DNA of 64,000 bases. It comes from Malacoraja senta. Its lineage: Eukaryota. Below the pieces are notes generated by a model. It saw only the letters and a program-made list of their open reading frames with translations, was not told the origin of the DNA and did not search any database. Positions 1 to 64,000 of the stretch are shown here, piece after piece; within the stretch, counting starts at the first letter, position 1, and each line of letters begins with the position of its first letter. The position numbers were made by a program, and so were the translations under genes. The stretch lies in NCBI GenBank assembly GCA_038087875.1, contig JAXLNO010002571.1:62001-126000 (forward strand). The letters run 5' to 3'.

Positions 1-902
1 GACTACTTAACAAAATGCTCAGGAAAATTTGTTTCAGCTCTGCCTAATTTATGTCTGCATATGTACAATCAATCTCTCGTTGCTTTTTGATGTGTTTCTT
101 TTAAACACGTTTTGTATTTTTCCAGGTGGTATGTTTTTACTAATTATTTAATTAATAGGCGAGGCTTCCTGTTTAAAGATTAAGCTAGAATTAATTACAT
201 GTTATACATTGCATCAGTAAAATATTGATTCATGAGGATTTGAATGTCAGTCATAACACATCAGAAAAGAAATTAAATGCTTTGAGAGCTTTTGATGGAA
301 AATATTAAGTCAATGCTTTTATTTTTTTCTTCTTCACTCATCCATCCTTTTTTTCTTTGTTCCCAGCGAGAGATCTGATTATCAGTTAGATTACTTAGCC
401 ATAGTTTGTGAGTTTTCGTGACAACCATTTTGTCTGGAATAAATATTTGTTTTATTCTTTGTTGATTTTGTCAACATTTTGAACATCTAAGCACAGCAGC
501 AGTCATCTTGGGAGCAAGTCTGTGAATGCTTTACCATGTATAAATAAAGCAAGTAAATGCTGATTCACTCATTGTACCTCAAAAGCATGAAGTCTTTGTG
601 ACCTACTGGGTTCCATGGACTCCTGTGTCATATGCTATTTCGGGCATTTATATGGTCTTTTCCTGCCTTCTGATTTAGTGTTCTGACAGATTTCCCAACA
701 TGCCATAACGTTAAGATGTTTCAAAACTATCTTCTAACCTGCACCATCTCATATCCACCAAGGTGTCTTCACTAATATATGTTGACACCCAGATGCTTAA
801 TATCTAACATTTACACTTTCCATTATTGTGTTAATGTTTTCATTTTCACATCGCACCCTATCTCTGTAACTGCTCTGGCCTGCATGCCTCTAGCTTTGAC
901 AA

Positions 903-1510
903 GTCTCAAAGTCAAAGTCAATTTTGGCTGCAACGGACGGCCAGATGTACAGGCCCTCTCGTCGGGATAATCAAACCTCCGACATCGGGACTTTCCTACC
1001 GGAGACCACGGCTTCAGGATGTTATAGGCCGCAGGCCGGCGGTCGGAGCTCTTCTCCGGCAACACCCGGCAAGGGATCCCAGGCTCCGGATGGTGAGTCC
1101 ACGGCACGGCCACGGCTAGAATCTCCACAGACCACAGCCCTGTGATGCCAAAGTCACCAGGCCAGCGATTGGAGCACTCCTTTCTGCAGACCCCCGGCAA
1201 GGGTTCGCCCGCTCCGCAATGGAAAAGTCCACGCTGCGCCCGCTGCTGAAGCTCTTGAGCCCAACTCTGGGAAAGGCCACTCGAATTCATGTTTTAGGCT
1301 GCAAGGGAGGCGACATGGAAAAAGTCGCCTCTCCATCGAGGAGGCAACATAAAGCGGTTGCCCCCCTTCCCCCCCCACTACCCCCCACACAAGACACACC
1401 AAGAGACACCCAAACTAACGTTTAGACACACCAAAAAAAACCAAAAGGTCGAAATAACGAACACGCTGCTGGCAGGGCAGCCGACTCGCAGCGCCCCCCC
1501 CCCCCCCCCC
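903..1510 (-). mobile_element. GC-rich non-autonomous retroelement or SINE-like insertion with a short (TTTGAC)n tail
   Basis: Sharp GC-rich block. The minus strand ends in ttgactttgactttga, and a poly-C run lies at 1494-1510. Internal stem gaggcgac...gtcgcctc. No credible ORF. Confidence 0.5.
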
Positions 1511-1873
1511 GTCTAGTTTCCTCTCCCAACCCACGATGAGTCAAGGCCAAGAACTCTGGAAATCCTACCAATGAACACTTCTGCCATTCATCCAACTGAC
1601 AACTTCCTTCAAGTCTGACTGCCTCAACTAGCTTTTTATCGTGATTAGAGGCTTCTTTCTTAAAATAGTTTTTGAATTATGCCTCTGTGAATGCCTTGTG
1701 GTATTCCTTTAAAATTATTATCTTTAAAAGTGCTAAACTAATGAAAATCATTGTTGATCTGACCAGTTTCCTTTCAATTCAAGCCATTTCCTTAAAGATT
1801 GAGGATGGCAAGATTTGTTCTCCTTCAATATCAAGGAATATCATGATCATTCTGTGGTCTGTAAAACTGCATA

Positions 1874-2534
1874 AAGGCTCTGTCTCACGGTGTTGCGGTC
1901 ATCGGCGGTGAAGCGCGGTTTTGCCTGTAGAGGGGACCGCACGGCAACGGCGAGAGCGCCGAGCCTATGGCACGGGAGCGCTGCACGGGTGCTGCGCGGG
2001 GGCCGAGTGATTTAAATACGGCTGGTCCCACGAGCTTGCGGTAAGTTAAAAAAAAGGGCGGGCCGACTGCGATGACGTCATTTTGGATCTGCGGGGCTGT
2101 GGCGGCGGCCGTCCTGATCGCGGCGCTGTAGCGGTGGCTGTGGCGGCGGCCGTGCCGCACACATGACTCGCTAGTGGCGGCTGTGGCGGCGGCTGTGCTG
2201 ATCGCGGCGCTGTTGCGGTGGCTGTGGCAGCGGCCGTGCCGCACACGTGCCTCGCTGGCGGAGGCTGTGGCGGTGCAAGTTCTACTCACGGCGCTCGTGC
2301 CACACTGGCTGTGGCGGCGGCCGTGCCGCACTCGTGCCTCACTGGCGGAGGCTGTGCGGTAGGGACATATTTTTGAACAGTGTTGGTTTTATTTTAGCAC
2401 CGAGCGGTGTTGGGAACAACGCCGCACAGCCCCGGAATTGTGCGTTTGACCGAGTGAGCGGTCTATGGTGGCCCAGGAGCGGTAGATTCTTCCTGTTTCG
2501 CCGCCAATGACCGCAGACTCGTGAGACAGGCCTT
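1874..2534. mobile_element. Non-autonomous DNA transposon (MITE) with ~35-bp TIRs and an internal GC-rich tandem repeat
   Basis: Left aaggctctgtctcacggtgttgcggtcatcggcgg pairs with right ccgccaatgaccgcagactcgtgagacaggcctt. Flanked by TA/TA. Internal repeats of ggctgtggcggcggccgtgccgcac at ~2092-2360. Confidence 0.85.
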
Positions 2535-3137
2535 TAACTTGTCAATAGCAGGAGAACCGTGAGATGGAAAGTGGGATAGGTAACAACGTTCTCACAATCT
2601 CCATTTCTGAAAATTTCTCCCTCAATTCATTCATCTTTTTCACATTTCCTTATGATCTAGAAGCCATATGGCCCATCATATCTGTACGCTTGAAAACCAT
2701 TTCCCCACTTATTTTCCTGAAACTTGTTTTTCTCCATCAACTATTCTATGGCTTTCCTGCTGCCCACCTACACTGCAGATAATTCACGGCAGCCCATCAA
2801 CCTATCAGCACATCTTTGGGATGTGGGAGGAAATTGGACCATCAGTGTTACCAAACATCACCTGAGATCAAAATTGAACATGGGTTTCTGGAGACATGTG
2901 GCAGAACCTCTGGCTTTGGCTGTCCTTAGCATTAGACATTTTGATCCTTGCGTTTACTTGCCTCTTCCACCTTCTCTTATTTGCATCTCAATGTCAGTTC
3001 CCATGTATGTTACTGCAAAACGCCTGTGGAAAAAGCAATGTGTGTGCTGACAGTTGAGATTATAACTATTTATACACACAGGCTTACATTCTGTATTTCC
3101 TCAAATGCTCATAACGTTGACTTTTTCTCCCTTTCAG

Positions 3138-3412
3138 GTCACCACAAAGGGATGCGACACAGTTGAGATGACATTAAGGAGAAATGCGCTCGGCCAGCTT
3201 GGTTTTCATGTCAACTATGAAGGGATTGTGGCCGACGTTGAACCCTATGGCTATGCCTGGCAAGCAGGGCTGCGGCAGGGGAGCCGACTAGTGGAGATCT
3301 GCAAAGTTGCTGTGGCTACTCTAACCCATGAACAAATGATTGATCTATTGCGAACATCTGTAACTGTTAAAGTTATCATCATTCCACCCCATGAAGATAG
3401 CACTCCACGCAG
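3138..3412 (+). CDS. SIPA1L1: SIPA1L1 internal exon encoding the PDZ domain ([29 protein letters not shown]...[11 protein letters not shown])
   Basis: Translation is near-identical to the SIPA1L1 PDZ domain as recalled ([53 protein letters not shown]). Acceptor ttttctccctttcag|, donor AG|gtatgt. 275 nt, phase 0 to 2. Confidence 0.96.
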
Positions 3413-4407
3413 GTATGTTCGGTGAGGCCAGCCTGCCACTCTAATCAGACTAATCACTCACTTTGCAGAGTCCAACTGGTCAGCAGCTAATCATTCATCG
3501 TGATGGATGCACTGTTATAACATTTGATTCGCACATTTTGTTAATAAGGATATTCCCATTGCCAACCCATTTCCCATTAGAAGAGAAAGGAACAGAATGA
3601 AAGCCTGACTGGGGATATGAGAGGATGAATGGATTTCTGTTATGATCATGGTATATTATTAAAAAATATTATTTAATAAGTACAAAACATATCACACCAA
3701 CATTTATGATGTTTGAATGCTGATTTTCCCAATATTAATTTATTGGTACAAATCTTTAACTTGCATGATTTTCTTTTGCTGAAGTTGCATGTCTTGATGA
3801 GAGATTTGGGATGGCATAGTGGTTATTCTAGTAAAGCTGCTGCCTCACAGCTCCAGTGACCCAGTTACTCCCTTCTGGTTGGTAAGTCAATTGGTCATTA
3901 TAAATTGCCCCCAATGTGGGGGTGAGTGACAGAATCTGGAGGTAGTTAAGAGAAATACGAGGATTAGTGTAAATGGATGCTTGATGGTTCGTGTGGACTT
4001 GGTAGGTCAAAGGGCTTGTTTTTGTGCTGATTGACTATGACTTTATTGACATTATTCTTAACATTGTTGTTCTTCTTGCCACCTCAGAGACTATGTGCTT
4101 TCATTTATTACTGACTTGTTTCCAATCTTTGGAAATGTTTTTCAGTCTGATTTTTCAGTCTGGACAGTTACATTACAATAGTTAATGGGATTATATTAGG
4201 ACACTGTATGGAAGTACATGTGTCTTTTTACAATACTGCACACAAAAATGTGACAAATGGGGTCAAATTTCAAAATTCCTTCATAAAAGTTGACAAGCAC
4301 TTTATTGGGTTCATGACTAACATAGTATCAACAACAAATATAAGAAAAGACAGCAAATTGATGGCAAGTTTCTGAAAATGGCAGCAGAATACACAAATAC
4401 ATTTTGT

Positions 4408-4992
4408 GTAACGGTTGTTGCGTGGTGTCCACCACGGTTGTCACAGTAAGTACACATTTCTTATTCCTTTCTATGTTTATGAATGCCACATGGAACAATA
4501 AAATTGCAAACACTGTTTCCACTTCATTCACCTGATCATTTAGTAGAATACTGCTTCCATCTGAGTGGACACCACAACGCGCGTTACACAAACGTTCGTT
4601 GCGGTGGACACTAAAAGGTTTGGTGTCCCAGAAAACGAACGTTACATTATGAGCGAGAACCAAGCATTTTCACCAATGCGATCTAAATGGTACATTACCT
4701 TATGGATTTGAGCTATCGATTTTTTTTAATTGATTTTAAAAAGTCGGAAAATATATCGTAAACGGTCGTTACCTTTTTGACACCACGATGTTTTTGATAT
4801 ATTAAATTGGAAAATAAGAAAAAATAAATAACTCACCCAAAGAACGCTACTACCATAGGATACCTCGTTGGGTGTTTGAAAAGCATTAGAGGTTTGGAGC
4901 CTCCGTGGTTTTACTTCCGGACGTACCGATCCCTATAATGGTCATTGTGACAATGGACACCAAGCACAACAACCGTTACGGGATCTTTACTG
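4408..4992. mobile_element. MITE remnant, Tc1/mariner-like right end
   Basis: gtaacggttgttgcgtggtgtcca...ttgtcaca (4408) is inverted relative to tgtgacaatggacaccaagcacaacaaccgttac (ends 4979). The right end is ...ctttactg|ta; the matching left terminus is not seen. Confidence 0.65.
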
Positions 4993-5775
4993 TACTGTAT
5001 TACCTTTATGTTACTGTATTTTTCTCCTAGTATAGATGAAGATATTTCCCTAGATCATTATCAAAACGCATATGTATGAGGGGCCATATAAAGTTTATTT
5101 ATTAATTAAATATTCATGACTAAATGTGGCAGAGTTGTTAATGTCACACTTTTGATGTCCACAATGGTGGGATAACGATGAAATTTGTTATGAAAAAAGT
5201 TTTTGACTTTCGGACTTGAAGTTATCTAACCTATATCTGCTATTTATAAGGTTTCACATGATGGGTAGATTTTTGTTAAGAACAGTGTATTGGTGTATAA
5301 AAGTGAATACTAATCTTGTTCGTCAAAAACTCTCCAGTATTGTAAAAAGACACAAATGGGATTAGTATAGATGGGTACATGATGATGATTAGCTGTAACA
5401 TGATGGGCCATATGTTGTATGATTCTCTGAATGGTTTATGCCTTGGAAGCAGAAGGATTGCTACCCTTTAATTTAATCCGATGCTGAAAACATGCCACCT
5501 GCATCATCAGTTGACTTGCCCATGTCTGAATGTTGATTAATTAGTTTGTCTTCTTTGGACAACAGCTCGCACATTGTTCTGCTTTCCAGTTGAGAAAGGT
5601 ACAAAGTCCCAAAAAATCTCAAACTGGAATCTCTTAAAGGCTACCTGTACAGATGCACTCGTTAACAGGGACATACCCAAGTTATAGCTAGATCAATTTG
5701 CTTTCCAAAGGAATTACTTTTGTTCACTCAGAAACCATGGAAGCTATAAAAATGAATTATTCATCTGAATAATAA

Positions 5776-6070
5776 GGGCGGCACGCTGGCGCAGTCGTAG
5801 TTGCTGCCTCGCAGCGCTTGCAGCGCCGGGGACCCGGGTTCAATCCGGACTACGGGTGCTGTCGGTACAGAGTTGGTACGTTCTCCCTGCGACAGTGTGG
5901 GTTTCCTCCCACACTCCAAAGACGTATAGGTTTGTACGTTAATTGGTTTGGTATAAGTGTAAATTGTCCCTAGTGCGTGTAGGATAGTGTTACTGTGCGG
6001 GGGGTCATTGGTCGGTGCGGATTCGGTGGGCCAAATGCCGTGTTTCAGTGCTGTATCTCTAAACTAAATC
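5776..6070 (+). mobile_element. tRNA-derived SINE (HE1/V-SINE-like)
   Basis: Box A-like tggcgcagtcgtag, box B-like gggttcaatcc, core ggtttcctcccacactccaaagacgt...gttaattgg, and tail ctgtatctctaaactaaa. Confidence 0.85.
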
Positions 6071-9000
6071 TGAAGTCAGCAACCATGACCAACCATGTTC
6101 TGGTTTCTCAATTCAATCTTCTCGGGATCATTACAGCAGAATATCCCTGGGAAATCTCATGTGCCACCTTTCAGGAAGAACTCAGAGTATGATTTTATCA
6201 CATTAGTGGACTTAAAGTTACAAATGCCTTTTCAGATGAAACAAAACAACATGCACACATAGAAACCAATATTTAAAAATTGTAAAGATACCTTAAAGGG
6301 GATGAGTGAGTTTAAAGATTTGGTGTTTGTGAAAACTTCAAATTAATTTGATAAGCTTGTTTATATTTAGAAAATAAGCAAGAGCAAAAACAAGAAAATA
6401 GTTATCCAAACCAACAATTCTCTGATAAAGAATTGTGTTCAGTTGCATAAACTGCAGTTTGCAAATGATGTTAAGGCTTTGAGAGGGTGCAATGGAGTAT
6501 TCCAGGGATTTTATTAGGAATGAGAGTATCTGATTCTCCGTAAAATTCTAGATTGCTTCCCTTAGAGCAGGGAAGTTTGAGAGAAGATTTATTTGCGTGT
6601 TCAAAATGATGGGTTTTGATAGAATGAACAAAGTGTTCATGTGTCGAAAGTTGAGTTTGTTGTCACATGCACAATGTAAAATGGCAGTCTTGTTTGCAGC
6701 AATGTCACAGGCACACTAATGCAGAACACACACAAAAACACAAATTGTACATAAACTTTTTTGAAAAAAGATGATAAAGTTAAAAAAAGACTGCAAAGAA
6801 AAAAACAAAGTGCAATGCACATTTTGAAGAATAAAACAAATCCCTGGTAGTGCAAGAGGTGACCCTTCATGTCTGTTGTCGAGGTAGTTAAGATTGTGTG
6901 GTTTGGTTCAAGAACTTGATAGTTGGTGGGAAAATATTCACTAATGCAAGTAACCTTCCCAGGCAATCTCTGCAGAATGCTTCTGTGGAGTAGCACAATC
7001 TAGCTTTGCCAGGTACTATGCAGTGAGCTTCTAACAAAACTCCTGGCTTTCGGTATACCTCGGCAACAGCGCTGCAATGTCTATCACTGCAGGGCTCGGT
7101 AAGCTGTGAACCACTCAGGCATTCTGCAGAGGCTGCCTGTGAGGGTTAGTGTTGGGCAGGCCAGGCTGAGAATTGTGGACGTCAGCACCAAGATGTGATG
7201 GGAGTTGTTTTTGCTTGACTTTCCACAACCTGGAGATTTCTCTATGAATAGCCAGTGCCCACCACAGAGCTCGTTACCATAGAGAAATCTCTTGGTTCGA
7301 GAGAGTTATGTAGACAAGCAAAGAGGGATGACAGCAGCTTCCATCACATTGAACTGTAGTGATGAGATAGACTAGGATCTGGGCAGTATGCCAACACATG
7401 GAGCAGCTGCTGCTAGTTCCAAGCAAAGATCCACGCTCACCGTTCTGGACAGGATACAGCTCTGAATCCTGCATCTCAGATTGACAGGCACAAGCAGCCA
7501 TTGCACATTGCTATGAGATCACATTAACTGTTATTTTGCTACGGGAGCACCAGCTGAGGCATGAGACCTCAACTGGGTTCCTGGCACAGCGACCAGCAAT
7601 AGTACATTTTTTAGCACTGTTCTCCCCAGCACACTTGTTCCTGGAGCACATGATACCTGAAGATTTCCATCAAATTGTCCGATTTTATGTTTTTGAAATT
7701 GCACCTGGTTTTCATCAGCAGCTAAGTAGAAAGACAGGGTTCCATTGTGAAGTTGGAGGTCAGACTACTCTTTGTGATACTGTGATTTTGTTTACTTTTT
7801 AGCAAATGAAAACTGTATGACCATTGGTATCTCCTCCTAATGCTGAGTTTGTCGAAATGCCTGCATTCCAAAAGATGAATAAAGATTGGTGTGAATTTTT
7901 GCCTAAAATTTAGCGAAAGGAGTAGAATCATAATTTCTGTGATGTTAACCTGATCTGGGCGGCATGGTAATTAACACGCAGCGATTGAACTAGATTTCTG
8001 TTAAAGCTATTAACATGAACTCTACTCCTGACAAGCTATCTGCATTTTCTTTGTTTCCGTTACTTTGGATGATCTGTGATCGAGATATTAACAGGATGAC
8101 TTGATAATATCCTTGTGATCTCATGCCCAGGGCCACGAAGTCCACCTGGCTGATAATGTAGCACGGTATTGCAATGATCCCATGAAAGGTTGGGGACTTG
8201 TTTATTGAGAACCAAAGTCACAGAGTGAACTCGTCTTAAAATCATTTTGCCTTTGAGGATATTTGTGAAGCAGCCATGTGAAATAATCCCCTACTTCAGT
8301 TCCTTTATATGTTGGCCGCAAACCAAGACTTGCATTTCAAAGATGTGGAAGCAGTGCTGCAATTCACAGATGGATGATCCCTTCATCCTGCTGTACAATA
8401 TGACCTTGGACTGTCTTTCTTCCCACTCTTCTGCCTCAAGCAATTGATTCTGATCAAGTTCTGTCGTATTCTTGTCCCTCAAACGATTTTCGTTGCACCT
8501 CGACCTTGAAATTCAAATGCATGCATTGCATTGAAGACTAACATTTTTGCAAGAATCCAATTGGTGGCTTACAGCCAGAGATTGAATTTTTGAGTTTGTA
8601 TTTTCTCAATTCAGCTGGGAGTGCTTTTGTGGCTGGTATTCTTTGCCAAAATCAGGTATTATTTAAAAATAAAGAAGGCAAATTGATCAACCTTCAGCTT
8701 GTAAAATAAATGACAATTAAGTTGACTATGCCAATGATATCTTCACATTTATGTCATCCATTGTTGCCCACGTTTTTATTGTTTAAAAGTCTCCTGCCCA
8801 CCATTATCTTGTCTACTATAAAGTTACTATAATGCGTCTGCAAATAAATATGACTTGTCAGAAGTCAATGAATGAAAAACACTTTCAGGATGAAAAATGC
8901 AAAGTGAACATTATAAAATATAATGTCAGTTTAAGTTTTAACATGACCGTGTGGAATTGTTAAAACTAAAAATTCTGGCTTGTGTTTCGCAGCAGATCCT

Positions 9001-9462
9001 TGCTTAATGAAACTTCTCATTGCGCAGGCATCAGGCGTGTGAAATGTACTTGGGTGATGTCAGTCATTGTGCAATTCACTGTTAACAAATGCTTTTAGAC
9101 CCCATCTCTACACCGCCAATTCTCTCTACTTGCCTCTCAGTGCAACACCTGCGTCCAAATTTTGACTTCAGTCCATCATTGCCTGCAGTGTACACCACAC
9201 ACCAAATGGGTCTCACGGCTCATTTAAGCTCTCTCCTCATCAAAAGCTTAAAAATCAATTGCCACATGTCTTTCTTTAATGTTTGTGTTGTGCATTGAAA
9301 GTCTCTCAGTCTCCATGAAAAGTGTGTGGGTGGTGGCAGTCATTATGCAATTCACAGTTAACAAGTGCATTTAATCCCCAGTCCTACCGCTGAGGTTGTC
9401 TAAGGAACAATGCTAATATTTTTCACTGACTCCACGGCAAATCGTGTGAATATTCGCAGAAC

Positions 9463-10245
9463 AGTCATAGTCATACAGCAAGGAAACAGGCCCTTCAGCC
9501 CAACTCGCTCATGACAACCAAGACCGTCCCATCCATTTGCTCGTGTTGGCCCATATCTGTCCAAAGCTTTCCTATCCATGTATCTGTCCAAATGTCTTTT
9601 AAATGTGGTTATGGTACTTGACTCAATTACTTCCTTTGGCAACTGTGAAAAGGTTGCCCCTCAGGTTCCTACTGAATCTTTACCAGCTCACATTAAACTG
9701 TGCTCTCTAGTTCTTGATTTTCCCTACTCTGGGTAAAAAAAAATCTCTATACATTCACTATTCTCCTCATGATTTTATACACCTCTATAATATCTCAGCC
9801 TCCTACACTCCAAAACATAAAATCCTAGGCTGCCCAACTTCTCCCTGTAGCTCAGGCCCTCGAGTCATAGCAACATGCTCGTAAATCTTCTCTGTACTCC
9901 TTCTGGTTTAATCTTTCCTATATTATGATGACCAAAACCGGACATGACACTCACGTGTGTCCTCACTAACATTTTGAACAACATCCCAACTTCGATACTC
10001 AACTCCCTAACCAATTAAGCCCAATGTCTCAAAGCTGCCATTACCACCCTATCATTCCTATAAGTGCAACAGCACTTATAGGAATGATGTGCTTGTACTC
10101 CCAGATCATTCTGCTCCACAAAACTCCCCATGGTCCCACCATTCACAGGAAAGGCCCTGTTCTGGTTTGACTTGCCAAATTGCAACTGCTCACACTTATC
10201 TGAATTAACGTGGTCACTGCCAAGTTTTTTTTCACTATTGGCCAT
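9463..10245 (-). mobile_element. CR1-type LINE 3' fragment
   Basis: Minus-strand remnants NSDKCEQLQFGKSN and FKRHLDRYMDRK, plus the CR1 3' end ggcctgtttccttgctgtatgactatgact. Confidence 0.85.
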
Positions 10246-12963
10246 GAACCAAGTATACTCAGGGGTGGCATTGAGCAGCCAAATCTTTGTGTAAGCTTGA
10301 AAAGTGACTTGAGAGAGAGAATCGATTAAAAAATATTATTTATAATGAGAGCTTCACACTCTCATGCAACATTATTACCATTGTATTGGTGCCTGGGAGC
10401 CAGATGTATCTCTTTTGCCTGAATACATCTGTGATCTCTGCCCTTCAGTGCATGGATATTGGCTATGAAGCTAAATATGTAAACTAACAGGGTTAGCCTT
10501 ATTTCTTTTGTTGGAGCTCCATTGTTAAATTAATTATTAATCATGTTATTTCCATCTTTTTCTTCACCTGGAGTAAAAATCCTTTATCCTCCCATTCCCA
10601 TGAATGTACTGTATTACTGTAATAAAAGTAGTTTGCCTGATTTAATCAATGTAGACCCACTTTGGTCTGGAATGAGACTTAAAACATTGCATTAACAGCT
10701 ACTGAGCATTAATTCAAAATGTCTATCATATTTACTGTAATTAATATTTTTTCTGACTGTTCACTGTTGCCAGAATTTTTCATGGGAAACCATGATTGTC
10801 ATTCAGTAGATAAGACTCTTAAAGCATGCTGAACTATTTACAAATCTCTATGTATGGGTTCTAAAATGGAATTGATTAAAGCTTGCAGCATCCACTGGTT
10901 CAGCTTTTGAATGCAAAATGAGCGTGGGATTGTGCAAGAACTTGCTGTGAATCTTTCAGATGATGCATCCACTTACATGCTCATTCTGATTGTGCTGCTT
11001 TAAAGTTTTATATTCCTTTTTTTTTTAAATGCGCTGAACCATTATCCTGATGTGATGTGTGATGAGATGGAAAGATTTCACATCAGCAGGAATATAAAAT
11101 TGCTTCTGTCTTTCACCTGTCCTACACATTCTATTGAATTAGGATGCAGTACAAATAACAGATGAAATGATGGCAGAACTAATTTTCTTATTTAAAGCTT
11201 TGCTTTATGAAATGTACACTTCACAAAAAATAACATTACTGCCTAGTGGCATTGTCTAATGATTGATTGAATTCCCCCTATTTAGAACATCACAACAGTT
11301 TGATTTCTAAATCCATTTCCGGCTTCAGGCTGAAGAATTAAATATACCCAGAGGCAGGATGCAAATATGGCACATAATAATATTTAAGCCGTTTCTTAGA
11401 ATTATTTTATTAACTTCTTGAGCCATTCACGAATTCCAAACATGGGCTGCAACTAAGTCCATGGCATTCTTGCTTTTCATGGAAAATAAATTGTGCAAGC
11501 TGATGGGACAAAATAAAATGCTTCATCAGCAGGATACTGGATACCAAACCAAATCAGAGACGAGAGTGGGAGCTGCTGTTGGTTTTCAGTAAATACTGAT
11601 ACACATTGTACACATACACAGTACCTAACTAATGCGTGCTGCTACTCTTCACATAATACCAAAAAATATTGGCTTAAAAATTGCAATCTTTTGGAAACTT
11701 GAATGTAACGTGCTGCAGAAGCAAAACAGAAGTTGTTTTGTTGAAAGCTTTCAATAACTTCACTTATCAAAAGTACGTATATGATTGCTAGTTATGGGCA
11801 TAAAAAAAAATTACGAACGCATGGAATGCAAGAAAAAACTCTCAGTTTACAAGAAAGCACTGCTGATGGGCAGCAGACGTTGTAAGGTGATTGCCTTGTG
11901 CTGTGGAAGTTGCCATAGGCAACAAATTGAAGGTGGAATCCAAGAAAGAATTCAGTTTTCTTAATGATAGGTAGGATATTTGGAATCTGGACAAGCCATC
12001 TGATAGTGTAAATATCTTGGTAGTTCAAAAGATCGGGCGTAGAAGCTTTGCTGGATTCCACTCAAGTGTGTGGGAACCACGATTATCAGTCAGTAGATAA
12101 GACTGAAAGCATGCTGAACTATTTACAAATCTCTATGTATGGGTTCTAAAATGGATTAGGCTTTATTACACTTGTGGCCCACAAAGAATGAAATGTAGAA
12201 TAAAGGGCATGGAATGACTTGGCAATGGATCCAGGAGGAGATGAGAGGTAAGAAGTAAAGAGATTGGTTGGGATATTTTGGCTTGAGTAGAACAGATTGG
12301 AGTGATACTTTGTGGTAGAGAAGAGAGACATTGAATGGACCTAAATGAAGCTGAGAATTCAAGGTGGTAACATGCACCTGGGTCATTCCCACTAGAAAAA
12401 AATATTGTGATGTTTCTTGAGGTAGAATCCAGGCTGTGGAAGAGAGCAGAAACTTCATTCGAGGAGGTTAAATGGGAAACGTTAACAACAATATAGCTTG
12501 CAATGAACAAGTTAAACATCCTGGTGAGAAAAGAGCGGTTCAGAATGATGATAGCTGAAAGCTTCGAGGGTCAATATTTTTGAAGAGGAAAGTTAGCATG
12601 ATCGTGAGTTTGGTTGCAATAGATTCAAGGGAGATCCGAGTCCAATAGAAGGTCGGTAGAAATCCTTGAGGAATCTAGAAAAGGTCAAGGGCTCAGGACT
12701 TGGATTAGTACTAGATGTGGAGTGGTAGGGCTGAAGATGAGGTATTATGGTTGGCCTTTCTGATCAAGAGAAAAAGAATGGAGGCAAATTAACCAATTGT
12801 TGAGGAAATTTCAGTAATAATGTCTGGCAATAATGGTTTACGACCAACCATGTACTGAGATTGGTGATGGAATTATGCCCTTGTTTAGTCTGTTTGCCAT
12901 GGTAATTATGTGTTTGTGATGAAGTTAAATATTTCATAATAATTTTCCTTGTATGTTTTTTAG

Positions 12964-13236
12964 GGGCTGTTCTGAGATGTACCGCATGCCCGTAATGGAA
13001 TACAAAGTAAACAATGAAGGGATTCCATACGAGTTTAAATTGCCATTCAGAAATAGCAATAAGTGGCAGCGGGGCATTCCGCCATCCCATAGTACAGTTC
13101 AACTGCAATCGCAAACACAAAGCCAAGCTGCAAACAGGATGATATCTGCATCGGGCAGCAGGGCCCAGCCACAAGAGCGCAACTCAGCCATGCCACGCAG
13201 TGCTTCTAGTGATGGACGTTCATTGGACACTAAGAG
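12964..13236 (+). CDS. SIPA1L1: SIPA1L1 internal exon after the PDZ domain ([36 protein letters not shown]...SSDGRSLDTK)
   Basis: Matches recalled SIPA1L1 [35 protein letters not shown]. Acceptor tgttttttag|, donor AG|gtttga. 273 nt, phase 2 to 2, continues the frame of the previous exon. Confidence 0.94.
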
Positions 13237-14557
13237 GTTTGAGATTATTTCTACTTCCCAACACAAACCAGAAAAATGTATAAACAGCATAATTTTGTCA
13301 TAGACTGTTTTAGTACAACAATCAGCATTATAATTAAATACTACAATTGCAAAAATATCAAAGCAAGAAATTGGCATTTTGTGTCCACTTCAAGTGCGGG
13401 ATAATCATTCAGCAATGGAAAATACTTTTATTGGAAATTTTAATTGATTTTCATTGGGTTTCAATGTGGTTCTGCAAAGCTTGTCTTGGGAGCCATATAT
13501 TGATGTTGGTGATGCTTTGAATCAGATTTATCCGCATGAAACTAGACTACAAAGGTTAAGTATGAGATCAGATGCATAGATTAGTCTTGGTTTCGCTTTC
13601 AACGTTTTAAGATTGATCCAGTTAAAATGTTTAAAAAGTTTGAAATGATCAAACAAGTTAATGCAGTACATGGAGATTAGTAACCCACTATTCAAATATT
13701 ATTGAAGCAAGGATACGGACTACTATGCTACGGCGAGTATATCGAGTTGAGAAACAGATCATTCAACTGCATGGTGTGCCTCAGTTGACAATACTCTTAC
13801 AGCGTCTTGCATTGAAGTCCAAAAACCTAAACAGAAAATCCAAGATTTGTGCAAATCGAATAAAGTGCAATATTAAATTAGATTGTACTGTTGAAGATGC
13901 CATCTTTTGGATCACGGATTAAACTGAAGTTCCATTTCCCCTTTCAAGTGGTAGTTTGTAGAAGAGGAGGAGAGGTCTCTCTGGTGTTCTGTTCAAGATT
14001 TATCTTTCATTCAGCATTTCTCCAACATGCTACTATTTGTTCTCATTGTCATTTTACCGATTGTTGCAGCTGGCTGTCTACATATTGTCTACAAAGTTTC
14101 CAATGTTACTAGGTTGCTACACTTCAAAACTACTCCATTTGAAAAATGCAAGTCTATTTATTTACCAATTGAGTTGTGTGGGCTGGATCCATAACTTAAG
14201 AAGGAACATGGATAGTATAGTATGCAGAAGCAAGATAACAATTTTAAAAAAAACTTAAATTAACCGTCTTAACTGGCAAACACTGTTGCTCCATGTTAAA
14301 TCTGAGGTTAAAACTCCTGTAGTAAAATCATAGTAAACCCCATAAATATGGCACCACATTCAAGATTGCAATCATTCTGGATTTATATTGCTGTATGAGT
14401 TACATGAATTTTAATCCTCTGGTATATGGCGTCTTCCACTTTCCAGTTTATAGGATTTGTAGTTGCTTTATTAGGAGGTCAAAATAAATGGAATAAATAT
14501 ATATATATTCATATCTGTCAGGCTATATTCCAACTATGTGCATGACAAGAAATACCT

Positions 14558-14687
14558 CTGAAGAAGGGTCTCGACCCGAAACGTCACCCATTCCTTCTCT
14601 CCAGAGATGCTGCCTGTCCCACTAAGTTACTCCAGCATGTTGTGTCTATCTTCGATTTAAACCAGCATCTGCAGTTCTTTCCTACAC
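14558..14687 (+). mobile_element. Short Penelope pLTR-derived element beginning with a minimal hammerhead ribozyme core
   Basis: ctgaagaagggtctcgacccgaaacgtc followed by the same tail as the PLE at 62575. Flanked by a 14-bp near-identical direct repeat (14545-14558 / 14686-14699). Confidence 0.85.
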
Positions 14688-17374
14688 AAGAGATACCTCG
14701 TAGCTTCTCTAACCTGCTCACTCAGATCTATTAACACTGATGATTCAATTCACAACTTTTCAATCCTTTTCTCTCTGGCCTTCGTCCAAGCATCTGCCAA
14801 TCAACCTTTGTCCTGTTCCTCCTCCCTTCCAGCTATCTTCTCTCCCCTGAAACTTCATCTCTCCATGTTCTCCATTGATTGTGTTTTGTTTTGTAAACCA
14901 ACATCTACAGTTTTTTGTTTCTAAGCCTGTTGAGATTTGGACTGAAGACACAAGAAACTGCAAATACTGGAATCTTGAGCAAAACACAAAGTTCTGGAGG
15001 AACTCAGCAGGTTAGACAGCATCTATGGAGAGAATGTACAGATTACATTTCCTGACCTGAAATGTCGTCTGTCCATTCCTTCCATAAATTATGCCCTCTG
15101 AGTTCCGCAAACACTTTGAGATATGGACTGATGAGCAACATGGAGTTAAAATAAAACTTTTTGTTTTTAAACCTAAATTTCTGTAAATTTTCACAGTAGT
15201 GGTAGTTTGTTACCACAGTCCATTCTTTCCATCTCACTGATCCAGTAAAGCATTTTGTATCTATCTCTGGTGTAAGCTGGCATCTGCAGTTCCTTCCAAT
15301 ACAAAACAGTGAGAATTTCTCCTGGATAATGTAAATTAATTTGTTGAATTTTACCATGGCAATGGCTTAAAAGTCAAAGCTTTCTGTCAGTTTTGTAGTC
15401 TAATTTACAGAAGCACTGTACTCATCCAAATATGTATGTCGTGAGACATACAAGAAGACAGCAAGAATCTTCTGATTTGGAATAGTCTTTGACACTTCTC
15501 CCGGAAATCAATCCTTGTTTCAATGCTCATCCATGAAGAGGTTTTTGAAGTTTGAATATCATATGTTTTAGTCTGAATAACACAGTAGTGCTAAGGTGAA
15601 ACACGTAACATTCAATGCATCGTGTTATTCTATTCATACAAGCTACCTTGCTAACGTGGAAACAAAGAACTGCAGATGTTAGTTAATACACAAAATGACA
15701 TAAAGTGCTTGAGTAACTCAACAGGTCAGGTAGCATCCTTGGAGAACATGGATATTGTTGATATCCTTCTTCAGATGATGAAGGGTCAATACCCTCTGAA
15801 AAAGGGTCTCGACAACGTCATCTATCCGTGTTCTCCAGGGATCTGTGTTCTCCAGGTCATTCTTTTGCTAATATGGAACACTGAAATCTCCATGCTGTGA
15901 ATAGACTGCCTCAGAATCTAGTCATAGGTCAACCAAGTGATCATGGTTCTGATAGTGAATGTGGATAGACTAGTGGGGAAAAGATGGCATGAAGCCAAGT
16001 CAATACATTTTTGCCCAATATCAACTCTCCAACTAAAGCCAACTTTTGGAATTAGGAGCTCTGGCTGATTTTATTTTATTTGTGTATCTGTAGTATCAAT
16101 GGTGTTTCCATCTGTGCCTCATTCCTTTGCTGAAATAAGCTACTTCAGCTCTGACGGGAATTTAAAGCCACAATCATTTGGGTCAGTCAGTCAGATCAAA
16201 ATCAGGATAAAGCATTTTAAATCCCAAGTCAGCAAGTTGTTGGCTTTCCTCAATAACATTTCCAAAGTATTATAAGGAGCACTGAGGCAATCATTTTTTA
16301 TGAATCCTAAATTTATAATAAACAAAAGATTTTTTTGCATGATCAAAGAGATTAAAATGTAAATAATCTGAAGTTTTGGAATGGTATGATCAAATAGAAT
16401 TGTGCAGCAAATTAATAATAAACGAATCTAGCTTGAGACAGGCACTCTGATTTCTTGAAAAGTAGCATAAAAAGTGGTTTTGATTATTATTAGATTTCCG
16501 GGTCAAAAACTCATTGAACATAAACATGTATTGTTTGAATGATGTATTTTGTAGTAGATAACTTCGATTCTGCTAAAAATTAACTGTAATTAGTATATCT
16601 TCATATGCACAGCAATATTTAGCAACTGCAGTGATATAGCCCTCAGGACATTTATTTCAAGTTATTGGCTATTGTAACTCTAAATAAATGTGTAAATGCT
16701 ATTGATTATATTTTGATTACAATAAGGAAATAATCATCCACAACCTTGGCAGAAGTTGGAATTGCTATGAATGGAAAATTCCTTCAGAGATTCGTCTTGT
16801 TGCCAAGCGTTGTAGAAGAACCCTAACAACTAAACTTTACATTGATTAACCAGAATTCAATGTTTTTGTCAATGTTTAACAAGACTTGTATTATGAGAGG
16901 TTATCCTTTTTGGGCTTTAAAAATATTCTTGACCTGTATTTTGCATTGGTCAGAAGCCTAGAGAATTACTGCAATATTTCAGGTTTTAATGAGAGACATC
17001 TGCAGCCTTAAGTCATTGAGGGTGATTTTAACCCTTCAGTGACAATTGGAACGTGGAAAAGGAGTTTATAATAGAGGGGGGGGACTTGTTTTAATGGCTC
17101 TTTCCCAAATAGCAATTTAAAACAAATTAAATAAGCTTCAATCTTTATCTCCTAAATGTTGATATTTGATTAGATTAAACTCCCAGGGTGGAGATTAAAC
17201 TGTACACATTTTTAGGGCTAAAGTGTAGCTCTGTGGAGATGGAAGGAAACCTGAGGTTGTTCCTCAGATCAGGTTTGCGCACACATACCACAAATGGCTT
17301 CAAATGCCACAAAAGCTCTGTGAACAGAACGCTATATTTTGTGAAGGGCTGGATAGTCTGAATGCTTGTGATGT

Positions 17375-17870
17375 CTTCTAAAGCAAACATTGTGAAGTAT
17401 TAGTGAAAGCATTGAATATAAGACCAGGTAGGTTTTGGTACAACAATGTAAATCTTTTGTTCAACCATAGCTGGGGAATGGTGTGCAGTTCTATTTGTTT
17501 TATAAGAGGAAGGGTGTGATTTCACTGGAGAAAATACCGAGGAGACCTTCCAGGATGTTGCCTGGGATGGAGCTTTTCAGTTAAGAAGAGAGACTTGATA
17601 GCTTGGATAGACACAACATGTTGGAGTAACTCAACGGACAGGTAGCATCTCTGGAGAGAAGGAATGGGTGATGTTTTGGGTCAAGACCCTTCTGTGTTTT
17701 CTTTGGAATGTAGAAGGCTGATTAAGTATACAGAGTTGTGAGGAAAGATAAGGGACATAGTAAGAAACATTTTCCATTTGCAGTGACACCTATAACCTGA
17801 CTGCATTGATTTATGATAAAGGCTAAGAGATTTAAAGGAAAATGTATCTAAAGGGTGGTTTGTATCATTT
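17375..17870 (+). mobile_element. Degenerate CR1 fragment interrupted by a minus-strand Penelope pLTR piece (~17606-17693)
   Basis: CR1-like text (gtgtgcagttct..., caggatgttgcctggga) surrounds acacaacatgttggagtaactcaacggacaggtagcatctctggagagaaggaatgggtgatgttttgggtcaagaccct. Confidence 0.6.
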
Positions 17871-19072
17871 AGTCGGAGCAACTTTCAAATCCCATATCTA
17901 TCTAGTGAGGAGATATTGTGTACAGAAATACGACTGCAAACAGGTCTCAGCATAATTAACATTTTTGTTTTTCTTAAGCAGTTTGTTCCCTTTTTCTGTT
18001 CCTGAAAATGGATACGGTGTTAATTTTGTAGTCAATATTAAAGGACTGATTATATCTCAATTAGCTTACAGCAAGTAGGATTTATCCTCCCTGTTGTGGA
18101 ATAAGCTGAAACACAAATCACTTTATACTTAATAAGGGAAAGTGGTATTGCCAAAGCTGCAATAAACTGAAATCAGATCAGGCAAAAATAGAGATTGGGT
18201 GCATTTTAACCATCTAATCAGATAATTGGTCACCTAAATTGCATTGCAAGAACTGAGATTGATCCAATGTCAATGCTTCATTTCTTTTCCTGAAGATTTT
18301 GTCAGGTTGGAGGAGGGATTCATTGTATGGGTTCAAAGGATCTCTGGTACCTCACCTAATGCTTGGTGTCAACCAGACATAGATAGTGGTGGATTGGGGG
18401 CACCAAAATAAATCCAACCAGAGGCATTTTCCATCACCAGTCAGATAAAGTGATTAAAGTTGATGACCCAGGCTCCTCATAGAACAGAAGATACCAAGGG
18501 CAATTGCAATTTAGCAAATTCTAACTTTCCTAACTTAGTTCCATACCATTTAATACATTTTATAGCTGAATATCACAAAGCTAAATTGAGCTTGTCCTTT
18601 GTATGAATTATATAATCTTGTATTGCATTAATTTGAAACTTGGCACTCTTTTTTTCTGAGCTTAATTATTCCAGATAAATAGAAATTTATTTCCGCTAGA
18701 GCTTCTGGACTTTTGCTCAGAGAGATTATGCACCTTTATGCTGCATGTGTGTGGGATTGCAAATGGCCACCAGATTTTTATAAATAATTTTAACATCTAG
18801 AATTAGGTATCTTTGTGAGGTGCAAAACTAGTGAGGTGCAAAACATCTGTTTTGATAAAACCAATTTGATTTTACTTTCTCTCTCCCTCTCAAGTCTTGG
18901 GAGTTTCAATAGACACATGCAGGGGCGAGGGGGGCTCCTCGAACAAGATAGGCTCACCATTTTAATATTGTCATGAGATTGCAAAGCTCAAATGTCATCT
19001 CCCTTCCAGATTTAACTATGGCAGCGCACTTTCCCCAGACCTTGGGTAACCCCATGGATGAACCTGATGACC

Positions 19073-19241
19073 ACACCTGGAGTATTGTGTGTAGTTTTGG
19101 TCCCCTAATTTGAGGAAGGACATTCTTGCTATTGAGGGAGTGCAGCGTACTGATTGGGGATGATCAGCCATGATCACATTGAATGGTGGTGCTGGCTCGA
19201 AGGGCCGAATGGCCTACTCCTGCACCTATAGTCTATTGTCT
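19073..19241 (+). mobile_element. CR1 3' fragment, internally deleted
   Basis: cacacctggagtattgtgtgtagttttggtcccc... fused to the CR1 3' end gatcagccatgatcacattgaatggtggtgctggctcgaagggccgaatggcctactcctgc. Confidence 0.75.
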
Positions 19242-19606
19242 GCTTTGTGCGAAAGCTAAGTTCCTTTTCAGGAAATTGGATATTTAAGATCTGATTTTCA
19301 TTGGATTCTCATCTTTTCATTGTCTGCATAAAACAGAATGAGATATCTTCCCTACAATATGACAATGTGATTTATTGACAATAGTACCATGGCAAGTTCT
19401 CTCAAGCGAGAAAATGAAATAATGACTGGGCAATATGTTTAGGTATTGCTTAATGAGGGATGAATGTTAGCCATGACAAACTTTTACGGCTTAGATTTCA
19501 GCAAGTGACCGTTTTTTAAAAATTACTAATTGCGTCCTCTTGAGATTAGTAAATAAAGAGTGATAAATCTAAACTCTTTAATGAAACACAACATTTATAT
19601 TGAGGG

Positions 19607-19763
19607 TGAGCAGCACCTCTGGAGAGAAGGAATGGGGATGTTTCGCCCATTCAGAAATGTCACCCATTCCTTCGCTCCAGAGATGCTGCCTGTCCCGCTG
19701 AGTTCCTCCAGCATTTTGTGTCTATCTTCAGTATAAACCAGCATCTGCAGTTCTTTCCTACAC
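19607..19763 (+). mobile_element. Short Penelope pLTR-derived element with an inverted 5' segment
   Basis: cagcacctctggagagaaggaatgggg is inverted against cacccattccttcgctccagagatgctg. Flanked by a 16-bp direct repeat (19591-19606 / 19762-19777, one mismatch). Confidence 0.8.
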
Positions 19764-20374
19764 ATTTATATTAAGGGAATGCGTCTTGAGAAGGTGAAAC
19801 TTTAGATATGAATAACAAATGAGGAGAGGAGTAAGTGGCAGCAAGTGCAGGGGAAGCATCTTTTACAAATTTAGGTCAAATGTTAAGAGTTAATATTGCA
19901 ATCATGAAGGATAAGTATAATTCTTTGTTTATTACAATTTTTGTTAGTGTTAATGTTCTAAGCTCCAAATGAATTAAAATTTTAGAATCTTTGAAAGCAA
20001 TGATTTAGATTTTTAGGATAACTGTTATTGGCTGAAGTTCTAACACTGTCAGGTTGGGTTGCAGGTGCAAAAATGTAGTAACGAAGTGTAGCCTCAGATA
20101 AGTTTTCACATTTGTTTGAGCAGTATGGACGTCAGAATTGTGAATTGGCTATTTGTTTATTCAATATTCCATTTCTGCTACTTCTGCTCATGGCAAATCC
20201 AATTCCTTTGAATAACATGTTGCACATAACAAAAAATCGAAGTACATTGTGCTGAGTGAGTTTATGGCATTGGTGGAAGTAGCAGGGATGATGCAGACAA
20301 CCTCAGCATGCACAACTCACTTGCAAAAATGACCATCTGTGTGCGCATGTGCGCATACAAATGCATAGACAAAT

Positions 20375-20860
20375 TTTGGTTAAGAGCTATCAGAATTGGT
20401 GTGGTTGAACCTTTCATCAGCCTGTCATATGTACAAACATGGGGTAGAGTTTCGGATCAACAAACTCATCGGAAGGCTGGCTCCATCCTGGTGGCGGAAT
20501 TGGATTTATGGGAGGTGGTCTTGGAGGGGAGGATGCTCCTCAAACTGCAGAGCATTCTGGACAATACACCTCCTCCATGACTCACTGGTCAACCTGAGGA
20601 GTATCTTCAGCAACAGACTGGTTCCATCAAGATGCAGGACAGAACAGGAGATCCTTCTTCCCTGTGGCTATGAAACTTTACAAACCCTCCCCCTTCTGTC
20701 GTGGGGTAGACTGAGACTGACTCCCCCCCACCCCAATCTTTGCACATCCCCCAAGCCTTTCCACTTGTCACTTTAGTTTCATGTATTTTATGTTTTTTAT
20801 GACTGTTGGCAGATCAATTTCCCTCCTGGGATAAATAAAGTTCTATTGTATCGTGTCGTA
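20375..20860 (+). mobile_element. Rex1/Babar-like LINE 3' fragment
   Basis: Frameshifted remnants RINKLIGRLAPS, KLQSILDNT and LHDSLVNLRSIFSNRLVPSRCRTE. Tail ggataaataaagttctattgtatcgtgtcgta. Confidence 0.7.
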
Positions 20861-21062
20861 GGCTTACAAAATAGCAACCAGTCCTGTGAATCAGTCACCA
20901 TCTGTGCCTTCAGAAGCTGGTTTGGGCTTTATAGAACGAAGGTGCCGTCGTATTTATTTTCATTTTTATTCTTAAAAACGAAAATACATTTATTCTGCAA
21001 AATACATATAATGGAAAAGAACACAAATGTCACTGCTATTTGCATTCTGTTGACTCCTGCAG

Positions 21063-21218
21063 GTTGATATCTTCAATGGACAGTCCTTACGTCTCCGCAG
21101 CATCGGTGTCTATTGGACGAAACCAGCATAGCCGCAATTCTCCCAGCAATCTGTCTTCTTCCAGTGATGCAGGATCCGGTGGTGGCAGTCATCGAAGGCA
21201 GAAGTCCATCCCTGATGG
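21063..21218 (+). CDS. SIPA1L1: SIPA1L1 internal exon (LISSMDSPYV...[29 protein letters not shown])
   Basis: Matches recalled [28 protein letters not shown]. Acceptor ctcctgcag|, donor GG|gtatgt. 156 nt, phase 2 to 2. Confidence 0.93.
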
Positions 21219-22829
21219 GTATGTCTAACTGCAGTTAAAGCCATTTGGTTAGCAGCCAAAGAGCACGTTAAAGAGCTGTGTTCAGCTTGTACAAATTGAA
21301 CGGTCTGTGCCCTGCTGAGCAAACTAACTGAGGGACTGATGTGATCAATATCTGTTGATAGGTACTCATGTCCTGTTAATTGTTGGCCCCGACATTAGAA
21401 TGAAATAAAGTAGAAATAATCCGTGTGCTGCTTGCACCTGATACTAGCAACGCGTTTACATGCTGGAGGATTCCTGAGAAGTGATCCTCACAGGCTGTTG
21501 TAACACAGCAGACAGCTAGCTCTACATCCTCTTGCTGTTAGTGTATTCTTTTATCCCTGGAATTTATCTATGTATCATTTAATAAAACAATTATCAATAC
21601 ATTCCTTACAAAAATTCTGCTTTCAGCTGGCCTGGCATCCAAGATCTGGTGTGCCTTTGGTGACATTTTTTTTACATTTTCCCGTGTTCTTTGTTTTCTC
21701 TCATATCTGACACATCAATTATTTTGCTTGCACTCTTTCATTTTTGTTTTCACATATTACCAATCCCTTTCCATGTTTTCCAAAATCCCTTTCTTCTCTC
21801 TTTTGTCCTTTATCCTAATGTTTTTACAGTTCCTTCCCATGTTTGCTGTACTTGAACATTACTTCTGTGCACATACACCACGCTCCAACCCTCTTTTTTC
21901 CCTTATGCTCAATCTCAGTTCTTCGTTCTCTTTAGCATTCTTTGTCTATCCTCATCCCTCCTCTCTCTGTTCCCTACACTCGACCATCCTTGTGTCCTTC
22001 CTCTGACGCACCTCTTATCAAGCACAGTACAAGTAGTCCCTTCTGTAAGCACAATGTTCTCATAACCTGTGTTCTCAGGTCACAACATTAAACATTTACT
22101 TTTAAACAAAAGTTATCATCAAAATAGGCCAGTGAGGAAAAAGGCAACCAAAATACTAATTGAAGCCATAGTACCATATCATTAACTAGCAATACGATTG
22201 GAATAATGTTAATACTTCAGTTGATTATTGAAAGCTATTCAATTAGTCCTTTGAGACTGCCAAGCATATTTTCAGATGATTTGGAAATTAAGTGCCAGTG
22301 TAAATGATAGTTAAGAATTCATGCATTTAGTTCACATTGTAGTCGTAGAGGGATTTTAGTTACAGTACATGCATTTGTCTATCATGTTTGGCCAACTTTT
22401 TGAAGAAATTGCAAACTGGAAAAAGGTGCCATGAAGTTGTCTTTGTGTGTTGGAACCCAATGACAATGGAGTTTGAGCCTTTTTCTTAAGGAAAGGATTT
22501 GAAATGCATATTTTTCACGTTGTCGGTCTTTCCTGAAGTTGCTCTTGGGATTCCTGGAATGTTTCCTCCTAGCAATCCCAGACTTATTCTGAACATTTCT
22601 ATCAGAGAGAGTTCACCTGATTCACCTGATTCTCATAAAAGCACTTATGGCCATCTTGTCCGCTATCCTTATCAGTTTGTCTACTGAATTACCTTTGGTC
22701 ATCCCTTCTGTATGAGGGACAGATGGAGAAGAGAAGCCCAAGAAAAATTTATGCTTCTAGCGGGGAAAAACAAAGAATACAGCATGCTGACCTTCTGCAC
22801 TGGTCAAGCCCTCTGCACATTCAGGCATG

Positions 22830-23870
22830 TATGTAGATACAAGGAGTTGCACATGCTGGTTTACTCTGACAATGGAGGAGGCTCAGGACAAAAAGGCCAG
22901 TATGGGAATGGAAAGGCAAGTATAATGGTTAGCAAACTGGAATCCAGCAGGTGTTGGCAGACTGAGCATGTGTTTGGCGAAACGGTTACCTAGTTTCTGC
23001 TTATTCTCGCAGATGTAAAGGAGGTCACATGGGAACTGCATGCAGTAGATGAGATTAGAGGATGTGCACGTGAACATCTGTCTCACCTTGAAGGTCAGCT
23101 GGGATCTCTGGATGAAAGTGAGGGAGGAGGCATAGGGATGGATGTTACCTCTCCTGTGGTTGCCCTTGATGTGGCCTCCTTTTCATCATTAAGACCAAGG
23201 GTAGATTAGGTGACCATTTCACCGAACACCTGTGCTCAGTCTGCCATGGCCTACTGGATCTCCTGATTGTTAACCATTTTAACTCCCTTCCCATTCCCAT
23301 ACTGGCCTTTATGTTCTGGATCACTTCAATTGCCAGAGTGAGATCACACAAAGTAGAGGAAAAAAACTCATATTCTGCTCTGGTACCTTACAACCTGAAC
23401 ATTGAATTCCCCAATTTTAGGTAACTAACCCACCAACAACCCCTACTTTTATCCTCTCCTTCTCTTCCCATCGTTTCCCCCCCTCTCTTCCCTGTGACCC
23501 ACCTAGATACACACCTGTTTCACCTTTTCCCTTTCCTCCCCCTACCCCGTCCCCTTCGAGCTATTTTTGTTCCTCTGGCTTCACATTTTGTGCATCTTCT
23601 GTCTTTATCCCCTTGTCTTACACTGTTTGTATTTTCATCTCTGGCCTTTGTCCATCTATCTACCATTTAAGAATCTCCCTCAACTTGTGTCCACCTATCA
23701 CTTGCCAGGCTTTGTCTGTCCCCCCTCCCACCACCTCTCTTCAAGCTTTCTCCCCTACCAATACAGACAGTCTGAAGAAGGTTCCCAACCCAAAATATCA
23801 TCACCTATCCATGTTCTCCAGAGATGCTGTCTGACCTGCTGGGTTACTCTAGCACTTTGTGTCTTTTTTA
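22830..23870. mobile_element. Penelope-like element relic with two inverted GIY-YIG endonuclease segments
   Basis: The minus strand gives FTCTSSNLIYC...LLYICENKQKLGNRFAKH. From ~23160 the plus strand gives CGLLFIIKTKGRLGDHFTEHL, then a pLTR with a degenerate hammerhead at 23772. Confidence 0.8.
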
Positions 23871-24859
23871 AAAAGATGCTTATGTGTCTAGTGTTAGGAT
23901 ACAAATTAGAATCCAACATGTGACAAACAGATGGGGTATACTGTGCATCATATTGTATGCAATTCCCATGCAATTCAGAAGCCATGCGTAATGGGGAAAG
24001 AAGAAAAATGAATTAAAAACCTAGGCAAGTCAAACCAGGAATAAGGACAAGAAATGATCGAGATGGCCAACTGGTGAAGCTCATTGGGCACTTAATATTT
24101 GTAGCACTATGCTACAAAAGAACAATTTCCAACATCTCATCAGATCAAACCTCTGCAATCATGCCACATGATGCAATGATGGAGGAACATTTGAGTAAAC
24201 AGGGAGGAGGAGTCTGTGAATATTTCCATCCTCAATGACAGCAGAGCCTTATGTGTAAGAGGCAACCTTCGTAGCCTAGTGGATGATCAGTCAAGACATC
24301 TCCTGAATGTCTCATCATTACAGAGAGTAGTCTACATCTAATTCATATCAACTCTTCCGGAGAGGCTCAGTACGCTGTTGGCCCCGATATGACCTTGAAT
24401 GCAGGGCCGAATACGTGCTTTGAAACAAGACAGGCCTCAGGCCAAGCTGCTGCAGTGCAACATAACATCAACATCTCCCTGACAAAGTGGAAAATCATCT
24501 TGCTATAACAAAACAGGACAAATCTAATCCAGCCGATTAACACTTGCTTTGAAGCAAAGTCAGAGTAGTCATATCAACTCCTGCTTTATTGTCAGCAAAC
24601 TGCAAACAGTTTGGTTCTACTTGTAGTGTTATGCTTCAGATATCATTGCAGTCTTGATTCAAGCTTAAACAAAAGATCTGAATTCAAGACCACAATCCAG
24701 TACTGTCACCTCAATGACAATTAGAGATTGGCTCTAAATGCTGGGTGACCCATCAGTGACCGCCTCATCTGAATAGATACTAATTCCTCTTGTGAGTTGA
24801 GATTAATTTATGTCAATAGAATCACAATGACTCTGATCAACATTGCCAGGTTGATCTCA

Positions 24860-26095
24860 TTGGACAAGTGGTCTCCATCGCAATTCAACCTTTATTAATA
24901 ACTTAGATAAATATTAAGGTGTATTTATCCACAATTATTGAGGGTAGATAGGTAGGTGAGAAACAAAATTGCGAAGAGGACGTCAACTGCAAATTGATAC
25001 AGAAAAGTTAACCAAGTGGAAAAAGATTTGACAGATAGAATGTGATAAGGGGAAATGTGAGTTGTTCCAATTAGTGGGAAGAAGTTTGTTTAAATGAGGA
25101 GAGTTTGTGGAATTCTGCTTTGTGGAGGGATGTGAGTATCCTAGTACATGAAACATAGTTAGCAAGCCAGTGCAGTAAATAATTCAGAGAGTAAAAGAGA
25201 TGCTGGATAAAAGAAGGAAATTATTGCTACAACTACAGCTGCTCCCCGACTTGCACACGGCTTACATATGTGGATCCTTGTGTAAGTCGGATGTTACGGA
25301 AGTCGGAAACAGAAGTGCTGCTGCGCACGTGTAAAATTGCTGTTCGTACTGTGTAGTACCAGTGGGAGACCATGTTGGAGTTCCGACATGGAGACCACGT
25401 GGGAGCTCTGACACAGAGACCATGTGGGAGTAACCAGGGGAACAGCTGACTGGCTTGTGGAAACAGCTGCATGTGCAGAAGCACACTGTGACCAAGTCTG
25501 CTGAGACGCGCAACTCAGTAAGTTGGCTAAAAGAATTGTTTACATAAGTGCGAGTTTATGCAAGTCATCTATTCGTACGGCAGGGAATACCTGAATACAG
25601 GATTTTGGGAAATCCACACCCGAGTACTGAGCACAGTTTGGTGACATTAATTAAGAATGATGTACCTCTGCTGGAAGCAGCTCAAAGGCAGATCGCAAGC
25701 TTGATTCCTGGAACAAAGGGAATGGTAGAGGTGGAGAGTTTGATCAGGTTGTGCCTGTGTTTACTCAAGTTTCAAAAAATGTAAAGTGTTCTGATGTGTT
25801 TTTTCCTCTCAGAAATCTAGAACTAGGGTGCATAGTTTCACAGTGGGGGTCACCCCCCAGGGACTGTAATGAGGAGGAATATCTTCTTTAAGTTTGTTGG
25901 TCTTTGGAATCTACTATCTCTAGAGATCCATGGAAGCTCATTCTTTGAATATATATCCAAGGCTGATATTTTTTGAATCTGTTTTATTGAGTATAGGCAG
26001 GGACATGGAATTGAGGCTGAATGCAAACATGATCTTATTGAATGACCAACCAGGCACAAGAGGCCATATCACCTACTTTTGCTCCCATTTCTATA
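24860..26095 (+). mobile_element. Old CR1 LINE 3' fragment containing a nested Tigger-like MITE
   Basis: Degenerate CR1 RT-end and 3' text on both sides of the 25236-25593 insertion. Confidence 0.65.
25236..25593. mobile_element. Tigger/pogo-like MITE
   Basis: ta|cagctgctccccgacttgcac at the left and gtacggcagggaatacctg at the right resemble CAGGTAxTCCCCGACTTAC-type TIRs. Confidence 0.6.
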
Positions 26096-29000
26096 GTTCA
26101 ATCAGAAACAGGTTAGAAAGAATTCAGACAACTGATATTCATAGAAACCTATGAAGCGGTTTCAAAAACCTATTGTGATCCTGCACTAACTCAGATGCTG
26201 ATTCATGAATGTTTGTACCCTATTCGATAGAAACATGCAGTCCAGGCACACACCATCTATTTTGAAGATCATCAAATAGACATGGTGACTTTGTTGTTGT
26301 TCTGATGATTATTCTTTCACTAACTACAAAGTTTTTCTCCATCCCATCATTCTCAGACAATCAATTCTTGAGATGATTGACTAACACTCTAAACGTTACT
26401 GATCATTGTGGAATGTGTCAGTGAGCTATACAGCTGCAGATTTGTGGGGAAAGTCTAGTCTAATCAATGTATGCTATTTATGTACTTTTTGTGTGTGCTA
26501 TTAATAATCTTTACATGAACAACCACATTAACTTGCATGCAATTCTTTCATTTTGGTAGTGGGAACAGCTTTTGTTAGACCAGTTAGCCTATTGCAAAAA
26601 TCGGAATGTTAATTTTAGATTTTGCTCTCTGAAGTTCAACAATACATTTCTCCATGCATTGTTTTTATAACTCTGCCGAATGTGTAATTATAAATTTCTC
26701 ATAAACGCCTTGTACATTTCAATGGCCATGATGATAATTTGAGTATGTATAATTTACAAAAAGCAAGTTAAATAGTGGTTAAAAAAAATTGGAAGTTATT
26801 CCTCCTTCCAAAAAATGTTTATCAGTGGATTCTTTAAGGCCTCTCTGTATGAGTTCTTAGACAAAGGCTTGCATCTTCCCACAGAGCAGGTCCTTTAATC
26901 CAACGGTGTTGTTGGCTATGGAAAGGAAACAATGGCTCATATTACAACAGATATTTTGTTTAAAATATAGGAAGAGAAATGATGTGTTATTAATGGTAAG
27001 CATTAACACAAAGAAAGAAGTTTCGAAGTCTTGACAGTCATGCAGAAACCTAAAATTCTCCAATTCCTGTGGTGTACTGAAGCATTATCAAATGGTTTAA
27101 TACAAGAGATTATTTTGTTTTTAAATTATGAATTGAACCTAATACGAATTGTACCTAATACGAATTAGCAGTGCCCTCTCAAATACATTTGCACATGCAT
27201 TCAAACTCTACACAAAGTCACCCAATAATTCTACTTGTCTATTGTCATATATGTCTGAATTAACGATTCAGACTAATTATTAAATACAACCTTTCTGATA
27301 TTGATATTGAAGTCTACACTATGACTAAATAGCTCTCAACTATGTATATTCATTCTCATTTGTAAAGCAAAAGCACACTTGGTTTTATATGCCATTGTAC
27401 TGATTGAGTTCTTTTAATGTGAAATGAAACTTAAGAGAATAAGCGAGTCCGTTATCTTGATAAGCACAAGGAATCCTGGTATTTGCCAAAGGTCATTCGG
27501 GATTAAAAAAAAGTGAATGCAGCACTGTATAAAACTGTGTATAAATTGTTGACTATTCTACCAAGGAATTAATCTAGAATTATGTCAACCCAATAGCTTC
27601 CTTTCTTGTTCTGCTTACACAGTCCCAGTTATAGTTCAGTTCATTAATCTGCAATTATGAAATATTCAAAACGTTAAATAATTTTTTATTTTCATTTAAT
27701 CCTTAATGTGTTTGCTACTGGAATAAGAAAATATTGCTTGTGTTTGAAACATTTTCTTATCTTTATTCATAATTTATGAGTAAAAATATATTTAATCTGA
27801 GGCAGCAATCCACAGCATCTGAAAACAATAGTTTTAACTTTGGGGGAAAAACAAAACCAAGAAAGAAAGCAAAAGGTGGAATTCCCTCCTACCGGTCCAT
27901 CAGCTCCATTTAAGTGTTCCTAGCCAATGTCTGCAGTGATTTCCGCTGAGAAGATATTTTTTTTTACTTGAATAAGGGCCAGTTTAGAAAGGGGTTATGC
28001 AGTATGCCCAACCTCACCTCTCGAAGAAAAGGTGACAATAACCTCAGTTTCCACGATAATGACATGTTTGAGGGCGATAAACTTAGCTTTTTTTAAAATA
28101 ATAATTGCACTTACCTTTGGGTTAATTGTGATATCAGTTCACCATTTGTTTTCCCAATTTCTCAGGCATCTACCAAAAGTACAGGTTCTACACCATAGTC
28201 AACTTCCCTCGAGCTCTGGAAGCAATCAGCCACACCTAATGCAATACCACAAATCTAAAGGCTGCTACTGAACAGAAAAAACCCCACTGACAAAGAGAAT
28301 ATTAAGGCATTCTGCAAAAGCATAAACGTGGTCAGGCTAGATTACATGGGGAATTTGCAACAGCACTGCATGGAATTGCCAGCATTCTCTTATTTTAAGT
28401 GCCACTACTTTACAAATCATACATTTCATTTCATTCTCCCCCCCCCCCCCTCCCCAAAAACAAAAACAATAAAAAATGGTTGTTATTCATCATCACGATC
28501 TCGCTCACTCAGCGAAGCATAATGCAATAAAACCACCAAAATCATCATAGTTTTGTACAAATGATCCATAAATATACCTGGTTAATAATTTTGAAAGCAC
28601 TATTTTCTTACCTCGAAGAAGCAAAACTGGAAAATACGTATGAAACGCAGGTCCATACACACGCAGTAGCTGGTGAGAATGTTTATCCCGCATGACCCAT
28701 GACCCAGGCATGTTCAGTTATAATACCGAACTCGCTTATTGTAAACTCTTTAGCTATCGACTGTTCAAAATGGCTTGTGCATTTTACATTGGAAGTAGGA
28801 CTGAATGGAAAATTTGTTGGAATTATTTCAGTGCCTGTCACTTCAATAATTTGAAAATGTTTCATTCAATATCACAATGTCCATACTCAACCTCATTCCA
28901 TCCATTGAAAAGGCAGATGTATATACAGTCTGCAACATCTAAAAATTATATTTTCATGCTTAAATGTTAATGCTTTGCATGAGTAACTTGTTTTTATCAA

Positions 29001-29811
29001 GTTACAAGAATGATACAGCAACTTTGTTTATTCTTTTTTTTCTTTTATAGTCTCTGTACAAATTGAATTGACAGGAACTATTGAAAGTAGATTGGCACCT
29101 CAAACATTTGCAAATAATGATTGGAATTGACATTAACTTATTGCATTATGGCATTTTAATTTTCCACAAGTACCTAAATTGTGAATGATACTTACATGCT
29201 ATGTTAAAGGCAGTGAAACAGCATCAACTAAGTTCCAGGTTGAGTCTGAAAAATGATCTTGGTCATCTCTAACCAAACACAAGCACAGCTACCAATGAGA
29301 ATGTACTTATCAGGCAAATCAATTAGCTTCCTAATGTAATTTTCACCTTGTGAGATTTAGGGTAGGATTTGGGGACATCCTCTCACTGTCCCAGCAGTAC
29401 TGAGCAGCAAATCAGATTTATTTTTGACTGATATCCTAGCTGACGTGTAGCTAGGTTTACATTGTAAAGCGAGCAAGATGGACAGTTGCTAATTTACCTT
29501 TGGTCTTTGCTGCTTTATTGTCCTTCAAAATCTCCCTTGGTCACTGAAATTTGTGAAGTAACATTAGTTGATATAGAAAATATTCTGGAGTAAAATAATG
29601 GGGGACAAAATTTAACCTGGCAATAAAGAAAAACGTTTGAGTTATTTTAATCTTGCTGGAAACACAGTATAAATATTAAATTTACAGCAGGAAGTGAGTT
29701 TCTTCAGCTTAACAGCTTTGAACTGGTAAGTTATTGAATCCTCATCAAGTGTGCAAATTGTTTAATTAAAAAAGTAGTAATCCTGCTGTCTTTCTTTATT
29801 TCAATCTTCAG

Positions 29812-29939
29812 ATTTGGTCTGAACCGGCGATCTCCTGGGTCCGTTGACCGTCTGAGTTTTAATGAGGGCGGCAGTAGCGGTAAATCCACACCCATTTGGC
29901 AGAAAAGTGAAGATGGTGGCATGGAGAAAACCACAACAG
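29812..29939 (+). CDS. SIPA1L1: SIPA1L1 internal exon, absent from the ORF track (FGLNRRSPGSVDRLSFNEGGSSGKSTPIWQKSEDGGMEKTTT)
   Basis: Hand translation matches recalled FGVSRRSPASIDRQ...GGSGKSTPSWQRSEDS. Acceptor tttcaatcttcag|, donor G|gttagt. 128 nt, phase 2 to 1. Confidence 0.92.
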
Positions 29940-30450
29940 GTTAGTATGACCTTGGCTATGTGTTGGCTGTTTTTAATGTTATCACTGTGTACCTTTTGTT
30001 TGGGTATTATTGAATTGTTTTGTATTAAATATGCCACATAAATTTAAGAACTGATTATTTTAATATATTTATAATGGTGTTCCGAAATCCAATCTGATCT
30101 GAATTACTGAAATCAAAGTTCAGGTCTCTTAGATCCACTCTCCACAATTCCACAATTAGTATAATCATTATTGCCTATATAGTTGATCTCAAATTTATCT
30201 ATTTAGTCACTAGGGAAAGCAATAGAAAAACATTCAGCAATTCCTTAACTCACTAACAGGGGAAAGGCAGATTGCAGAGACGCAAAAAAGTGACTCCCAG
30301 ATGGTGCGGGAGCAGCATACGTGGAAATTAGAGGCCCTTGTTTTAAAAAATAAATTTCTTCTGTGCATCATGGTCCATGTTTTCCAAGTCAACATGCAAT
30401 TGACATTTGACTCCAGCCTGTGCATTTTTTTATAAAGCCAAAATATATAT

Positions 30451-30747
30451 AGGGCCGCGCAATGGCTCAGCATGGTAGGGTTGCTGCCTTCCAGCACCAG
30501 AGATCTGGGTTCAACCTAGACTAAGGGTGTTGTCTGTACGGAGTTTGTACATGTTCCCTGTGATCACGTGGGTTTACACTGGGTGCTCCAATTTACTCCC
30601 CACGCTTCAAAGACCAACAGGTTTGTAGGTTAATTGGCTTTGATACAATTGTAAATTGTCCCTAGTGTGTTGGATAGTGCTAGTGTATGGGGATTGCTGG
30701 TCAGCACGGACTCAATGTGCCAAAGAGCTGTATCTCTAAAGTCTAAA
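30451..30747 (+). mobile_element. tRNA-derived SINE (HE1/V-SINE-like)
   Basis: Same head, core and tail as the 5776 copy. Confidence 0.85.
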
Positions 30748-32866
30748 TATTAGAAGTACCTGTCTGGCATATTGGCTCTGAGGATGAGAAAAAAAAGTTT
30801 ATGATCTTGGTGCAGAGACATGATTCCTTAGTTTGTCTGTGTACAGTCACGCCAGAAAAGAGAAAGAACGGGAGTAAATAATCGTCTGAATATCATAATG
30901 GGGCAGATCACACTGATATAGTTAATGGTGCTGTAGAGAACTGCTGCCTAACAGCATCACATGCATTGAGGTGTTCTAGACTTTGGTGCCTTTGCTCTGC
31001 AGTGCAGATGTACATAACAGGTTGAATGGTTAGGTTCCAAGCTTGCCTGACCTCCTGTTCTATCCTTGGACTTGCCATCAAGTCCTTAACTCCCTGAACT
31101 CAAAGGACACATATGCTGTAGCTGCTCCCTCAGCTTATGCCACCTGGAGCCACAGCATTGAATGCAGTCCCATTTGTTTGATTGGTGTCATTGATCTTTA
31201 TTAAAATTGTGTTTTTTTTTATTTTAACAATTAATTCATGCAGCTAAATGACTTTAAAGGAATTTATTAATATTTAATGTTACTCTAATGATTTTTATTT
31301 GTTAATTATTTAATTGCTTTCAATTTTGACGGACCATGAGAGATATTTAGAAACACTGGTTCAATAGAGCTTTATTTGTCACATATGCAATTGCACAGTG
31401 AAATTCTTTTTGCATATATGACACATGCAGGCGCCACAATGTGTTGGCACCATTTCTGCTGAAAGCGTATGTTGAAAGCACTCTCACAATTAATGACCTC
31501 CTCTGAAAAGAACAATGTAAATTACTCCAATATCATTGACTTGTCACAGATCCATGGTGCCTCTTTTTAATCAGCGCATACTTGTTAATTATCACCAAAG
31601 CATTTTTTCTGACTATCAATATTTGAGTTAATGCTTTGAGGTGAATATAACCACATAGTTGCTAATCCGACCAGAATAGGCTGCTCACTTGTGATAGGAC
31701 TCAGAAAATTGTATTTTTGTTGCCTTAGGCAGCTTTCTCTTCCCTGCAGATCTGCCAGCAACCGCGCACCGAGTTACGTTACAAGCTATAATTATGGAAA
31801 TTGGTAGGATGTTGCTTGACAATGGAACACATGGCAATGTTGATTGCTATTGAAACCCCAGTGTGCAACGTGCTTAATATTTGCATGTCTTCTGCCTTTT
31901 GAGAAATGCAGTTTTACTGTTTCAGGAAAATCTATTAATTAATTGAAAGTGAGAACACGATTATCTTTAGTTAAACTCTCTTTCTCTAACCAGTAATAAA
32001 AGGGCTACTTATCATCAACTTTCCTATTCAAAGTGAAGTGTTTGGCTGAGTGGTGGACAGTTTGTGGTGAGTCCGAGCATTGGAGAGGATGGGGCCGAGG
32101 AGCGGGAGAGGCCGGGAATGGGACTCCAAGGAGTAGGAGTGCCAAGGAAGGTACCCAAGGGGCAGGAGAGGCCAAACTGTGGTCTGAGACCTGCAAGATC
32201 AGAGTTGGCATGATTTTGCTTTGGGATGGGAGGAGCTGGATTGCCTCCAGTTACTGGGTCACCTTTGCTGTCTGTCCTGTTGGTCAGGGTGCAGCTCACT
32301 CCATTGTACCCATCCCCCCCATTTGTTCAATATCTGCCTTGGCATCGGAACTGGAATCCCACCAGTGGTTTTGACCCATGGACCAGAGGTTCCACAGGGT
32401 ACTTATCATGTACGAGCCTCTGAACTGAACTGAACTGTGTCAGGGCTGGAATGGCTCGTTAGTACACACTTGTGCCCAGCTACGGGCAAATTGTCCCACT
32501 TATGCTATTGTCATGCTCACCCTTCAGCAGACAGCTTAACCATTTCCAGATGACCCACCTGCAGAATGCTTCATATTAGGTGTCAAGTCAAGATTCCACA
32601 CACACAGATTCTGCCCCAGATAAACCTCCCCTTCTGCACATCGCTGAACGAAATCACCGATCAGCAGGGGGAGACCATGTCAGAAGAATATCTGATGACA
32701 GAATACAAAGCAGCAAATTTAAGGAGAGCTGACTGAGGGTAAACAAATCATATAGTGAATAGAAAATGAGCTTTAAAGCCTCTCTGAGAACAACCCTGAA
32801 GAGTATCAGCAATGACATACACCACTGCAAACAACCAGCCTTGGCATCGTTCTGTTTGGCGTACCC

Positions 32867-33173
32867 TGGGTGGTGTGACTGGTAGAGCTGCTGCCTCAGA
32901 GCACCAGAGACCTGGGTTTGATCCTGACCTCGGATGCTGTCTGTGTGGAGTGTGCACGTTCTCCCTGTGCCTGCGTGGGATTCCTCCGGGTGCTCTGGTT
33001 TCCTCCCACATTCCAAAGATGTGCGGGTTTGTGGGTTAATTGGCCTCTGGTGCAGGGAGTGGGTGTGAAATTGGGATAACATAGAACTAGTGTGAACAAG
33101 TGATTAAAGGTCAGTGAGCACCCAGAGGGCCATGGGGTTGTTTCCATACTGTATCTCTAAACTAAACTAAACT
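32867..33173 (+). mobile_element. tRNA-derived SINE (HE1/V-SINE-like)
   Basis: ggtagagctgctgcctca...ggtttcctcccacattccaaagatgtg...ctgtatctctaaactaaactaaact. Confidence 0.85.
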
Positions 33174-36100
33174 TGTAAAGAGTGGTGCTCATTCATATGA
33201 AGTAGGTAGAATGGAGGAAGCAAAAAGGAAAAGAGAGAATCTTGAAAATCAAGAATCAGTGATGCTGCAGCATCCCTGCACCTCTGACCCAGAATTTTAC
33301 AGCTTAGATTGGTCGAATGAACCATCTCCATACACACTGCAACATTTTAAACCAGATGGCAAGAACGTTACTCAATTTACTCAAGAACATAAATGGCTTG
33401 ATTGCAATTATGTATTGTATTTCCGCTGACTGGAACAAAAGCTTCAATGCAACAAAAGCTTTTCACTGTACCTTGGTACACATGACAATAAACTAAACTG
33501 AACTGAGAACGAGTGTCAGAAAGCACAACCTGCAGCGACTTCTTATTATCTGATAGTACAGTGGTGTGCTATTATCGGGTAGCACAGCAGTCCTTATCTC
33601 TGGTGCTGTTTGTGGAGCTTGTGTTCTCTATGTGACTGTGTGAATTTCTTCCAGGCGCTCCAATTTCCTCCCACTTCCCAAACAAATGAGGGGCACTAGG
33701 TTAATTGGTCACTCTAAATTGCAATTTGTGTAATTGAGTTGTAGAATCTGGGGAGAGTTGATAGGAATGTGAGAAGAATAAAATGGATTAATTAGGATTG
33801 GTATAAATGAATGCTTGATTGCCGCCACAGTCTCAGGAAGCTAAAGGTCCTGTTTCCATGCTGTATTATTCTAAATTTAGGCCATTGGTATAAGTATTGA
33901 AGTGAAAATGCAACTCGGCATTGAGTGCCTGAACAGACCAACGTCCTGAACTCATTCCAAATATTTGAAAGGTCTTCTATTGCCAAAAAGCTTTGTCCTT
34001 AATTCCATATTAAACAAGTTTCTGGTTACATGCAGCGTTCTCGTGTTCCTTTTCTTTCCATTCTCTTTTCTCTGACCCACCATCTGTTCTGTCTGCAAAA
34101 ACCTCTCATTATCATGTGCATCAAATTGCAGTGCGTTTGACAGGATAGAGTTTAGCTCTGAAGATTCATGGTAATTGTGATGACAGTAATGGATGTAGGA
34201 CCTCCCATCCCCCCTGCTGCATATCCGTAGCCAGCAAAGTGGCTCCGCAACACCCGGGAACTAATGACACAAGTTTATTATTTAAGTTGTGCTCAACAAC
34301 AGAGGACTTGAGAAAACTCAAAATGTCACCGATTAGCTTGTGCTGTTGGCACTGCTCCAAAATAATATAGTATACGCCAGCTTTAGGGTTTTTTTAAGGA
34401 CTGACTATTATTATCATCCACAGCTGAGCAACAGAGTTTCGTAATTAACTTGACTCGGTCTTTATAGCCCAGTCTGTAAATGTGAATTATGAGTCTTCCA
34501 ATATGGTTGCTTAAAGTGTGTCATTACAATAGGTAATTCAAATGCCAATACGAGCTTCCCATGGTTTGAATCCAAGAGATAGCAAGGCATTTTGAATGAA
34601 AGAAAGTGGAGGATAATTCATCTCCGATCACAGGAGCAAACAGTGTATAAGTGTATCAGCTGGTGCTTGTATTTATCTTTGCACAGTCAGTTCCATCAAA
34701 GTGAATGGATTTGAATTCTGAAGACAGAATGCAGCATGCAGCTTTGAATTAAATCATCTTATTCAGAGATGCCCACTGGGAAAGAATTTCTAGCTAGTGG
34801 CGTTTTAATATTTCTGATCCATGTACAATGATTTTATAACTGTTCCAAAGCTGATACTGTGAACGTTCTGTTGACACTTTTTACTTTGGTGTTGAGATTA
34901 TTCTGTTACAGAACTCATGATGGTACCTGTTGTATAACTTCCCAACAATGATGACCCCATAAACCTTGGGTGAAAAAAAGCTGAACTCCCAAAATGTAAT
35001 GCATTTGGTGCCGAGCCCAGTACTTGATAGCTGTCCCTGTTTGGGAAATGTGCTTTTCTGCAGTCATAGGATGATTAAAATACCAATTCCTAAGACACCC
35101 ACCTAAAGTGCAGTTTGTAGTATCTAGGGGCTTCGTTATGGTGACCCATTTGTTTCTGCCAGATCAGAATGGCTGCCGTTGCACTTTTAGTGTTCATAAT
35201 GGCAAAATGTGCCACAAAAAGCAGGCTATTACTTATTATTTCTCACTACATTTAGTTTGTTTTGCTTCCTGAAGTTTGGTGTCTTAAATGAAGCCAGATA
35301 TTCACACTGTGATTTTTGAACTCTGTTTTTATTCTTTTTTGGGGGGGCTCTGCCAAGGCTTCCAATTTTGGAGATGCCCCCTGCTTGCACTGTACACCCC
35401 TCCCCTTCTACTTCTCTGCAATCACCGTCAAGCACCAGAACTGAGCAGTGCAATTTGGTACAGTCACCTCGCGTTGCACACGGGGGTTACATTGCTGAAA
35501 AGCAGTGTGTAATTCAAAAACTGGTAAATTAAACATACGGATATGTAAAAAGCGAGTTGCCTGTATTTCCACATGAGCTAAGGGCAATTGGCTGTTGCAA
35601 TGGTTTCAGTTTATCAGGCTAGATCACTTTGCACTCCACCTCACTCGCTGCTCCGTTGCAACCTCACGTGTGCCTCTTGGTGAGCCTACTGAAAGAAATG
35701 CTGCCTGGGAGCAGAGGCCTGATCCTCTAGCAGATTCTGTGTTACATGATGATTGTTAGTATGCTGGCAGTAGAGGGGTGGTCAAGTAAAAGTCCCTCGT
35801 GTGTGCTGCTGATGTGGTGTCCATTGTTTTACAGGAAACGTGGTGAAGTCCCTCAATGTCATTGGTGTTTCAGTGGTAATGACAGGGGAGGAAGTATGAA
35901 TATGAAATATTTAAAAAATAAGAAACATTTAATCATTTGTACCAGTTAACAGGAAATTAGGATAAATAGTTAATGAGGCAGCATGTTCCTCTCTGATCCG
36001 AGGCAGTTATTGGGACAGGTTTGACTTTGAGTCCTTGATCAAGCTAGGCTTCCTCTGACAAGGAATGATGTGCGCAGATTGGCTGGACTATCAAAATAGT

Positions 36101-36622
36101 TCTTACGTTAATTCTGCAGCTCCAAAATATTATTAATTTCATAATTTGCTATCTGTTGCTTTTATCTTGTCATTTTGTGGTGCCCCAAATTGTTATCTTG
36201 TTGAGCAATAGAAAAAATGCATTCATCACTGCATTTAAATATTCTGCTGCAAACATGTTTTTGGAACTATAGTGTTTGTAAAGAGGTTAAAAATGCCATT
36301 GTTGTGCCTTGTAACTTCTTTTCATTCTGGGACATGGCAAACACTCCACGCAAAGAGACTGCTTTATGCATTTTCAAAAGATTTCATTAGTTACAACATC
36401 TGAAATGATAATTGCAGCTGTTTCTTGGACCACAACAGTCACCAGTTTCTACATGAATGTAAAATACTCTGTATTACTTTCAAAGTAGGGATTACAGCTC
36501 TTTCCGCTTTCATGCTATGCCAGTTTGTAGTCTAATTAATGTTGGGACTGTTTATAAATAACACTTAATCAGTGGAGGAGAAATCCTCTGCTGTTTTATA
36601 AAGGTGTTGAAATATCTTTCAG

Positions 36623-36741
36623 AGCCAACCTGGCACATTCCATCGGTGTCGAAGGTAACATCTGCACTCAGAGATAGCCCCAGCGGGAGGTTGGTGAGAC
36701 AGGAAGTCGTGGACCATGTTTCTCCCGTCAAACATGGACAG
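36623..36741 (+). CDS. SIPA1L1: SIPA1L1 internal exon (EPTWHIPSVSKVTSALRDSPSGRLVRQEVVDHVSPVKHGQ)
   Basis: Matches recalled [39 protein letters not shown]. Acceptor atctttcag|, donor CAG|gtaaac. 119 nt, phase 1 to 0. Confidence 0.9.
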
Positions 36742-37394
36742 GTAAACAAGTTAAAACCTATTATATGCCAGCGTTACATCTGCTCCAGCATACTAGGAGT
36801 GATCTTCAACCCTTCACACCCTACCCCCTTCCCTCACCACTCTCCTCCTCAGCCTTGTTAATGATCTTTATGAGTGGAATAAAGTGTGAGCACTTGCCAT
36901 ATTTATAGCTGACTTGCAACTCTCAACAGATGTGAAATTACTGAAAGCTTTACTGTGGTTTTCAGGTTAACATGTTCATTTTGACATTTGACATTACATT
37001 AAACTTGCCAAACAGCTTCTTTGGAGTTCTTGAAATTGAACATTTGGTTCCGTATAACTTATAAATCTCAGTGCGCCAAACACTTGTGTGTTTTTACTGC
37101 TGGTCCTCACCACTAACATAATTTGCGTTACTGCTGAGCCAGAAACCTCTGCTCAGATTCTGCCACATTCTTCGTCATGCCATTACGTTTAGTGGGGAGA
37201 GAGAAACGCTGAGAGGGGAAATGCACATAGTTGGAAAATACCGTATGGAGATACATTTCCCTTTGGAAGAAAGGCGAGAGGGGGAAACAAAGCTGAAGGA
37301 CAGAATTTCAAAGACCAGCTTATCATAAAGAGGGTAGCAGTAGTTGGGAAATGGTCATCTCAAAGAATTTGAAACTGTGGACTAGGTCACACCT

Positions 37395-37706
37395 AGGGTG
37401 GCACAGTGGCACAATGTTAGAGTTGCTGCCTTACAGCGCCAGGTGCCCGGTTCAATCCTGATGATGGGTGCTGTCTATATGGAGTTTGTACATTCTCCCC
37501 GTTACCATATAAGATTTCTCCAGGTGCTCTTGTTTCCTCCCACACTCCAAAGACGTACAGGTTTGTAGGTTAATTGGCTTCTTAAAAAAAAAAAATGTCC
37601 CTAGTGTGTAGGATAGTGTTAGTGTACGTGGATCGCTGATCTGCGTGGACATGGTGGGCCAAATGGCCTGTTTGTGCAGTGTATCTCTAAACTCAAATAA
37701 ACTAAA
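37395..37706 (+). mobile_element. tRNA-derived SINE (HE1/V-SINE-like)
   Basis: ggtggcacagtggcaca...cccggttcaatcctga...ctccaaagacgtacaggtttgtaggttaattggc...gtatctctaaact. Confidence 0.85.
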
Positions 37707-38074
37707 CACACAGCTGGAAGATTGAAATCCATAAAGTGCGAAGAGAAAAAAAACACACCATTTTCAAACATTGCTTACAAAGTTCACAGATCTTCAATAT
37801 TACAAAAGAGTTGAGGAAAACCAGAGGAATGTAAAGACACATGAGGCATAATTCCCATAAATGGGGTAAAAATGTAAATGGGTTAGGATGCTCTTCGCTG
37901 GATTAAATACATTGAAGTTATACATGTTATTGCTTTCAGATTTTGTCTCACCTTCCCTCTTTCTATCCCATCCCAATAAAATGCATGGCATGAAGAAAGC
38001 TGGGCAGCTACATTTTCTTTGCACACATCAGCAGCACAGAATGTTGTGTGTGAAAGATACACCTTCTAGATGCG

Positions 38075-38560
38075 CTGGGACGCATCCTCATTGATGTGAC
38101 CTGGGGTCATCGGGTGTTTCGGGTCTCACAACATCAGACACCCTCGCCCAGGCGACCCAGCCGGGGTTGATCAGGCCCCGACTTGCGTCCCAGCAGCAAC
38201 CGCCCACGGATCAGCCCTCTTAATCCAAAACCACCTAGTGGCTTTCTCTGCGGCTTCGCTTGCGGATTGAATGGCCCTCTTCTTTGCCAGCCCCGTAATG
38301 CCCAACTGGTTGAGGACTTTGCAGAGTGAGCATCCTGCAAAGCCTCTACAGCCCACCTCTATGGGCTCATAGTATGCCTTCCATAAGCTGTCCTGGCACA
38401 TCTCCACCAGTTCCTGGTACTTTGCGCGTTTCCTCTCATTAGCCTCTTCAATACGCTCTTCCCAGGACACTGTCAGCTCCAGAATGATCAGCTGTTTCGT
38501 CACTTCAGAGGTGGTGATCATGTCTGGCTGGAGTGATGTGCTGTGGAAATTTCAGCTGTT
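38075..38560 (-). mobile_element. HERO-like LINE 3' end with a restriction-like endonuclease (RLE)
   Basis: PDMITTSEVTKQLIILELTVSWEERIEEANERKRAKYQEL...PIEVGCRGF is the PD-(D/E)xK RLE motif typical of HERO-clade elements, followed by a short 3' UTR. Confidence 0.85.
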
Positions 38561-38899
38561 TGAGAAATGTTCAAGTGTTTGAGAATTGAAGTGAAGGCTT
38601 TTACTGAGTCATCCTCCATTGCTTGTACTGCTCAATAAAAATGGATGTTTTCACATGGCAAGATAGCAATCATGAATCAGTTATTATTAGTACTTCTTTG
38701 AGGCAAGTTACTTCCAGAACATTTGCTTATCACATTGACTTTGTTTAAACTTGTGTCACAATCCAGTATTGCTCACAAAGTAATGACTCAACAAAACCAT
38801 TCTGAGGCTCCAAGTTCAATGTTCAACACAGAGCATCCCACAATGTTACCTTGTATGGAAACCACTGTGCTTGAGGCTTATTGACTTATTGATCAGTTA

Positions 38900-39283
38900 A
38901 CCCCACCTGATACCCAAAGCAGAATGGATTATCTTTGGAATAACGGAAGATGGTCCAGAACTAAATGTGTTTCAAAAGAAACTAATAGACTATGGGTTAA
39001 TAACTGGAAAAAAGCTAATTCTAAAATTTTGGAAGAAGGCTCCAATACCAACTATAAACATGTGGATTTCAAATATGTTCGAAACATTACACCTAGAAGA
39101 GATAAGACTCCTCCTTGCAGGTAAACCAGACCACTTCCACCTGACGTGGTCTGCATTTATAGAATTATTACAAACATAGGGTGCAAAAGTACTTTAAAAA
39201 AAATTGAGGTCAGGTAAGGGGGGATGATAGTTGAAGAGTTGGTATGTCCCATTTGCTTAATGCTCATAAAAAATATTTGTTTC
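38900..39283 (+). mobile_element. L1/Tx1-type LINE ORF2 C-terminal fragment running towards the gap
   Basis: LIDYGLITGKKLILKFWKKAPIPTINMWISNMFETLHLEEIR resembles the C-terminus of fish L1-clade ORF2. Confidence 0.65.
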
Positions 39284-39483
39284 NNNNNNNNNNNNNNNNN
39301 NNNNNNNNNNNNNNNNNNNNNNNNNNNNNNNNNNNNNNNNNNNNNNNNNNNNNNNNNNNNNNNNNNNNNNNNNNNNNNNNNNNNNNNNNNNNNNNNNNNN
39401 NNNNNNNNNNNNNNNNNNNNNNNNNNNNNNNNNNNNNNNNNNNNNNNNNNNNNNNNNNNNNNNNNNNNNNNNNNNNNNNNNNN
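39284..39483. other. Assembly gap (200 N scaffold join)
   Basis: Exactly 200 Ns. Gene orientation switches across it. Confidence 0.99.
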
Positions 39484-41031
39484 TGGCTGGCGGAAGAGGG
39501 AGGCGGTGGCGAGGAGTTCCCAACGGCCAAGGCAGCGGGGCGATGTTGTCCGAGGAGCGCTGACCTTCCTTCCTCCCCCCCTCCCCCTCTCTCTCTTGTA
39601 CGCCCCCTCCACCCCCCCCCCTTATCCTGGGACCCCTCCACTCCATCCCGCACTGATCCCCATTCCCGCCTCTATTCAGTCCTCACTGGCATCCCCTGTG
39701 CTCCCCTCCCCATCTACCCCCCCCATCTATTCATCCTGCGCTGATCACCCTATCCACCTCGCATTGATTCTCCTGCCACCCCCCCCCCCCCATCCATCCT
39801 ACACTGGTTCCCCAATTCACCCTGTACTTACCCCTTTCCCGTCCATCCTGTACTAATCCACGCATTCATCCCGTACTGACCCACCCTCCATTTACCCTGC
39901 ACCTTCCCCTCATTCATCCTGTAGTGATCCCCCATTCATCCTGCACAGACCATCCGATCCACACTGTACTGACCCCCCCCATTCATCCTGCGCTGATCTC
40001 CCCCCTCCCCCATCCATCCTGTACTGATCCTCCCATTCAAGAAGAATGGAGGGTCTCGACCCGAAACATTGCCTATTTCCTTCGCTCCATAGATGCTGCC
40101 TCACCCGCTGAGTTTCTCCAGCACTTTTGTCTACCCTCATCCATCCCGTACTGAACCCCCCCATTCAACACCACTGACATCCCCGGTGCTCTCCCCTCAC
40201 AATTTTACCTACTCCAACCAACACGTACTAATTCACCTGCCTCCATCCATCCATTCTGCACCGACTGCCTTCTAACCTCCCCCCCCCCCACCCCCGCCAT
40301 CTATCCACCCCGCACTGATTCACACACACCCCCCTCCCTGACCCTATTGTGCTGGAAATGACTTCAGAGCAAACATTGACTATGTTTGATAACGGAATGC
40401 AATCAAATGTGTTTTAATTCCCAATGTTATTATTTGTTTTAATCCATAAAGATGGATTAATTAAATTGTGAACACGTGAAACATTAAAACCGCAGTGTTC
40501 GATTGTGACTGCTGCCGTTGACACGTTATTACAGAATTCATTTTAACGACAAATCAATGCTCTTAATATGGAGTATCAGTACTCTAGTTATTTAATGAGC
40601 AACATTCACAACTATACGTACGCATATATGTTACCATGGTCCAGGATTTATTGACACAGGTTGATCATACGCTGAATAATCCAACCACATTTTTGTTTGG
40701 AAGTGGAAAGAACTAATAGAAATTGCATTAATTGCAATGTGTAAAAAGAGTTGAGATACTGTCTTATAATTTTGCTGCATGTCATTGTGGGATATATCAT
40801 GTCTTGATTGGTGAATATGTTTAGTTTGTGACTTTATTTGAAGCAGAAATAATATGTGAATGCTTCATTGAGTATAATTCCGACTGGTAACTACGCACTT
40901 CGTCCGAGCACATTATCGCACGCGTCATGCAAGCCGTCTTAAATGACCACCTAAACTGTCATTTGGCAACCTAAAATGCTGCCAAGGTTGCCCGGCTGGC
41001 AACAGGGGAAAAAAGTTAAGCGAGAGCCCTG
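39484..41031. mobile_element. hAT-like element (one end only) with a C-rich minisatellite and an embedded Penelope pLTR piece (~40040-40137)
   Basis: Ends gttaagcgagagccctg, a CAGGG-type TIR. Repeated cattcatcctgcactgatcccc-like units at ~39640-40330. The other terminus is not seen and is presumably lost in the gap. Confidence 0.55.
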
Positions 41032-41304
41032 CTCCCTGTGTGTGTGCGTGTCCGTGTGTGTCTCCCTGTGTGTGTGTGTACGAGTCTGTGTGTGTCTCCC
41101 TGTGTGTGTGTGCGTGTCTCGGCGTGTGTGTCTCCCAGTGTGTGTGCGTGTCTCTGCATGTGTGTGCGTGTCCGTGTGTGTGTGTGTGTCTCCGTTTGTG
41201 TGTGTCTCCCTGTGTGTGTGTGTGTGTGTGTGTGTCTGTGTGTGTGTCTCCCTGTGTGTCTGTGTGTGTCTGTCTCCCTATGTGTGTGTGTCTGTCTCCC
41301 TGTG

Positions 41305-41336
<32 letters not shown>

Positions 41337-41450
41337 TGTGTGTGTGTGTGTGTGTCTGTCTGTCTCCCTCCCTGTGTGTGTCTGTCTCCCTGTGTGTGTG
41401 TGTGTGTGTGTGTGTGTCTTCCTTTGTGTATGTGTCTCCCTGTGTGTCTG
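41032..41450. repeat. Compound (TG)n/(TGCG)n microsatellite with ctccctg interruptions
   Basis: Directly visible; it produces the Cys/Val-rich pseudo-ORFs. Confidence 0.97.
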
Positions 41451-41471
41451 TAGTCACATCCTGGCCTTAGA

Positions 41472-43475
41472 CAGGGCTGCCAACCCTCACGCTTTGAGCG
41501 TGAGAGTCACGCATTTCAGGCAATTCTCACGCTGATGACAGAATTCTCACTCTGTCTTCAGTTCCTGCACAGTTAGTCTCTTTGCGCTACATCACAGCGA
41601 TCTGTGCAGTCTGGGGAAGCGCGTCAGTTGGCGGCTGTGAGTGACGTCGCATCTCTTCTCTTCTGTTCTTTCTTGGTTGGATGTGCAGCCGCTGACTACA
41701 TGAACTAAGCAGGTGAATCGGTTGTAAAACATGGGGGGAATACCACAATGAGGCCAAACATCTAGGACAGGGTTCGGCAATCTACGGCACACGGGCTGAA
41801 TCCGGCCCATAACCCGAAAAAACGCGGGGGGTTTTCAATTCGTTTTCGCGGAGTCGGGGCAGGTGAGCCGACCTGAGAACTGCAGCCAGTCCCTGGGACG
41901 TGAGCTAATCTGAGAACGGCAGCCAGTCCCTGGGCACGCAGAATGCCAACTTGATCATTATGGACAAATTGGGCCACCCATGTACATGTTGTATAACTCT
42001 GACTATGCAGATCTGAATGGGCTTAGAATTACCATTTAATCAAAATTGCCCCCACTTTCCCCATTTTGATTCTTGAGATTAATATCCCTTTGCTCTGTTA
42101 AAGCGATAAAGTACTTATGAGGTAGAGTCAGGGAAGGGAACATGTTATTTTTTTTTTAGTTTGATTTAATTTGTTAGTTGATTGTTTGTTGACTGCCATA
42201 ATGGTCTTAAAGTAACTTAACTGTTATAAAACAGAAATAAGTGATTTTTGTCCAAACAATTGGAACTTGCATAAAATGTTTGCATTATTAGCAGGTCTGC
42301 CAACTCTCACGCATTGACCGTAAGACTCACGCATTTCACAAAATTCTCACGCTCTCACGCTGATCACAAAATTATATAATGAGAATAGGACATGTATTGC
42401 TTAACAAATAGTGTAGGAAGGAATTGCAGATGCTGGTTTAAACTGAAGATAGACACTAAAAACTAGAAAAACTCAGCAGGACAGGCAGCATCTCTGGGGA
42501 GAAAGAATGGGTGATGTTTTGGGTCGAGACCTTCAGCCTGAAGAGGTTGAAAACCAGCCATAAAACACAATGACTGGACATGTGTGTTATCCAACTAAGG
42601 GCAGAAATCAGAATCATGTGTTCATCTTTATTCACGTGACACCATAATAAATATATTACAGAAAAAAACAATTTAATGGGGTGGCACGGTGGTGCAGCGG
42701 TAGAGTTGCTGCCTTACTACCACATGGGTTTTCTCTGGATATTCCGGTTTCTCCCATATCCGAAAGAAGTGCAGGTTTGTAGGTTAATTGGCTTCTGTAA
42801 ATTGTCCCTGGCGTGATGGATGGAATTGGTGTATGATAGATTGCTGGTCGGTGCGGACTTGGTGGGCTGAACGGCCTGTTTCCATATATATTTTTACATA
42901 TATATCTTAATTTCATTGAACTATATATGATTGAATATGTGGCATTATTTTTGTCTTGTTTCTATATTCAAAGGGTAAGGTTGATTGATTTATTTGTGCA
43001 GAACAGTGATGGAAGTCCGACTTTTGCTTTGTTTCTCTGTATTTTTCTCTATATATATGCATAACAGCATGAATATAATCTGATTTCCATACATGAATAT
43101 AATCATTCATGTGCTGCACCTGTTGATCAGAGCCTGGCTCTACTGTGGAATGTAATTAGGAATGTAATTTAGCCTAACCTTATTCATACCTAACCCAATT
43201 TAAAGCATAAATGTTGCATTCAAGTGTAAGTTAAAAGACTCACTACAGTATGCACCAGATTGCACAATTTCAAGCTGAAAAATGCAAAAATTCCCAACAA
43301 AAGCTGCATTTTTCAGCTTGAAATTGTGCAATCTGTTGGACTTCCGCAAAAGTTGGACTTCCATCACTGTTCTGCACAAATTAGGGAACACCCCCTCCCA
43401 CACCCTCCCCCCCTCAGTCGCTACGTTCCTTCGCAATTTCTCACTCTCAACTCTCACCCAATGTTGGCAGCCCTG
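41472..43475. mobile_element. hAT-like non-autonomous element with nested SINE and Penelope pieces
   Basis: Left TIR cagggctgccaac (41472), a second left-end copy caggtctgccaactctcacgc (42292), and right TIR gttggcagccctg (ends 43475). No 8-bp TSD found. Confidence 0.65.
42678..42885 (+). mobile_element. Internally deleted tRNA-derived SINE (HE1/V-SINE-like)
   Basis: Head ggtggcacggtggtgcagcggtagagttgctgccttac is joined directly to the core; 3' end ggcctgtttcca. Confidence 0.75.
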
Positions 43476-44754
43476 CAACATGCACTTTGTCTAATGTAGA
43501 AATGAGGAACTGTCGATGCTTACAAAGCTGTCGATGGTTTACAAAAAAAAGACACAAAGTGCACGAGTAACTGGGCGGGTCAGGGAGCGTCGGTTGCTAC
43601 TTGATCTGCTAAGTTTACTCCAGCACTTTGTGTCTTCATTTACTTTGCCTACTTAATTAAATTTTGCTCCTTCTGGCTAACATTCTGCGTTTTGGACGCT
43701 GAGATTTATCTGTATACCACCAACATCTCACACAACTGTAATTAAACTTTTCAATCTGTTATTTTATTTCCTTAAAGAAAGGAACAAATGTATAGTTTCA
43801 TTGATTGAACCCGATTCACAGTAAAGATGACCCTTTTTACTGTTCACGCTACCAGAAATCTAACTCCACTCTCACAATCTCATTCTCAATGAACTGCTAT
43901 AGTCACAATAACGTACTGTCCCAGACTTCTAGGAGGACTTTTAATGTACTCATGTTGGGACAAAATCACAATGGCTTAAGGTTCTTGGTCAGGAAGTTGT
44001 AGGCTGTAACACAAGATGACAACATGGGCATATGTGCTTGCAGTGTTTCCTCAAGGTAAGCTTATTTCACATGTATCACAATAAACAGTTGCCAGATTTA
44101 AAACTGGACCTTTCCTACCGGGAATATGGGAATCTTGGATAATGTATAATGTAACAGAATGAAAGGTTTGTACAGTTATTAAATCAGTTGTGCAACATCA
44201 AACAAATCACTCTGACAATGTTACTGTTCTATCGTTTTAAATATGTAGATGGATGTGCATGAACTCAAGATAAAGAGACAGACGAGCAATGTATGATTTG
44301 ATTAAAATGTCAACATTGCTCGAATAACAACCAAAGAATAATCATCTTTATTCCCCGTCTGCTCTTCTCATCACTTTGCTCATTTAGTTTCAAGGACAGG
44401 AGCAAAATGCTTAAAATTTAATATGGTTCTGAAATAACTTTGAATGTGATGGAGAATAACAAGAATGAAGGAATTACTAAGTAATCAAGAGCTTGAGTAT
44501 GAAGGATTTAGTACTCTTGTGTCTGCATATCTCAGGAATTGAAACTTTTAAACAAAATCAGTTTAGAAAAAACTGTGACAGTGAGGATGCTGTTGTGTCT
44601 TGGGAAGAAAACATGGGGCTGTGGGTGCCAGATGAAGAACAAGATAAGAAAATGCAGGGTTTTGCAGTTTGGCAGGAAGAACTAAAATGCAGAATGTTAG
44701 ATAATGGAGAAAGACTACAAAATACTGCTGTGCAGAGCAATTTGTGTTCTCATT

Positions 44755-45950
44755 TTTGAAGAAGTAACCAAGGAGATTGATGTAGGCATGGCCATAGACA
44801 TTGTCTATATGGTCTTCAGCAAGGCCTTTGATAAGGTTCTGCATGGCAGGCTGCTCTGGAAGGTTAGATTGCATGGAATCCATGGAAACCTAACTAGATA
44901 CAGAAATGTCTTCATTGTCAGGAACAGAGGGCTGTGGTGGAGGGAGTTTTACGGACTGGTCTGTTACGAGTGGTGCATCGCAGCGATCGGTTCTGGGCTC
45001 ATTGCTGTTTGTCATCCATATGAACAATTTGGATGAGAATGTACAAGGCATGATCAATATATCAATATGCTTGCTGATCACACTAAAGCAGATGGTGTCA
45101 TTGACAGGGAAGGAGGCTATCAAGAATGACAGCAGGATCTTGTTCAGCTGGGCAAGTGGGTCGAGGTATAGCTAAAGGAGTTTAATGCTGATAAGTGTGA
45201 GGTGTTACATTTTGGGAAGTCAACCAAGGAGAAACAAATGGTAGGGCACTGGGGAGCATTGTTGAACAGAGGGACTTTTAGGCATACAAGTACATAATTC
45301 CCTTAAATAGAATCCTGGTATATAGGGTGGTTGGTGAAGGTGGTTTTTGGCATATTGGCCTTCATGAGCCAGGAAATTGATTACAGAAGTTGGGACATAA
45401 TGTTCGAGTTGAACAAGACAGTTATTGTGTTCAGTTTTAATCACCTTGCTGTAGGAAGGATAGTTAAGGTAGAAAGCATACAGAAAAAAATTACGAGGAT
45501 GTTATCGGGACTTGAGGGCTTAAGCTATAGGGAGAGGTTGGACAGGCTAGAACTTTATTCCTTGCAGCACTTGAGGTCGCTTGGTGATCTTATATATAAA
45601 ATCATGAGGGAAATACGGTGAATGCACAGTGTTTTTTCCAGGGTAGAGATATCAAGAACTAACATGCATAGGTTTAAGGTGAGAGTGACAAGATTTAAAA
45701 GGAACTTGAGGGACAACTTTTTTCACACAGAGGGTGGTGGGTATATGGAACAAGCTGCCAGAATTAGTTGTTGAGGAAAGTACAATAACAATATTTAAAA
45801 GACATTTGGGCAGGTACATGGATATTAAAGTTTTAGAGGGATCGGGGCCAAATATGAGCAAATGGGTTTAGCTTGGGTGGTGCATCTTGGTTTGCATGGC
45901 AGATTTGAGCCGAAGTGCTTGTTTCTGTGCTGCATCACTCAATGCCTCTA
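44755..45950 (+). mobile_element. CR1 LINE reverse-transcriptase and 3' fragment
   Basis: DIVYMVFSKAFDKVLHGRLLWK, VTSGASQRSVLGSLLFVIHMNNLD and GLEGLSYRERLDRLELYSL, with frameshifts. Older CR1 remnants continue to ~46560. Confidence 0.9.
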
Positions 45951-48900
45951 AATGCAAAGTTAACACGCAGGCACAACAAGTAACAAGGAAAACTAGTTAA
46001 ATGCTAACCATATTGCAAAGGTAGCACAAAAGCACAAAAGACTTTGCCCAAATTCTGAGGACTGCAGTGAGACTACAGTTGGTAAATTGTACATCATTTT
46101 GATCTCTTTATTTATGGAGGGATGTATTTGCATTGGAAGCAATTTAGAGATATTTTATTACGTAGATTCCAATGATTAATAGGGCAATCTCATAAGAAAC
46201 AAGTTAATATGTGGTGCCTATTCATCATTAGCATTTGGAAGAAAGAGTGATCTTAAGTAAGGTTTTAAGGGGGTTGACAAGGTAGAAACTGAGGGATGCT
46301 TCACCCTTGGAGATAAATTGAGAACTGAGGCATACCTTCAGGAAAAGGAATCACCAATATAATAAGATGAGGAGGATCTTCTCAAAGAAAATTATGGATC
46401 TTTAAAATACTACCTACAAAATAGTGGACTGAATCATTGAATATATTCACGGATAAGGTGAGTCATGGGTTATGGGGAATGGGCAGGAAAGTTGAGCCAA
46501 GGTCAAGATCAGATCAGCCATTATCTTATTTAATGGTGATGATGCCTTTTAATTTTTTGTTCTGCAGGACACATTTGAATGGAATCTCGGGCCATGGTAA
46601 TTACATGCGTGGTACAAGGGTCATTGATCATTGCATGTCTCATGATTGAAATAGAAGATATTTTCTTCTAATATTTTAATTCTTCAAAACAGTGGGAATG
46701 CACATTTCGGAAAGGGCAGGCTTTCACATATTTCGTTTCTTGACCTCTGTGAAGTATGTTTCCATTTACAGTGGGTAGATTGCATCAGAAAACATTTTTT
46801 ATTGTTCCACATGATGGTTCAATACGCAGGTTTACGAACAAGTAAGAGCCACGTAGACCAATGCAAACAAGTAACATTTTCAATTGATTGTATTTTCAAT
46901 TGATTGTATTCAGCCAAACCCGTACGAAATTTGACCAAAGAATCCAAGTCTGAAGTAGGGTGCACTCAAGAGATCCTACAAATGCCTCGAGTGGATGCAA
47001 AATATGCCAAGGCATACTTTTAAAGACCCAGGTGTTCCCCCAGGGTTCTGACCAACCTTCATCCATCAATTAATTTAATGATTAATTTTGTCATTAAAAC
47101 ATTGCTATATTTGAGACATTGCTGAGCATAAAATAACTGCCATGTTTTGTTTCACATTACTTCTATAAAATGTATTCATTCTTGTAAGACATTGGCTGTG
47201 CGATGCTTTAGGTTATTCTGAGGCTGTAAAACTGTTTCACTATGTGCAACCTCTTACTTTTACTAAATTACAGAGTGTAACATGGAAAACCAAATGAGAG
47301 CTGTACACATAGCTGCTTTGAATTTGTAGTGAGCAGGAAATATCAGATGGCCACTCTGACATTTATTTTCCCTTTTATCAAAGTGACTAGCAACCTAGTA
47401 TCTTCCATTGGGCATCGGAGACACAACTGTAATAGCAAGCTCACTAACAAAATAATCAAATTTCAGAAATCTCAAACACAAACCAAAGCAATAAAAATAA
47501 GATTTTTAAGACTATTTTAATTAAATATACAGGAACCGTGGAATATGCATGTTAAATGTTTTAAATAAAATAATGATTTTAATTTAGAAATTCATTCTTA
47601 TTATGAGGAAACGGACCTTCAAATGTATAAATTAGATATTTTTGAGATCTGAGGTCAGCAATTATGACAGTGGATTATTAAAATCGTTCATCAGGGGGTT
47701 GTCAGTTTGAATGGATTTTAAACAAAGAACAGAATGTATAAAGTTGGAGGCACACCTATCAACTACATCTATTTTGCTGCATCCTGGAACTCCAAATTCC
47801 AATTCCTCACTTCAAAGCACGTTTGGGACATTTCAAACCATTTCAGCACAAAGCTGCATAAAATTTCTAAACTGTCCTCAATGTTTAGGAATACTGAAAA
47901 ATGTAACATGTATGATACATTATAGTTCCAGGATTTTAATGCAACAATGGCACTTTGTATTGGAATAGATTGAAATGACACCAACGTACGTGGGAATGGA
48001 GTGGAAGTGGAATTCCAGGATGGAGCAAATTTTTAATGCAATCATATATGGTATTAATTATAGATCAGATACTTGGGGACAGCAGTGTTAGCCGCTGCCG
48101 AGTTGTTAGCATTTCTCCGGGAACAAAAATTCTGATTTTTTTTTTGTGCTTTGCATCCAAAAGTAATCTCTTTTTCCAGATTGAAATGCCATTTTTAGAT
48201 CTATTTGCACCACTTTATATTTGGTCAGTTACTTTCAATTTAATGCACCCTTACACACCCAACTTGATTTTTCCACCATTCATGCAAGAGATGGATTCAT
48301 TCCTTGTGCAGTGTTCTTTTGAGCACCGCAGGGGAACTTAGATCATTCTGAAGAGCGACAATAAATGGGTGCTTCCTGCAACCAAGGTTTCACAAAGGAA
48401 AATCCCAAAGGTATCTTTGACATTTCATGCTCCTCTAGAAACATAGAAACATAGAAAGTAGGTGCGAGAGTAGACCACCAGGCCCATCGAGCCCGCACCG
48501 CCATTCGCTCATGGCTGAACACTAAACAGACACCCTTACCCACAAACAGTAGACACAAGACACAGAACACAAGACACTACCCTCCCCTTTATATCGCTAT
48601 CACCCCTCTCCACCCCAAGAACCGCGTTTCTTACTCACCTGTTTCCACACAGCATTGCCATCTTCCGATCTTGCTCACTGGCACAAACCCACTGGTTTGA
48701 TTCTGGTCACCTGCACCCCACAACAATCTACCCAATTTCTCACCTACATCATGCCCTGAACCTTGACTTCAACCACCTCCCCACCCACCTCAAGATGAAC
48801 TCCACCTCTGTCCCAGGTACCACATTTTCTATCACAAAAATATTTTAATGCCCTTTCAACTGTGTTATGGCCTTGGGCATGCTCTGTTGCATTTCTAGAA

Positions 48901-48957
48901 AAGTTGTCTAACAACACATGAATAGATGAAATCACAAAATCAGAACCCTGAACCACT

Positions 48958-49235
48958 TATAGAGTCATAGAGTGATACAGTGTGAAAACAGTCCCTTCTG
49001 CCCAATTTGCCCACACCAGCCAACATGTCCCAGCTACACCAGTCCCACCTGCCAGCATTTGGTCCATATCCCTCAAACCTGTCCTATCCATGTACCTGTC
49101 TAACTGCTTCTTATAAGTTGGGATAGTCCTTGCCCCAACTACCTCCTCTGGCAGCTCGTTCCATACACCCACCACCCTTTGTGTGAAAAAGTTACTCCTC
49201 AGATTCCTATTAAATCTTTTACCCTTCACCTTAAA
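48958..49235 (-). mobile_element. CR1 3' end
   Basis: FKVKGKRFNRNLRSNFFTQRVVGVWNELPEEVV...YKKQLDRYMDR, and tail ctgtatcactctatgactcta. Confidence 0.9.
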
Positions 49236-49442
49236 ATCTGGGGAATATCGCAGACATCCCGTCAATGACAACTCCCTCTTGAATCAGTCACATTGGTAAT
49301 TCAGTATCCCAACTGGTCCATTTCAAGATTTAATTGTTTTGTGTATGAAAATTTTGATATTTTCTCAATTTTCCTTTGATCATTTCAAATATCTGTCATT
49401 ATCATTTCTTATTTTTAGTGCTGCATCAATGAGCGTACTATC

Positions 49443-49572
49443 CTGAAGAAGGGTCTCGACCTGAAACGTCACCTATTCCTTTGCTCCATAGATGTTGCCA
49501 CACCCGCTGAGTTTCTCCAGCATTTTTGTCTGCCTTTGATTTTACCAGCATCTGCAGTTCTTTCTTAAACAT
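49443..49572 (+). mobile_element. Short Penelope pLTR-derived element beginning with a minimal hammerhead ribozyme core
   Basis: ctgaagaagggtctcgacctgaaacgtc followed by acctattcctttgctccatagatg...catctgcagttctttcttaaac. Confidence 0.85.
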
Positions 49573-50362
49573 AAATACTTTCCTTTATCACCTTTTATGC
49601 AGTCTGACTCCTCACGTGGATACTGTCCCAGAAATAATTTAAGCTACTGAATGTTTTAGGATATTTAATAAATATTTCAGAAATATATTGTAAGGGTGTG
49701 GTAATAGCAGAAATTAATAAGTGTAAATGATTTTAGGCATGAAATGCCCTCCTGTGCTGAAGTAACTTTGACTTGACACTGTTGCAGACCTAACACAAAT
49801 TTGCTGCGAGTACTATTGCCGCCAGTACACACCTAACTGGCTGCCATCCAACTAATGCTTAATGAGTCTGAAACCATACAGATGCCTATATCATGTCTCA
49901 TCCAAATCGTGTTCAAACATCATTTCTGAACTTAATGACCTGTACAATCCAGACTAAAAAACAAATTGTAACAGAACAATCAGCATTATTCTCTGCACTT
50001 CTTTCCAAAAATGTCTGCCTCCTTAAAACCCTGCTAAAGACTCAGCCACATTAAAAAAAATGATTCTCAATTGGTAGCACTAAACATGCTTCATCGTACC
50101 AGCAGCATTGTACTCTGCCTCTGAAATTCATTTCCATTGAATTCAATGGAATTAACTTGAGATAAACTCAACATGCTGCTCCACATTTAGTGCAGGCAAT
50201 TGAAGATGTTTTTTTAAACAATACTTTCATACACGCCTTTGGCTAACCCCACAGCTCGCTCATTCTCATCATACTTTGCCAGTCTCTCTTGTATTCAATG
50301 GTGAAGCACGATGTAATGTTTTCCGAAACATTAAAAAGGGTGCTACATAAATTGAAGTTGAT

Positions 50363-50566
50363 CATAAGGTCATAAGTAATAAGAGTAGAATGAGGCCATC
50401 CGGCCCATCAAGTCTACTCCGTCATTCAATCATGGTTGATCTATTTCTCCCTCGTAACCCCATTCTCCTGCCATCTCCCTATAACCCCTGACACCCGTAC
50501 TAATAAAGAATCTATCTATCTCTGTTTAAAAAAATATCCTTTGACGTGGCCTCCACATCCTTCTGT
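50363..50566 (-). mobile_element. CR1 3' end (short)
   Basis: cataaggtcataagt...gaggccatccggcccatcaagtctactccgtcattcaatcatgg is the reverse complement of a CR1 tail. Confidence 0.75.
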
Positions 50567-50644
50567 GCTTTAGTGTTATATGAATAACTTAAAAGAGGCA
50601 CATAAATTATACCCTGATCGAGCTCGGTAGGTAAAGACAAACAG

Positions 50645-50950
50645 AGGTGGCACTGTGGCGCAGCAGTAGAGTTGCTGCTATAGAGCCAGAAACTCATGTT
50701 CGATCCTGACTATGGGTACTGTCTGTACGGAGTTTGCATGTTATCTCTGTGACTGCTTGGGTGTTCTCTGCGTGCTCCAGTTTCCTCCCACATTCCAAAG
50801 ACCCGCAGGTTTGTAGGTTAATTGGCTTCTGTAAATTGTCCCTAATGTGTAGGATAGAACTAATGTATAGGGTGATTGTTGGTCGATGTGGACTCGGTGG
50901 GCTGAGCGGCCCGTTTCCACACTGTATCTCTAAACTAAACTAAAGTAAAG
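50645..50950 (+). mobile_element. tRNA-derived SINE (HE1/V-SINE-like)
   Basis: Full head, core and tail ending ctgtatctctaaactaaactaaagtaaag. More degenerate copies lie at ~2680-2840 (-), 3808-4040, 33555-33875 and 56180-56490. Confidence 0.85.
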
Positions 50951-51274
50951 CATCAACTACCCAAGAAGAGAATAGATAACGACATTGAAAGGCCTTTCTT
51001 TAAAGAAAGTGTTTTGTGACAAATATGATTTTAGTGCTATATGAATTAAAGATTTTTGTCTTTAGATTTATTGAATCAAAATTAGAAACAGGATTAAATA
51101 ATGTGAAGCCCAGCATTATATTGCAGCCTCCAAAATGTACCAACTGATGGTTTCTTAAAGTTTCAATTACTTCAACACAGGCTAAAAGATAACATTAAAA
51201 ATGTTTTGTAATGCGGTAGTAGAATTTAACTTCACAGATAATCTGAATACATTAGTGTAGGTGTAGCTGCTGCT

Positions 51275-53114
51275 GCTGGCGCCGACATTGGCTGCCACAG
51301 TGTGCTGCTCCTTGCTGTTTTGTATGTGTTTCTTCGTTTATGTCGTCTGTGAAAACCCTACAAAGATTACTTTCACGGGAGAGGTACTCAAACAGACATA
51401 CAGTACCTCCAAACATCGTTCCGGATTTCTCTCACTCGCTGGATTATTTGGATATACTCGTCGGCGGGGCTGTGGCTGCGTTCAAGGTCTTGAGACGGAG
51501 GAGGACCCGTGGGAAGTGCTTTGGAGCACTCACCCGACTCCGGCGACGAGGATCACGCACACCGATCCCAAGCATATTCCTGGCAAACGTACGTTCTCTC
51601 AATAACAAAGTGGACGAACTGCAACTCCTGCGCCGGACAAACAAGGACTTCTCCTGAGCCGCTGCCCTATGCTTGACCGAGACCTGGCTGTGTGAGTCGA
51701 CCCCGGACAGCACGCTGCAACTGGCTGGCTTCCAGCTTCACAGAGCGGACCACAGGAGGCAGTGGGGAAATCAAGAGGCAGTGGAATATGCTTCTATACC
51801 AACCAGGACTGGTACAGCGACATCATAGTACTGTCAAAGTTCTGCTCTCCCAACCTAGAATCCTTCTTTATAAACTGCAAACCCCTGCTGGACGCTCTGC
51901 GGGCCAATAGATCTGTGGATGACGTAGTCAACCTGGGCCTGCACTTCATACTCTAGCACCTAGACCGCCAGGGGACCTATGCGAGGATTTTGTTTGTTGA
52001 TTTTAGCTCTGCATTCAACGCCATTGTGCCAGAGCTACTACACTCCAAACTTTTTGAGTTGGCTGTGCCTGAACCCCTTTGTCGGTGGATCCATCAGCTT
52101 CCTGACAGACAGGAAGTAGCATGTGAGGCTGGGAAAGCACATCTCGGACCCGCACACCCTCAGCATAGGAGCACAGCAAGGCTGCGTACTCTCCCTCTCC
52201 TCTACTCTCTCTACACCAATGACTGCACCTCCACTGACTCCTCTGTCAAGCTTCTCAAGTTTGCGGACGACATAACCCTGATTGGACTGATCCAGGATGG
52301 GGAGGAATCTGCCTACAGACAGGAAGTGACACAGCTGGAGTCCTGGTGCCATCGCAACAATGTGGAGCTCAATGCTCTTAAGACAGTGGAATTGATAGTA
52401 GACTTTAGGAATGCTCCCCCTCCGCTCACGCCACTCACCATCAGCAACACCACAGTCACATCCATGGAGTATTTTACGTTCCTGGGAACCATCAGCTCCA
52501 AGGACCTTAAGTGGGGGGCTACCATCGACTCCACAGTCAAAAAGGCACAACATCTGAGGAAGCACAATCTGCCACAGGCAATGATGGTCCAATTCTACAC
52601 GGCCATCGTAGAGTCTGTCCTCACCTTCTCCATCATGGTCTGGTTTGGCTCAGCCACCGAGCACAACATCCGGAGGCTGCAGTGAATCGTTCGATCAACT
52701 GAGAAGGTTATTGGCTGCAACCTTCTCTCCGTTGACGAACTGTACACTGCAAGGGCCAGGAAGCGAGCGGGTAAGATCATCTCTGACTCCTCTCACCCAG
52801 ACCACAAACTCGTTGAATCACTTCCCTCTGGAAGGCGACTCCGGACTGTCAAAGCTGCCACAGCCAGACATAAAAAAGCTTTTTTCCACGAGTAGTAGCT
52901 CTACTCAATAACCAAAAATCTGTAGCCTCCTTTTGCTCTGGTATTTTATTTGTTTCACATGTTTCATCAATAATGTTTTATTATTAATGTTTAATGTTTT
53001 ATGTATCATCCCTAACTGTCACTGTATGTCATGCTGTCATTTGCGGGCGGAGCACCAAGGCAAATTCGTGTATGTGAATACTTGGCCAATAAACTTATTC
53101 ATTCATTCATTCAT
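51275..53114 (+). mobile_element. Rex1/Babar LINE, internally deleted (EN start fused to RT end)
   Basis: EN motifs PSIFLANVRSLNNKVDEL and CLTETWL. RT motifs FVDFSSAFNAI, PLLYSLYTNDC and LLKFADDITLIGLI. Tail aataaacttattcattcattcattca. Stops and frameshifts present; deletion junction near 51885. Confidence 0.92.
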
Positions 53115-54130
53115 AAAAGCAAATGTGATTTATTGCTAAGAGTACCAAATGATGCTAATAATTGTGTCGACTCTGCAAAAGCTTGCATAAATCTTCCACA
53201 GGAAATCTTCTAAACACTTCATAGATAATTTATCAGAGAGAATAGGTCTTGTATAAGCTAAGAAAATTGATTTTGGTTTCTCAGGGATAGAAAATTAATG
53301 AGTGCATTCATTTCTGCCACAGCACATTTCATCTGCATCTGTCTAAAGCTCGGGTACAAGGGGACGATACTCTGGTAAATCTAGAATCTGGAGAGGCTAT
53401 TTAAATGAAGAAACTTGTAGAATTTGAAACAACTTTTAAATCAGGAGCCTGCAATAGCTTTGATGGAATCTAACATTAAAGCACATGTGCATTCTGCTAT
53501 TTAACGTAGCTTTGCCTTCAGAAATAGACAAGAAAAGTCCGATGCCCAGAGTATAACAACTTCCATGATCAAAATACTTTTAACCATACAAAAACACATT
53601 AAGGAACCTAATGGGCATAGCATCGAAAAAATCTTGACCCCAGCTACATGATTTTAGGACAATAACCAAACATACAGTCAATGTAGGTTTTAAGGAAATT
53701 TTTCTTCTTTTCAGAGACAAAGGGAAATTGGAAGATGAGGTTTAAGGAGTGAGTTTCAATATTCACAACCTTTGTCGTTGGAGTCATGACCACAATGGAA
53801 CAGAGAATGAGCAAGAGGACAGTGTTAAAAGTTCAGGGAGTTTATAGGGAGTGAGTAAGTGCTGTATCTTCTCTAAACTAAAATTGACATTTTCCAATGG
53901 ATTGTGTAATTTACAATCATAACAGTATTTTGTTCCAAATACATGCTAAACCAGATTTTTTTTCCCAGCTATATTTTAAAACTCTCCTCTTCAGACACAC
54001 AAAATATGTTTGGTCTAAATCTACCATGCAACCCGGACAACCTTTTTAACAAAATGTCTCAGCAACCAGTGTCCTGGTTTTCAGGAAAATAATTTCCAAA
54101 AGTAAAGACGCAATGAAACAGAAACTTTAC

Positions 54131-55652
54131 CTTTCTGGTGGAGGTACTTCCGGTAGTAGTAAGCTCCGAGGTCCACATGCTCTACTATATATCGCTTCAC
54201 TTTGTCAGAATGCACAGCCAAGTTTTCCTTTGCTACCTCCAACACTGCCACTCCTGCATTTGTACAGTGCGAGCTCAAGGAAAGTTCAAAGGAGTTGTTT
54301 TCAGATCCGCACAGTGACCCAGAGTTCGACCGGGAGAGGCTAACCTTGCGCTCTCCTTCTCCGCCAATCTCATTCCGGAAGTACGAACAACTTAGCACAA
54401 GTTCATTGCTTTTCTCATCCCCATAGTCTACATTGAGATTCTCTTTTGAGTTCAGGTCTTCTGTGCTTCCTGCAGGAGAGCTGAAGCTGATCGAATGTGC
54501 AAGCGGACCAGCAGACAACGAAGCAGCAGCAGCCGCTGAGGCACCTGTTGTGGTGTTCCTTCTCTTAATAACACTATGCCTGGTCATCGCGGCTTCATTC
54601 AAGTCAAAGAGCACGCTCTGCACATCGTAATGGGCAAAGCATTTTTGGCCAGCCCAGCTCCTCATACTGTCCTCTGATTTGCTGTCCTCGAAGTCTGCCG
54701 ACTTGCCCAACTCACTCTCACCTTTGGCATTGCGCAACTTGCGGAAAATGGAAGAGTCTCCCGTTTCGGATTTTGACCTCCTCTTAAGCGGTTTCTCTCT
54801 TTCTTTGTGCAGTGGCCTGGGACTCCCTCTGTGTGCAAAGAAACCATCAACCGAGTCGTGTTTGGCACTGTCCATGCTGGAACCATAAGCTTTATTAGCT
54901 TCTGCCTTTAATAGCTCGCTGAGTTGCTCTGGTGCTGGGCTGCGTTGATCTGTCTGATCATTTCTATAACCCTTTAATAAATCAAAAAAACTATCTCCTG
55001 ACATACCATGCTTGTCAATGGAGGAAGTGCTACCATACTCACGATGAATAGCAGCTCCCATTTTGTGACTCATAGCTCCATACTCTTCTCCTCCGTCCAC
55101 ATCCAGCTCACTGATCGTGATATCACTATTGCTCCGCTGCCTTATTCTGCGAAGGTTCTTTGCAGGGGACTGGAGGTAACCATCAGGTGTAAGAAACCTA
55201 GAATCCAAGTTCTCCATTTCTTGTGCCTTGCATGGTCTATAATCACTGTGCACCCTCTTCGAGGACAAAGACTCCAGTGAATTTTGATTACTTTGGCACA
55301 ACCTATTGCTTGGGCTACTGGAGTGGATAGACATCACCGTGCCCTCAGGACTGCCTGCAGATTCCTGATCACTTGTTCTGCAAGAGTCCTTCCCCATATC
55401 CTTCCTGGGAGGCCAATCTGCAATTCTTGCTCGAACACCCATTTTAGGCACATTTGGTGTTGCCCCGACATGGTGAGCGCTTTCACTTCGTGGTGGCCCC
55501 GTTGAATTCGCAGAACCAAAAGTGCCATTGGGCGTTCGGAATCGCCGTGTATAGAAGTCATCTGAGCGCGAGCCTATCGTTAGTTCAGGCCCAAAAACTG
55601 AAGTGGCGCTGATGCCCACCCTTTCAGTCTGGGAACGTTTTAAACTGGTCAT
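54131..55652 (-). CDS. SIPA1L1: SIPA1L1 first coding exon (N-terminal 507 codons plus 1 nt)
   Basis: ATG at 55652 starts [11 protein letters not shown]. Contains [50 protein letters not shown] and [12 protein letters not shown], all typical of SIPA1L1. Donor AAAG|gtaaag at 54131/54130 (phase 1). The ORF-track start at 55733 is a TTG. Confidence 0.96.
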
Positions 55653-55903
55653 ACTCCACATTGGTTTCTCACAACAGCTTTCACTAAATGCACGACCATT
55701 TCTTTCATCAAGTACAAATCTCCACGAGAACAACTTCCAAGCAAGTTCAGATGAAAGTTAATAATAATTATTTGTAGAATAATTTTCAAAAATACACATG
55801 TTTGAGCTGATCGTGATCTGTAAAGCTTCTCTCTGATGATCCATGTAGCATTTTCATAATACGGATTTCACAGATTATTTAACTACCGTGGCTTGAAGAA
55901 AAT
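55653..55903 (-). other. SIPA1L1: 5'-UTR part of the SIPA1L1 first coding exon, with splice acceptor at 55905/55904
   Basis: The minus strand reads ttaaccaatgcatttttttctcttttacccccag|attttc: branch point-like ttaac, a polypyrimidine tract and AG, 251 nt upstream of the ATG. Confidence 0.8.
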
Positions 55904-58534
55904 CTGGGGGTAAAAGAGAAAAAAATGCATTGGTTAATCTGGTTCTGCTTAAAGTTGTCTAAAGCAATTTGAAATACCCTCATGAGAGCAGAATACCACA
56001 AGTACTGGAAATCCAAAAAAAGCACATATAACTCTAGGGATCCTTCACGGGGCACTCAGCTTCTGTAGAGGGAGCATCAAACAGATAACGGAGAGTTGAA
56101 TAGTCCAATAGAACTGATTGATGCAGAATTGCAAAACAGCACAAATTGATGATTCCACGATTCAAGTGCCTTGCTTTAGGAGCAGCACGGTAATAACAGG
56201 CAGTGTTGCTGCTGACAGCACGAACAACTTGAGTTCAATTCTAACCTTAGCAGATGTGCTTGCGTTCACACTCTGGCTGCTCTGGTTTCCACCCAGATCC
56301 CCAAAATGTGCTAGATGGTAGCTTATTGATTATAGCAAATTGCCCTGAGTGTAAGTGGGTTGTAAGAGAATTATGATGGTGTTAATGGGCATGTGAGAAA
56401 GAATAGATCATTGGGAGATGCTGGAAGTAATGGAAGTGCCCAGACAGGCAGCATCGGTTTGATGGGCTGAATGGCCTCCTGCGCTGTATGTACATAGATG
56501 TGCAAACTTGAGCCAGGTCATTAGGACTTGACATTAACACATCCAATCCCAGATTTGATCATTTCTGCACTAGACCCCACAAATCAAACCAATCTTGTTC
56601 CCGACACAGAGAAATGAAATGCAGTGAGCCAAAGGTTCTATGTTGAAAATGACATTATTGACATACTCCAAATATGATTTAAAATCATGACTTACAATCA
56701 TTTTATTACGTATATTAATACATTTTTGTGCAGTTTGAACTGCTTTCCCCCATGAATTAGTTTGCTAACTGACTTTTGCTAATTATTGGGGGTAATATCA
56801 ATGGTTCAATGGTACTTTATTGTTGCAGGTACCTGGGTTCAGTAAAATTCATTTTCTGCATACAATCAGTAAAAATCTTACTATAAATAGGCACAATCAT
56901 ACTTGAGTCTAAGAGTGTAGGGGTAGTTGCTTGCACTGAGTCAGTACACAGGGTTTGCCACGTGTCCAGCGGAGTTGTTAAAAATGTAGAGCCTTAGGTT
57001 GGCCACAAAGGCCCGTTGTCCTGGTGGCGGCACTGGGCTGGAGTTGCAGGGGTCTGCCTGGCCAGGTAATGTTGTTGATATCCTCCACTGCTGCTTCACC
57101 GCTTCATACTGCCGCAGGCCATGTCCGATCCATGGGCTTAGCCTTTTGGAGCAGCATCTCATCCACTCAAACCATAGGCTGCAGCAGGGCCACCATTGGC
57201 GGCCCACTCCACAATGCCTCAATCCAGACACTTCAACCCACAAAAATGCTGTTCCTGGCCTTGTGTAGCCACTACTCATCATCCCTATCCTGGGCTGCCT
57301 CCCGCAGACTGCCGCTGCAGGAGGCCAAGTGCACAGTTCGGATACGGCCTGCAGTGGCACGCAGTGGCAGAGCAGCATTGGAGGATATCAACAACATCGT
57401 CTGGCCAGGCTAACCCCTGCAACTCCATCACCAGGAGAACAGGCCTTTATGACTAAACCAAGAAAAATAAAAGTAATATTAAGTTTTTGCAACATTGATG
57501 TTTTGTGCATAGCTCAGATTAAAATTCTTAAGAAAGATGCAGACACTGGAGATATGAAGTAATAAGCAGAAATGCAGTAAATAGTCAACAATTCCAGCAG
57601 CATCTTTGGAGAGAAACAAAAAATATAATGCTTTAGGTTCACCTTTCATCAGAAATTTTCTTATAAAAGATCATCAATCTGAAATGTTGACCATTTCATT
57701 CCCCACAAATATTCTGATCGATTTGTTCATCCTATAATTTAGACTGTCTTTTACCGAGAAACCGAGATAAAATTAAATAAAGTTGAGACATTTAGTCCCA
57801 CTGGTTGTTCAAAGAACCCGTCTTTGAAAATGGTGTTTGATTTTGAGTTATGAAATGCATTTTTTCCCCTAAAGAACATAAAGGAGGTGGGTCAGTGGTT
57901 TAGAACTGAAAACAGATGAATTCAAGAGGGATAAAAGAGGATGTGAAAGAGAAACAAACAAGATGCCAGGAAATCCAGTTCAAAAGAGAGCACTCTGGAA
58001 CAATTCTGCAAGACATCGGAATCTCAATGCATGCTGCAAAATATGACAAATATATGTCAAGATTACAAATCCATTATGGCAGTAAAAATCACCAACATAA
58101 TGCAAAAATACCGATGTTTCCAATACGTTTTTTTAACTTATTTTCTCTTAAAAAGTCTGACAATACAGAAACAACTTTCTGGGTATTTACAAATTTGCCT
58201 TTCTATGAGCAATAAGAAATGATGAACAATTTGTTTACTTGAAAAATTCTCCTGCTCTCCTGATAAGGATTTAAGCTGGGAGTTGAATCCACGAACATTG
58301 CAAATCCTCACATCCAAACCCAGCCCATGCTGAGCACCCATATGCAGACATTTGCTTGGAGTGACGGAATGTCTTTCAAACTTAAAAGGAGAAATAGGAC
58401 CCAATTCAGATCATTCATCTCAAACCAGGACCAAACCTATTAGATCAGTGCCTTCCACCACAGTATAGAACATGACATCTTTACACACCCAATGAATCAA
58501 TCTAAAATATAATGACTCAAATGAATGCAAAGTG

Positions 58535-58996
58535 CTAAACACTTTAACTCTCCTTCCCATTCCCACACTGACCTTTCTGTCCTAGGTCTTCTCCATTGTC
58601 AGAGTGAGGTTAAACGCAAATTGGAGGAACACCATCTCATATTTCACTTGGGCAGATCACAGCCCAGTAGTATGAATATTGATTTCTCTAACTTCAGGTA
58701 GTCCCGGCATTCCCACTCTCTCTATCCCTCCCCCACCCAAGTCGCACTAGCTTTTCGTTTTCACTCAACAAACAGCTAACAATGGCCTGTTTTCTTTCTG
58801 GTTTCTTTATCATTGTTACTTTTTTGCATATCTTTCATTCATTGTTCTTTATCTCTCTACATCATCGTCTATATCTCTCGTTTCACTAATTCCTAACCAG
58901 TCTGAACAAGGGTCTCGACCCAAAATGTCACCCATTCCTTCTCTCCAGAGATGCTGCCTGTCCCCCTGAGTTACTCCAGCTTTTGATGTCTATCTT
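58535..58996 (+). mobile_element. Penelope-like element 3' end with pLTR
   Basis: HFNSPSHSHTDLSVLGLLHCQSEVKRKLEEHHLIF-type GIY-YIG C-terminus, then tctgaacaagggtctcgacccaaaatgtcacccattcc. Confidence 0.85.
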
Positions 58997-60413
58997 AGGT
59001 TATGTACTACATGGCCGTGATCTCGGGAAAACATTTGGAAAAATATTAAAATTAAAAACATTTAAAATGATACTGACATGGGGGTGTATTACCATTCTTG
59101 TTGTGAAATACACAACCATGACATCGTACTTCTAATTTTAGGTTAACTGTGTCTCAAGAAACCACATAAGCTTCTGCACATGTGTGGATAAATACTGCCC
59201 ATTCTAGCCTGGCACTGAGAGGTATGTGAAACAATGAAATAAAACCACTATAAACTATTGATCTGAATCGGGTATTTACAGCGTTGACAATAAACTGGCA
59301 GAAACCCTTTTTATATAAGGCAAACAAACAAATCTTTCAAAGTTGGCACAAATAACAACTGAACCACCGGCACTGATGAAGCTACAAAGCAGGACTTTAA
59401 TAATCAACACTTACAAAGATTCTAGATGGAGCTAGAGTTCAGCGGCTCCATGTGTGCTTGTCCTAGAACAGGATCTACTAACTTCAAATCGCTCCACTCG
59501 TTTAAATTGTTTTTCCATTTGTACTCTTTTAAATTGCTTTTCCATCGCTCTACCTATGTTTGGCTTGCTTGTATTCAGGTGCGGTATTATCTAATTTGAT
59601 TGAATACCTCGCAAACAAAAGCTTTTCACTGTCTTATCGGTACATGTGGCAATAATAAACCTAAACTTTGGGGGCAAAAATAAAATCGAAGACCTTTTTG
59701 CCTGTGTCCCTCCTCCACCCCCTTCACATGACTCTCAATGCTCAATAGCCCTTACCATGAAATTTGACTCAAATTGGCAGAACCAGCAACTTTTTTCCCA
59801 GATTAATAGATACATTTTGACAACGATCTCAGCAATAACCAACAAGAGTACCCCTAACATTTCACATGAAAGGCATTCAGCAAATTCAAAATCACAATCC
59901 TGTTCCTCGGAATAAAGTATATTTAAATATTGCCAAAATCTATTCTGCAAGTGGTTTGTTGATTTGATCCTGCAATTATAAAGACAGGACTTCTACATTT
60001 CTTCATAAAAGCATCAATAAAGCAGCTTGTTAAATACCACAACAAGAGCAGTCGAAGCATTGGGTTGCCTTCTATTATGCCAATGTTTTCAAACCTATTT
60101 TCAAAAGGCTCTTCAGTGATGATCAAAAATAAAACATCACATTAATTCCTCAACAAACAGGTTAAATGATGCAATTAGCAATGGAAATCTTATGCAATAT
60201 TCACCAGTTGGGCATTGGAGAACGAGATATTTGAGAAATCAAAGAGCTCAAAATCTGTTAAATGATCTGTGTCAATTGCATATCTTAAAATATACAAAGT
60301 TGATAGCAGTTGAGAGGTCATTAGTTCAACTCTCACCACAATATGTTTTGAAAGGAGGCTTAGAACAGAAAATTGACAATCTTAAATTGCCCGATTGTTG
60401 TAAAGAACAATTA

Positions 60414-61111
60414 ATGGGCCTGTCCCACTTAGGCGACTGCAGGAGACTTTGCAGTCGCCACATGGTCGCGACATGTTCGCGGGTGGTTGCTGGGGTGTCG
60501 CCTTCATGGTCACGAGGAGTTCCCACATTTTGGGAACTAGTCGCGGCCTTATTATGGTCGCCGTGAATTTTTCATCATGTTGAAAAATTAGCAGCGACTA
60601 GAATGAAGTCGCCATGGAGTGTAGCGGGAATTCTCGAGCCCTAGGTGGGTCGCAAGGAGGTCCTAGTGGGTTGCCAAGAGGTCGAAGGTTCTCGTAGGTT
60701 GGAGCCGGTGCTGACCGGTGATTTTCATTGGCTCATTGGGGGAAAAAAAAGATAAGCAGTAGTTATTAAAACCAAGGTAATGTTAAATGTCCGCCGAACT
60801 TCACAGCCGTGTATCTCTGGCTTCTTAAAAGTTGTCTCCACTCCTTCTCCCCCCCTCTTTAAAGGCCTTAATGTACACTGTGCTTTAGCTGTCTTTATTA
60901 CAGCGCCAACCTTCCTGTTCATCGTGGTGTGTGTCTATATCACCTTGGCTTTGCACCGTGGGAATTTTTTAGACAACGCTCCCCCGCCTGCCTTTGCGAT
61001 GTGTGTGTGTGTGTTCCACTCTGACAGTCGCCGTTCCAGTTCCCGGTTTTTCAGGCGACTGCCGGCAACTTGACAGTCCGCTGAAAAATCACCTAAGTGG
61101 AACAGGCCCAT
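60414..61111. mobile_element. Non-autonomous DNA transposon (MITE) with TIRs
   Basis: ta|atgggcctgtcccacttaggcga ... tcacctaagtggaacaggcccat|ta. The termini resemble those of the 1874-2534 element. Superfamily uncertain (PIF/Harbinger-like ends). Confidence 0.85.
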
Positions 61112-62574
61112 TACTCTCTGTTTCAAAGAAGAGCAGCTGTCCCAGAACTTGACCTCGTCCCTTGCTAACTGTTTGATTCTTAATTTATTTTTCAACAAAA
61201 TGATTAAAACAAAATCATCAATGAGAATTGAGCAACAAATTTCAGGCTGTCTGCATCACAATCATACAGTGAAAAGTATTAGCATGCTATGCAAGTGAGC
61301 ATTACAGTTAAATTGTATCAGATTAAGCTGTAATTAACTGATACACATCAAAACAATACAACAATATCACCTTTACTGGCAAATCATATGAACACCTTTT
61401 GGTTGCATTAAAGGATAAACAAACCACCACAGGACTCTTCAAAACAAAATGTGATTAAATAAACACAATGTGCTTAAATAAAGTTCAGGATTTAATTAAA
61501 ATTAGATCTTTAAATGCAGAAGGTGGAATTATTAACAGTCCCCTTATATTTTAAAAAAACACATTAATAAAGCATCTCCACAAGCATTTCAAAAGCTTCT
61601 TGCAAGTGCTCACAGTAAATGGGATGTTGCCAGTTATCCAGATGATGCCATTTCATATGAGAACGGGGAAAATCAGGATCCACCTGCGGCCCAAATGAAA
61701 ACAATCATCGTTCAACAGCTATCCTCCTGATCATGGAAACAAGTAGACAGGGCTTCAGTTTAGTGTCTCAAGTGAAAGACTGCACCACTGGTATCACTGC
61801 TCCAGCATTGAACTGCTGACTGTTTCAAGTGTGATCATACAGCTGGAATCCACAAGCTTCAGCCCCAAAGGTGGAGCCAAGGTAGCAGCAAATGTTGCAA
61901 TAATATAGGGCAGAACTAATGCATCATATTATCAGGCATCAGGCTTTCAGCAACCGGGAACTTTACCATAAAAGACCTGGCAACGTTAGCACCAATGAGT
62001 AATCGCTAATAAATCGTCGTATGGTTAAAGTATTGCAGATGAGTTTCCGCATATCTGCCAGGAAAGTTGACTCATTTGTTTTTCTAATTTTAAAAAAAAT
62101 CACTGAATCCTCTGAATTGGATTTATTTCCCCCACCCACCTGCCAGAGTATTCTGCCCTCCCAATTTACACTGCTTGGCCTCATTAGCACGCACATTTAG
62201 AATGCCAAGAGGGACACTACCACCTTCCCTCTCTTCCTCGGGCATGTAATCTGTCTGATCAAAAGTATTCATCGGTAGGTCTGTCAGCAACTCCTCCCAT
62301 CTCAAGTGATCAGGCTGAGTAAAACCAACAAAAGCTGGTAACTCTGTACGGATCACGGTCAAGTGAAAGATGTCAGAATTTCAATAACTGTATCCTTCGC
62401 ATACATTTTTTTTAAAGATCTGCCCCACAATATGTGAAACAACATAACACATAAGACCAATGCAATTCTGATATTGTTCCACTGCTCATAGTATGTGGAT
62501 AACCAAGAAATTTACAGATTTGGCGAGTTGGAGCTCAAGCAGAGGCTGAAGCGCAGTGATCAATGTGATCATTT

Positions 62575-63820
62575 TGTTTAAGAAAGAACTGCAGATGCTG
62601 GAAAAATCGAAGGTAGACAAAAATGCTGGAGAAACTCAGCGGGTGAGGCAGCATCTATGGAGCGAAGGAATAGGTGACGTTTCGGGTCGAGACCCTTGTT
62701 CAGACTGATGTGGGGGTGGGGGTGGGGGGGTTGAAGAGGGGAAGAAGAAATAAAGAGGCGGAGACAGTGGGCTGTGGGAGAGCTGGGAGGTGGAGGGGAA
62801 GGAGGGAGAAAGCAAGGACGACCTGAAATTGGAGAAGTCAATGTTCATACCGCTGGGGTGTAAACTAACCCAAGCGAAATATGAGGTGCTGCTCCTCCAA
62901 TTTACGGTGGGACTCACTCTGGCCACGGAGGAGGCCCAGGACAGAAAGGTCAGATTCGGAATGGGAGGGGGAGTTGAACTGCTGAGCCACCAGGAGATTA
63001 GGTTGGTTAATGCGAACTGTACGGAGGTGTTGGGCGAAGCGATCGCCGAGCCTGTGCTTGGTCTCACCGATGTAGAGCAGTTGACACCTAGAGCAGCGGA
63101 TGCAATAGATGAGGTTGGAGGAGGTGCAGGTGATCCTCTGCCTCACCTGGAAAGACTGCTTGGGTCCTTGGATGGAGTCGAGGGAGGAGGTTAAGCGACA
63201 AGTGTAGCATTTCCTGCGGTTGCAAGGGAAAGTGCCAGGAGAGGGGGTGGTTTGGGTGGGAAGGGACAAATTGACCAGGGAGTTACGGAGGGAGCGGTCT
63301 CTGCGGAAAGCCGAAAGGGGAGGAGATGGGAAGATGTGGCCAGTGGTGGGATCCCATTGGAGGTGGCGAAAATGTCGGAGGATTATCTGTTGTATGTGAC
63401 GGCTGGTAGGGTGGAAGGTGAGGACAAAGGGGACTCTGCCCTTGTTACAAGTGGGGAGATGGGGAGTGAGAGCGGAGCTACGGGATATAGAAGAGACCCT
63501 AGTGAGAGCCTCGTCTATAGTCGAAGAGGGGAACCCCCATTTCCTAAAGAATGAGGACATCTCCGATGCTCTGGTTTGGAACACCTCATCCTGGGAACAG
63601 ATGTGGCGTAGACTGAGGAATTGGGAGTAGGGGGATAGAGTCCTTACAGGAAGCAGGGTGGGAAGAAGTGTAGTCCAGATAGCCATGGGAGTCAGTGGGT
63701 TTGTAGTAGATGTCAGTGTGTAGTGTTACCTGCGATGGAGATAATGAGGTCTGGAAATGGTAGGAAGATGTCGGAAATGGTGCTGGTGAATTTGAGTGCC
63801 GGATGGAAATTAGTGGTGAA
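62575..63820 (-). mobile_element. Penelope-like retroelement, 5'-truncated (RT end, GIY-YIG endonuclease, pLTR)
   Basis: PYSQFLSLRHICS...CNRRKCYTC...ITCTSSNLIYCIRCSRCQLLYIGETKHRLGDRFAQH shows the Cys motif and GIY-YIG. The pLTR carries a hammerhead-like motif at 62676-62703. Confidence 0.93.
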
Positions 63821-63867
63821 TGATTACATTTAATGTTATTTAATTAACACTCTGTTATCGGTTTATG

Positions 63868-63878
63868 ACACACACACT

Positions 63879-63928
<50 letters not shown>
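63868..63928. repeat. (CA)n(TA)n microsatellite
   Basis: Directly visible. Confidence 0.97.
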
Positions 63929-64000
63929 AAGTCCTGTTTAATGATCCAGAGATAATAGACGTTGCTGCTTTAAATTGAACTGGTTGTCAGTGCATAGATT

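What the first reader, a model, noticed from the sequence alone, without database searches (positions are those of the whole stretch)
3138..55903. SIPA1L1 is split into oppositely oriented parts across the 200-N gap
Seen: the mid-gene exons (PDZ onward) are on +, left of the gap. The first coding exon is on -, right of the gap, and transcribes towards it. Neither the exon expected after 54131 (EHWNYFG..., leading into the GAP domain) nor the exons expected after 36741 (SSHSSSNTLSS... and the coiled coil) were found in the window. The gap is flanked by repeats on both sides. Inference: the left contig is inverted by scaffolding. This predicts GAP exons on + upstream of the window and C-terminal exons on - beyond a second gap. 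Less likely alternatives are a true gene-breaking inversion or two convergent partial copies.
Basis: partly seen in the sequence, partly recalled or inferred. Interest (0 to 1): 0.7.

Follow-up and report, generated by a model that had tools for sequence, protein, structure and literature searches.

The report
Skate SIPA1L1 split by scaffold join
Two intact, non-overlapping parts of a skate's single SIPA1L1 gene face each other across an unsequenced scaffold gap, which is most likely an ordering or orientation error of the assembly and not a broken gene.

Summary
The window comes from a skate (family Rajidae). It holds the first coding exon of SIPA1L1 on the minus strand (55652 to 54131). It also holds five mid-gene exons on the plus strand (3138-3412, 12964-13236, 21063-21218, 29812-29939, 36623-36741). 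The only N run (39284-39483) lies between the two groups.

All exons have canonical splice sites. The five plus-strand exons splice into 317 residues, 315 of them identical to little skate SIPA1L1 residues 950-1266. Exon 1 is 97.8% identical to the same protein.

Neither the RapGAP exons nor the C-terminal exons are in the window. The two contigs share only dispersed repeats. Both parts look constrained: exon 1 has dN/dS 0.12, and the window's lineage shows no excess of changes. Little skate and thorny skate have one SIPA1L1 protein model each that covers both parts.

The strand switch falls exactly at the scaffold join, inside introns 12 and 1, with repeats on both sides. A scaffolding artefact is therefore the best reading (about 0.8). 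A real inversion is not excluded (about 0.1).

The scan noted similar splits at 200-N gaps elsewhere in this genome (NUP153 and others). Those notes are unchecked.

The parts
54131..55652 (-). SIPA1L1 first coding exon (coding part): ATG at 55652, phase-1 donor after 54131. It encodes residues 1-507.
   Evidence: ORF. Donor AAAG|GTAAAG. 496/507 identical to L. erinacea SIPA1L1. 62-64% identical to tetrapod SIPA1L1 against 42-45% to SIPA1L2.
39484..54130 (-). Partial intron 1, 14.6 kb, running from exon 1 to the gap. It holds no exon 2. It carries a LINE reverse-transcriptase fragment and copies of a short SINE-like element.
   Evidence: No tblastn hit to the GAP exons. RVT_1 hit at 51990-52685. 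Repeats.
39284..39483 (.). 200-N scaffold gap, the only one in the window. It joins intron 12 (sense +) to intron 1 (sense -).
36742..39283 (+). Partial intron 12, 2.5 kb, from exon E12 to the gap. It holds repeats and no exon E13.
   Evidence: The same intron is 2.65 kb in Callorhinchus.
36623..36741 (+). Exon E12, ending ...SPVKHGQ.
   Evidence: Acceptor TTTCAG|, donor CAG|GTAAAC. Spliced match.
29812..29939 (+). Exon E11.
   Evidence: Acceptor CTTCAG|, donor CAG|GTTAGT. Spliced match.
21063..21218 (+). Exon E10.
   Evidence: Acceptor CTGCAG|, donor ATGG|GTATGT. Spliced match.
12964..13236 (+). Exon E9.
   Evidence: Acceptor TTTTAG|, donor AGAG|GTTTGA. Spliced match.
3138..3412 (+). Exon E8, which encodes the PDZ domain.
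   Evidence: Pfam PDZ PF00595, E 1.1e-6. Acceptor CCTTTCAG|, donor CAG|GTATGT. Spliced match.
1..3137 (+). Partial intron 7, upstream of the PDZ exon. It holds no GAP exon.

Best explanation
The window shows one ordinary, intact SIPA1L1 gene of a skate whose pieces lie on two contigs. A scaffolder joined these contigs with a placeholder gap of 200 N in the wrong relative orientation, and perhaps in the wrong order.

The left contig ends inside intron 12. The right contig ends inside intron 1. So the join puts exons E8-E12 (plus strand) face to face with exon 1 (minus strand).

Two simple errors would give this picture:
(a) The left contig, carrying E2-E12, is flipped in place. It puts E13-E20 on the minus strand to the left.
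(b) The right contig, carrying exon 1, was swapped with the left one and flipped. This puts E13-E20 on the plus strand to the right.

Shown here: the exon map, the orthology of both parts, the constraint on both parts, and the strand switch falling at the gap. Inferred: that the join is wrong, and which contig is at fault.
For: 1. Both parts belong to the same single gene. Exon 1 is 97.8% identical, and spliced E8-E12 99.4% identical, to L. erinacea SIPA1L1. Identity to Amblyraja radiata SIPA1L1 is 96.8% and 99.1%. Each of those skates has a protein model of 1702-1705 aa that covers both parts, and the search table lists one contig for each model.

2. The parts are complementary (residues 1-507 and 950-1266) and do not overlap. 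The two contigs share only short dispersed repeats of 65-92% identity, so there is no inverted duplication.

3. Nothing looks decayed. All ten splice sites that bound these exons and that lie within the window are canonical, and there are no frame breaks.

4. Both parts are constrained. Against a genomic contig of the little skate, the exon 1 coding sequence is 98.3% identical while its flanks are 94.5-94.9% identical, and dN/dS is 0.12.

5. The window's lineage shows no excess of changes. With sawfish as outgroup, changes unique to the window's lineage number 3 in exon 1 and 0 in E8-E12. The other two skates show 1 and 4, and 1 and 2.

6. The strand switch falls exactly at the only scaffold gap, which is flanked by repeats.

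7. In Callorhinchus intron 12 is 2.65 kb and intron 1 is 11.3 kb. The window's contigs stop 2.5 kb into intron 12 and 14.6 kb into intron 1. So the next exons are expected at or just beyond the contig ends.

8. Hi-C scaffolders are known to flip contigs, most often short ones (PMC6719893, read; PMC9848053, read).

9. Leads only: unchecked scan notes describe similar splits at 200-N gaps in this genome (s1-179757, s1-203363, s1-207042).
Against: - No read-level, Hi-C or optical-map data could be examined.
- The sizes of the two contigs are unknown: at least 39.3 kb and at least 24.5 kb. If both are megabase-sized, a flip by the scaffolder is less likely.
- Nothing outside the window could be read, so no prediction about E2-E7 or E13-E20 was tested.
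- A recent or heterozygous real inversion would leave exactly the same intact, constrained exons.
Confidence: 0.8

Rival explanations
1. There is a real chromosomal inversion in this skate, fixed or heterozygous in the sequenced animal. Its breakpoints lie in SIPA1L1 introns 1 and 12, and the breakpoint repeats caused the assembly gap.
For: The in-window layout is what such an inversion would give. Repeats flank the gap, and inversions often arise between repeats.
Against: It would break a strongly conserved gene, yet both parts keep canonical splice sites. Exon 1 has dN/dS 0.12, and the window's lineage shows no excess of changes. In two other skates a single protein model covers both parts. 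The flanks of the gap are not inverted copies of each other. A breakpoint falling exactly on a placeholder gap is more simply a scaffolding join.
Confidence: 0.1
2. The window holds two partial copies of SIPA1L1, fragments of a segmental duplication, lying tail to tail. The intact gene lies elsewhere.
For: Only parts of the gene are visible on each side of the gap. Other notes in this genome describe inverted duplicates at gaps (unchecked).
Against: The parts do not overlap and share no unique sequence. The exon 1 flanks diverge from the little skate by 5.1-5.5%, close to the synonymous divergence of 5.6%, as expected for the orthologous locus. Fragments with no function would not show 315/317 identity and intact splice sites unless they were very young.
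Confidence: 0.05
3. The artefact is more complex. For example, a contig from elsewhere, or a haplotig, was inserted at this place, so that no single flip or swap restores the gene.
For: Nothing outside the window was seen. The scan noted candidate inverted haplotigs at 200-N gaps in this genome (s1-207042, unchecked).
Against: Both contigs carry parts of the same gene, which argues that they are true neighbours.
Confidence: 0.05

Closest known systems
SIPA1L1 (SPAR / E6TP1) of other cartilaginous fishes: Leucoraja erinacea XP_055496813.1, Amblyraja radiata XP_032882708.1, Pristis pectinata and Callorhinchus milii
   Same: The exon boundaries match the 20 coding exons of Callorhinchus. Exon 1 is 97.8% and E8-E12 99.4% identical to the little skate protein. 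A PDZ domain is present.
   Different: In the window the parts lie on opposite strands across a gap. Exons E2-E7 (RapGAP) and E13-E20 (SPAR_C) are outside the window. In Callorhinchus all coding exons are collinear within 60.6 kb on one strand. In Pristis the gene occupies one range of 121.8 kb on one strand.
Contig misorientation ('inversion') errors of Hi-C scaffolding
   Same: The strand switch falls exactly at a scaffold gap of fixed placeholder length, within repeat-rich introns. Published benchmarks list inversions as a common scaffolding error, commonest for short contigs (PMC6719893; PMC9848053).
   Different: The scaffolding method, the contig sizes and the contact map of this assembly are not known to me. 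That 200 N is the default join of some Hi-C scaffolders is my own recollection and was not verified here.

Membership tests
SIPA1L1 orthologue | The N-terminal exon typical of SIPA1L proteins is closer to SIPA1L1 than to SIPA1L2 or SIPA1L3. | tested here: met
   62-64% identical to mammalian and bird SIPA1L1 fragments against 42-45% to SIPA1L2. 97.8% identical to little skate SIPA1L1.
SIPA1L1 orthologue | A PDZ domain lies downstream of the RapGAP domain. | tested here: met
   PF00595, E 1.1e-6, 29.4 bits against a cut-off of 23.2, on the exon at 3138-3412.
SIPA1L1 orthologue | Rap_GAP domain (PF02145) and Rap-GAP_dimer (PF21022). | tested here: inconclusive
   No match in the window. These exons are expected outside the window, which cannot be read.
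SIPA1L1 orthologue | C-terminal SPAR_C domain (PF11881). | tested here: inconclusive
   No match in the window. It is expected beyond the contig end.
Scaffolding orientation or order error | The change of strand coincides with a scaffold gap. | tested here: met
   The only N run is 39284-39483. All + exons lie to its left and the - exon lies to its right.
Scaffolding orientation or order error | The sequence on both sides is single-copy, intact and belongs to one locus. | tested here: met
Scaffolding orientation or order error | Flipping or swapping one contig restores a collinear gene. | not testable with these tools
   This needs the scaffold outside the window. Look-ups of the two skate isoforms found no gene on record.
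Scaffolding orientation or order error | Long reads or Hi-C contacts contradict the join. | not testable with these tools
   No read data are available.

The most novel reading that the evidence does not exclude
The layout is real. In that case this skate, or one of the two haplotypes of the sequenced animal, carries an inversion of the E2-E12 block of SIPA1L1. That would knock out, or radically rewire, a conserved neuronal Rap-GAP scaffold gene.
Probability: 0.08. Interest if true: 0.45.

Novelty: not a real feature. Interest (0 to 1): 0.1.

Why it matters
The value is mainly practical. Gene annotation of this scaffold will yield truncated or split SIPA1L1 models, and any call of an inversion at this place would probably be false. 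The locus gives curators a clean, gene-based marker for a join to re-examine. If the unchecked similar notes in this genome hold up (NUP153 and others), small flipped contigs may be a recurring fault of this assembly. If the layout were real, it would be a natural disruption of a conserved synaptic Rap-GAP gene, but the evidence here points the other way.

Tried and rejected
- I looked for the gene's layout in the two closest skates. The isoforms I had (XP_055496813.1, XP_032882709.1, XP_032882708.1) are not the products on record.
- The sawfish gene gave only its range, 121.8 kb, and no DNA.
- I looked for scan notes on neighbouring windows.
- I searched for conserved non-coding blocks shared with Callorhinchus that could place the gap flanks within introns 1 and 12. 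Only exons, one block next to E10 and copies of the short SINE-like element aligned.
- I tested for an inverted duplication across the gap and rejected it: the two sides share only dispersed repeats.
- I rejected a processed pseudogene for exon 1. The donor site and about 1 kb of intron, and 1.3 kb of 5' flank, align with the little skate genomic contig at neutral divergence.
- A profile search meant to find this genome's own gene models listed only the top 120 full-length proteins, none of them from this genome.
- The source species was not identified. Raja brachyura sRajBra1.1 (YaHS-scaffolded, 2,269 gaps, PMC11358690) is only a candidate.
Full report
**What is in the window.** The window has a single run of N, 39284-39483, 200 bases long. 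It therefore consists of a left contig of at least 39,283 bases and a right contig of at least 24,517 bases.

The longest ORF of the window lies on the minus strand at 54081-55733. From the ATG at 55652 to the donor AAAG|GTAAAG after 54131 it encodes 507 residues. A search of the 1.84-billion-protein representative library found SIPA1L-family proteins, the best at E 4e-133. The word-indexed search showed 62-64% identity to mammalian and bird SIPA1L1 fragments against 42-45% to SIPA1L2.

**Species context.** A profile search recovered annotated SIPA1L1 of two skates and of other cartilaginous fishes. These were Leucoraja erinacea XP_055496813.1, Amblyraja radiata XP_032882708.1 and XP_032882709.1, Pristis, Hemitrygon, Hypanus, Mobula, Rhincodon and Callorhinchus (accessions).

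Exon 1 of the window is 496/507 identical to the little skate and 491/507 to the thorny skate. The window is therefore from a third, closely related skate. An earlier scan note also calls this a skate genome. The exact species was not identified.

**Exon map of the left contig.** tblastn with these proteins, refined by splice-site search, gives five plus-strand exons: 3138-3412, 12964-13236, 21063-21218, 29812-29939 and 36623-36741. All are bounded by AG and GT. The first carries the PDZ domain (PF00595).

Spliced together they read 317 residues without a stop. Of these, 315 are identical to little skate residues 950-1266.

I mapped the Callorhinchus protein onto its own 60.6-kb gene (L003). 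That gene has 20 coding exons, and the window's exons correspond to its exons 8 to 12 and exon 1.

The missing parts have no match better than E = 1.3 anywhere in the window, on either strand. They are little skate residues 505-949 (exons 2-7, RapGAP) and residues 1267-1702 (exons 13-20).

**The gap itself.** As the scan's program asked, I first tested continuity. The gap lies in intron sequence on both sides: intron 12 read on +, intron 1 read on -. The 'ORFs' across it are runs of X. The flanks do not resemble each other. Nothing suggests that the letters are continuous.

Repeats flank the gap on both sides.
- **Left side:**
  - a dispersed repeat at 37397-37706;
  - an unidentified 116-aa ORF at 38171-38521, which has no Pfam match and whose transposon-like look is only my impression.
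- **Right side:**
  - a C-rich degenerate 23-bp tandem array at 39784-40005;
  - a copy of a short SINE-like element at 40050-40139;
  - (TG)n at 41037-41417.

**One gene or two copies.** The two parts are complementary and do not overlap. The contigs share only short dispersed repeats of 65-92% identity. This excludes an inverted duplication within the window.

The Logan genomic contig L001 encodes an exon 1 identical to the little skate RefSeq protein. It aligns with window 53097-57011 along its whole length. The coding part is 98.3% identical, the 5' flank 94.9% and the intron flank 94.5%. dS is 0.056, dN is 0.0068 and dN/dS is 0.12. This is the orthologous locus, with its intron, and not a processed copy.

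With the sawfish as outgroup, amino-acid changes unique to the window's lineage number 3 in exon 1 and 0 in exons 8-12. The little skate shows 1 and 1, and the thorny skate 4 and 2. Neither part shows relaxed constraint.

**Why an artefact is the best reading.**
- A highly conserved, intact and constrained gene changes strand exactly at the one scaffold join of the window.
- In two sister species a single protein model covers both parts.
- The contig ends fall where introns are expected to continue. In Callorhinchus intron 12 is 2.65 kb and intron 1 is 11.3 kb. Here the contigs stop 2.5 kb and 14.6 kb into them. The four skate introns that can be measured are 0.94 to 3.5 times the Callorhinchus lengths.
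- Published benchmarks state that inversions are a common error of Hi-C scaffolding, commonest for short contigs (PMC6719893). [quoted passage not shown]

That a fixed 200-N gap marks a proximity-ligation join is my own recollection and was not verified.

Other first-stage notes in this genome describe NUP153 and other loci split or mirrored at 200-N gaps (s1-179757, s1-203363, s1-207042). I treat them as unchecked leads.

**What remains open.** Two equally simple errors fit the window.
- (a) The left contig, which would carry E2-E12, is flipped in place.
- (b) The exon 1 contig was swapped with its neighbour and flipped.

They differ in where exons 13-20 lie. That cannot be read from here. 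Look-ups of the skate isoforms found no gene on record, and the sawfish gene was too long to fetch.

A real inversion with breakpoints in introns 1 and 12 would look the same inside the window. I give it about 0.1, because it would have to be very recent or heterozygous to leave both parts so clean. I give partial duplicate copies about 0.05.

**Verdict.** The interpretation as a scaffolding error is supported in general, but not in its specific form. There is no new biology here. The finding is useful mainly as a flag for assembly curation and gene annotation.

Noticed in passing
window 21219-21425 (+): A block of about 200 nt directly downstream of SIPA1L1 exon E10 is conserved between skate and Callorhinchus (L003 52306-52525). 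The alignment, which includes 19 exon bases, has 83% mean column identity. Reading through the donor meets a stop codon at once, so the block is non-coding. It may be a splicing-regulatory element.
   Followed up: partly
window 14557-14689, 17606-17691, 19654-19767, 40050-40139, 42406-42531, 49443-49572, 58901-58996, 62574-62704: A SINE-like element of about 130 bp occurs in at least eight copies of 82-92% identity, on both strands. It also matches Callorhinchus L003 78071-78160. It is the element that note s1-191480 describes as Penelope-derived with a hammerhead core. I did not test the ribozyme claim.
   Followed up: partly
window 51990-52685 (+) and 62865-63686 (-): There is a LINE reverse-transcriptase fragment (RVT_1, E 8.6e-7) inside intron 1. 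Upstream of exon 1 there is an ORF with a weak, below-cut-off GIY-YIG match that may be Penelope-like.
   Followed up: no
window 39784-40005 and 41037-41417: A C-rich degenerate 23-bp tandem array and a 380-bp (TG)n microsatellite lie just right of the gap. Such sequence could explain why the contig broke here.
   Followed up: no
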